DNA of 64,000 nt from Sphyrna mokarran (taxonomy: Eukaryota), in the NCBI GenBank assembly GCA_024679065.1, contig JAGIQG010000043.1, positions 1,860,001-1,924,000 on the forward strand. Direction: 5' to 3'. Position 1 is the first letter of the stretch. The number at the start of each line of letters is the position of its first letter. Of this stretch, positions 1-64,000 are shown piece by piece. Made by a program: the position numbers and the translations under genes. The notes beneath the pieces are model-generated. The model had not been told where the DNA came from. It worked only from the letters and a program-made list of their open reading frames with translations, and did no database searches.

Positions 1-454
1 CGGGCTGACATGGACTGACATTTGGGCAGCACATCAGCCCGGTGATTAACACCGTTGGCTGGGCAGCTACGGAGACTTAGGGCGGATTACCGGCCACGGT
101 CAATGTCTGCGGGAGTTTGCACATTCTCCCTGTGCTGCGTGGGTTTTTCCCGGGCACTCCGGTTTCCTCCCACATCCCCACAAACGTGCCATTATAGGCA
201 AATTGGCGAAATCAAAGTGTCACTCAATTGGATCCCCTTAATTCGGCATAAATGTCCCCTAAATTTCCACCCCTCACGCGAGAGAGCAGCCCGAGCACAC
301 AGGACCGACAAAATGGCTCACCAGTAGGCCCATAGACATCTGGGATGACAATAAAAGACCTAGCTATAACACCTTAGCTGTGAACCCAACTCACGTTCCT
401 GAGCTAATAACACGACGTAAAGACTCGAACTAGGCACTCAGCCGAGTGTATTTA

Positions 455-2532
455 AATTATAGGCCGGTGAGTTTGACGTCAGTGCTAGGGAAGCTGTTGG
501 AGGGGATTCTTAGAGATAGGATGGATGGGCACTTAGAATGTTGCATTCTGATTAGGGATACGCAGCATGGGTTTGTTAAGGAGAGGTCGTGCCTAACAAA
601 CCTGGTAGAATTTTTTGAGGAGGTGATGAAATCAGTGGACGAAGGGCGAGCCGTTGATGTTGTCTATTTGGATTTTAGTAAGGCGTTTGACAAAGTCCCT
701 CATGGGAGGTTAGTCGAGAAGGTCAAGGCAAATGGGATACAAAGACAGGTAGCTAGATGGATAAGTAACTGGCTTGGTAATAGGAGACAGAGAGTAATAG
801 TGGAAGGGTGTTTCTCTAGCTGGAGGTCAGTCACTAGTGGTGTGCCGCAGGGCTCGGTACTGGGACCTCTTCTATTTGTAATATATATAAATGACTTGGA
901 AGAGGGAGTAAGTGGAGTGATCAGCAAGTTTGCAGACGATACAAAGATGGCTGGACTTGCGGATAGCGAGGAGCATTGTCAGGCGATGCAGCAGGACATA
1001 GATAGGCTGGTAGCTTGGGCAGACAGATGGCAGATGGAATTCAATCCTGATAAATGTGAGGTGATGCATTTCGGGAGAAAGAATGTAGGGGGGAGGTATA
1101 TGATAAAGGGTAGACCTATTAAGAGTATGGAAACGCAGAGGGACCTGGGGGTGCAGGTGAACAAGTCTCTGAAGGTGGCAGAGCAAGTGGAGAAGGTTGT
1201 GAAGAAAGCATATAGTATGTTAGCCTTTATAGGAAGGGGTATAGAGTACAAGAGCTGGCCTTTAATGTTGCAGTTGTATAAAACGCTGGTTAGACCTCAT
1301 TTGGAATACTGCGTCCAGTTCTGGTCACCTTACTACCGGAAGGAAGTGGAGACTCCGGAGAGAGTGCAGAGGAAGTTTACCAGAATGCTGCCTGGTGTGG
1401 AAGATCTGAGTTATGAGGAGAGATTAGGCAAATTGGGACTGTTTTCTTTCGAAAGACGTAGACTTAGAGGAGATCTAATAGAGGTGTACAAGATTTTGAA
1501 GGCGATTGATAGAGTAGCGTTCTCCCCGTAGTTGCGTGGGTTTTCTCCGGGCGCTCCGGTTTCCTCCCACAACCCAAAAATTCGCTCTTAGGCTGATTGG
1601 GAAACAAATTGTCCCTATAGTGAGAGTCCTCCATATTAGGAATAACCTAATTTTATATTATGATAATGGAATTGCTACTATATAGTTATGATGGCAGTGC
1701 GGGCTCGTTGGGCCAAAGGGCCTGTTTCCCATGCTGTGTTGCTCTTAAAAAAAAGTAAACAGGGTTAAGCTTTTTCCTAGGATGGACTCAAATAGCACGA
1801 GAGGTCACGGGCTTAGGGTGAGGGGGGTAAGGTATAATTTGGATGCTGGAGGTTGTTTTTTCACACAGTGGGTGGTGGGAGTATGGAATGCGCTGCCAAG
1901 TAAAGTTGTGGAGGCAGGTAGTCTGGAGTTATTTAAGACATACTTAGATGGGCACATGAACGGAATAGGAATGGAGGGGTATAGAAAACTGATTTAAATA
2001 GGAATCATGAGCCTTGGGAGTCCCTGGGAAGTGTATAAAATAGATGATGATATTGATGGACGTGTTTTTATCCTGCAGGTGCTTTGGTCCACCTTGTTGT
2101 CTAACGAGGGGCATACACACGATCGGTCGTGAGAGGACTGCTCTTGGATTTTTTTCAAGAGTATCCTACTGCTTCACGTTGTTAGTGTATGCTTGACCTG
2201 AACCATCTGATGGGCAACACGACAGCTCAGTGACTATCGCTGTGCTGTGCAGATACATGGATTTGGCCCTGTGTCTGTGGGAGTTTGCGCATTCTCCGAG
2301 TGCCTCCGTGGGTTTTCTCCGGGAGCTCTGGTTTCCTCCCACATCCCAAAGATGTGCTCTTAGGCTAATTGGCAAAACAAATTCTCCCTAAATTGACTCA
2401 AATTTGGTTTTTAATCCATGGATCTATAAGCATGGACAGGGATCGCGGGTAGAGGTGGGAACATCGGGGTGGTGGCGCGGGCTCGTTGCGCCGAAGGGCC
2501 TGTTTCCCGTGCTGTTTTCTTCTTTGTTCTTT
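455..2532 (+). mobile_element. 5'-truncated CR1-clade LINE (RT) with composite SINE-containing 3' UTR
   Basis: ORF 446-1531 has [24 protein letters not shown] and KFADD motifs; the C-terminal fragment resumes at ~1757; ends in a tctttgttcttt tail. Confidence 0.95.
1518..1753 (+). mobile_element. 5'-truncated SINE nested in the CR1 ORF2
   Basis: Interrupts gatagagta|aacagggttaag (intact in the copies near 30725 and 37700); V-SINE-like core, A-rich end, AGTA duplicated on both sides. Confidence 0.8.
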
Positions 2533-2550
2533 ATATTTATTTTATACTGA

Positions 2551-4714
2551 AGGCCAGTGTCATTCACATCCACTGATGGACCAATTGTCGTATCGATTCA
2601 TCAATTGACATTGTCTCTGCTTCTCGCTACCTCCAAAATTGGCGTGCTTATCCAATGAGCCCACACACCCGGGACATACTGTCTTCCACCTACTTCCGTC
2701 AGTAAATAAATGCAAAAGTCTGAGGTCATGTACCGACCAACTTAAGAACAGCTTCTTCCCTGCTGCCAACAGACATTTGAATAAACATATTATTTATTAA
2801 GCTGCTGTTTCTCTACACCTATAACTGTAACAACATATTCTGCACCCTCGCCTTTCCTTCTCCCCTATGTTCTCTCTGAAATGTATGTTTTGTCCGCAAG
2901 AAGCAATACTTTTCAGTGTATCCGAAACCATGTAACAATAATAAATCAATTCAAATCAAATTAAATCAAACATCTCAAAAAACAACTTTCGCTTCCCATG
3001 TTTTCTTCATAATGAAGTGTATCATTATTTCCAGGACAACAGGCCACTGCCACAGTGTTTGTAACCTACACCAGCATCCTTCGGCCCACACTCTATCCTT
3101 CTGCCCCCAAAATGTTCTATTATTATCTCCCTCCTGTGTTGATCCATTTTCTCCCGAAACGAGTATCTAATATTGAACTTAACTCAGCCCTGTTGTATCG
3201 AGTTCCACGTTCTATGCAATGTCTAGGAAAGGTATTTCTCTTGAACTCAATTTTGGATATTTTAGGGAACTGTTGCTGTTTAGGTTGCTGTTGGTCCAAT
3301 GTTCTTTTGTCCCCTCACTTTCTATACATGTATCCATTTGAATCTTTCCTATCTTCAAGACCTATTTTTGGTCATCCCCCAGTCGAATATTTTGTACTGT
3401 AATGAACAAAGAACAAAGAACAACACAACACAGTAACACAACACGGGAAAAAGGCCCTTCGACCCAACGAGCCTGTGCCACCATTTTAACATTGTGAGTG
3501 CCCTCTTCTACCCATGACCTTTGTCTATGCCTATTGGATTCCACAATAAAGGAATCATAACCAGATTGAGGGACGACTAATTTAGGAACGATTTGCTCAT
3601 GCTCAATTTTAACTAATATGATAACATTACAGCATTACATTACTGCTATCAATCTAATCAAAATATTGCCCACAATTCAACGCCATTCATCACTTCTATA
3701 CAGATATCCTGTAACCTGGCAATCTAGATTCAATGAACACATTTGGACAGATTGGACTCACCAACGCAATGCTTGATTTTGCAAACATGTTGTAACGTGT
3801 TGGTTCTTTGGATGCTCTCCTTCCTGCTCAAACCCAAATGAAAATGCATAATACATTAAAAAATATATATAAGATAGGAACATGCATGTCGAAGCTATGC
3901 AGTAATCAGACAGGACCAAATGTCGACGTTCTCTTGACATGGTGCAGGTTCCATTAGGCGGTAAGAAAGCCAAGGTGATAAGCCGTGCTCCTTTACTCTT
4001 TGTTATTGACAACGCAGCCCCAAACGAAATTTGACATGGCAGTCCTTTGGGCAGACTCCACCAACGCCCCTGCTTTCTAAGGAAGCTAAGGAAATTCGGC
4101 AAGTCCGCATTGACTCAAATCAAATGTTAATGATGCAGCACAATAAAACATCTTTTCCGGATGGTTCACATCTTGGTGTGGCTTCTGTTCCGACCAAGAT
4201 CATAAGGCACTACTACCAAGGGTTATGAATAAAGTCCAGTTTAATGCACAAAGTAACCTCTTTTCCAAGGCAGAGGGAAATGTAGACAGAGTCAATGGAT
4301 ATTGACTTTGTCTACACTTCCCGCTGACTTGGAAAAGCAGCCAGCAGAATCAAAGACCCTTTGCACCCTGGACATACACACTTCTACTTCCTTCCGTCGG
4401 GAAAAAAAATATAAATGTCTGAGGTCATCTAACAACCAACCAAGAACAGTTTCTCCCTGCTGCCGTCAGACTTTTGACCTCTATTGTATTATGTTCATCC
4501 TTCTCTGCACCCCAGCACCACTATAACATTACCCTGCGTACTCTCCTTTCCTTCTCTATAAACGGTGTGCTTTGGCTGCACAGCGTGCAAGAAACCATCC
4601 TTTTCACTGTATGTTAATACATTCGACAGCAAATAAATCAAATCAAACATTAAGGCTTTCTTCAAATGAAGAGGAAACAGATGAAACGATCTTAAGTGCG
4701 TCATATCCCGGAAA
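2551..4714 (+). repeat. Segmental duplication copy 1 (paralogous to 57659-64000)
   Basis: Collinear unique and repeat junctions from aggccagtgtcatt to atatcccggaaa. Confidence 0.9.
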
Positions 4715-7509
4715 CAGAATGTGAGCTCTCAGTTGTAGATGCTCCCGTTGCCGCAGTTTGTACCAATAGATAACCCCCCTATTCCAACAAGCCCATGTAA
4801 CAATGTACCTTGTATGTGCATCCAAGCGACGGAGTCTGGATTGCTGGGGTCTGTGGCAAAACTGCGTGAGATACAATACCTGAAAGAGACAAGGTTATCA
4901 CTACCTGTTCTGCTACAGCAGGATAGAAAACATTATTCCTCTGAAGAATGGACTACATCAAAATATAAAATACACTATCCTTTCATCAATAAATCATACT
5001 GAGCTCAAATGTTGGCGGTTAGATTTAAATCAATAACCGAAACAAGGAAGGAAGAGGAACAATGCACAGGGATGAAGGGTAATGTGTTTTGGTAATGGCA
5101 GCACAACAGACGCGATTGCAAGGTTGAAAAGGGAAGAAACAAAGTTAGAGCGAGGGCCAATGTGATACTGACTCAGATCATGGATTTGCTGCCGTGGGTT
5201 GGGGAATAAACCACGTGAGAATGCGTGGAAAACCAACAACACATCACCCCCACCATCATCACCTTATTGTTTCACAACCCACCCTCACACCACCCAAATC
5301 CAACCACCCTCTTGGGTTGATTGGCTAAATTACGTTGCCCCTTTACGTGCAAAGATGCGCCAGTTAGATGAATTGGCTAAGGTAAATTGTCCCTTTTCCG
5401 CCCAAAGATGAATAGGTTGAGTGGATGGTCCCTTAATATACAAAGATGTGCGATTGGATACGGATATGGAGATAGGGCCTGGATGGGATGTTGTCAATAC
5501 TCACTGGATCCAATGGCATCCTTCTGCTCTGTAGGGATTCTACAATTCTATGGTTCTGATAATTGGTGCCTGAGGATCTTTTACCTCCCGAAAGGGCACA
5601 TTGGCTGTTTCTTTTGAGCATCTCTTAGATTTGGAGAATAGGAACATGTCAGTGATTTGGAGGAATGACTTCCTTCAACAGAAAGTTATTTATTATTAGT
5701 GTTATAATTAGGTTTGGATTTACACTGCAATGAATTTACCGTGAAAATCCCCTGTTCACCACACACTGGTGCTTGTTCGGGTACACTGAGGGAGAACTTA
5801 GCATGGCCACTGCACCTAACTAGCACGCCTTTCGGACTGTGGGAGGAAACCAGAGCACCCTGAGGAAACCCAGGCAGACACGGGGAGAATGTGCAGACCC
5901 CATACACTCAGTGACCCAAACTAAGAATCGAATCTGGGACCGTCGCACCACGAGACAGCCGCGTGCCACCTTGCCGTCCTGTGCATTCAACTTTCCACTT
6001 GTTGGGCTATTTCATTTTTCTTAACTCACCACTGAGTCAATTCTGAATGAGAAATAAAGAAATCATAAACGTTAGAAGAGATAGTTGTTTTGGGCACAAT
6101 CAGTTTTTCTGGTGCTTATTATCCAATCGGGATTTGCATATTTGTCTTCATTTAAGTCTAGCCATATTTGTCCTCACCATTTCTCCCTCTTCAATTTGCC
6201 GCATTCCCATTTCATTTATTTGCCCCTGTGGCAGTGAGTTCAAAACTCTTACTGCTCACAATGCAAATAAGTTCCTCTGGAAGTCCAGACTGGACTACAT
6301 GTTGAGTATTTTACAAGGATGACTTCAGATCATGTGATCCTCTGTGACAATAACGCTTCTAAATAATGCTGGGACACATGTGGTTCCCCTGGAGTGCCTT
6401 GTTTCCGGTGGAGTTTTCCTTAGAACAAAACAACTGATGACTGGCCGTATTCTCGACACCAGGTGATGCATTTCTCAGAACTCCCACTACATAAAACAAG
6501 AAGTATTATGAATAGAAGGAAACAATGCAGCCACTCGGACTAGCTCTGTTACTCAGGCAGAGCATCCTTGATCTTATATCATACTTGCACTTTCTTGTTT
6601 GTTCTACATTATCATATCTCATGAGACCAGAGATTACAGTTCTGTCCATCGTCGCCTTTAATTGACTTAATTGTATTGCAGCCACATCGAATATTGTAGG
6701 TGGCGCTGTTCACAGCCATTTCCTCAGCACGAATTAATTCTGGGCAATGCTTGTCGAGCTACGCCAGGCGGCCCTGTTAGCAGACACCACGTCTACGTGA
6801 GGTGACTCTGTTCACAGACACTCCCAATTTAATGGTTATTCTTAAAGAGCCGCTGCTTCTACAGTTGCTGAATATGTTCCTGCTCTTGATTTAGGCAATT
6901 CTCTTCACTGTCACTCTCTACACAGTAGCTGAACCGTTCCATCAAATCCCTTTTACCATTTCCCCCTTTCTGGAATGAAAATGCAAACATCTCCACACTC
7001 TTCATACAACAGAAGATTCCATTCCTAGTGCCAAGATAGCAAATCGCTTCTGGGCACTTTTGACCGCCGTAATACCCTTCCTATGGTTTCCCATTCATAA
7101 TCGTGCACAACATTCCTTCTTTGAAATGACGAGAATTTTCAAAGGCTTACATATAAATTGCCTCCTGAATGTTCAATTCCTCTGTAGAGAAACAAATTAA
7201 TTTTTTTTTTAGCAAATGACCCTCTCAATTCATCCTGCCAACTTCATTGTTTCAGTTTCTGCTGTTCTCTATCTCTTCAATCTTTCATCCTCTTTAAGGT
7301 TTTAACCATATTCCTTATTGGTGCCTGAACTCTTCATAATGGAATGCATCATATCATTCTTCTGGGTTAATATGGATCAGCCAAGTGGCTGTTTATGTTC
7401 ACCTGAAGTCAATTAGACCAGATGACCATTAGTTGTAGGAGCAAAATTTGGCCATTTGGTCCATCGCTTCTGCTCCACCATCCGGTCATCACTGATCGGT
7501 GTCTCATTC

Positions 7510-7835
7510 CATAGAAATCTACAGTGCAGAAAGAGGCCATTCAGTCTATCGAGTCCGCACCGAACGACAATCCTACCCAGGCCCTATCCCCTATTTTACC
7601 GGCTAATCCCTTTCACCTACGCATCCCATGCCTCAAAGGGACAATTTAGCTTGGCCAATCCATTGAACCTGCAATCTTTGGATTGTGGGAGGAAACCGGA
7701 GCACTGGGAGGAAACCCACGCAGACACGGGGAGAATGTGCAAACTGCGCACAGACAGTGACCCGAGCTGGGAATCGAACCCAGGTCCTTAGAGCTGTGAA
7801 ACAATGGTGCTAACCACTATGCTACTGTGCCGTGC
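7510..7835 (-). mobile_element. tRNA-derived V-SINE (HE1-like)
   Basis: A/B-box head (ggcacagtagcatagtggttagcac...gggttcgattccc), V core, CR1-like tail. Similar copies at about 5680-5975(-), 10615-10870(-), 11170-11495(+), 15610-16140(+), 18910-19145(+), 21805-22100(+), 47105-47385(-) and 52645-53045(+). Confidence 0.8.
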
Positions 7836-8831
7836 CATTCTTCCTCTTTTTCCCTGATATATTTGATACTCTTACCAATCAAAAACGCATCAATCTGTTA
7901 AATACACTCAGTGACCTGGCCTCCAGAGTCTTCTGCGGCAATGAATTTCACAGATGCACCACCCTCTGGCTGAAGGCATAACTCCTCATCTCAGATCTTA
8001 AGAAATGCCCTGTTACTCTGAGAGGTGCCCTCGGAACCTAGTCATTCCTGCTAATGGGAGCATCTTCTCCACATCCACTCGACCCAGGCGTTTTAGTATT
8101 CTACAAATTTCAATGAGATCCCCCCACATTTCTAAACTCCATTGAATACAAACCCATTGCCCTCTGCAATGTAAGGTTTCTATGATTCTTAAACCTTTTC
8201 AATAAATTTATATTCTTCCAGTAATGAAGTGGCTTCAGCACTACACAGTATGCATGTTGTGGGCAACTGAGTGAACCGCATTCTGCTCCACCCTCAGAAT
8301 ACCCACACAGGCCCCTTTCACCTCAAACCTCACACTCAGGCCCCCTTCACCCTCAGACCCACAGCATGGTGCATTTTTCCATCACATCTTCCAGTTCACC
8401 CGTTTCCCTACTGAGACCTACGAGTCAGCCCTATTCCGGCCACGCGTCTTGGCACCGCTGCTCCAGGGAAGACACTGGATTCTTGGCATGACTGTCACCT
8501 GCCACCATATACCAGCATTGATGCAATCACCTCAATAGAAAATGTTAGCATTTAGGAAACTGGGGCACTTTCTGCATATCGGGTGGAGTACAACAAAGAA
8601 AAGAACAGTACAACACAAGAACAGGCCCTTCAGCCCACCAAGCCTACGTGGATCACCGATCCAGAACAAATACCTCTATCCCTCTATTATCCGCCTGTTG
8701 ATGTGTCTATCTACATGGATAGATAGATAGGGAGATAGAGATAGATAGAGAGAGAGGGATGGTGAGACAGAGAGGCAGAAAGAAACACGGTGACAGAGTG
8801 AGAGAGAGAGAGAGAGAGAGAGGCATGGTGT

Positions 8832-8988
8832 NNNNNNNNNNNNNNNNNNNNNNNNNNNNNNNNNNNNNNNNNNNNNNNNNNNNNNNNNNNNNNNNNNNNN
8901 NNNNNNNNNNNNNNNNNNNNNNNNNNNNNNNNNNNNNNNNNNNNNNNNNNNNNNNNNNNNNNNNNNNNNNNNNNNNNNNNNNNNNNNN
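8832..8988. other. Assembly gap (N) next to (GATA)n/(GA)n microsatellites
   Basis: Run of N. Confidence 1.
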
Positions 8989-9874
8989 TTTTCAATCTTA
9001 CCAATCATTGAACTCTAACGTCTTCCCTCATTCCAATGTGATTCAATGGTTGGAAGGAGGCCAATCTTCGGCATTCCCTCACTCCACAGATGCATTACAG
9101 CAGTTACTATCCACACCATCCAGTTTGTATAGTGAGGCCTTTGCCCCTTGTCCTCCCTAATTGCAACATGCCCTCTTGTCACCATCATTCCTGCCTTCAC
9201 ACCACCTACAGAATAATTCCGGATTTGCGGAAAGTGGCGAAGATCAAAATAGTCCTTCAATCAGAGGTGTAAACCTCCGGGGAAGTTGGGCTGCAGTGAG
9301 TGAGTGACAGTGGCATTGTTTTGAATCTGAACTTCCAGCACGCTCTTTACTATGTCCGAGTAAATTTCCAGGGGCGTTAATGTCATCCAGTGAAATCTGG
9401 ACAAGAAAGGAAGGAACAACTGGCATTATGGAATAGTGAGCATCAACTTTAATGCAGATTCCCCTGTGTGTCTCAGGGCTGTAACAGGTGCTGATAAGGA
9501 TTACCTGGAAACATTCCTTCCAGCTGCTGCTGGGGATCCTGACCCTTGCGTGAACTCACCCTTCCCATTCCTCCCCCTGATCTGGTGCTAGGCTGTGTAT
9601 GAAGGGAGTTCCAGGAGGTGTTCCAAAATCAACACACAGTTAGAGTTTGATTGGTGTGACGTTAGTGTTCCTTTAAGAAAAGATTATTTTTTTATTTAAA
9701 TCATGATCTCTGCAGCTCTCACAGTTAGTTTTTCTCAGCTCATATCCTTAGGTGATGTCATTGGTAGGAGGAGAATAAAAGTGCGCCAATCAGATGAGAA
9801 GGTTTGGTTTTAAATTGTTTTGGCCGCTGTGTTATAAGCAGAGCCAAATGAAGTCCCTCTGTCTTCTGTTTCAT

Positions 9875-9884
9875 TTTATTTATT
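9875..9884 (-). promoter_or_regulatory. Candidate polyadenylation signal of gene A
   Basis: Two overlapping AATAAA on the minus strand ~375 nt after the stop codon. Confidence 0.45.
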
Positions 9885-10258
9885 GGTCAATAGAAACATT
9901 TGATGCAGCGTTATTATCGAAGAAAAATTGATTTTACTAACATAAAGAAATTTACAACTAACAATCGCATCAGTAACTGGAGTTACAGAATATGCCGTTG
10001 AAGATTTCAACAAGAAACAGGGAATTACTTACTGTGTTACTTCACCTTAATACTGTAAAATATCTTTCACAATGCTGGAGGAACTCTTTGCACATTTGAA
10101 AAAATGAGCCAGTCTTTTTAAACTGTGGCCAGTGTGCGAGGAACGTTCAGCAGTTTGAAGGGGATGTATTTGCTCCCATGTTGATTTCCACAGGGCAGAA
10201 CATACATTGGTAATTCCAGTCTCCTGTATAATTCGTCACAGACAAAACACCCCGATTC

Positions 10259-10336
10259 TCATTTCCGGATCTTCTTTTTTGACCGCTTTTCCAATGCAGC
10301 CAAATCTAAGGAGGCGTAGAGAGGTCCACCCTGAGA
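10259..10336 (-). CDS. Gene A terminal coding exon SQGGPLYASLDLAALEKRSKKKIRK*
   Basis: Acceptor catttcccag, phase 0, YASL motif, TGA at 10259-10261. Confidence 0.82.
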   Translation of the reverse strand, partial: SQGGPLYASLDLAALEKRSKKKIRK

Positions 10337-10428
10337 CTGGGAAATGTATTAAATAGAAATTAAAATAAAGGACTGTTTCCCAAAATTCATTTCAATGTAT
10401 TTTCTTACAAGGGGTTCAATGCACTCAC

Positions 10429-10478
10429 CTGTATTCTACGCTGCGTTTTCAAGTTCGCCTCTGTTTGACCGTGATCCC
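10429..10478 (-). CDS. Gene A exon 7, cytoplasmic GDHGQTEANLKTQRRIQ
   Basis: Acceptor cttaacacacag, donor CAG|gtgagt, phase 1-0. Confidence 0.78.
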
Positions 10479-11699
10479 CTGTGTGTTAAGAGTTAAACTA
10501 TGAATTGAAGTGTCACACAAGCTATAGAATCTTTAAGGACATAGAAATATCTGGCGCCAATGACCACTTGTATATGAACAGTTTGAAGTCTATTTAATAG
10601 AGTACAAATAGGCTTACATTAACTCTGCAAGGATATTACTGGAAGAATTTCTTCCTCGTCACATTCTGGTGCTTGTTTCGATGCACTGAGGAAGAATTTA
10701 GCATCGCCAACGCACCTAAGTAGCATATTTTTTGAACTGTGGGCGGAGCACCCGGAAGAAACACACGCAAACACAGGGAGAACATGCAGACACGGCACAG
10801 ACAGATACCCAAGCCTGGAATCGACCCAAGGTCCCTGATGTTGCCAGAGAACAGTGCGAGCCACTGTGCCGCTGCAGTAACTTGTCAGACTACATTTAGT
10901 AATACACAGACCACTTAAATTTCGCCAACGTGACAAATATTCCACAATTCTTTACAAGCAGATAGACATGTAAGTGAAGGGGCCAAAGAATATGGGGAGA
11001 GGGCGCCATCAGGCTATTGAATTAGGTGATCAGCTATGATCATTTTGAATGGTGAAGCAGGAGCAAAATAAAGGCTGGTATCTTTCTGCTCCTATTTTGA
11101 ATGTTTCAATGTCAAATGGCCAACGGATGAATGAGGAAAATCTCACGCCATTATCTGTCGCTTGTTGTCCACCACAGGGTAGCACAGTGGTTATCACTGC
11201 TGCTTCACAGCCCCAGGGACCTGAGTTCGATTCCTGGCTAGGGTCACTGTCTGTGTAGAGTTTGCACATTCTTCTCGCGTCTGCATGAGTTTAATACGGT
11301 TGCTCCGATTTCCTCCCATGGTCCAAAGATGTGCGGGTTAGGTTGATTGGCTGTGCTAAAATTATTCCTTCATGTCCTGAGATGCGTATGTTAGAGGGGT
11401 TAGCGGGCGAACATTGGGATAGGATCTGGGTGGAATTGTGTTCGGTACAGACTCGATGGGACAAATGGCCTCCTTCTGTCCTGTAGGGTTTCTATCATCT
11501 GTGTTAATATCAACAATTTCCCCGTTCATGAAACCAACCGCTGCAAGAGTGTTGCATTTGCTGAAGATAAGGAACACACGCTATGGACAGCAATAGTAAG
11601 TGCACACATTATGGCTAATCCAACTAAACAAAGGAGGGGTCAGCCATTCCCTGGTTCATTCCTCCTGCCAGTGGTTTGACCAATCAGTCAAACGACCTC

Positions 11700-12340
11700 T
11701 TTTAACTATTTAGCAGGAAGTTAATAAGGCAAATGACATGTTGTCATTGATAGACCGAGGATTTGAGAACAAGAATGAGACATTTTACTACAATTGTACA
11801 GGGCGATGGGGAGAAGCCATATACGCAGTTTTGGAATCCTTATCTGAGGAATGATGTCCTTGCTATAGAGAGTGAATGTTTATCAACTGATTTCTGGTTG
11901 GCGGGTCGAATATATGAGGGGAGACTAACTCGATAGGATTGTATTGACTGGAGATAAGAAGATTGAGAGGGGACTTCAAGGAACCTTATAAAATTCTGAA
12001 AGGACTCGATAGGGTAGATTGAGAAGCAATGTTGCCGATCGTTAAGGTGCCCAGAACATGGGATAATAGTTTGAGGTTATAGAGGAAACTAAAATGAGGA
12101 GAAATGTCTTCACCTAGAGGGTGGTGAATGTATGGATTCATACCACAGAATATAGTTGAGGCTAAAACGTTGTGTGATTTCAGGAAGAAATTAAAAATTG
12201 TTCTTGGGATTGAGGGGATCAAATGGTATGGGGAAAGGAGATCAGATTGTTGAATTTGATTATCAGTCATTGTCGTAATGAATATCAGAGCCGGTTCGAA
12301 GTGCCGAATGGCATACTTCGTCTTCTATTTTCCATGTTAA
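11700..12340 (+). mobile_element. Old degenerate CR1 3' fragment in a gene A intron
   Basis: Decayed RT C-terminus DNA (agaagattgagaggggac, tataaaattctgaaaggactcgataggg) and tail. Confidence 0.7.
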
Positions 12341-12719
12341 CAATTGTAAGTAGATAATTGGCAATTATCAGTTAACTGGAGCATTCTCCATAAAAAGGCT
12401 GCAACCAATCAAAATCATTTTGCAAAATAGGTAAATTGTCTTCTCAGGAAGAATGCATAAATGTTTCCATTATACATGTTACTGTTGTGTTTTTTAGTGT
12501 GAATGAATACAAGACCAAACGCCTCGATGAAATGTTTTTGGTTGACAAAGCTCAAGTACTCCATTTATTCAAATTTTCTATCAAAAGTGCCTCAGAAGTT
12601 AACCATCAGTACAAAACAACTGGTGCATGCACCATAGAAGCGCCTCTACGAATCAATTTCCATTTCATTTTTTTAAAAATTCTGACATTTAAATTCACCA
12701 ACATTTCAGAAAAACTTAC

Positions 12720-12766
12720 CCATTTGTCGTCCCTTACGTTTCTCTCGCTGCCTTCTCTTGCTCAAG
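12720..12766 (-). CDS. Gene A exon 6, basic cytoplasmic LSKRRQREKRKGRQM
   Basis: Acceptor caattttag, donor G|gtaagt; phase 2-1 fits both neighbours. Confidence 0.78.
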
Positions 12767-12971
12767 CTAAAATTGGATGTAGGAAAAGAACGCCGAACAA
12801 ATGTTATATCTTGGCTAGCATATCTCAGATGCTGCACATTTTTGAAAGTAGGATTTTCCAATGATCTTATATAAATCAGTTTTCCAATTGAAATAGGTCT
12901 GACAAAATATAAGACAGAGAAAGAGGGGACAATGAACAATGTTGAAATTTGCACATTGTTCTCTTACTCAC

Positions 12972-13002
12972 GTGTCATTCTGGGATCCTATTTCTCTGTC
13001 AT
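12972..13002 (-). CDS. Gene A exon 5, cytoplasmic DDREIGSQND(T)
   Basis: Acceptor ttctatttcag, donor AC|gtgagt, phase 1-2. Confidence 0.78.
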
Positions 13003-13104
13003 CTGAAATAGAAGAATATACGATTAGCTAATTAAAAACTGCAAAGAGGATATCATATGGAGGAAAAAGATATTAAAGTGTCTCAGATAACCATTAATCT
13101 TCAC

Positions 13105-13206
13105 CTGATCTGCCGTGTTTACAAATCCAAATGGAAATCAGGACCGACAGCAGAATCAATATGGCCAGGACAGTGATTCCAACAGGAACCGTCTCTCTGC
13201 ACCATT
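13105..13206 (-). CDS. Gene A exon 4, stalk Cys + transmembrane helix
   Basis: ttttttctctatag acceptor; EWCRETVPVGITVLAILILLSVLISIWICKHGRS; donor G|gtgaag; 102 nt, phase 1-1. Confidence 0.88.
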
Positions 13207-13479
13207 CTATAGAGAAAAAAGAACACTTAGAAAATGCCATCGGTCAAATCATTCTTTTCCGGGGTTCTCTAACCAAGTTAAAACTGCAGAGTCACCAAAA
13301 TAGGGGCAGAATATAGGAAATGAAACATAGCTGTTGGGATGGAGAGTGGAGAATGAACACACAAAATGGAATTGATGACACAATATTTGATTGTGGAGAA
13401 CAATTAGATGACAGCACTGTCAGAGTTGTCCTAAATTCACGGTGTATCAGATTGTGTTAGACCATAAGATCAGGAGACA

Positions 13480-14265
13480 TAGGATCAAAATTAGGTCACT
13501 CGGCCCATGATCCTGCACCGCCATTCCTATATGGCTGATATCTTTCTCACCCCCATTCTCCTGCCTTTTCCCCAGAACCTTGATCCCCTTATTAATTAAG
13601 AAACTCTTTATCTTTGTTTTAAAGATACTCAATGACCTGGTTTCTACATTGATCTGCGGCAAAAAGCTTCCACTAATTCGCCACTCTCTGACAGATTCCT
13701 CTTCATTTCTGTTTTAGAGGATCCCAATACATGAGATAATAAATCAAGTCAAGTCATAGAGTCATAGAGTCATTGAGGTGACAGAATGGAAACAGGCCCC
13801 TTGGCCGATTTTTTCCATGCCCCCTTTTTAAAAAAAAATCCCAAAGCTTTTCCTAGTTGCCCGCATGTGGCCCATCTCCCTCTCCACCCATCGTATGCAT
13901 GTAAATATCTGAATGTGTTTTCAAAGTTAAAATTGTACCCCTCTCTAATATTATCTCTGGCAGCTTGTTCCAGGCAATCAACTCTGTGTGAAAGGAAAAT
14001 GTCCCTCTGGATGCTTCTGTATCTCTGCCCTCTCACTTTAAACCCATACCCTCAAGGTTTTAAACTCCCCTGTCTTGGGAAAAGATGTTGACTATTGACA
14101 TTGTTTATGCCCCTTATTATTTGATCGACGTCTATAAGGTGACCCCTCAGCCCCCTACGCTGCAGTTTTAAAAAAAAATCCCAGTTTATTCAGCCTCATC
14201 TTATAAATCAATCCATCAAGTTCCAGTGGCATCCTAGTAAATCTTTTCTGCACTCTTTCCAGTTT
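13480..14265 (-). mobile_element. Two old CR1 3' fragments in a gene A intron
   Basis: ORF 14155-14346 contains LERVQKRFTRM; typical CR1 tails. Confidence 0.65.
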
Positions 14266-15118
14266 AAGTCTATGTACTGTATGAACGATATGCTTGATTG
14301 TTATAGCGTGTAGGAAACAACACTTTTCACAGTATCCCCAATACATGTGACAATATTAAATCAAACCAAATCTATGTATTCTTTGTCTTTCAAGCGCACA
14401 AGAAACAACACTTTCTAAATTATCCCAATACAAGTGACAATATTAAATCAAATCAAGTCAAATCAAGTTGATGGGGACTGATATTTAACTGTCTTTCATG
14501 CCGCCATTGTTACTTTTTCCAATCTATTTAAATTGATGCCCTCCTGGTTCTCGGCCCTTTCCGCCTTTGTGAATCGATTCATCTTCGTTGTTTTGTCCAG
14601 ACAATTCAGGATTTTCACCACATTTCTCACATCTCCTCTTAACCTTCAGCTATTTCAGGATATCAACCCTCGCTTGTCCACGCTGTCCAGCTGATTGAAG
14701 TGCCTCATCTTTATGACCATTTGGTGAATAGTTTTTTTTTGCACTCTCTTCATATTTCTCATAAATTGCGTTGCCAGTAACTGAACACTTTTAAGACCGA
14801 TTCAGAATTCTGCAAAATGATGCTGTTGATTTTATATGTACGTATCATCATATCTATTCGTATGTAGTGAAACATATTGTTTCTTGCACGCTATACATAC
14901 AACACACACATTCCACAGCGTACGTAGATATGAATTGATTTGGTTTGATTTATTGTAGTCACACTTACTGGGGTACAGTGAAAAACATTCTCTCTTGCAC
15001 GCTACACAGACAAGACATACAGTTCATAGACTACATAGGGGAGAAATAAATGTAAGGATGCAGGATATATTGTCCCCTTCACAGCTCGGGTGTAGTGAAA
15101 GGTCACCTTGATATAAGG

Positions 15119-15345
15119 TAAAAACAAAATACTGCGGATGCTGGAATCTGAAAGAAACGTAGAAAATGCTGGAAAATCTTAGCAGGTCTGACAACGTCTG
15201 AGGGGACAGTATAGAGCCAACGTTTCGAGTCTAGATAACTTTTCATCGTAGCTTTGAAGAAGGATCGTCTAGACTCGAAATGTTGGCTCAATTCTCTACC
15301 CACAGATGCTGTCAGGACTTCTGAGATTTTCCAGCATTTTCTGGT
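15119..15345. mobile_element. Palindromic Penelope-like terminal relic with two decayed back-to-back hammerhead cores
   Basis: Arms ~15161-15250 and 15251-15342 are inverted about agct; ttgaagaagg...gactcgaaatgtt on + and a mirror copy on -. Confidence 0.6.
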
Positions 15346-16833
15346 TTGATATAATGACTTACGGTAGCAACGGAGAAGCTGCTCTTACGTCTGTTAGTAC
15401 GTGACCTCAAAGTTTGGTATGTTTTCCCCGATGAAAGAAGTTGGAAGAGATAATGTCCGGGCTGAGTGGAGTCCTTGATTATGTTGACAGCTTTTCTAAC
15501 GCAGTGAGAAGTGTAGATTTGCTTCATGCCCTTTCGATTCTGTGACTCGATTTCGACCCTCTGGATCTTCTATGTTTTCCTAACAGCCTGACATCTCCAA
15601 TGATTTGCAGGTGGCAGCATGGTGTTACAGTGATTCGCAGTGCTGTCTCACAGGGCCAGGGAACCTCGTTCAATTCCCGCCTTGGGTGCCTGTCTCAATG
15701 GAGTTGGCACATTTCCCCCTCTCTATATGCCTTTCCTTCAGCTGCTCTGCTTTCCCCCCACAGTCCAAAAATGGGCAGGTTAGTTGGATTGCGCCTTAAT
15801 GTCCATCAATGTGTGGTTTAGTTGGATTGGCCAAGTTAAATTACCCCTTAGTGTGCAGCAATGTGCCGATTAGTTGGATTGGCCATTCTAAGTTGTCCCT
15901 TCGTGTCCAGCAATGCGTGGTTTGGAATGATCGGCCACGCCAAATTGCCCTGTAATTGTTCAGAATGTGTATATTGGATGGATTTGCCATGCTAAACTGC
16001 CCCTTAGCATCCCAAGGTGCGTAGGTTAGGGGGATTCGCGGCTAAGTACGGGGGTTACGGGGATGAGCCCTGGGTCAAAAGAGAGTCAGTGAGGATTTGA
16101 TGAACTAAATGTCCTCCTTCTTCACTGTAGGATTGTATGATTTGAATAGATTCACGGCCAGGTAATTATTTTCCGAGTGATGAAAGTGTTGGAATCGTTT
16201 CCAACAATCCAAATTCAACATTTGCTCTTAATTCATATAAAAGAGAAACAATGGGAAAACCTAATCCAGTCAATCCTTAGAGTGTACTGCCATATGATCA
16301 TGGGGGATTAATAATGATTTATAATGTTACTGACATCAGTGGAAAATTTAAATATAACTCTTATGTGAGGAGGTAGATATAAATTGATTAATAGGCTTCG
16401 CTGAAGCAAAGTGAGGTAAATTAATTCACTGCCCTTCTGGGCGAAGATGTCAATTTCACCTCCTGTCTATGGCCTGTTTGTGAGGTGTCTGCAGTGTAGA
16501 ACTGATCTCACTTCCATTCTTAGATTCACTCTTCAAAAAGGAAGATGGGAATAAATAATAAACTTCAAAAGGGAAATCACTTCTTGACATGAAGGTGAAA
16601 ACTTGAAAGGGCGAGGGGTAAAATAGTGAGCAGAACAGCATCGCTGTTTCGAAGAGTGAGTCTGGACATAATTGACTTTCTGGGTGCATTGCTCAAAGAT
16701 TCTTACATGATTTCAGGAATATAAATCGAAACGTGGAAGTGTGTATCAAACGCGAACCTACTCTGGGTAGGTGCAACACAATACAGTCTGACATATTTTA
16801 TCAATTGATCGCACATACACGTTCAGATAAGTA

Positions 16834-16837
<4 letters not shown>

Positions 16838-16894
<57 letters not shown>

Positions 16895-17290
16895 ATACAC
16901 TCAGATATATGTCGATATACAACGCTTAGATATTTATGTATATACAAACATAGACAAAAACGCTCAATATTTCTCTTTATGCACACATTTACACGCACGC
17001 TCAGATACTTACCCATACGCACAAATAGACACACATCCGTTCAGATATTTATTTATGTACAACACATAGACACACATTTGGCTCATATATTTACAGATAC
17101 ACAGACATAGACACACATTCTCAGATCTTTATCCATACGCACATGCAAGCTTAGTTATATGTATGTATGTTTATATATTATATATATATATTCTCAGACA
17201 TATATATATATATTATAACCTCACGCCCATTTACGTATCCATATACACATATTCAGATATATAACTACATACACACACAAGTTCCGATAT
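16838..17290. repeat. (CA)n microsatellite and CA/TA-rich low-complexity tract in gene A intron 3
   Basis: Pure (CA)n at ~16838-16888, then degenerate repeats of ctcagatat. Confidence 0.9.
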
Positions 17291-17635
17291 TTATCTACAT
17301 TCACAGTTCAGATATATAATCATATGCACAGATGTTCAGGTATGTATTAATACACACACGTCTAAGTCTGAGATATCCACGAACAGACTCAAAAACTGCT
17401 TCTTTCTTGCTGCCTTCGGGCTTTTGAATGCACCTATCTTGCAATAAGCTAATCTTTCTCTAAACGTTAACTGTGTGTAAAACAACATGCTGTACTCTCT
17501 CCTTTCATTCACCCCGTGAACTGTATGAACGTCATGCTTTGTCAAAATAGCATACAAGAAATTATACATTTCACTGTATACTAATGCATGAAAAATAATG
17601 CTTCAAATGAAATCAAATGCACATATGCTCAGGGA

Positions 17636-17765
17636 NNNNNNNNNNNNNNNNNNNNNNNNNNNNNNNNNNNNNNNNNNNNNNNNNNNNNNNNNNNNNNNNN
17701 NNNNNNNNNNNNNNNNNNNNNNNNNNNNNNNNNNNNNNNNNNNNNNNNNNNNNNNNNNNNNNNNN
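17636..17765. other. Assembly gap (N) in gene A intron 3
   Basis: Run of N. Confidence 1.
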
Positions 17766-17948
17766 CACACACAAACAAACGCACACACGCATAGTCAGAA
17801 TCCCATATATGTTTATACATACAAACACGCACACACGTACAAACATACACACACGCACACATATGCCAAGATGGCCTGGTTCTACTAAACTAATCCACTT
17901 ATCTCTAAAGTTGAATAGAAACCTTCATAATACACAGTAGCATCTCAC

Positions 17949-18279
17949 CTTTCCAATTTTCAGTTGCCTTAGGAAACGAAACACTTTTTGTCCAATATTT
18001 CCTCGGAGTCCCCAGTTGAGCAATACAATTACAGATAGCGCCGCTTCTCCACGTTACCCCCGACACCATGACGTTACACCTGACGGGAGGAGGTCCCGTC
18101 CTCCTCCATTGTCCCTGGATCAGTCGATCCTTCAGCGACTAAACCGGAAATATTCCAGAAAACAGCAATCTGGTTGGAAGAAACTCCATTGACCAAACAC
18201 ACCAAGGGGACGGTATCATTCACATCCAGCTCATCCGGCGGGATAAATACCTGCACTGCCGTCTTGTTGGTAGAACTGT
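17949..18279 (-). CDS. Gene A exon 3, C1-set domain, frameshifted at 18085-18087
   Basis: VFIPP...VPLVCLVNGVS...FWNISG...EDGTSS, then after removing one base VRCNVMVSGVTWRSGAICNC..., collinear with gene B C1; 90-nt intron to V; donor G|gtgaga. Confidence 0.9.
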
Positions 18280-18369
18280 CTAGACAGAAATTGGGACATA
18301 GTTAACGATTTATTTACACCAAATGTTACTGCTGTGCACAATCTAAATTCATTTCACTTGCTCTCTTAC

Positions 18370-18702
18370 CTCCAACTTGTAGTGTGAGTCCATTCTGGAG
18401 CGGTGCATTGCTATCCTTATCAGCACAGTAGTAGGAACCCGAGTCATTCGCCTGGACATTGCGAATTTCCAGGATCAATTCACGTTTGTCGTGGCCTTTT
18501 TTAGAAATAAACTTACAATCAGCCTCCTGACAGGCTGGGATATCGATTACTTTCGGGATTTCACCAACATTTTGTTTGTACCAGAAATAGCTGGCCACGA
18601 CTTCCACCTCGAATTCCAGTTGACAGGTTAAATCCACCGTCTGGCCGACTTCGGCTGTCACTGTGAAGAGCCTTTGAGGTAGAGAGGAGTCGGAATCTGT
18701 AA
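18370..18702 (-). CDS. Gene A exon 2, V-set domain with extra Cys pair and degenerate J-like end
   Basis: GQTVDLTC...FWYKQ...ACQEADCK...LEIRNVQANDSGSYYCA...LQNGLTLQV; acceptor ctctctag (in-frame alternative start at 18696); donor G|gtaaga. Confidence 0.93.
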
Positions 18703-19291
18703 CTAGAGAGATTATTCAAACATTACCACATATTTCAACATAGAAAGTAGCCTTTTGGAAAAAAAACGCTGTAAATTAAGAACAGTTTCATTATTATCTT
18801 CAATTATACTTCTGCAGATTATTTCCCAAGTTGTGTTTTCTTCGCTTGAAAGGAGGAAGCTGAAAATCCCTTGTACCGATAATTAAGTCGTATTTGTAGT
18901 GCTGTAGCCGGGCGGCATGTGTTTGGCACCTTTGGCTCACGGCGCTGGGGACCAGGATTCAATTCCTGGCCTGGGTCACTGCCTGTGCACGTTCTCCCCG
19001 TGCCTGCATGGGAGTTTCCTCCCACTCACCGAAAGCTGTGCTGGTTCGGTGCATTGGCCGTGCTAAATTCTGCCTCTATGTAACCGTACTGGCGCAGGTG
19101 TGTGGCGACTGGAGTCTTTTCATAGTAACTTCATTGCAGAGTCGATGCAAAAGTGAAGATTACTAGTCACAAGTGAGGCTTACACTAACATTGGAATGTG
19201 AAATTCCCCTGGAAGCCGACTTGTGGCACTAATGCTTAAGAAACTAACTTGGCTGCTGCCATTTTCAATGTCTCACCTGGCAAATACTCAC

Positions 19292-19346
19292 CATGAGACC
19301 ACAACGCATGGAGAATGAGTATCAGGGATAAAGATTGCTGGGGCAT
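19292..19346 (-). CDS. Gene A exon 1, signal peptide MPQQSLSLILILHALWSH
   Basis: ATG in AAAATG context, hydrophobic core, donor G|gtgagt in phase 1. Confidence 0.85.
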
Positions 19347-19699
19347 TTTGCACAGATGAGCAATATCTCCCTGTTTCCACTCACACCAGTTTGTTTTTGC
19401 TGAGAGGTCCGAGGACTGACCTGGTCTCAGACCTAGTTAATTGTTGCACTTTATGATTGGGTGGAAACTGTGACAAGAGACAATGGAAAGTGTGACATAG
19501 TACTGATGATGTTGCGCTGCTGAATGCATTTGACGCACTGTGATCGCCGCCTACGTGTCACAGGATCAAGTGATAGAACATTCACGCAGAGCTTGACTGG
19601 TTTGACATACCGAGGGGACCACAAGCTAATCATTGTGCTGATATGTGCAGAATATGTAAGTTACAGGTTAATTTATCCTCAGGATATACAATACGGCGG

Positions 19700-21800
19700 C
19701 TTAGTTGAGAAGGGTGAGGGCGTTGATCTCACTGAAACTTACAGAACACTGCAACGCCTTGTAAAGTGGACATGGAGAAGATCTTCAGAATATAATAGAA
19801 TAGAAGCACTACAGTCCAGAAGGAGGCCATTTTAGCCGTTCGAGGTTGCACTGACAATGACACCAGCCAGGCAATATATCCGTAACGTATCTTACACTCT
19901 TAGCCCCCCTCCCCCCTCCACCTCTCCCCTTCACTCCCCCCACCCCGACACTAAGGGACAATTTAGCATGGCTAATCCAACAAACCCGTACATCTTTGGA
20001 TTGTTGGAGGAAACTGGAGCAACGACAGAAATCCCATGCAGACACTGCGAGAATGTGCAAACTCAACACAGTCACCCAAGACCGGAATTGAATCCGAGTC
20101 CCTAAGTGCTGTGAAGTAGCCGTGCTAAAAGCTGTGCCACCATCCATTAGTTGGAGAGACTCGGCTCTGAGTGCACAGACTCAGAGTAAAGGGTTGACCC
20201 TTTCGCACCGAGAAGAGATTCCCTCAGCCAGAGAGACGTTAATCTGTGGAATTCATTGCCACAAAAGGCCGTGAAGGCCAAGTCATTGAGCGTATTTAAA
20301 ACAGTGATAAGTAGGCTTTGGACAAGAGATAGATTGGCAAGTGGTTCAAAAGTGTAGAGGAAAAGGCGGGAGAGTGGGGTTGAGAAACATATCAGCCATG
20401 ACCGAATGGCAGAGCAGACCCGATGGGCAGAATGACGTAATTAAGTTATTTTATCTTATGGACTTATTGCTCGGCAATATGTATTAACCAGCTATATCAT
20501 CCGATTGAGTTGTCCTTGTAAAATATTATAGTATAGAATTATATATTATAGAAGTGTAAAACACTTCGATGTTGTGCTGGACATGACAGGAGTTAAAGTA
20601 ATCCCTTTTGTCTTACCTTCGTCCATATCCTCTGTTTCTTGAATATTCATACCATTATCTAAAAGCCCCTTAAACGCCACTTTCAGACCTACCTCCAACA
20701 CCACCCCAGACAGCGCGTTCTGGACAACTATTACTCGCCGTGTAAACAATTTACTCCTCGCACCTCCTTTGAACTTTCCCTCTCTCACCTTAAGTATTTG
20801 ACATCTCAAATCTGAGAAAAATTATTTTGAGTGCCAACTCTATTCATGACTATTATAATTTTTATAGACGTCTATCAGGTCTCCCCTCAGTCTTCAATGC
20901 CCCATTGAAAACAGCTTCTGCATCTTCTGTGTGGTTGTCCTTGTGCTATATCAACAGTGCTAAATAGGAGCGAGGACCATCAATTTGACCACGCCGCAGT
21001 GAAGTAACGGCAATAGGTTTCAAATATATTGCGTCTGATTGGGAGGGGAGTTGATGGCGATGGTGTACACCATCTCTTTGTCCTTCTCTTTGTCCTTCAG
21101 GGCCAAGAAGGTTTTGATTTGCAAAGTGAATGACAGGAATATAAATTGAATATACAAGTACATACGATGATCCATTCTGAAAAAAGGCTTTGTTTTTACA
21201 GTTATTGTTATAGAAACATCGGCAATATAAGCAAGAAGTGGCCATTTGGCATTTTGAACCTGTTCTGCCGTTCATTTTGGTCAAGGCTGATCATCAAATT
21301 CAATGTCCCGAATTCCCCCTTTCCCCTCATATTCCTCTTTTGACCTAAAAGCTATTTCTTCTAATTCGTCGAACTCCATTTTGAAATCACAAAACTTTTT
21401 GGCCTCAACAACAGTCTGTGGTAGTGAGTTTCGCTCCCTGGGTGAAGACATCCCTCTCCATCTCAGTTCTAAAAAGTTTACCTGATGGAACTTTCTATGT
21501 TACAACGAGACCCCCTCTTACTCTCCTAAACTCTGAAGAATTCAATCCAAACCGACTTAGTCTCTCCCCACTTGACAGACCTGTTATCTCAGGAATCAAC
21601 CTGGTCCACCTTCGCTGTTCTTCCTGTAAAGCAAGGACATGCTTCCCTCAAATAAGGCAACCAGAATTGTACACAACACTCTAGATTTTTTTTTTTAAAG
21701 CACATAATGTTTTGGTCTCAGCTCCTTTATGTGATAGTGAGTTCTACACATTCAACACTCTTTGGGTGAGGAAATTTCTCCTCACTTCAGTCCAAAAACT
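19700..21800. mobile_element. Cluster of decayed CR1 fragments (both strands) with a nested SINE at ~19790-20140
   Basis: ORF 20546-20809 resembles the CR1 C-terminus (FTRRVIVVQNAL); CR1 tail motifs. Confidence 0.6.
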
Positions 21801-22865
21801 GGGGCGGTACGGTGGCATAGTGATTAGCACTGATGCTTCACAGCATCAGGGACCTGTGTTTGATTCTCGGTTTTCCTCACTGTCTTTATGGAATGTACAC
21901 GTTCTCCCTTTGTCTGCGAGGGTTTCCTCCGGATGCTCTAATTTCCTCTCACATACTCAAAGACATACTAATTCGGTGCATCGACCTGAACAGGCGCCCG
22001 GCTGTGGTGGTAGTGGGGTGGGGGAGGGAGGGATTTCAAATTTCACAGCAAGTTGTTTGCAGTGTTAATATAAGCTTTACTACTAAGACTAATAAATTAA
22101 CTTTAAACTTGAATAGGTTTACCAATATCTTCAGAAATGATCTGTCGGTAATGACATAACCTGCTTGCACAGAAACTGTAAAATACTGGATGGGCTGTGG
22201 GTGCATTCAATTGAAATAACTGCACAGTTGCAGCCCGAGTTATTTCGATGCTCCTTGTACGTCGAGAATATGCTGTCCGGTATTTGGCACAATACGTTTT
22301 TGTGAGTAAGTCTGGATATCTTTGACTTGTCTTCCAAGTTGGGCCTTGAAGAAACACATGGAGTTAGTCGCGCATTCATGAGGACATTGTACATAAGGTC
22401 ATTCATGCAATAGCTTGGCCTTTGTTCATTTTATCAAAGCTGGTGGCAGGCAGTCTGCTGCTTCCAGTTTCAAGCTGAGAGGCAAGATGTGTCATCCCCA
22501 GGCAGCTCTCTGCGTGCACCGTCTCAATTGTAAAAACAAGCCAACCACTGAGAGTTTCTGGCTCGAATAATTTTCCATCAGTGGTTTAAAGTCGATAGAA
22601 TCCTGGCTAGTGATTTGCGCCCCTCGATATCCTCTGCACACCGTAGAACATGCGAGCCGTCCTTGTGTGGGTGGAAGCAAAGAGCCGTGGACAGAGACAA
22701 TGCGCATCTTTGCTGCCACACCAAACCGTCCGTTACAGGGGCGACTGGCTCGCTTCATTTTCATTCTATTTTATGCACTTATGCAGGACAGTTCAGACAC
22801 AGTTCCCAGAGGTCAGAAGCCAATCTACAAATTCATTCTACAAATCTCTTCATTTTAAAGGAGAA

Positions 22866-23205
22866 GCGATGGCCGAGTAGCATTATCGCTGGACTATTAA
22901 TCCAAACACTCAACTGCTGTTCTGGTGACCCTGGTTCTAATCCCGCCACGATAGCTGGAGGTATATTCATTCAATAGAAGGTATCTGGAATTCAAAATCT
23001 ACTATGACTATGAAACCATTGTCTATTATCAGGTAATACCCCCAAATTTCCTTAATACCCTTTAACGAAGGAAATCTGCTCCCCTTATCAGTTCTGGCCT
23101 ATATGTGACTCCAGACACATAGCAATGTTGTTGAGTCTCAACTGCCCTCGAGCAGCTAGGGATAGGCAACAATTTCTGGACAGCGAGCGATGCCCAAGTC
23201 CCATG
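22866..23205 (+). mobile_element. tRNA-headed Deu-domain-type SINE (SacSINE1-like)
   Basis: tRNA-like head, then aggaaatctgc..tctggcctatatgtgactccagac..agcaatg..aactgccctc, matching my recollection of the Deu central domain; not database-checked. Confidence 0.55.
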
Positions 23206-26200
23206 AATATGTGATTCTTTTGAGGCAACGCGCGTTCCCCATCATTGTACTGAATATTATATGTGACAGGGGTTCCTGAGGGGTATTAGAGAAAATACAA
23301 ATTTCACTGAATTCACTGCAGAACTAGGTCATATTTCTAATGAGAGAATCCAATAAGCATCAACATTTGCCCCATTAACAGGTCCAAGTGTTTTGCCTGT
23401 TAGAATGATGCATAATAGCCCTTTGCAATAGCTGCCACATTGATCGGGATTCTATTCTTTATTCTCATTCGGATTTGAAGTCTTAAGACAGCTGATAAGG
23501 CTGATGTTTAGAAGGCACATTGTAAAATTAAAATTTGTATTGGTTTGAAACACCACTTGTAATTCATTTGCTTCTCCCCTCCCTCCACCGGAAATCTGAG
23601 TGAACACACCGGCCAAGGAAAAGTGAGCGAATGATCCATTTCATAATGTTGATTAGTAACTTCGTTACTCTTTTGGTCGAGAACTTCAACTTTCTTGTGT
23701 CCAGATCACCAGCAATCTGTCCTGGTCCCTTCATGCCGAAGATATGGTTAGGGAAGCCCACCAACCGCTCTACTTTCTCAGATGGCTAAAGAAATTCGAC
23801 ATTTCTGCGCGGCCTCTCACCAACTTTTACAGATGCATCATAAAAAGAAACATCCTTTCCGGATGTCACACAGGTTGGTACGGCTGCAGCTCTGACCAAC
23901 ACTGCAAAAACTACAAATGGTTGTGAATGAGGCCAACTGCATTTTACTGTTGTCAGATAATTTAATCAAATCTGATGAACTCATTTAACTGTCATATTGG
24001 CACTTCCTGGAATATTCTGGGGTGCATCATCCACTGGCCACTTCTAATTGAAGTTTGTTACAGCAGTTTCATCCTTGCATTATTCACTGATGTGCTGGGT
24101 TCCCCGTCATTGAGCTTAGATATATGATTGGAACTTCCTAACCCATTAAGTATCGCAGTTAATACCTCCATTCCCTACTGAATGGAGGAGGACAGCAGTT
24201 GACAGTGATTTGCTTTAGTTCTGTCTATCGCATGCTGCGTTCGCTGTTTGGAACGCAAGACTTCGTGTGCTGCACTTTAACGACGTTACATTCTATTTTT
24301 AAGGTTCTCCCCCGGTCAATACATCCTTCAAGTGAATTTCAAGATGGAGGAGTATTGATGCATGAGCTGAGGCGGACAGTATGAGGCAAATAGCAGAACG
24401 TTTTCTTGTCCATGGATGTGCTGTTGGCAAGTGACGTGCTCCAGAGACGTTGGGAACTCAGTGCATAAATCTGCGATTCTATCTCTGTTCAGCCTTTGTA
24501 GTACTGCAGCGCCACCTCAGGGATGGCGTTGGTAATGTCTAAGATTTCCTCCACCTGACCTGATTTCCTGAGTATGCTGATTTCCTGAGCATGCCGATTT
24601 ACAGCTTTTTGTTTTGCTATTTCGGGGGTAGGGGGTCAGCCGAGGTGGCTGGGGGAGGGGTAGTAGGGAGGGGTCGGGAAAGATATAGGTACGGAATGCA
24701 TTTCCTCTAAACTTAGAAGAGAACCCTCCCCATCCCTCAGATGTTATTAGGGTGTGCTTAGAAGGGTCAACTTTGCATTTTTTTCTGCTGTTGTTTTCGA
24801 TGTCTCTATGAATGTGGGGCGATGTTTCCTGATCTATTCTTATTGCACCATTTTTATACAATGGGGTGACATAAAAACTATCTCAAAGGCCCCGGAATCA
24901 TAAGTGGCCAATGTAAGACTGGCCGCAGAGTGACCATTTCATACCCTAAATGTTTCTTTATGACGACCGATCACGGTTTCGGAGTCTGTATAACCGGGAT
25001 ATGTTTTTGGACTGTAACTACAATTACTTCCGTTATCAACTGAAATTTAATTCCACATTTTCCGAATTCTATTGAATATCCCAAACGGGTAGAGGTGAGA
25101 ACATCGGAGTGGCAGCGCAGGCTCGTTGGACCGAAGGGCCTGTTTCCCGTGTTGTTTTGCTTTTTGTTCTTTGATTTGTCTGCATATGTCGAAGGATGTG
25201 ACCATCGGCGGACTGTGTCCGGTTTAACAATTCAAATGGTGTATCTTCTCTTAAATGACATTCTGATTTAAATATTAATGGCATGGTTTTTCATGTGAAA
25301 TATTTCATGACCAACATTCATCCCAATTTGCCTATGATTCACCTACCGGTTTCATGTTCCATGCTAAACAACTGAACTGATTTGAGGCTGATTTGACTCC
25401 TACACATGTGCATCAGCGGGGGTGAACAACCAGACACTTAAAACGCTTTTCTTCATTGAACAAAGACCGATATGAAGACAAGAAGGAGGCTAGAAGTTAA
25501 GTGGATTATCTAAGATTTCCAAACGGATCCACTGCAGTCACGGACAGGAACTAAACGGTCAATCTAAATATCAAAGAATCTCAACAAACAACTAAACAAT
25601 GTTAAGATAATGGGTTATTATTAGTAATATTGATAATAATAATTTTAGAAAGACATGATTGATTTCAATATGTTTGGTACTTTCCACGGACGGGCGAGTT
25701 TGAGAATCCCTGGGACCTTACATAAACACTGGATGGCTTGTGGGAATATGACTGGATTTATTTTAGAGATTAAGTTGCTATAGGATCTGCACCCTAAAGG
25801 TATGTTTATTTATGAGTCTAACCAGGGAAGAATCTTTGCTGGAAAATATTCTGTAAAATTAACGTTCATGGTGTAATGTAATCTGTGTGTAACTTTTGTA
25901 TCATTTCTAATAAATGGATAACTTTAACATTTAAAAGCATCAGTCTTGTTGTGGAATTTCTAGCACCTGATCTTGTACATCTACCTTCTTGTAGAAAGGG
26001 ACAAGTAAAAGACGGATGCAATGATGTGATTTGTTATTGTCACATATATTAGGATGCAGTGAAATATATTATTTTTTGCGCACCATACAGACAAAACATA
26101 CCATTCAAAGAGTATGTGGAGGTAAGGAAAATAGAGGGTGCAAAATACAATGCTGCAGTTATCGAATTTGTGTGGACAAAGTTCAGCTTAATATGTGATA

Positions 26201-29200
26201 GGACCATTCTAAAATCCGATTGCATCAGGGAAGAAGCTGTCATGTCCCGTGCAGAATGTCCAGGATGCGTTGGGTCCTTAGTAATGCTGGCTCCTTTCCT
26301 TAGGCAGCGGGAAGTGTGGACAGAGCCAATGGATGGGAGGCTGGTTTGCATGACGGACTGAGCGACGTTCACGACTCATGATAATTTCTTGCGGTCTTGG
26401 AGCAGGACACATAACAAGCTGTGATACATAGAAAATTGATGCTTTCCATGGATCTTCCATTTTCCATGGAACTTTGATGAGTTCCACAGTGGACATAACG
26501 AATTTCCATTGCCTCTTGAACTGTATTTTGCACTTTTGGTGATGTCCATTTTGAAATGATGCGATGTGCTTCCAGATATTTTATCAATAAAGTATATTTT
26601 TGTAACACACGAAAATAAGGGAACAGCCTCCATGTTGATGAGGCCCAAGGCACCCAATATGATTGACAGCGTCATCTATTCCATGGCGGTTCTGACTCTG
26701 TTTTCTTTGAAGTGCGGAGATCTCTTTCTTGACACTGCATTCCTGTTTAGAAACGGTTCCTGCCAAGATCATCCCACCTCAGTCCATCAGATTATCAGGG
26801 AGCTATTCCAGAATCTGAATCAGCATCATCCCTGCAGTTTATTTCTCTGTCAAAAGGTACATTGACTCCCACTGCCATTCGTGGCAAAGAACAGAAAATG
26901 AGAATTATTTGAAGTAATTGAACATGTCAGAACGCCCCGAAAGAGGATGCATCCGCTCCATCTCCATTTTATCCATACTTTCATCATGTTATACCCCTGA
27001 ATTTGATTTCCCCTCATTCTTCTCAGTTCTGGAGAGTATATGCCTAAACGTTTCAATCTCTCTTTATCCCTTCATCACTGGAATAAGCCTAGTGAATCCC
27101 CTCTGAACTGCGTCCAATATCACTACAACAATCTTCAAATAAAGGAAAGGAAACTGGTCACAATACTCCAGGTGCGGCCTCAACAATGCCTTGTCTAGTT
27201 ACATCAATACTTCCTTACCATTCTATTCTATTCATTTAGCTGCAGACTGATTTCTATGTCGTTTTTCATGACAGCACTGATCTCTTTAACCAAATGTTGT
27301 GACTGCCTCCTGAAAGAACGGCTGGTTGAGATTCTGGAAATCAATGCCTGAAGGAAGAGTACCTTACAACGTTTAAGATGTATTTAGATGCCCACTTGCG
27401 ATGCACAAGGTATATAAGAAAACGGGCCAAGTTCTGCAAAAGTTAATAGGATAGTTAGGTGGTTTGTCTCTGTCTGACACAGACACGATGGACTGAAGGG
27501 CATTTCCTGTGCAATTTACCTTTATGACTCCATTTGAATGTATTCTTTAAGATGGATGCCTGCTGAGAAATATATGCCTCCATCCCACACCCCTTAAATC
27601 CCAAATGAAACGAATGCCCTATTCTCCGAGTCATATCCTGGGTGTAAAATTCCTCCTTCTCTTCGTGAATATCTCAGTATTATCCTCCAATGACTGCGTC
27701 CTCAGGCTGTAGTCTGCGGATTGACTGTTAAAGAGCTCACATGGAACAGAACTGCACAGTACAGGCCCTTCGGCCCTCAGTGTTGTGCCGAGCCATGCCG
27801 AATCCCAAGATCAAGCTGTCCCCGCCATGTGCCTATCCAATAACGGCTTGAAAGTATCCGACTCCACTATCACAGCAGGCAGTCTATTCCACATCCCAAC
27901 CACTCTCTTAGTAAAGAACCTATCCCGAACATCCTTCCTGTTCTCCCACTATGAATTTTATAGTTATGCCCCTAGTAACAGCTACATCACCAGAGGAAAT
28001 AGTCTCTGCACTTCCACTCAATCCCCTTCATCATTTTATAAACCTCTATTAAGTCGCCTCTCATCCTCCTCCGCTCCAAAGAGGAAAAAGCCCAGCTCTT
28101 TCAACCCTTCCTCAAAAGACCTCACAATGGAGACTGCTATACAAAACAAGTGAGTGAGAATTAGAAACTCAATCATCAATAGACATCTGCTCACCTTATA
28201 GTCATCATGAAACAGCCAATTGGATTATTTTAACTCAAACACTAATTCATTATTAACATTTTTTTCCTGCTTTCACAAAAGGGATGGTTGGCATGGGCGT
28301 CTTGTGCTATTTTATCTTGCAAGGGAATGCGACCTCCACTGGCAAGGTGAATGCGTATCGTCTGCCCTAATTGCTTCCCGAGATGGTTGTGATTTCCTTC
28401 TTGAGCCGCTGATTTCCCTGTGGTGTATGTATAGGGAGGTATACAAAATTGTCTCCCAGCGACAGTGAAGGGAGAGTGATCTATTTCCAAATAAGAATGG
28501 TGTGAGACTTGGAGGGAAATCTCCAAGTGCTGGTGTTCCCTCGCGCCTGCTATCCTTGTCCTCCTTGTTAATCGAAGGACAAGTGTAACAGACGGATGAA
28601 AATTGTTTTCAATGCGGAAAATTGCTGCAGTGCATCTTGGCCATGGTGCTCACGGCTGTCATTTTGCATTGGTGGAAGAGGGAGTGGATGTTTATTGTGT
28701 GTGTAGCAATCAGGTCGGGCTGCTTTACCACCTGACCAATCCTTCACATTGCCCGTGTCTTTTTGCCTGCTGGAACGGAATGTCTCAGGAGTGAAGGAGT
28801 TTTGAATGGATCATAGTTCATCGATATTTAGCCTGTAGGTGACAATTAGAAGTGGGAACAATCTTCGATTGATCTGGACTCAGGCGTTAAAAGTACAGAG
28901 AGAGGGATGGTTGCTTTTCATGCCGGATTATGATTCAATAGCCCAGAATGGAATCCTGCCAAGATCAGTTCCATTAAGTTGGACAGGTATTGGAGAAGGG
29001 CGGTATTGTCAACCCAGCTGCTGGCTACATGTGGAGAACGATGTGGACGGAGAGATTATCGCAGTCACTAAGAAATGATACGTGTTGCTTTGAAATGGAT
29101 CCTGGCCTGTGAAGGCAGCTGATTGGAGAAAGGCAGAAATGGAATTGTGGTGAAGTTGAGCGTGGAAACAAAATCTTATAGCATATTGGAGGGCGTCGGA

Positions 29201-29334
29201 AAGGAAAGGGATGTTGGTGATGGGATGTTAAATTAGAAGGACAAAGCTTTTAAGGGTCTAATTCTGGATTGAGGTGAGAACAGCGTATTTGTAATGAGGG
29301 ACAATTACCAAGGGAGCGATCTGTTTCCAATATA

Positions 29335-29625
29335 GGCTCTGTAAGAAATCCCAGATCACCTGGTTGAAGCCAAACAAGTTTATTTGGTAGCACAAGCCAC
29401 GAGCTTTCGGAGCGCTGCTCCTTCATCAGGTAAACGGGAGTTTTGATCACAAACATGACATATAAAGATACAAATTCCATTTCCAAAATAATGGTTGGAA
29501 CGCGAGTCTTTACAGGTAATCAAGTCTTAAAGGTACAGAGAATGTGAGTGGCGAGAGGGTTAGGCACAGGTTAAACAGATACGTATTGTCTCCAGCAGGA
29601 CAGTTAGTGAGATTTTTGAAGTCTG
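29335..29625 (-). mobile_element. Penelope-like element terminal fragment containing a minimal hammerhead motif
   Basis: Minus strand reads tacCTGATGAaggagcagcgctccGAAAgctcgtggcttgtg followed by AATAAA; a more decayed copy lies at ~55640-55842 (+). Confidence 0.65.
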
Positions 29626-29975
29626 GTGGTAAATGCGGGGTAACTTTTAACATTTAAGAGAAACTTGGACGGGTTCATGGTGTGGACGTATATGGTTCAA
29701 GTGCAGGTCAGTGAAACTAGGCAAAAAATGGTTCGGCACAGACAAGAAGGGCCAAAAGGCCTGTTTCTGAGCTGTAAATTTTCTATGCTTTATATGCTTT
29801 CTAAGCCCAGACAAGTTGTGGGAATTATAAATGATGCAGGCTCAATTTTGTATGAAACTGTCTTCCCACTAACAGATCCGCTGGAGCAACACTTGTTGCT
29901 GTGTCCCTTGTTCACCCGCAATCAAGCATAAAACGTGCCATCCGGTTTCCTCAGTATGCCACCAGTTGCTTTGTC

Positions 29976-30966
29976 AAAGAACAAAGAACAAAACAGCCCA
30001 ACGAGCCGCGCCGCCACCCCGATGTTCCCATCTCTTCCCGCGATCCCTGTCCATGTTTATAGATCAGTGGATTTAAAAACCAAATTTGAGACAATTTAGG
30101 GAGAATTTATTTTGCCAATTAGCCTGAGAGCACATCTTTGGGATGGGGAGGAAACCAGAGCACCCGGAGAAAACCCACGCAAACACGGGGAGAATGCGCA
30201 AACTCCCACAGACACAGGGCCAAATCCATGTACCTGCACAGCACAGCGATAATCACTGAGCTGTCGTGTTGCCCATCAGAAGGTCCAGGTCAAGCGTACA
30301 TGAACAACGTGAAACAGTAGGATACTCTCGAAAAAGATCCAAGAGCAGTCCTCTCACGACCCATTGCGTGTACGCCCCTCGTTAGACAACAAGGTGGACC
30401 AAAGCACCTGTAGAATAAAAACAAATAGATCAATATCATCATCTATTTACTCACTTCCCAGGGACTCCCAAGGCTCATGATCCCTATTTTAAATCAGTTT
30501 TCTGTACCCCTCCATTCCTACTCTGTTCATGTGCCCATCTAAGTATTTCTTAAATAACTCCAGACTACCTGCCTCCACCACTTTACTTGGCAGCGCCTTC
30601 CATGCCCCTACCACCCTCTTTGTGAATAAACTCCCTCGAGTATCCATATTATATCTTACCCTCCTCACTCTAAGATCGTGACCCCTCGTGCTATTTGAGT
30701 CCATCCCAGGAAAAAGCTTAACCCTGTTTACTCTATCAATCCCCTTCAAAATCTTGTACACCTCTATCAGATCTCCTCTAAGTCCACGTCTTTCTAAGAA
30801 AACAGTCCCAATTTGCCTAATCTCTCCTCATAACTCAGACCTTCCTAGGCAGCATCCTGGTAAACCTCCTCTGCACTCTCTCCAGAGTCTCCACGTCCTT
30901 CCGGTAGTAAGGCGACCAGAACTGGACGCAGTTTTCCAAATAAGGTCTAACCAACATTTTATACAA
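29976..30966 (-). mobile_element. 5'-truncated CR1 LINE, same subfamily as 455-2532
   Basis: ORF 30489-30761 ends MEGYRKLI like ORF 1782-1997; same 3' UTR. Confidence 0.92.
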
Positions 30967-31160
30967 TCATTGAAGTCTTGAACCATACGTTGCACCAGCC
31001 TTTGTGCGAAAAGTGATCATGAGCTGCTAAAATATTTTCGTAATCTTTGGAGAGCATGCATTGCTAGGAATCATTGCTAGCCGTTTGTGGGAACCACCAT
31101 CCTAGTATTCCATATACACTGGCACCTTGACATTACATCTAGATCACTGCCTGGGAAATA

Positions 31161-32495
31161 GTGTAGTCCTCTCGGGGCATCTGCAACCCTTTGGACAGGA
31201 GTGTATCATGATTAAACCCAAGGAGCTCATAAATGTCCACAGGTACTCATGGCCCTTCCAGAGTACTCGCAGATGTGAAGGAAAGCTAAGGGAAGGCGTA
31301 TTTGATTTTCTTGCTACCGACCACCAATTGTGATAACAACATCAGGAAGATATACCGGACGTATAACTTCAAACCAGCATGTCATTTCAAATAATCTCAG
31401 GGGGACCCTTATTTCGTTGCGTTAATTTGGAGGCCGTGCTGGGGGCGGAAAAATAATCGCACGCCCGAGGAGTGACCCCGTCCTCAGCACGAAGTAAGCT
31501 TCGTTAATGGTGTACGTTTTCATTTCTTCAGAGGGTGGTTTTTCAGATCCGCCGTGCAGGATCACTGACTAATTTTAGATAAGATAGAATCATTAGAGGC
31601 ATCAATTTGTACTCGTACCACTGGAAAGCTCCCCAAACTATTTAGAGTCCTCATTGTCCCCTTCCAATGCTGGTAAGCGAGCCAGGCTTGTGGCAACCAG
31701 AGATGTTACAATGGCGGTGCAGGCTTGTTGGGTGTTTCCCGTGCGGTATTCTTCTTTGTTCTTTGCAACACCTATTAGGCCTCTACAAGCGGATAACGTA
31801 ATTCCACACTCCTTCTCCACCGACCACCAGTCTCACCTCCCTTTCTCCCCAGAGTCTCTGTCCTGATATAGCTCTACTTTATTGTCAGCCTACAAATATC
31901 ATCAGGAACAGTGACGTGGAATCCAGATAGTTAATGCTGACGCATTGTAACATCTCTGGTTGCCACAAGCCTGGCTCACTTACCAGCATTGGAAGGGGAC
32001 AATGAGGACTCTAAATAGTTTGGGGAGCTTTCCAGTGGTACGAGTACAAATTGACGCCTCTAATGATTCTATCTTATCTAAAATTAGTCAGTGATCCTGC
32101 ACGGCGGATCTGAAAAACCACCCTCTGAAGAAATGAAAACGTACACCATTAACGAAGCTTACTTCGTGCTGAGGACGGGGTCACTCCTCGGGCGTGCGAT
32201 TATTTTTCCGCCCCCAGCACGGCCTCCAAATTAACGCAACGAAATAAGGGTCCCCCTGAGATTATTTGAAATGACATGCTGGTTTGAAGTTATACGTCCG
32301 GTATATCTTCCTGATGTTGTTATCACAATTGGTGGTCGGTAGCAAGAAAATCAAATACGCCTTCCCTTAGCTTTCCTTCACATCTGCGAGTACTCTGGAA
32401 GGGCCATGAGTACCTGTGGACATTTATGAGCTCCTTGGGTTTAATCATGATACACTCCTGTCCAAAGGGTTGCAGATGCCCCGAGAGGACTACAC
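31161..32495. repeat. Near-perfect inverted repeat: 553-bp arms (31161-31713, 31943-32495) with a 229-bp spacer
   Basis: The arms are reverse complements, with only two mismatches noticed by eye, both at CpG sites. Confidence 0.95.
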
Positions 32496-33009
32496 AACTT
32501 TAACGTTGTGAGTGCCTTCGTCTACCTAAACCTATGTCTACGCCTACTGGAGAAGATTGAGGGAAGACTAATTTAGGGACAATTTGATAACACCAATAGT
32601 GTTTATGTTTGGTAGCTAATTAAATAAATCATCTGAAACTTTTGATTGAAGCTCAGGACACCAAATTCAGCCCCAGCTCTGACAAATGGTTACCCAGAAC
32701 CGTCAGCTCAGAAACGTTATTCGTATTCTCCCTCCACTGATGCTGTCAGACCTGCTGAGATGTTCCAGAATTTCCTGCTTCTATTTCAGATTACAGCACT
32801 AAATTGCTTTCAGCCAATTTATTAGAACCGGCTTCACAATTCTCCTCGAGCCCCCGGAATCTGTAGTGTTGGTTTATTTTCCCAACACCTTTTGAAAATT
32901 CATTCTGTTGGCTATTTATAGCTGAAATCACAACCGCAGCCATTTGCCCAACTGTAGAATTACTAATTTGCTCAGTCTGCTCAGATGCAGACGTGGGGAG
33001 TCATGGTCA

Positions 33010-34110
33010 CAAAGCCCTATCATTGCAGATGTCACCATTGCAGATGTGAGATCAGCCTTCTCGAAGGTGAATCTACTGAAAGAGATGGACCAGGACGGGG
33101 TACCAGGATAAGCACTTAGGTCCTATGCCGGTCAGTGGCGGGAACATTCGCAGACACCTTGAGTCTCCCTTTCCAACAGCCTGAGATCCCTATCTGTTTC
33201 AAGAAGACAATCACCAACCCACCACCAAAGCGTGCCTTAATAGCTATCGTCAGGTGGCTCTGACATCCATCACTATGAAGATCTTTGAAAGGCTAGTCAT
33301 GACATAATCAATTCCAGCTTCCTAGTCTGCCTGGATCCACGACCGTTTGCCTACAGTCGCAAGAGATCACAGAAGCCTGGCCCTGTACTCAACTCTGGAA
33401 CACCGAGGCAACAAAGGCACAGATAGCAGACTCCTTTTCATTGACTACCGCTCAGCCTCAACAGCATTATTCCTACCGAGCGCATCTCCAAGCTCAATGG
33501 CCTGGGCCACGGTCTCTCCCTCTGCGACTGGATCCTAAACTTCCTAACCCATAGAGCACAGTCAGTAAGAATAGGCAAAAACACTTGCTCTTATGTTGCT
33601 CAGCACCAGTGCGCCCCGAGACTGTGTTCTCAGCCCCCTACTATACTCCTTATGCATCTATGACTATGAGGCCCACTCCAACTCCATTTTCAAGTTTATT
33701 GATGACATTACGGTCATGAGTCATATCTCAAACAATGATGAGACTGAATACAGGAATGAGATAGAGAATCTCGTGGACTGATGCGGCAATAATTATCTCT
33801 CCCTCACGGTCAACAAAACGAAGAAGATTGTCATTGACTTCAGGAAGTGTAGCAGAGAACATGCCCCAGTCTATATCAGTGGGGACGAATTTAAACGAGT
33901 CAAGACCATTCCTGACATAGCTTTTCTGCTACCATCAGACTTTGAATGGACCAACCTTGCATTCAGTTGATCTTTCTCAACACCCCAGCTCTGACTGTAT
34001 CACTGCAATCTCGCCCTCTCCTTTCTTTCTCTAGTGCTTTGCCTGTGGAGCGCATTTGAAACAATAACTTTCACTGTATACTCATACATGCGACAATAAT
34101 AAATCCAATC
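33010..34110 (+). mobile_element. Degenerate Rex1/Babar-type LINE RT fragment with 3' tail
   Basis: LFIDY, APRDCVLSPLLYSL..D..NSIFKFIDD..DETEYRNEI motifs in ORFs 33347-33538 and 33593-33781; tail ending aataataaatccaatc. Confidence 0.8.
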
Positions 34111-34139
34111 AACACGTAGACCCGCACATAGCCAGAATC

Positions 34140-35748
34140 GCTCTGCCTCTCTCACGCATACACAGGCGCACACACAGCCAAAATCTCTGTGCCTTCCTCG
34201 CATGCACACGCAAAGACGCACACACAAGCAGAACTTCTCTCGCCACTGGCACAGCCTGGACTTTTCTCCGTCTCTCCATCACACACATATACGTGCAAAC
34301 ACAAAGCACACACATCTTTACCAATCTGTTGGATAATATCAGAATGACACAACCAAGCATACGCGCGCGCATACACACACATAAACACACCCACACACTC
34401 ATACACACACACACATACACAAACGCACACAAACGCATACAAACAGTCACATAGACATGATTTTTGTCGTTCTCGCCCTCTCCCTAGCACACAAACATAC
34501 TTTTATCAATCTACCCTTTGCTTAATATTGTCAGAATCACACACCCTCGCAGACAAACAAACAGCCACAATTTATCTGTCTGTCTGTCTGTCTCTCTCTC
34601 ACACAGACACATGTACACACAAAGAAATACACATGCCTTTACCAATCTACCCTCTGCTGGATAATGTCTGAATAACACGCGCACCCCTCACCCCCACACA
34701 CATAGAACCACACACACACACACACACGCACACAAAACATACACACACACACACACACACACAAAACATGTACTAATCCACCCTTTCTTGATAATGTCAG
34801 AATTATGTAACCACGCAGACACACAGATAGCCAGAATTCCACTCAATCTCTCTCTCTCTTTCTCTTTCCCTCTCGCACACACAAGGACACACACCTTAAC
34901 CAATCTACCCTCTGCTGGGTAACGTCATAATCACACACACACACACAGACACAAACACATACACACACACACACACCTTTAACATTCTTCCCATTACTGG
35001 ATGATGTCAGAAACATTTGCAGGTCCAGAATCTCTGCTGGGGACTGTCAGAATTTCATTGGACGCGATATTACCGGAAACAACTTTGCTTAAGGTTATTT
35101 CGTTGTGTGTTGAGCGTATCACACATCACAGTAAAAATAAGATTTCAGTCACCGCCAGCAGTGGTTCCATTCTTACAGGATCCATTTGTCATTCGCCTCC
35201 CTCTGATTAGCAGCTTTTGCAATACAGCAACACCCACCGCTAAGTAAAGAGTCCGGTGATGCAACCCCGTCCTAGACCTGTAAAACATTTCATATTAGGG
35301 AAATATATAGATATGGAAATTAGATTCGTATCAGTTTATTCATTCTGTATCAAACACGAATCTGCTTCCACTGGAGATGAGTATTATCAAGAAAATAATT
35401 AAAATTGTATTAAATAAGATTAGCTTCCAAATCAAAATATCCAGTCAGAAAACGGGACTATTTGGCTGTTAGGCAGGACCAATCAATCCAAGTAGACAGT
35501 TCTTCTGTAAATCTGTCACTCTCTGCCGTCTCTTCCTTCAAAGAAATGAAAACTAGTTTTCTGGCTCCCCTAGTGGTGAGCAAATAATTTGTTCTGTATC
35601 GGATATTACTAAAAGAAAAATTCTTGCGGGTTAGAAGGGTCAAGCTCACTTCTTGTTGTTTTGAATAACAGCATCTCCTCATGACGCAGACAACCACACA
35701 CATACAAATTCATACACTTACACATGCATTCTCTCAGTGACATACACA

Positions 35749-35792
<44 letters not shown>

Positions 35793-36250
35793 CATACTGA
35801 CAAGAAAATATAAGATTAGCGAGGCGTCAGTGTCGGCACACGCTTGGTGGGCCGAAGGGCTTGTTTCTGTACTGTATTATTTTTTTTTCTTTGTCACACT
35901 CATGCACACAAATACACTGATACACACATGTTCACACACACACATAAATATACACTCACACACTGTTAAACATACAGACGCACAGTCATACACACTCATG
36001 CACACAAACACACTCACAAACACGCCACATTCTGACGCACACACAAACACTCATACATTTACACACACTCATGCACACACTTACAGACACTCAGACAAAA
36101 ACAGACATACACTTGCGCATATACACCCAGACAAATTCATTCACTTACACGCACTCACACTTACATATAAAGCTGATTCAATGGCACACACACTTACTGA
36201 CACTTTCTCACACATAAACACACTCTCTCATATACTGGCACACACACGAA
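34140..36250. repeat. CA-rich low-complexity region, including a compound minisatellite at ~34318-35010
   Basis: (CA)n tracts interleaved with recurring ttaccaatctaccctctgctggataatgtcagaat units. Confidence 0.8.
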
Positions 36251-36917
36251 TACTTAATATCTGCCAAATGTCACGTGGAATCCCTCAGTTTATTAATTGA
36301 GGTATTTAGTCTTAAACCATTCACGTTTGAGTAAGCAGATATGAAACATTTCTTGCATGTATTTCCCCCATTCCCTTCAGCTCCAAACACCAATCTTCGG
36401 GAATGGTATTAGCGTTTTCGGAAAATTCCCGAGCATGTTAGAGGAGAGTAATGCCAGTCAAAGTAGAGTGTTTGGGGAAATCAATATTGAATTGACATTG
36501 TTCTCCTGAGAACAGAGAAACTTGGGTGAAGATATGGAAGAGATCTGAAACACCATGGAAGCGGCGTCTGAGGGAGGGAATCTTTAATCGTAAAATACCC
36601 AGCATAAGAATAACGAGCAGGTAATACTTTAATATAAGTTTTAAGGATGAAATGGGCATTTAAATAATGCAGTAATGATAGTTTCAAAATGAGTGGCTAA
36701 TAAGCCTGCTAGTATTAAATTGTATAACTCAAGGATTGATTGTGTCAGTAAGTTAGCTAAAACAAATTTAACCAGAATGATAGGCAGTGGGATAGCTTGA
36801 TCTTGATTTTGGACACCACTCGACACAACATCGAAGGGCCGAAGGGCCTGTACTATGCTGTACTGTTCTATGGTCTACGTAACTTAAACTTGGAATGATT
36901 ATGAAAGCGGGCAATGA

Positions 36918-39900
36918 ACAAAGAACAAAGAAGAACAAAGAACAAAACAGTATGAGAAACAGGGCCTTCGGCCCAATGAGCCCACGCCACCACCCCGATG
37001 TTCCCACCTCTACCCGCGATCCCTGTCCATATGTATAGATCTATGCATTAAGAACCAAATTTTGAGACAATTTAGGAAGAATTTGTTTTGCCAATTAGCC
37101 TAAGAGCACATCTTTGGGATGTGGGAGTAAACCGGAGCCGCCGGAGAAAATCCACGCAAGCACGGGGAGAATGCGCAAACTCCCACAGACACAGGCCCAA
37201 ATCCATGTATCTGCACAGCAGAGCAATAATCACTGAGCTATCGTGTTGCCAATCAGATGGTCCAGGTCGAGCATACACCAACAACGTGAAGCACTAGGAT
37301 ACTCTCAAAAAAGATCTAAGTGCAGTCCTCTCACGACCCATCGCGTGTTATGCCCCTCGTTAGACAACAAGGTGGACCAAACACCTGTAGGGTAAAAACA
37401 AGTACATCAATATCGTCATCTATTTGCACACTTCCCAGGGACTCCCAAGGCTCATGATCCCTATTTTAAATCAGTTTTCTACACCCCTCCATTCCCATTC
37501 TGTTCATGTGCCCATCTAAGTATTTCTTAAATAACTCCAGAGTACCTGCCTCCACCACTTTACTTGGAAGCGCATTCCATACCCCCACCACCCTCTGTGT
37601 GAAAAAACTCCCTCTAGCATCCAAATTATACCTTACCCCCCTCACCCTAAGCCCGTAACCCCTCGTGCTATTTGAGTCCATCCTAGGAAAAAGCTTAACC
37701 CTGTTTACTCTTTCAATCCCCTTCAAAATCTTGTACACCTCTATCAGATCTCCTCTAAGTCCATGTCTTTCTAAGGAAAACAGTCCCAATTTGCCTAATC
37801 TCTCCTCGTAACTCAGAACTTCCATTCTAGGCAGCATCCTGGTAAACCTCCTCTGCACTCTCGCCAGAGTCTCCACGTCCTTCGGTAGTAAGGCGACCAG
37901 AACTGGATGCAGTATTCCAAATAGGTAGAACCAGCGTTTTATACAACTGCAACATTAAAGGCCAGCTCTTGTACTCTATACCCCTTCCTACAAAGACTAA
38001 CATACTATATGCTTTCTTCACAACCTTCTCCACTTGCTCTGCCACCTTCAGAGACTTGTTCACCTGTACCTCCAGGTCCCCCTGCGTTTCTATACTCTTA
38101 ATAGGTCTACCCTTTATCATGTACCTCCCTCCTACATTCTTTCTCCCGAAATGCATCACTTCACATTTGTCAGGATTGAGTTCCATCTGCCATCTGTCCG
38201 CCCAAGCAACCAGCCTATCTATGTCCTGCTGCATCGCCTGATAATGCTCCTCACTATCCGCAAGTCCAGCCATCTTTGTATCGTCTGCAAACTTGCTGAT
38301 CACTCCATTACTCCCTCTTCCAATTCATTTATATATATTACAAGTAGAAGAGGCCCAGTACCGAGCCCTGCAGCACACCACCAGTGACCGACCTCCAGCT
38401 AGAGAAACACCCTTCCACCATTACTCTCTGTCTCCTATTACCAAGCCAGTTACTTATCCATCTAGCTACCTGTCCTTGTATCCCATTTGCCTTGACCTTC
38501 TCGACTAACCTCCCATGAGGGACTTTGTCAAGCGCCTTACTAAAATCCAAATAGACAACATCAACGGCTCGCCCTTCGTCCACTGATTTCGTTACCTCCT
38601 CATAAAATTCTACCAGATTTGTAAGGCACCACCTCCCCTTAACAAATCCATGATGCGTATCCCTAATCAATCGCAACGCTCTAAGTGCCTATACATCATA
38701 TCTCTAAGAATCCCCTCCAACAGCTTCCCTACCACTGACGTCAAACTCACTGGCATATAGTTTCCAGGGTTATCCCTACTACCCTTTTTAAACAACGGTA
38801 CAACATTAGCTATTCTCCACTCCTCTGGGACCTCACTTGTGTCCAAGGAAGAGACAAAGATTTGCGTCAGAGGCCCAGCAATTTCACCTCGCACCTTCCT
38901 AAGCAGTCTGGGATAAATGCCATTAGGCCCAGGAGATTTATCAGTTTTAATGCTACCTAGAAGCTCTAACACTTCCTCCCTCGGTATAGATATTTCCCTC
39001 AACTGGTCCACAGCTCCCTCAGAGACAGGAGCTGTCAACAAGCCCCTCTCCTTCGTGAATACCGACGCAAAGTATTCATTCAGGATCTCCGCCATTCCCT
39101 CGGGCTCGAAGCACAGTTTCCTTCCTCTGTCCCTAAGAGGTCTGAATTTTCCTCTAACCACCCTTTTATTCCTAACTTAGGAATTTTATTCCTAACTTAG
39201 GAATAAAAAGCCTTTGGGTTTTCCTTAATCCTATCCGCCAAAATCATTTCATGCCCCCTTTTAGCCCTTCCAACTCCCTGTTTGAGCTCCCTCCTACTCT
39301 CCCTTTATTCCTTCAATGCTGTCTCGGATCACAGCTGCTTCTACCTATCATATCCTTCTCTTTTCTTTCTAACCAAGTCCTCAATATCCCTAGTAATCCA
39401 CGGCTCTCTAATTCTACCTTTCCCATCTTTCCACTTGGCCGGCACATACTTACCTTGCAACATTTTCAGTATTCCCTTGAAAGAGTCCCACATGCCTAGC
39501 GTGGACTTACCCTCAAACAACCGTTCCCAATCAGGTTCCCTAAGTTCCTGCCTAATCCGACCGTAGTTAGCCTTCCCCCAATTCAGCTACCTGCCCCTAG
39601 GGCAACAAGCATCCTTTTCCTTCTGTATCCTAAAGTAGACAGAATTGTGGTCACTGTTAGCCACATGTTTCCCCACTACAACATCAACCACCTGCCCTGG
39701 CTCATTACTCAGAACTAAATCCAGTATAGCCCCTTCTCTAGTCGCGCTAGCCACATACTGTTCCAACGATCCTTCCAGTACACATTTTACAAATTCCTGC
39801 CCATCAAAACCCCCAGCTCTAGGTACTTTCCAATCCATCCTCGGGAGATTAAAATCTCCCACTATAACAACTCTGTTCTTTCTGCACCTATCCAAAATGT

Positions 39901-41610
39901 CTTTACATATGCCTTCTTCAACTGCCCGTGGGCTGTTGCGTTGCCTATAGTACACCCCTAGCATAGTAATTGCCCCCTTTCTATTCCTCAACTCCACCCA
40001 CAGTGACTCCACTCCTAACTCCTCTGTATTGTCCTCCCTCTGCACTGCCGTGATGCTCTCATTAACTAACAACGCCACTCCCCCAACTCTTCTGGACCCT
40101 CCTCTGTCACGCCTGAAACACTTATTAACAGGAATGTTCAGTTGCCACTGCTCCCCTTCCTTTAACCACGTCTCTGTCACTGCAACCACATCCAAGTTCC
40201 TCGCAAACATTAAGGCCCTAAGTTCATCCGTTTTTCCCGTTACGCTCCTCGCATTGAAACAGACACACTCCGGACCTCCAAGACCACTCGGAACCTCCTT
40301 CTCCCCGGTGCATCGCTTCTCATCCAAGCTTACTCTATCTCACATCTCGCTCTCTACCGAGATATCAGTCTCATCCCCTCCCCCCTCCATATTAGTTTAA
40401 ACCCTGCCGAAACACTCCAGCTAATCTCCCAGCTAAGATATTCACACCCTTCCCATTTAAGTGTTCCCCATCCCTTCCATACAGGTGCCCTTCTTTCACA
40501 AAGAATTCCCGGTTATCTACAAATACGAAACCCTCTGCCCTACACCAGTCCTTCAGCCACGCATTCAGCTGTAGGATCTCATTTCTCCTGGCTCCGCTAA
40601 TACCCGCGCCTGGAAGCAGACCTGAGATCGCCACCTTCGAGGCCCTGCTCTTCAGCCTACCCCCCAACTCCCTGAACTGCCTTCTTATATCCTCCCTGCT
40701 CTTCCTTCCTACATCCTTCTCTCCTACGTGAATAATCACACCCGCCTGGGCCCCCTCACCCTTCAAAAGGCCCTCTACCCTGTCCGACACATCTTCCACC
40801 CCTGCTCCAGGGAGGCAAACTACCATCCTGGAGTCCTGCCTTGGATCACGGAAGCGTCTATCTATTCCTTTAACCCTCCCATCCCCCACCATTAGCCTCT
40901 TTCCTCCCCTTTGAGGTATTCTGGTCCTCGTGCCTTGCCTTTTTTAACCCTCCGCCCTCGATATTTTGGGGGGCTGCCACTGGGGAAGTCTTTGGACTGT
41001 CTCCCCTCTCCTTTTTCCCCTTCCTGACAGTAATCCACCTGGAAGGGTCAGGTTCCACCCCCCACACCCCGCCACCCCGCCCCTTAGGCTCCGGGTCTGC
41101 TACGCTACTCTGCCTCCCTTCCACGATTGCCTCGTTCTCCCTGACTAAACATGCATCTGCCAACTGACGCTCTAGTTGCTTGACCCGAGCCCTCAGACGC
41201 TGCAGCTCCAAACACATGACGCATGCGTGGTCTTTCGGGAGAGGTCTCGCCCCAGGAACTCCCATACGTGACACCGCACACAGGTGAGGCGTCTTCCCTT
41301 CATCCCTGCCATTGTCTTGTACACCTTTGGAGGTATGAATTCCAGTGGAAAACCAGTAGCACACTGTGCCTAAGCCTGCTCTAGCCCAAGCCCCACGAGC
41401 CAAAGCCCTTATATTTCACTCTGCTTCCCTATTCACTCCGCTGCCCGCTCCCGACGCTGCCCGCTGTCTACTGCCACTTTCTTTTTATACTCCCCGGTGC
41501 CCTTCCTAGCTAGCCCCAGGACTAACTACAGCAGCAAAAAGCAGTCAAAAAGAGAGAGGGAAAAAAAGGCAAATTGAAAAAAATCACACTCAGCCACCAG
41601 TACTTCCAGT
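36918..41610 (-). mobile_element. Near full-length but defective CR1 LINE: ORF1 (Zn-finger/coiled coil + SGNH-esterase-like domain), ORF2 (APE endonuclease + RT), composite 3' UTR
   Basis: ORF1 pieces 40870-41403 (CVMC..LRARVKQLERQL) and 40392-40892 (CLPGA..IIHVGEKD..DGEHLN); endonuclease 39587-40327 (ETWL, GDFN, LDL, SDHN); RT pieces 37466-39161 broken by frameshifts and stops. Confidence 0.95.
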
Positions 41611-41763
41611 CACTCTGTCCCATAGAACAATGATTGAAGAGACTAATAATATAATTATGTATTGGACACAGAGACTCCAACCTGGGAATTCTGCCGGATG
41701 ATCGAGCCCTCCTCCAGCAGATTAACTAGTTTTGACTTCCCACAAAACGTGGAACAGATTGAA

Positions 41764-41769
41764 TTTATT
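41764..41769 (-). promoter_or_regulatory. Candidate polyadenylation signal of gene B
   Basis: AATAAA on the minus strand ~720 nt downstream of the stop codon. Confidence 0.4.
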
Positions 41770-42485
41770 GTTATGTATTGTTAAGCAACAATGAAGCTAT
41801 ATTGTTTAAAGAGTGAACCCACTTAGCCGCGTTATCAGACGGGAATACTGATTTTACATAATATTCATTCAGGATTAACTACCAATGTCCAATTGAATAT
41901 CCAGTACTAGGGTACATCTAGTTAAGGGTTGGGACACACTTAATCTCGCAGATTTCATATTCATGCAGTCGCAAACCAGTTGTCCACATGCCTGCTCAAC
42001 ACTTAATCCCATCTCCAACGCAAACAAACTCACCCTAAAAATGTCTCTGTGAATTAGCTGAAGAGCCGCCGGAAGCATATTTGTTCGAAACCCGTATAGA
42101 AACCGTAATCACGCAGCTTACATTTGGTATTCAAAACCTTTTTTTCAATATATGGTAACTCGGACACAGATCCATTTTGAAGTATTCCTTGCACAATTAC
42201 AATAGAAAATGCAGAATAGAATTTTAAAACCCGCTATGAAAAGTTAGAAGCATAGAGAGGTGAAATTGCACTGCAGGCGATATTCCATCTTAGAATGGTG
42301 GACATTAAGAGAAAGTTCATTTCCGCTTTGGTCGCCATCATAATATTGAGCCCCCAATCCGCCTGAGTTTGCACCGGCTGCACTTTCGGAATTCACCTTG
42401 CAAAAAGAAGAACGTTTCCGCAACATTGTAAATCCAGGAAACACACGGAGAGTTCTCTCTCTCTCTCTCTCTCATTATCCTTGTA

Positions 42486-42530
42486 TTAAAGTTTTAGATC
42501 CTCGTTAAAGGCCAAGCGAGCGTAAAGCGT
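42486..42530 (-). CDS. Gene B terminal coding exon TLYARLAFNEDLKL*
   Basis: Branch-point-like ctaac, acceptor cttttcatccacag, phase 0; encodes TxYxxL. An alternative in-frame acceptor would start the exon at 42548. Confidence 0.75.
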   Translation of the reverse strand, partial: TLYARLAFNEDLKL

Positions 42531-45500
42531 CTGTGGATGAAAAGCGATCTGTTAGCGTGATACACACCAGTATTATAGTGACAGGTGAGACCATTGAATC
42601 CCCCCAATCTTCTGCCTACCCCCACTTTATTCAATCGGTTCACGGCTGTAAGGTTACTCAACTCACAGTCACCTATCAATATTGAATAATATCAATTGAA
42701 TTAATCCATTCCCTAATATAAATCTATCTGTCGCACCTTTGGGATTTCCAATTGCCCAATATTCTGTATAGCTTTTTAGTGGACAGAATTCCGCCCCGCG
42801 TTCTGTGAAGAAGTGTTTCGAGTTGATTTATTATTGTCACATGTTAGCATGCATTGAAATGTAATGATTCTTGCCTAACATACAGATGAAGTGTATTGTG
42901 TATGGAGAATGAAAAGAGGTGCATTTTGTAGTGTTACAGTGATAGGTAAGCTGTAGAGAAATATTAACTTAATATGAGGCAGGTCCACTCTAATGTCTGA
43001 TAGCAGCAGGGAAGAAGCTGTCCTTGCGTGAAATCAGAATTACATATCTTTTTCCCAAAGGAAGAAGGTGGAAAAAAAACATATCCAAGGTGCATGGAGT
43101 CCTCGATAATGGTGGCTGTTTTTATAGAAAGATAGAAGATACCAGCAGGGAGAGGTCATTTGCACTTCGAGTCTGCTCCAGCATTCATTATAATCATGAC
43201 TGTTCGTCCAGCCCTATCGTCTAATTCTACTTTCTCCCTTCGCTCCTAAGTGCTGTATCCAGCCGCCCGTTGAATACATTCAATGCTTTGGCATCAACTA
43301 CTTCCCGTGGTAATGAATTCCACAGGCTCACCGAGTGAAGAAATGTCTCCTCACCTCCGTCCTAAATGGTCTATCCCAAAACCTCAAACAGTGATTCCTG
43401 ATTCTGGACTCCCTCCTCTATCGGGAACATCCTTCCTGTATCTACCCTGTTTAGCCCTGTTAGAATTTTATAAGTCTCTGTGAAATCCCCCCTCATTCGT
43501 CTGAACTCCAGTGAAAACAAATTTAACCAGTCAATCTCTCCTCATACATCAATCCCGCCATTCCTGGAATGAGCCTGGTGAATCTTCGCTGCACTCTCTC
43601 CAGGACCAGAATATTCTCCCAAAGTGAATGCATTTGGTATGTCTCCTGCTCTGTCCAAGACTACAAGAACTGGTCTAGTCCCATTATTCAAACCAGGCTC
43701 CCCTCCATTGACTCTGCCTATACGTCCCGTTGCCTCGGGGAAAAGCAGCCAACAGAATCAAGGACTCCCCTCCCCCACGCACTCCGGACATTCTGTCTTC
43801 CACCTTCTTCCGTCGGGAAAAAGACACAAAAGTCTGAGGTCAGATACCAACCTACTCAAGAACAGGTTCTTCCCTGCTGCTGTCAGACTTCTGAATGGAC
43901 CTAACTCGCACTAAGTTGATCTTTCTCGACACCCTAGGTATGACTGTAGCACTATATTCTCCACTCTCTCCTTTCCTTCTCAATGAACGGTATGCCTTCT
44001 CTGTATAGTGCGCAAGAAACAATACTTTTCACTGTATCCCAATACGTGGCAATAATAAACCTAATCGATGTACTCAATGAATGGTGTACTTTGCCTGTAC
44101 AGCGCACAAGGAATAATATTTTTCACTGTATCCCAATACATGGGACAATAATAAATCCAATCTATCTACTCTGTGAACGATATGCTTTGTCTGTATAATG
44201 TGCAAAAAACAATTCTTTTCACTGTATCCCAATACATGTGACAATCATTAATCAAATGTACTGTACTCTACGAACAGAATGCTTTGTCTGTGTAGCGCGA
44301 AAGAAACAATTCTTTTTTACTGTATCCCAATACATGTGACAACAATAAATCAAATCTATGTACTCCATGAATGGTATGCTTTGTATTTCGCGTAAGAAAC
44401 AATACTTTTCACTGTATCCCAATACACGTGACAATAATAAATCAAATCAAATCAAATCAAATGTTCCACGAATGAATTAAACAAAAAAGCTAACTTGAAA
44501 GAAATTATTCGGCCTCGAAGCTGTCTCTGTCTATGGAAGCCACCAGGTTTGTTGAGGTTTTCTAGAATTTTCCGTGTTAGTAATGAATTCTAAACCGCGG
44601 ATTAATAATTAATGAAAAGTATCAGTGTGGTATATTAAAAAAATAATTCCATTCACTCACCTCTTTATTCTGTTTGTGTTCTGTGGATTCTGTCAGTTCC
44701 TCATCACTGTTCGCGGTTCCTGTTAGAAAGGGGGATTTAAACTGAAATTTAAATGAATTAATTTCACACTGAACCCGCTCAGAATTATCAATAACTCGGT
44801 GATAGATGTGTGGACTGAGAGCGCCACGGATAACAGATTCCCCCAACAATCGCTACCTCTCTGCCGGTTCCTGCAGATCCTTCTTCCAGCCGCAAGGATC
44901 AACCCCAGAAGGAGAAGTGCCGCGGCCGACAAACCCCCGTAAAACAATAAATGACAGGTGAGCGAGAACGGAGAATCTGCAAAAAAACATTGAACTTTCA
45001 GTCAACAGGAATCAAGTGTGGAAATAATTAAACAAGCAAGGATCTTGTTCAATCTAACTGTCCAATTCGACCGGAAAATGATAAAAAATTTGTACAGTTT
45101 CCTATCATGCAATAGAGTCGCACATTTACGGTAGAGCGCAAAGCCAGGCAAAGAGAAATACTGACAGAGAGACTGAGGACATTTTGAGTAGAGCACACAG
45201 AGAGATGGAGGGAGAGAGTGGAAGATTCAGGCAGAGAATAATCATGTAATCCCATTGTACAGAAGAAGTCCATTCGGGCCATCGAGTCTGCACTACCCTA
45301 TCCCCGTCACCTCACGTATTTACTCTGCTAATCCTCCTGACTCTCAGCTCAATTTAGCATGGCCAATACACCTATTCCGCACACTTCGGGCACTAAAGGG
45401 CAATACAGCATGACCAATCCACTTAACCCACGTATCTTTGGACGCTAAAGGGCAATTTGTCATAGCTAATCTAACTAACCTACATATCTCCGATACTAAG

Positions 45501-48500
45501 GAGCAATTTACCATGGCTTATCCACCTAACTTACACATCCTTTGACATTAAGGGCAATTTACCATGGTTGATACACCCAGCCTTCACATCCTTTGACACC
45601 AAGGAGTAATTTACCATAGCTGGTCCACTTAACCTACACACCCGTTGAAACTAAGGGACATGTACCATGGCTGATCCACCTAACCGACACATACTTTGGC
45701 ACTAAGGGGCAAATTAGCACGGCCAATCCACTTAACCCGCACATCTTTGGAATTTGTGGGAAAACAGCAGCACCCGCGGGAAGGCCGATGTAATTGAATG
45801 GGATTGAAGTACTGGGAGGCGAAGGGATGAATAAACGGTTCATTGCTGTGCTGAGATAGAGAGCGACATTGGGAATATAATCACACATTTCAATTTTACA
45901 CACTGACAGATTGGTCCCTGACCTTCAGATGTGTCATGTTGTCTTAGCCAGATATAAGAAGGGGAAGAGGAGAAGAGGCCATTCGGCCTATCTCGTCTAA
46001 TCTGCCATCCAACATCATTATGCTTCACCATGTACATAAACTTCACTTCACCGCTCTTTCTCTTACTCATTAATCTATCCGCTCTCACAAATGTGTTTCA
46101 GTGATTGAACATCCACGGTTCATAACGGTAGCGAAGAAGAGGCAAAGTATCAGAAAATGAATCTGGGAGGATTATGATAGGACAGTGGATGCCCGCAGAG
46201 ACATTTGTAATTTATAAAGTTAGACGGCTTTTAGTAAAGTGTCCCGTTATTATTAAATAGATTGAAAAATAGTCATTGTGAATACCTTCCTGAGATGAGA
46301 AACTGTTACTGAGAATACTGTTACTGAGAATACTTTCACTGGAGTTGACCCGAACGGCGCAAGTACAGCGAGCGCCACTTCTCCAAGTTTCCGCCGGAAG
46401 ACTGATGTAACTCCTGACGGTGTAGGTCCCGTCTGGCTCCAGTGTGCCCGAATCGGTCCGTCCCTCGGTATCGCACCCCGAAACATTCCAGCGAACAGGA
46501 AAGGAAGCGGGAGACACGCCTCTGACCAGGCACATCAATGGGACCTTTTCCATGGCGGGAATCTCATCCAGTGGCGGGGTGAGGAGGAATATGGAGGGAG
46601 AACCCGCTAAATCCGGCAAATAAAACGGAAAATACTCATTAACTGGTGGAACAGAACACTTCAATTTTTCTGAGGTACCCACTGCAATAGACTATTAATG
46701 AGATTTACCTATAATCACTAATTTGGAGCCATTTCCGAATATTTGGACACTGTTTTGATGAATGTGCTTTGCACAGTAATACATCCCAGAGTCATTTGTT
46801 CTGGAATCCGCAATGATTAGTGAATAAAGACGCCCATTTTCAGAAATCTGGTTGGAAAATCTCCCGTCAGCTTGGCTGTTCTTGTAAGCGCTGTAAATGA
46901 AATCCATGCTGTTTCTCCCTCTCTGTCTGTACCAGAAGACAAAGCCAATAGCTTGACCCTGAATGCGGCAGCTGAGATTAACAGGACTCCCCGCAGGGAG
47001 AGTCTGAAACGGCGGGAACTGGGACACGGTGACCTGAGACATTGCAACTGGGAAAGAGAAAGAAAGAGAACAACCGTCACTTCAGGTTATGGAGCATTCC
47101 CTGAATCCTATATTGCAGAAAGAGGCCATTTGCTCCATCGAGTCTGCACCGATCACAATCCCCCCTAACCCTATTCCCGCAATATTTACACTTCTAATCC
47201 CCTGTTACGAAGGGGCAATTTAGCGTGGCCATTCAAACTAACACGCGCATCTTTGGACTTTGGGGGAAAGAGGAGCACCCGGAGGAATCCCACGGAAACA
47301 CGCAAACACGGAGAGAACGTGCAAGCTCTCCGCGGGAATCCGAGCCTGGCGCTGTGATGTGATAGTGTTAACCGACTGTGCCGCTGAGATGTTCCAGCAC
47401 TTCCTAATTTTGCTTCGTTTCTTCTCGTCCTCCGTTGACTTTGGGAGCTAAAGTCTGTTCAGAAATTTATAACTGACTCTGAAGTTCTACTTGAAAACCT
47501 TTCTCTCCCAAGTCGCCAATATTGTTAAGGAAGCCCATTCACACAGCATAGCTCAGGAGAAATGGAAAATCAGATTAATTCCATTCCAACCATTGTTATG
47601 AATCGACGTTGCATTTTCTCAGCAACATTTGATTCATTGTTAAGTTAAACTTGCACGCTAGATCACAACTTACAGAACTGCTGAAGCCCGGGGTGAGGGG
47701 ACCTTCGGCCCTTCCAATTTGAGTTGAACTTGTGAAAGATGTCACTAATATTATTGAATTTCACCCCTTTATATTTGTATCCACTTCACCCATTTTGAAA
47801 GTTCCATTTCCCCCGTTTGAAAGTTCCTGTTGGATCTGCTTCCTTCGCCCTTTGAGACAAAACTTTCCAGATCACAACAGCTCAGATGGGGGTTAAAAAA
47901 TCCCTTAATCTCCCTCTTTACTTTTACCAAATTCATATTCCCTTGTTTCCAGAAACTCCTGCCAATGGAATCAATTTCTGCCTCTTCGCTCTGTGCATAA
48001 TCTTCTCCGTTCTATCTGAATATAATGAGGATATCTCACCCTGGAAGAGATGGAACAATGCACAGATACCGAGGAAACCCATTGTCCTTGAGCGAGACCG
48101 TGAGACTCTGAGCCCCCGATTCAAATTTCACTGAGAACTCGCTCTTGTTCTCTCTGTGTGGGGGAGGAGTGAAATACCCGCACCTTGTATATGAATGAAA
48201 ATACGACAGGCGTTTGGAAATAGAACCGAGGTAGAGAGCTCTCTGCGGTTTTCCTGTTTACTACAGGTGCAGGTGCTGGCGAGCATTCGACATGTTCTCC
48301 AAAATGCCTCAAATATCTCACTCACATCAGCTACACCAGACATGGAGTGCAGAGCACCGCTCTTCCGAATCTGGTAAGGATTCCCAGGTAGTGGAAAAGG
48401 TTCAGTTAACATTTCATAACGAATGATACCAGAAATCAGAGCGTGCAACTGTCAGTGAGTCTTGAAGAGGTTGGAGCTCTTTATCTCTGAAAGAAATATT

Positions 48501-51500
48501 GTAAATTGAGGGCTGATCTACTGAAATATTTACAATTATGAAATGGTTCAACAAGGCAGAAGTAGGATTCCAAAATATTGCAGGATGAATGTGGTGCTCA
48601 GCAGGAATTCAGGGCTGAAATGTAAGTTGGAAGAATCGGGGGAATATAGAACTCGATTGCGTAGGGAATGCTTTTGATTTGATTTTATTTTATTTGATTT
48701 ATTATTGTCACATCTATTGGGATACAGTGAAAAACATTGTTCCTTGTTGCACTACATAGGCAAAGCATACCATTCATAGAGTGCATAGATTTGATTTATT
48801 ATTGTCACATGTATTGAGAGACAGTGAAATGTATTCTTTCTTGCATGCTACACAGACAAAGCATACCGTTCACAGAGTACATAGATTTGATTTATTTTAT
48901 CACATGTATTGGGATACATGAAAAGTATTGTTTTTTTGCGCGATATGCAGACAAAGCATACCTTTCATAGAGAAGGAAATGAGACTGTAGTGTCAGAATC
49001 ATCGCCAGGATGTAGAGAAAGTTCAACTTAATGCAGTGTGGTCCTATTTTTCGTTCTATGGTAATACATGTGACAATAATAAATGAAACCAAATCAAATT
49101 AAAATGTGCCAATTAATAAAAAAATTGCACTATTAAAGTCGTAATGATTATGGCGTTTTTCTTCTCACGACCCATTTTCCTTCTCACGACCGCTTGAGAC
49201 AAACGACAAAGTTGTATTTTAACTGGGTAGCTGGATAGACACAAAGGACAGAAAGGAGTAGAAGGATATGTTGATGGGTGATAGGAAGAAGGAATGGGAT
49301 ACCTCTGGAACATTAACAACAGCTGATAGGCCGAATTGTACCAATCTGTTCTGTGCTTTTTATGCAATTGTGTTAGAAAAACATGAAATCAAAGACATCC
49401 TTTGATACTCTGATATGTGAGCAGTTAGTGCTACCTCTATGTTTTACATGGGTTGCAACAGGGCGTAGTTGTTTCTATTTCAGAGAGATTACAGTCGCCC
49501 AGCTTAATGTTGAGGCAGTCCCGATCTTAGGATGTCCCCAGGTTCTTGGTAGCCGGTGATACGTCTTTGCAAGTGCACTTACTTTGAAATAAAGGTGATT
49601 CAGTCAGGTTCATGCAAAACAGGATGCTGAAAACTGACATTTGATAAATTCCTGATAAGTTAACACATGGAACCAGCAAACTCCTATTGTGAAGAAGGAG
49701 GGTCATTCATCCCGTTGAGCATGCACCACCAGCACACGCACCCAGGCGCTATCGCCTTGACCCCACATAATTAGCCTACTAATTCCCCTGACACTAAGGG
49801 ACAATTTAGCATGTCCAGTCCACCTAACTTTCACATCTTTATCCGCTAAGCTGCAATTTAGCATGGTCAATGCGGCGTCCTGCATATCTTTGGATAGTTA
49901 GGGACAATTTAACGTGGCCAATCCATGTAACCCACATATCTTTGGATAAGAAGGGACAACTGAGCATGGCCAACCAGAAAACTCACACATATTTGGCCAC
50001 TAAGGGGCAATTTTGCACGACCAATCCGAAAGTGCACATCTTAGGACACTAAGATGAAATTTAGCTAATAGATATGTATAAAATTTTGAAAGGCACAGAT
50101 AGGGTGAACAATGGGAAGCTTTTTCCCAGGTCGGAGGTGACGAGCACAAGAAGTCACAAGTTCAACGTGAAGGGGGGCAAGGTTCAACACAAATGTCAGG
50201 GGGCCCTATTTTGCACAGAGGATGGTGGGGGCCTGAAATGCACTGCCGAACAGGGTGGTTGAGGTGGACAAGCTGGGATTGTTTAAGACTTATCTAGATG
50301 AACAGATTGGGAATGGAGAGATACAAACGAATGGTCCAGCTGGGCATGTGAGCGGCGCAGACTTAGAGCGCCGAAGGGCATGGCCAATCACCTAACCAGC
50401 ACATTATTGGACATTGGCATTTAAACTTACAGTGTTCTAATTTACAGATCGTGCCCCAGACGCCTCAATCTCCATTTTTATTAATTCCTGTTGCTTCTTT
50501 TGACAAATCCTCTTAAACCAATGTCATGCAGCTCTCGATATTTTGCCTTTTTCCATAAATATATATTAGTTCTTTTTTATAGAAATGACAAATAGTGATA
50601 GAACACAGAAACAAACAAGGCTCTAAACTCAAAACTAAATAAAATTTGTTCTATTTAAGTTATTCTACATCCTTTACTTTAATATAGGCAATCTGAATAT
50701 AGCGAAAGTAAGAACGTTTATTTATCATTGCGGTTCTCGAAAGCCAGCATACCCTTTACTGGGTGAAAAACTTCCTTCATACTGACAAACAGGCCTATTT
50801 AAATAGCAGTTGCCTAGTTACCTGTTCTCTACCTTCCGAAAACTATCTCTATGTACGCTTAGTGATGGCACTTGCTGTCGACTGTATGATGGTCAGTTAA
50901 CATTCGTGATTAACCACTCCTGATTAATCTGTGTACTGGGACACACTACATTTCGTCCCCAACTACTAATAATCTATCATTGATCCCTTGAACAATAGGA
51001 TTGTCCTGCGATGAGAGGCTGGAAAAATGATATTTATATTCTCTGTTCTATATAAACATAAAAATTATGTGACATGCCAGGTCCGAAAGAATTTGATTCC
51101 CCCTTGGCTGGAAAATATGCCACATAACCTTAGGGTAAAGAAATTGCCATTTCAGAATCAGAGGAAAAGAATTTTCTGCGCCGAGAAGATAATGGATCTT
51201 TGGGATCTACCCAAGTGACCTGTCGATGTCCAGTAACTCATAACCCGGTCCCTGGTGCAGTGAGACAGCGGTGCTCTCCACTGTGTCACCGTGCCGCACA
51301 GGAACTTAGACAATGGAGTAAAAGTTAATGGCGACTGGCAGAAGCAGGATCAATGAATTTAATGCTGTTACTGGAAAATAGGAGCTCAAAGTATGGATCA
51401 AACACCTAGACTCCAAATTCAAATGTTAAAATTCAAAACACATTGTGTAAAAAGTATTTTGAATGGGAATAATTCACTCTGTTATGAAACAAGAAACGAG

Positions 51501-51712
51501 TTAGTATTTTTAAGTCACGAATATTAAAGGAGCATTTATTCAGATGTCTCAATCACACATTCCAGTAGAATCAGCCGCTTTAGTGAAATAGAGCCCTAAT
51601 TAGGATTCTGTTTAGAACATGGTTTTCTGTGGTACTTACTGCAAAGAGTCAACATGCACCACTCTAACAGGACGAAAACACTTATAAACTGCCGTTGGGT
51701 CAAATTTTTCAT
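42486..51712 (-). CDS. Gene B: intact non-rearranging VJ-C1-TM IgSF receptor with ITSM/ITIM-like tail (6 coding exons, ~318 aa)
   Basis: Exons 51712-51640, 47047-46709, 46606-46286, 44976-44857, 44719-44661, 42530-42486 are joined by GT-AG introns with compatible phases (1,1,1,1,0) and sum to 957 nt with no internal stop. Confidence 0.88.
43982..44461 (+). repeat. Five tandem ~95-bp copies of a Rex1-type LINE 3' tail
   Basis: Repeating atgaacggtatgctttgtctgtatagcgcgcaagaaacaatacttttcactgtatcccaatacatgtgacaataataaatc. Similar arrays at about 14268-14466 (+) and 48676-48968 (-). Confidence 0.85.
44661..44719 (-). CDS. Gene B exon 5, acidic cytoplasmic segment GTANSDEELTESTEHKQNKE
   Basis: Acceptor ctttctaacag, donor GAG|gtgagt, in frame. 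Confidence 0.82.
44857..44976 (-). CDS. Gene B exon 4, stalk Cys + transmembrane helix + basic stop-transfer
   Basis: tttttttgcag acceptor; DSPFSLTCHLLFYGGLSAAALLLLGLILAAGRRICRNRQR; donor G|gtagcg; phase 1-1. Confidence 0.88.
46286..46606 (-). CDS. Gene B exon 3, C1-set domain
   Basis: PSIFLLTPP...LMCLVRGVSP...VRW...DGTYTVRSYI...TWRSG..CTC is a C1-set pattern; 102-nt intron to the V exon; donor G|gtattc. Confidence 0.93.
46709..47047 (-). CDS. Gene B exon 2, V-set domain with germline J-like segment
   Basis: Long polypyrimidine acceptor (tctttcccag); VNLSC...FWYRQ...DSGMYYCAK...IFGNGSKLVI; donor G|gtaaat. Confidence 0.95.
51640..51712 (-). CDS. Gene B exon 1, signal peptide MKNLTQRQFISVFVLLEWCMLTLC
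   Basis: ATG in AAAATG context, hydrophobic core, strong phase-1 donor A|gtaagt matching the phase-1 V acceptor. Confidence 0.75.
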
Positions 51713-53257
51713 TTTTGGGAGACTGTCATACGACAGTTGATCCAATAAGAATATTGAAACAGCAAATTCAATGTTCTAATTTCTCTACAAGGCCCTGTAG
51801 CCATTATTCCGCCGGGGAACGTTCAAAAAAATGAGGAGGAACAGAGCTTGGAGCTTCATCCACACATCTTAAGGTGAAGGCCCTGTTTGAACGAATTCGT
51901 GCCACAACAGGTTTGGGAGGTGAACAATTTGAGCGCTCCTGCCGGAAATGCTCTGCAAAAAAAGCTATGACTTTTAAAGTCAAGGAAAATAGTCGTGAGA
52001 TTTTCAGCACAGAGCGGGGCTTGGCAGCAGATAGAGAAAGACAGAGAGGCGTTGGCTGTGGCCACGCTTGCATGGTGTTACCTTAAGACAGACGCGTCGC
52101 TCACAGCCCTTTCAGGGCCTATGCAAAAGCAGCAATCGCTAGTTGAGATTCTGACCACGTTGAGACAGAAAGTTGTCCGAGACTACAGCGCAATGTGGTT
52201 TTTCGTTTGTTTACAGTTGAGGTGCTACACCTATCCAACTGCCTCTGGAGATCAGAAGCTGAGACACAATGTAAAACCGCAGACAGTTGGGCATTCGAGA
52301 TAGATGTAGCAGCACAGAGAAACTGCTGGTTTATAATTAAGCCATATTACAGGAAACTATTCAAAAGAATATTTGTCACAATTTGGAAGCATTGCTACTG
52401 TTGATTACAATTTGCAGAAACCCCCTCTGATTCACAACAGACGCACTCATTTCATCTGCAGGTCAGAGGAACTGCAGTTTTTACATTCTATGCTTGAGGA
52501 GCAAATCCCTAAGATTTCCAACACAATTTCAATCAAATTACATATAATTCATAGAATATTTTCACTTCTCTTTTTTCGGCAGGAATCATGTGCAATCTCT
52601 TTAAAGAATGAATTAGATTGAACACAATTACATTACAGCATGCTGGCACATCTGTTAGCAGTGCTGCCCCACAGCGCCTGGGATCTGGCTTCGATTCCTG
52701 CCTTGGGTCACTGACTGCTGGAGTCTGAATGTTCTCCTCATGTCTGCGCAGGCTTCCTCTGAGTGCTCGGTTTTCCTCTCACGGACTGAAAATGTGCAGT
52801 TCTCGTGGATTGGTCCTATTAAATTGCCTCTTCGTGTCCAAGGACGCATCGTTTAGTCTGATTAGCTATGTAAATTATCCCTTAGTGTGCAAACATGTGC
52901 AGGGTAGGTGGATTGACCATACCTAATTGCCCTTTAGTGCTTTTCGATGTGCTGGATAGAAGGATTGGTGATGCTAAATTCATAGAATAGGATCATAGAA
53001 CACGTGTAATGTAGATTTCCCCCTTCGTGTCCCGAGGTGCGTAGGTCAAATGGATGTTCCGCAGCTTCTAAGGTAACCTCGTTATTCTGGTATTCCAGTT
53101 AATCTGTCTCTGTCGTCTGGAGGTAGAACTGTCAGTGTTTGTTTATGAACTGGCAAGAATACTGAGTATGATCAGAGACTGCCTACAATGCAGATAGAAG
53201 CACTAATTTACCCAGATCCACATCACCCACCTTATCCCCATAATAACGCACAATAAA

Positions 53258-53812
53258 CTCGACTAATCCACCTAACCTATACATCGTTGGCACTAAGGGG
53301 TAATTTAGCACGGCCAAGCCACCTAACCCGCACATCTTTGGACACTGAGGAGCAATTTAGCATGGCCAATCCACCTAATTTGCACATCTTTAGACATAAA
53401 GGAACAATTTAGCACGGACAATCCACCTAATCAACACATCATTGGACACTAAGGGGCAATTTGGCATGGCTAATCCACCTAACCTGCACATTTCGGACAC
53501 TATTGTGTAATTTAGCATGGCCAAAGCCACCTAATTTGCACATTTTTAGACAGTAAGGGACAATTTAGCACGGCCAATCCACATATTCTGCACATAATTA
53601 GACAACAAGGGGCAATTTGGCATGGCCAATCCACCTAACCTGCACATTTTGGACACTAATGTGCAATTTAGCATGGCCAATCCACCTAATTTACACATCT
53701 TTAGACAGTAAGGGACAATTTAGCAAGGCTAATCCGCCTAATCTACACATATTTAGACACTAAAGGGCAATTTGGCACGGCCAATCCACCCTAACCTGCA
53801 CATCTTTGGACA
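53258..53812. repeat. Tandem array (~10 copies) of the ~52-bp SINE internal unit
   Basis: Repeating ggacactaaggggcaatttagcatggccaatccacctaacctgcacatcttt. Smaller arrays at about 45350-45752, 49790-50062, 15775-16020 and 52790-52980. Confidence 0.9.
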
Positions 53813-54858
53813 TCATCATTTTCGAAAGAACAATGCACTCTGCTCTTGCTAAGGAATTCACATACCGCAAATGAATTGAAATTTAGCTGAAATACAAAAT
53901 ATATCACCACAGAATAAATGCACTGTAACACTCCCTGAAGACATGCTGTCTGTTCATGGCTGTGACGCACAGTCGATGACCACACTGTGTCAAGTGAATG
54001 TGGAATTCACCAGCACACCACACCAAACTTGTGTCAGACTTTCCATTGCACAACCCGTCATAATTTCCACTGTATCTGAAAGAGACAAAGCTCTCTGGGT
54101 TTGAGCTCACGTCAACCTGCAGCCATTAACCCTACAGAAACAAACAGGTCCACAAAACATGTAGAAATAGCACGTAAAGATATCGAAAGAATTATTATAT
54201 ACAAGACTCATTTTATTGCTGTTGCAGGTTTATGGTGAGTAAAAGAGGATAATAACTAACAGGTAGAATAAGTGTTCAGACATTAAAAACTGTGACCCCA
54301 CGTTCGGAAGAAAGGTTCATGCGAGTTTGGTTTGTTTTCATCACATATATGTTCAGTAAAGGTTCAGTAATACCCTTCAGGGAAGGACATTTCTCTTCCT
54401 TGTTTGGTTTGCCTGACATGTGGACTCCAGAGCCACAGTAATCTGATTTGGCTTGTACCGGTGTCTGTGGGAGTTTGCACATTCTGCCCGTGCTTACGTG
54501 GGTTTTTTCTGGGTGCTCGGTTTCCTCCCACACCCCAAAAACATGCTCTTTGGTTAATTGGTGTTAACAAATTGTCCCTAAATTAGATCTTCCTTAATCT
54601 GGTGCGCATAAATTCTCTAAATTTGCACACTTTTTTTTGTAGAGTCGAAGAATCGTAGACAAAAGTCATGAGTAGAAGAAGATCGGAATGAGGCACTGAC
54701 TGAATGTTAAAATGGCGGCGCGGGCTTGAAGGGCCGAAAGGCCTGTTTCCTGTGCTGAATGGTTCTTCGTTCTTTGATCTTTGATTTCGAACGGCCCTCC
54801 AAAAGCAATGATGGGCAATAAATGCTGGCCCAAACAGCAGCGTCCATGTCTCAAAAGA

Positions 54859-55505
54859 GGGTGGGTGGGGATATGGAACGCGTTGCCAAATAAAGTTGTG
54901 GAAGCAGGCACTCTGAAGTTCTTTAAGAGAAACTTAGATGGGCACATGAACAGAATGGGAATGGAGCGATATAGAAAACTGATTTAAAATAGGGATTACG
55001 AGCCTTGGGATTCCCTGGGAAATGTGTAAATAGTCGATATATTGATGTACTTGTTTTTATCCTATAGTTACTTTCGTCCGCCTTGTTTCTAACAAGGGGC
55101 ATACACGCGGTGGGTCGTGAGAGGGCTGCTCTTGGATTTTTTGCGAGAGTATGCTAGTGCTTCACGTCGGTAGTGTACGCTTGACCTGGGCCATTTGAAG
55201 GGCAACACGACAGCTCAGTGACTATCGCTGTGCTGTACAGATACATGGATTTGGGCCTGCGTCTGTGGGAGTTTGCACATTGTCCCCGTGCTTGCGTGGG
55301 TTTCCTCCGGGTGCTCCGGTTTCATCCCACATCCCAAGGATATGCTCTTAGGCTGATTGGCAGAACAAATTCTCACTAAATTGTCTCAAATTTGGTTCCA
55401 ATGCATAGATCTATAAACATAGAGAGGGATCGTGGGTAGAAGTGGGAACATCGGGGTGGTGGCACAGGCTCATTGGGCCAAAGGGCCTGTTTCCCATGCT
55501 GTTTT
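54859..55505 (+). mobile_element. CR1 3' end, same composite-UTR subfamily
   Basis: WNALPNKVVEAG...MERYRKLI followed by the same ~520-nt UTR. Confidence 0.88.
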
Positions 55506-58283
55506 GAACCCAACATCCCTGTTGAGGCTGTCCTCATGCATTGGGAGCTTGGCTATGAGTTTGTGCTCGGCGAGTATGCATTTTCTTCTGTCTTGAAGAC
55601 CGCCTTGGAGAACGCTTATCCATCGCTATACCTCTCTCCACACACATTGTCTGTACCTGTACAGACTTGATTATCTGTAAAGACTCACCATCCAGCCATT
55701 ATCTTGCAAATGTGTCTTTATCTATGTAGGCTGTGCTTGTGAACCCACCTTCTCGCTCACCTGAGAAAGTAGCAGTGCTTCAAAACCTCCTGATTCCAAA
55801 TAAATCTGCTGTGCATTAACCCGGTATTGTGAAATTTCTTCCTGTTGCCTCGTACAATAATGAAAATTCATTTCAATGACAACATTTTTATCATTGTATT
55901 ATGCAGTTACCAAACTGATAGAATGCAATCTTTATGGAGTTTTGCAATTTTTTTCTGTTTTATAATTCAGATGTCCAAAGCTGTGCAGGTTAGGATGATT
56001 AGCAATGCTAAGAAATTGCCCCTTAGTGTCCAGGGATGCGTAGGTTAGAATATTAGTGGATATAACATGTAGGGATATGGGGGTAGGGCTTGGGTGGGAT
56101 TGTGTTTGGTGCAGAATCGATGGGCCAAAGGGCCTCTTTCTGCACTGTAGGCTTCTATGATTCTATGTTACTAATTCTAAGTTTGTGAAGCTTTACAAGA
56201 AAGATTCCAGTACCGATGAAGGGTTTCTCTGCACCTGGTTAAACTGCATCGGACTCACGTCTGTCTAGTTGTTTAGTCTTCAATCAAGAGAAACAACCAA
56301 ATTTGGTTCAAATAGAACATTTTAGTTTCAGCTATTACGTAAGTTCCATCTCCTAGACAAAATGTGTTGCCGATTTAATGGGTCTCCCATTTGATTGTCC
56401 CATTCTGGTTGATATGAATTTTGATTATATTATAAATATAAATGCTGGAGAAACTCAGCGGCTTTGGCAGATCCGTGGAGACAGAAACGCAGTTTCACAG
56501 ACATTCTCTCCCTCCACCATGACGCTGATTGTATAACAATAATTCACCAATGATCCTTCGACAGCACCTTCCAAACCCACGATCACTGCCTTGTAGAATG
56601 ACAAAAGCAGCTTATGTATGAGAACACCAACATCTGCATGCTCCCCTTCGAACCACTCACCATCCTGTATAATTAAAAGCCGTTGTTGTCAAAAAAAAGT
56701 TGGAAACATATTGGCCGTCACGAGGACAACATCCTGGAATTCTTTCCCTAACGGCCTTTTTGTCAACCCATAGTCGGTGGACTGAAGTCTTTCAAAAAGG
56801 CAGCTCGCTTCATTAGGGCAACTAAGGATGAAAAACGAATTCTGAACATCCAGCGATCCCCATGTCCCAGTAATGAATTAAAAAAGATGAACATTTTAGA
56901 TTCATGTGAGTTGTGCAGAATTTGAACTCTGGTGTTGGGTTCTCTGAAGAACATCTCAGTTTCGCATGAAGATACTGGGGTTAAAAAGGGATACATTGCG
57001 AGAGCACGTTACACAGAGTAATCTTATTCCTTCCAGCAGATAAGATTATGAGATGGTCTATTCGCCGTGTTTAAGTTTGAAAAATAATTTGATGGGTTAA
57101 TGGAGGGAAACTGTTTCCTCTGCCGGGGGCGGAGTCGGGGGTGGGTCCATAACATTGGGTCAGAGCTTTTAAATTACTGCCAGACAGTTTAGGGGTGATG
57201 TCAGAGTGCACTTTCCCAGTGTGCCCTGGTACTCTGGATCACTGTCCCCCAGGAAGATCTGGATGCAGGGATAAATGTCATTTTGTTGGATTATGTTACA
57301 GAACCCAGTGTTCAATTCCCACTCCGACACACGGCAAAAGATAAATACAACACGAAAAATTTGGAATTAAATTCGAATGTATAATTAAAAGCCGTTGTTG
57401 TAAAAAAGCCCGTGTTGAAAAATGACTTGGCAAGTCACTCAGTTAGTTCAAGGGTAAATAAGGACGGCCAATACGGGGGTGACGCCCCCGTCCCATGAAT
57501 GAACTAATTGAAGAAATAGTGAAGTTTATCCCTTGGAAAGAAAACGGCCTCAAGCTTCTAATGTTTGCAATACCGAAATTGTAATTGAAATACATCATCA
57601 CCTCAATGAAACGTCCTTTGAATTTCACTTAAATAATGAACTGTTTATTTTATTCAGAAGGCCAGTGTCATTTACATCCTCAAATGGATCCATTGATGAT
57701 TTTATCTATGCTTCTCGCTATCTCCGAAAAATAGCGAAGTTATTCAGGGACCCCAATTACCCCGGACAAACTCTCTTCCACCTACTTCCGTCAGTAAAAA
57801 AATATACAGAAGTCTGAGATCATATACCAACCAACTTAAGAACAGCTGCTTCCCTGCTGCCAACACACTTTTGAATGAACATACCATTATTAAGTGCTCT
57901 TACTCTACACCTGTGACTGTAACAATACATTCTGCACCCTCTCCTATCCTTCTCCCCTATGTACTCTCTGAAATGCATGTTTTGTCCACAAGAAACAATA
58001 ATTTTCGGTGTATCCCAATCCATGAAACAATAATAAATCAAATCAAACCAAATTAAATCAAGCATTTCGAAAAAAACAATTTTCACCTCCCATGATCTCT
58101 TCATTTCAAAATGCACCATTATTTCCAGGACAACAGGCCTCTGTCACAGTGTTTGTAATGTACATCAACCTCTTCCGACTCACACTCTACCCATCCCCCC
58201 TCAACATGCTCTATTGTTATCTCCCTCCTGTGTTGATCCAATTTCCACCTAAATGAGTATCTGATATTCAACTAATCCAAGCC

Positions 58284-59297
58284 GGTTACAAGTGGTGTAC
58301 CTTCAGGGGTCTGTTTTGGGGCCCCTGCTGTTTGTAATTTTTATAAATGATCTGGATGAGGGTATTGAAGGATGGATTAGTAAATTTGCAGATGACACTA
58401 AAGTCGGTGGAGTGGTAGATAGTGAAGAGGGGTGTTATAGTTTGCAGAGAGACTTGGACAAGTTGCAGAGCTGGGCCGAGAGGTGGCAAATGGAGTTTAA
58501 TGTGGAAAAGTGTGAGGTAATGCACTATGGCAGGAATAATAAATGTGTAGAGTATAGGGCTAATGGTAGGATTCTTAGTAGTCTTGATGAACAGAGGGAT
58601 CTTGGTGTGTATGTGCATAGATCCCTGAAAGTAGGCAGTCAAGTCGAGAAGGTTGTTAAGAAGGCATATGGAGTCTTAGCTTTTATTGGTAGGGGGATTG
58701 AATTTCGGAGCCGCAACGTCATGTTGCAACTGTACAAAACTCTAGTGCGGCCGCACTTGGAGTATTGTGTGCAGTTCTGGTCCCCACATTATAAGAAAGA
58801 TGTGGAGGCATTGGAGAGGGTACAGAGGAGGTTTACCAGGATGTTGCCTGGTATGGAGGGCAGGTCTTATGAGGAGAGGCTGAGGGATTTGAGGTTGTTT
58901 TCGTTAGAAAGGAGGCGGCTAAGAGGGGACCTTATCGAAACATATAAGATGATTAGAGGTTTAGATAGGGTGGACAGTGATAGCCTTTTTCCTAGGATGG
59001 AGAAAGCTAGCACGAGGGGACACAGCTTTAAATTAAGGGGTGATAGTTATAGGATGGATATCAGAGGTAGGTTCTTTACCCAGAGGGTGGTTAGGGAGTG
59101 GAATGCCCTGCCTGCGGCAGTTGTAGATGCGCCAAGTTTGGTGCGTTTAAGAGGTTAGTTGATAAGTTTATGGAAGAGAAGGGAATGGTTTAGTTTGGAG
59201 GGTCATTGCTTTTTTCATAATTGGTCGGCGCAACATCGAAGGCCGAAGGGCCTGTTCTGCGCTGTAATGTTCTAAGTTCTATGTTCTATGTTCTAAG
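58284..59297 (+). mobile_element. 5'-truncated CR1 LINE (second subfamily)
   Basis: ORF 58292-59158 with KFADD and the RT C-terminus; (ttctatg)n tail; absent from the paralogous block near 3190. Confidence 0.93.
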
Positions 59298-60108
59298 CTC
59301 TGTTGTATCGAGTTCCACATTCTATGCTATTTCTGGGAAAGGTATTTCTTTGAACTTAACATTGGACCCATTAGCGAATAACGGGTGCTGGAGTCCAATG
59401 TTCTTGTTCCCCCTCACTTTCTATAACGTATATCCTTTTGAATCTTTCATACCTTCCAAGATCTATTTTAGGTCACCCACCGCTCCCCCCGCCCCCCCCT
59501 TCCCCCCACAGCACAACAGCCCCCCACCTCCCCCCCCCCGCCCACTACCCCACCCCAGTCGAATATTTTGTACTGTGAAGAACAAAGAGCAAAGAATAAC
59601 ATAACACAGCAACACAGCAAGGGAAACAGGCCCTTCGACCCAACGAACCCGCGCTGCCATTTTAACATTGTGAATGCCCTCTTCTACCTATGACCTTTGT
59701 CTACGCCTACTGCACTCCACAAGAAAGGAACCATAACCAGATTGAGGGGCGACTAATTTAGGAACACCTTGCTCATACTCAATTTTAACTAATATCATAA
59801 CATTACATCATTACATTGCTGGTATCAATGTAATGAAATCGTTGCCCACAGTTAAACGTCATCATCACTTCTATACAGATAGCTTGTAATCCAGATTCAA
59901 TGAACACATTTCGACAATTTGGACTCACAAACGCAATGCTTGATTTTGGAATCTTGTTGTAACGTATTGGTTCTTTGGATGTTCTCCTTCCTGCTCAAAC
60001 CCTAATGTAAATTCATAATACATTAAAAAAATACATAAGATAGGAACATGCATGTCGAAGCTATGCAGAAATCAGATAGGACCAAATGTCAGAGTTCCCT
60101 TGACATGG

Positions 60109-63100
60109 CAGCTTGGACCAATACCTGGAACTTCGATGTTGTGGCCATTTCAGAGACGAGGGTAGAGCAGGGACACGAATGGTTGTTGCAGGTTCCGGGG
60201 TTCAAATGCTTCAGTCGGAGTAGAGAAGGAGGTAGAAGGGGGGGGGGAGGAGTGGCATTATTAGTCAAAGACTCTATCACAGTGACAGAAAAGAAGTTTG
60301 ATGAGGACTTGTCTGTTGAGGTAGTAAGGGCTGAGATTAGAAACAGGAGAGGAGAGGTCACCCTGTTGGGAGTCTTTTATAGACCTCCTAAAAGCTCTGG
60401 CGAGGTAGAGGAAAGGATTGCAAAGTCGATCCTGGACAGGAGTGAAAGTAATAGGGTAATTGTTATGGGGACTTTAACTTTACTAATATTGATTGGAATT
60501 GCTATAGCTCTGGTACGTTAGAGGTGTCAGTTCTTGTACAAAGTGTGCAGGAAGGTTTTTTGACTCAGTATGTAGATATGCCAACTAGAGGTGAGGCTAC
60601 ATTGGATTTGGTGCTGGGCAATGAGCCAGACCAGGTGTTTGGCTTGGAAGTTGGTGAACATTTTGGTGATAGTGACCACAATTCGGTTACGTTCACCTTA
60701 GTGATGGATAGTGATAGGCATGAAGCTGGGGGCCAATTATAGCTGGGGGAATGGTAATTATGAGGCCATCAGGAGAGAATTAGGGTGCATAGGTTGGAGG
60801 AGTAAACTACAGGGACTGGGAACATCTGAAATGTGGAGCTTATTCAAGGAGCAGCTGCTGTGAGTCCTTGATAAGTATGTCCCTGTCAGGCAAGGAGGAA
60901 ATGGTCGAATAAGGGAGCCATGGTGTACGAAAAAAGTTAATTCGCTGGTTAAAAGGAAAAAAAAGCTTATGTCAGGATGAGGCTTGAAGGCTCAGTTAGT
61001 GCAATGGATAGCTATAGATTAGCCAGGAGGGAGCTAAAGAGTGAGTTGAGGAGAGCTAAGAGGGGGCACGAGAAGACTTTGGCTGATAGGATTAAGGAGA
61101 ATCCTAAAGCTTTCTTTAGATATGTTAAGAATAGAAGATTGGTTAGGGCAAGATTAGGGCCAGTCATAGACAGCAGTGGGAAGTTGTGCGTGGAGCCTGA
61201 AGAGATTGGAGAGGCACTGAACAAATATTTCTCTTCGGTATTCACGCAGGGAGATGTAAATGTAGTTGTGGAGAACACTGGGATACAGGGTTGCAAACTG
61301 GAAAGTATTGAAGTAGATAAGGAGGATGTGCTAGATATTCTTGAGGGTTTGAAGTTAGATAAGTCCCCTGGGCCGGACGGGATTTACCCTAGGATTCTCT
61401 GGGAGGCAAGAGAGGCGATTGCAGAGCCTCTGGCTCTGATCTTCAGGTCGTCGTTGGTTACGGGTCTAGTTCCGGAAGACTGGAGGATAGCGAATGTGGT
61501 CCCATTGTTCAAGAAGGGGAGAGAGACCTTTCCAGGGAATTATAGGCCGTGAGTCTTATTTCTGTTGTGGGCAAAGTATTGGAGAGAATTATTAGGGATA
61601 GGATTTATAGTTATTTAGAGAGAAATGAATTGATTGGGGATAGTCAGCATGGTTTTGTGAAGGGTAGGTCGTGCCTTACTAACCTTATTGAGTTTTTTGA
61701 ATAAGTGACCAAAGAGGTGGATGGGGGTAAGGCAGTCGATGTGGTATATATGGACTTTAGTAAGGCGTTCGATAAGGTGGCCCATGGAAGGCTTCTGCAG
61801 AAAATGCAGATGTATGGGATAGAGGGGGATTTAGCTAATTGGATTAAGAATTGGCTAGCAGATAGAAGACAGAGGGTGGTGGTTGATGGGAGATATTCAT
61901 CATGGAGTTCGGTTACAAGTGGTGTACCTCAGGGGTCTATTTTGGGGCATCTGCTGTTTGTAATTTTTATAAACGATCTGGATTAGGGCACTGAAGGATG
62001 GATTAGATAGATAGAAGATAGATAGATAGATAGAACAATACAGCACAGAACAGGCCCTTCGGCCTTCGATGTTGTGCCGACCAAAATAAAAAGCAATGCC
62101 CCTCCTAACTAAACCATTCCCTTCTCATCCATATACTTATCAACTAACCTCTTAAACGCCACCAAACTTGGCGCATCTACAACAGCTGCAGGCAGGGCAT
62201 TCCACTCCCTAATCACTCTTTGAGTAAAGAACCTACCTCTGATATCCGTCCTATAACTCATACCCCTTAATTTAAAGTTGTGTCCCCTCGTGCTAGCTTT
62301 TTCCATCCTAGGAAAAAGGCTATCACTGTCCACCCTAAATTAGTAAATTTGCGGATGACACCAAAGTCGGTGGAGTGGTAGATAGTGAAGAGGGGTGTTA
62401 TAATTTGCAGAGAGACTTGGACAAGTTACAGAGCTGGGCCGAGAGGTGGCAAATGGAGTTTAATGTGGAAAAGTGTGAGGTAATGCACTTTGGCAGGAAT
62501 AATAAATGTGTAGAGTATAGGGCTAATGATAGGATTCTTAATAGTGTTGATGAACAAAGGGATCTTGGTGGATATGTGCATAGATCCCTGAAAGTAGGCA
62601 GTCAAGTCGATGAGGCTGTCAAGAAGGCATACAGAGTCTTAGCTTTTATTGGTAGGGGGTTTGATTTTCGGAGCTGCAGCGTCATGTTGCAACTGTGCAA
62701 AACTCGAGTGCGGCCGCACTTGGAGTATTGTGTGCAGTTCTGGTCCCCACGTTATAAGAAAGATTTGGAGGCATTGGAGAGGGTACAGAGGAGGTTTACC
62801 AGGATGTTGCCTGGTATGGAGGGCAGGTCTTATGAAGAGAGGCTGAGGGATTTGATGCTGTTTTCATTCGAAAGAAGGCGGCTAAGAGGAGACCTTATTG
62901 AAACATATAAGATGATTAGAGGTTTAGATAGCGTGGGCAGTGATAGCCTTTTTCCTAGGATGGAGAAAGCTAGCACGAGGAGACACAGCTTTAAATTAAG
63001 GGGTGATAGTTATAGGACGGATATCAGAGGTAGGTTCTTTACCCAGAGGGTGGTTAGGGAGTGGAATGCCCTGCCTGCGGCAGTTGTAGATGCGCCAAGT

Positions 63101-63256
63101 TTGGTGGCGTTTAAGAGGTTAGTTGATAAGTTTATGGAAGAGAAGGGAATGGTTTAGTTTGGAGGGTCATTGCTTTTTTTTCATAATTGTTCGGCGCAAC
63201 ATCGAAGGCCGAAGGGCCTGTTCTGTGCTGTAATGTTCTGTAATCTACGTTCTATG
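60109..63256 (+). mobile_element. CR1 LINE ORF2 (endonuclease + RT), 5'-truncated and degenerate
   Basis: EN fragments 60048-60742 and RT fragments 60977-63157; ATGG duplicated at the ends; empty site gacatggtgcagg at ~3936-3948. Confidence 0.93.
62007..62338 (-). mobile_element. CR1 3' fragment inserted antisense into a CR1 of its own subfamily
   Basis: ORF 62109-62333 is nearly identical to the host C-terminus; (tatc)n tail; ATTAG duplicated at 62002-62006 and 62339-62343. Confidence 0.9.
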
Positions 63257-64000
63257 GTGCAGGTTCCATTAGGCGTTAAGAAAGCCTAGCAGGCGATAAG
63301 CCGTCCTCCTTTGCTCTCTGTTATTGATAACGCAGCCAGAAACGAAATTTGACATGGCAATCCTTTGGGCAGACTCCACCAACGCCCCTGCTTTCTAACG
63401 AGGCAAAGGAAATTCGGCAAGTCCGCTTTGATTCTAATCAAATGTTAATAATGTAGCACAATAAAGCATCCTTTCTGGATGGTTCAGACCTTGGCCTGGC
63501 TCCTGTTCCTACCAAGATCGCAAGGCACTACTATCAAAGATTATGTATTAAGCCCAGTCCAATGCACAAAGTAACATCTTTTCCAAGGAAGCGGAAAACA
63601 CTTTTCCAAGACACTTTCCGCTGATTTGGAAAATCAGCCAGCAGAACCAAAGATCCTTTGTACCCTGGACGTATACTTTTCTACCTCCTTCTGTCGGAAA
63701 AAAAAGATACAAATGTCTGAGATCACCGGCCAAGTTTCTTCCCTGCTGCCGTCAGACTGTTGACCTCTATTATATTAAGTTCATCTTTCTCCGCACCCCA
63801 GCTACGACTGTAACATTACACTGTGCACTTTCCTTTCCTTCTCTATAAACGGTATGCTTTGGCTGCATAGCGTGCAAGAGACAATCCTTTTCACTGTGTA
63901 CAAACATATATGATAGTAATAAATCAAATCAAACATTCAGGCTTTCTTCAAATGAAGCGGAAACTGTTGAAACGATCTTAACTGCGTCATATCCCGGAAA

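What the first reader, a model, noticed from the sequence alone, without database searches (positions are those of the whole stretch)
2551..64000. The receptor pair is bracketed by a direct duplication ~55 kb apart: likely a tandemly amplified two-gene cassette
Seen: 2551-4714 is collinear with 57659-64000, including non-repeat junctions; it is diverged, and each copy has private CR1 insertions. Inference: the repeat unit contains B+A. This predicts another gene-A 3' end roughly 5-6 kb beyond the window end and another gene-B leader several kb before the window start (shifted by insertions), i.e. a multigene paired cluster under birth-and-death evolution.
Basis: partly seen in the sequence, partly recalled or inferred. 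Interest (0 to 1): 0.7.

Follow-up and report, generated by a model that had tools for sequence, protein, structure and literature searches.

The report
Duplicated receptor pseudogene in shark cluster
An old 2.2-kb stretch occurs twice, 55-59 kb apart, on either side of two antibody-like immune receptor genes, and it turns out to be the tail of a broken third receptor gene, which likely marks a tandem duplication in an expanding shark gene cluster whose relatives in other sharks include predicted activating forms.

Summary
The duplication is real. 2536-4714 matches 57644-64000 in four collinear blocks: 86.5% identity, K2P 0.15, the same in window-unique and repeat-derived parts. CR1 insertions inside the block occur only in the right copy (empty sites on the left, one 4-bp target duplication); the left CR1 only abuts it.

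This is a truncated V-exon pseudogene (4879-4706, minus strand) of a subfamily that is intact in other sharks and skates (E 5e-10). The transcription order is relic' - B - A - relic, so a simple tandem unit holds three genes, not two. B is intact (308 aa, VJ-C1-TM-TLYARL); A has a +1 frameshift in C1.

Relatives are multicopy on single scaffolds in several sharks, which supports birth-and-death. A:B ratios vary widely, which argues against a fixed cassette. Four A-type paralogues carry the FcRγ-type NxxR transmembrane motif.

Flanks could not be examined. Both extra-gene predictions hold only if the unit junction lies between A and B, or if there are three or more units. The nearest prediction is a V relic within about 165 bp past 64000. 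The genes resemble PRARP; membership is untested.

The parts
2536..4714 (.). Left copy of the duplicated block: 3' tail of the truncated V relic plus three shared older repeat remnants
57644..64000 (.). Right copy of the block, split by later CR1 insertions; it runs off the window at the position matching 4714, i.e. inside the last codons of the V relic
4706..4879 (-). V-exon pseudogene fragment of a third ('C') subfamily: phase-1 acceptor at 4879, stop and frameshift near 4782, homology lost after about 4706; no leader, C1 or TM remnant found
   Evidence: tblastn E 5e-10 to Cetorhinus XP_078390234.1, 62% and 50% identity in two pieces; profile 30.8 and 12.4 bits against a shuffle maximum of 9.8; sequence; leader search negative
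2604..2970 (+). Old LINE 3' remnant shared by both copies (Rex1-like; label recalled, not from a call)
   Evidence: overlapped by up to 17 other self-hits in the window; K2P 0.16 to its duplicate against 0.27-0.34 to other copies
4058..4679 (+). Second old LINE 3' remnant of the same kind, shared by both copies
3401..3608 (-). Shared repeat remnant matching CR1 3' tails in antisense
58274..59292 (+). CR1 3' fragment private to the right copy; empty site near 3175-3185 in the left copy
   Evidence: RVT_1; junctions
60109..63253 (+). CR1 fragment private to the right copy, with ATGG target-site duplication and a nested antisense CR1 3' end at 62012-62337
   Evidence: endonuclease and RVT_1 hits; junctions; K2P 0.05-0.07 between these CR1 pieces
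454..2535 (+). CR1 of another subfamily abutting the left copy's low end, younger than the duplication
   Evidence: RVT_1; K2P 0.063 to the copy at 37.7-38.8 kb
42486..48082 (-). Gene B, intact: exons 48082-48040, 47047-46709 (VJ, FGNG), 46606-46286 (C1), 44976-44857 (uncharged TM), 44719-44661, 42530-42486 (TLYARL); 308 aa
   Evidence: all GT-AG and open; V-set and C1-set; V 70-71% identical to Mustelus proteins
10259..19346 (-). Gene A: leader 19346-19292, VJ 18702-18370, C1 18279-17949 with a +1 frameshift near 18087, TM 13206-13105, cytoplasmic exons 13002-12972, 12766-12720, 10478-10429, 10336-10259 (PLYASL)
   Evidence: the donor at 10429 was read by hand (the script chose 10425, which shifts the tail)

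Best explanation
The two blocks are diverged copies of the tail of a broken third receptor gene, likely produced by one old unequal crossover that duplicated a unit of about 50-55 kb holding that relic, gene B and gene A, inside a cluster of non-rearranging V-C1 immune receptor genes that likely keeps gaining and losing copies. Shown: one duplication age across the block; three repeats inserted before it and CR1 elements after it; the V relic; B intact; A frameshifted; multicopy relatives on single scaffolds. Inferred: (1) the relic was already truncated before the duplication, because both copies share the sequence that follows the point where V homology is lost; (2) unequal crossover as the mechanism; (3) A and B lying inside the duplicated unit, which implies at least one more A and one more B nearby, on a side set by the unknown junction unless since deleted; (4) function as inhibitory receptors paired with FcRγ-using activating paralogues. 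The duplicated DNA itself is likely non-functional.
For: Uniform K2P of 0.145 (unique) and 0.155 (repeat-derived), while the shared repeats are 0.27-0.34 from their other family copies and the private CR1s are 0.05-0.07 from each other. Empty sites and an ATGG duplication polarise the CR1 insertions. Relic: (best pairwise scores 168, 165, 148 for C-type, against at most 108 for five B-type and at most 73 for six A-type proteins checked). Direct orientation, all genes on the minus strand. Relatives on one scaffold each, judged by equal contig length: 19 clusters in Heterodontus, 11 in Cetorhinus, 10 in S. canicula, 5 in Mustelus, isoforms included, with species-specific clades. Window gene B groups with one Mustelus B (100/86) to the exclusion of another (100/94), suggesting a B duplication in their common ancestry (V only, 117 columns). 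Cetorhinus accession numbers run C A C A B B A B A B C, which would be near-alternation if positional (unverified).
Against: No second A or B exon lies in the window. Homology stops at 2536/57644, and 271-453 has no match in the window. The abutting CR1 is younger than the duplication, so homology should have resumed beyond it unless there was a deletion or this is the unit edge. Heterodontus accession numbers do not alternate. Mustelus returned five B-type accession groups to one A on that scaffold, and S. canicula returned only A-type; the search may be incomplete. Genome-wide copy number of the block is unknown.
Confidence: 0.55

Rival explanations
1. A short duplication of a few kb moved only the relic region, or the relic with one neighbour. 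A and B came to lie between the copies through separate duplications and deletions in the cluster and were not copied in this event.
For: Homology ends at 2536/57644 and does not resume at 271-453. No second A or B exon lies in the window. A:B counts are unbalanced in Mustelus and S. canicula.
Against: Bases 1-2535 are almost all SINE and CR1, so the left edge is barely tested. The right copy is still aligned where the window ends. Direct repeats in a tandem cluster most simply reflect unit length.
Confidence: 0.25
2. One reading: a fixed B+A cassette was amplified as a unit, with an A 3' end 5-6 kb past the window end and a B leader several kb before the start.
For: The geometry allows it if the junction lies in the 23-kb gap between A and B. 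Heterodontus and Cetorhinus have expanded both types. Cetorhinus accession order nearly alternates.
Against: It omits the relic, which is the only gene-derived part shown to be duplicated. Type ratios vary between sharks. Two of the three possible junction positions give only one of the two predictions.
Confidence: 0.15
3. The block is a decayed dispersed repeat or composite mobile element that happens to occur twice here.
For: 1170 of 2177 duplicated bases are repeat-derived. Genome-wide copy number was not testable.
Against: It is continuous with a receptor V-exon relic. Three older repeats are shared at identical junctions. No convincing Pfam match in 25 of the 46 block ORFs scanned (best E 0.008, below cut-off). 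No Rfam hit in the window.
Confidence: 0.04
4. An assembly artefact: a false duplication or two haplotypes placed in tandem.
For: The scaffold has two N gaps and one near-perfect inverted repeat.
Against: 13.5% divergence, 25 gap openings and copy-specific CR1 insertions with a target duplication are far beyond allelic or assembly duplicates.
Confidence: 0.01

Closest known systems
[quoted passage not shown] 2019, doi 10.4049/jimmunol.1801305; only the title was seen, in a reference list; content recalled)
   Same: Linked pair of non-rearranging VJ genes, V-C1 outside birds, TM, single ITIM- or ITSM-like tyrosine motif (recalled). Here B has FGNG and TLYARL; A has PLYASL.
   Different: Recalled as a two-gene inhibitory pair. 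Here there are three subfamilies, many copies per shark, pseudogenes and NxxR paralogues. Gene A lacks the FGxG motif. No PRARP sequence or synteny could be compared.
UrIg / UrIg2 of elasmobranchs (PMC12227049, parts 1-4 of 8 read)
   Same: Single-exon VJ followed by C1, non-rearranging, in sharks.
   Different: UrIg is V+3 C1 and secreted; UrIg2 is V+9 to 11 C1 with TM. The genes here have one C1 and a tyrosine-motif tail and are multicopy.
Paired-receptor clusters with NxxR activating members: Xenopus XFL, LILRA2, PIR-A, NKp46, GPVI, OSCAR, FcαR (PMC2413239, passages read)
   Same: Tandemly expanded families with uncharged-TM, tyrosine-motif members and NxxR short-tailed members that associate with FcRγ.
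   Different: Those ectodomains are FcR/KIR-like; here the ectodomain is antigen-receptor-like VJ-C1. NxxR forms were seen only in other sharks' gene models, not in this window.
SIRP and teleost NITR clusters (descriptions recalled; SIRP-like proteins appear as distant hits)
   Same: V domains with J-like ends, birth-and-death clusters, inhibitory and activating forms.
   Different: SIRP has V-C1-C1 and NITR has V-I (recalled). The SIRP-like hit scored E 1.6e-23, against 1e-55 or better for the near-full-length shark and ray relatives.

Membership tests
Segmental (tandem) duplication | Collinear, same-orientation homology including single-copy sequence | tested here: met
   1007 of 2177 bases are window-unique; four collinear blocks
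Segmental (tandem) duplication | One divergence level across the block; older repeats shared, younger ones private | tested here: met
   K2P 0.145 against 0.155; empty sites; ATGG duplication
Segmental (tandem) duplication | Low copy number genome-wide | not testable with these tools
   no vertebrate genome collection was available
Tandem B+A two-gene cassette | A second copy of both A and B in register with the block | not testable with these tools
   none in the window; predicted positions lie outside it
Tandem B+A two-gene cassette | The unit contains only two genes | tested here: not met
   a third V gene relic is continuous with the block
Tandem B+A two-gene cassette | Balanced copy numbers of the two types across species | tested here: inconclusive
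   both types expanded in Heterodontus and Cetorhinus; skewed in Mustelus and S. canicula; word-index search may be incomplete
PRARP (features recalled) | Single-exon VJ domain without recombination signals | tested here: met
   V and J-like end lie in one exon in A and B; no exact heptamer-spacer-nonamer match in the window, one isolated heptamer match in A's V-C1 region
PRARP (features recalled) | Canonical J-like FGxG | tested here: inconclusive
   present in B and C types, absent in A types
PRARP (features recalled) | V-C1-TM with a cytoplasmic ITIM/ITSM-like motif | tested here: met
   Pfam V-set and C1-set; TLYARL in B and PLYASL in A (non-canonical at Y-2); 55 of 71 TM-bearing relatives have a YxxL/I/V/M motif
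PRARP (features recalled) | Orthology by sequence and synteny to chicken or Xenopus PRARP | not testable with these tools
   papers not held; no hit named PRARP
PRARP (features recalled) | Disulfide-linked homo- or heterodimer | not tested
   a stalk cysteine is invariant in 16 of 16 aligned relatives; binding was not modelled
UrIg/UrIg2 | Three or more C1 domains | tested here: not met
   one C1 in each window gene and in the aligned full-length relatives against PMC12227049
Paired activating/inhibitory receptor cluster | Activating members with a charged TM (NxxR) and a short tail | tested here: inconclusive
   4 of 96 relatives have NxxR after the stalk Cys and lack PLYASL; none in the window; these are predicted gene models

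The most novel reading that the evidence does not exclude
Sharks carry a large, fast-turning cluster of germline-encoded, antigen-receptor-like VJ-C1 receptors with three ancient subfamilies. Type A chains would pair with type B/C chains, and A comes in inhibitory and FcRγ-coupled NxxR activating versions: a paired NK-type receptor system built from TCR-like chains and amplified in multi-gene units such as the one bracketed here.
Probability: 0.3. Interest if true: 0.75.

Novelty: new variant of a known kind. Interest (0 to 1): 0.45.

Why it matters
The duplication itself is ordinary for an immune gene cluster. It matters as a marker. It places the window in an expanding shark cluster of non-rearranging VJ-C1 receptors, the gene type discussed as kin of the precursor that the RAG transposon split (PMC12227049; PMC10751288). 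If the NxxR paralogues are real activating receptors, cartilaginous fish would have a paired receptor family with TCR-like ectodomains, a candidate for shark NK-type recognition that can be tested directly. Nine full-text searches returned no description of such a shark cluster. The two most relevant papers (Fu 2019, Ohta 2019) are not held, so prior description is not excluded; supplements of the papers read were not examined and might list these genes.

Tried and rejected
- DNA alignment of the relic to the window's own B or A V exons was not significant (z 1.7 and -0.6).
- A phmmer search of the 43-aa second relic piece against 1.84 billion representatives found 0 hits. The relic was identified only after C-type relatives came in through.
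- Searches for the relic's 3' V half, C1, TM and leader, in both block copies and between 4900 and 10250, were negative.
- The idea that the SINE at 104-270 or the CR1 piece at 54856-55505 is the duplicate of the left flank was rejected: identity is 76% with unmatched flanks, and the CR1 piece is equally distant (85.5-86.6%) from all family copies.
- A and B as products of this duplication was rejected: V 28% and C1 45% amino-acid identity, and separate clades (100/100) spanning sharks and rays.
- No second, Arg-bearing TM exon was found in the window.
- Rfam gave 0 hits; Pfam on 25 of 46 block ORFs gave nothing above cut-off.
- PDB and ESM Atlas gave only generic antibody or V-C1 matches.
- No complex or structure prediction was run, because a VJ-C1 pair would tend to pass by likeness to Fab/TCR.
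- The bacterial, phage and plasmid collections were not relevant and were not searched; the metagenome and viral contig collections stayed unchecked.
- Of the relatives, 63 entered the tree, plus the window's A and B V exons; those without a recognisable full V end or a species label were left out.
Full report
Observation. A self-comparison of the window shows 2536-4714 matching 57644-64000 in the same orientation in four blocks of 78-87% identity, with offsets growing from 55.1 to 59.3 kb. Of 2177 duplicated bases, 1007 have no other copy in the window. Six such segments score 61-448 against 57001-64000 and 21-29 against 6001-57000, so this is not chance. With the insertions skipped, identity is 86.5% over 2099 columns (K2P 0.15), the same in unique (0.145) and repeat-derived (0.155) parts.

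Order of events. Three repeat remnants (2604-2970, 3401-3608, 4058-4679) are shared at identical junctions. The two LINE remnants are 0.27-0.34 from other family copies but 0.15-0.16 from their duplicates, so they predate the duplication (the label Rex1-like is recalled). Two CR1 insertions in the right copy (about 58274-59292 and 60109-63253) have empty sites on the left, and the second has an ATGG target duplication. These CR1 pieces are 0.05-0.07 from one another, so they came later. The left copy has no private CR1 inside it. Its CR1 (454-2535) abuts the point where homology ends; beyond lie a SINE and 183 bases (271-453) that match nothing in the window. The left edge is therefore either the unit boundary or a deletion, and the window cannot say which.

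The genes. The nearest relatives are shark proteins, gene B being 70-71% identical in V to Mustelus asterias models, so the source is likely a carcharhiniform shark. Gene B (48082-42486, minus) has six GT-AG exons and an open 308-aa frame: leader, VJ with FGNG, C1, uncharged TM and a TLYARL tail. Gene A (19346-10259, minus) has the same layout with eight exons and a PLYASL tail, but a +1 frameshift in C1 near 18087. It is a young pseudogene or an assembly error; the scaffold has two N gaps. A and B are ancient paralogues, 28% identical in V, in separate fully supported clades that include rays. They are not products of this duplication.

What the block is. A profile of B-type V domains picked two adjacent collinear pieces at 4883-4794 and 4777-4727 as the best hits outside the real genes (14.3 and 6.7 bits; shuffle maximum 8.5). 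A wider search (83 proteins) brought in a third subfamily, intact in Cetorhinus, Scyliorhinus torazame and Leucoraja, with a related set in Rhincodon and Stegostoma. These match 4874-4706 at E 5e-10, with 62% and 50% identity in two pieces. Their profile gives 30.8 and 12.4 bits against a shuffle maximum of 9.8. A phase-1 acceptor sits at 4879 as in gene B, with a stop and frameshift near 4782. Homology is lost after about 4706, and no 3' V half, C1, TM or leader was found. The duplicated block begins inside the last codons of this relic, and the right copy reaches the window end exactly there. Both copies share the sequence after the break, so the gene was likely already truncated when it was copied. 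In transcription order the window reads relic' - B - A - relic.

If the two copies are one tandem unit apart, everything between them belongs to the unit: relic, B and A. Which side carries the extra genes depends on the junction. A junction between the left block and A puts both extra genes on the left. A junction between B and the right block puts both on the right, and this last case fits homology stopping at 2536/57644. The nearest firm prediction is a V relic in the first ~165 bp after 64000. No vertebrate genome collection was available, so the flanks and the genome-wide copy number stayed unchecked.

Evidence from relatives. Judged by equal contig length, 90%-identity clusters lie on one scaffold per species: 19 in Heterodontus, 11 in Cetorhinus, 10 in S. 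canicula and 5 in Mustelus, isoforms included. They form species-specific clades. Both main types are expanded in Heterodontus and Cetorhinus. S. canicula returned only A types, and Mustelus five B accession groups to one A on that scaffold; the search may be incomplete. Cetorhinus accession numbers nearly alternate between A and B/C types, while Heterodontus numbers do not; accession order is an unverified proxy for position. Birth-and-death is well supported; a fixed two-gene cassette is not.

Charged-TM paralogues. Of 96 stored proteins, 89 had a detectable C1 end and 71 a TM. Nine of the 71 had a charged residue in the TM core, and 7 of those 9 lacked a tyrosine motif, against 9 of 62 uncharged ones (isoforms and kin are not independent). 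Four A-type models (Heterodontus, S. canicula, Hemiscyllium, Chiloscyllium) have NxxR just after the stalk cysteine and lack PLYASL; one has another YxxV. NxxR at the TM N-terminus marks FcRγ-associating receptors such as NKp46, OSCAR and LILRA2 (PMC2413239, passages). None is encoded in this window, and all four are predicted models.

Comparison with known systems. The layout fits my recollection of PRARP (Fu et al. 2019): a linked non-rearranging VJ-C1 pair with ITIM/ITSM-like tails. Only its title and a one-line mention were seen (PMC10751288, passages); that paper and Ohta et al. 2019 are not held, so orthology is untested. UrIg and UrIg2 are excluded by domain number (PMC12227049, parts 1-4 of 8). 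The passages shown from PMC11599192 did not bear on the question. Nine searches found no account of this shark cluster; supplements were not read.

Verdict. The duplication is real and old, and its duplicated DNA is likely non-functional. It is reinterpreted as a copied pseudogene tail in a three-subfamily cluster. Confidence is 0.55 that the unit held relic, B and A; 0.25 for a short local duplication; 0.15 for the strict cassette as first stated. Interest is 0.45, carried by the family rather than by the duplication.

Noticed in passing
window 31161-31713 and 31943-32495: Near-perfect inverted repeat, 551 of 553 identical, with a 229-bp spacer and no evident target duplication; the sequence just beyond its right end matches a repeat remnant also seen at 59661-59712. 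A recent fold-back duplication or an assembly artefact.
   Followed up: partly
window ~18087 (gene A, C1 exon): Single +1 frameshift in a short C run; every other exon and splice site looks intact, so it is a very young pseudogene or a base-calling error.
   Followed up: partly
window 46296-46334: A 15-bp in-frame tandem repeat at the end of gene B's C1 exon adds five residues relative to the Mustelus proteins.
   Followed up: no
window 36931-41415 (-): Near full-length CR1 with an ORF1 esterase-like domain (Lipase_GDSL_2/OSK), endonuclease and a fragmented RT.
   Followed up: no
P0003, P0013, P0020, P0055 (Heterodontus, S. canicula, Hemiscyllium, Chiloscyllium models): A-type paralogues with an NxxR TM motif and no PLYASL tail: candidate FcRγ-coupled activating receptors.
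   Followed up: partly
P0052, P0076 (Heterodontus models): C-like V segment lacking its first strands joined to a B-like C1/TM: possible chimeras or further broken C-type genes.
   Followed up: no
window 53265-53812, 45391-45749, 49854-50027, 15794-15915; 43979-44448, 48692-48972: Tandem arrays of 51-52 bp that match the window's SINE copies, and of 95-96 bp that match its LINE 3' remnants, around gene B and inside introns.
   Followed up: no
window 8832-8988 and 17636-17765: Two N gaps beside simple repeats; the assembly is gapped here.
   Followed up: no
window 59475-59553: A 78-bp C-rich stretch present only in the right copy of the block.
   Followed up: no
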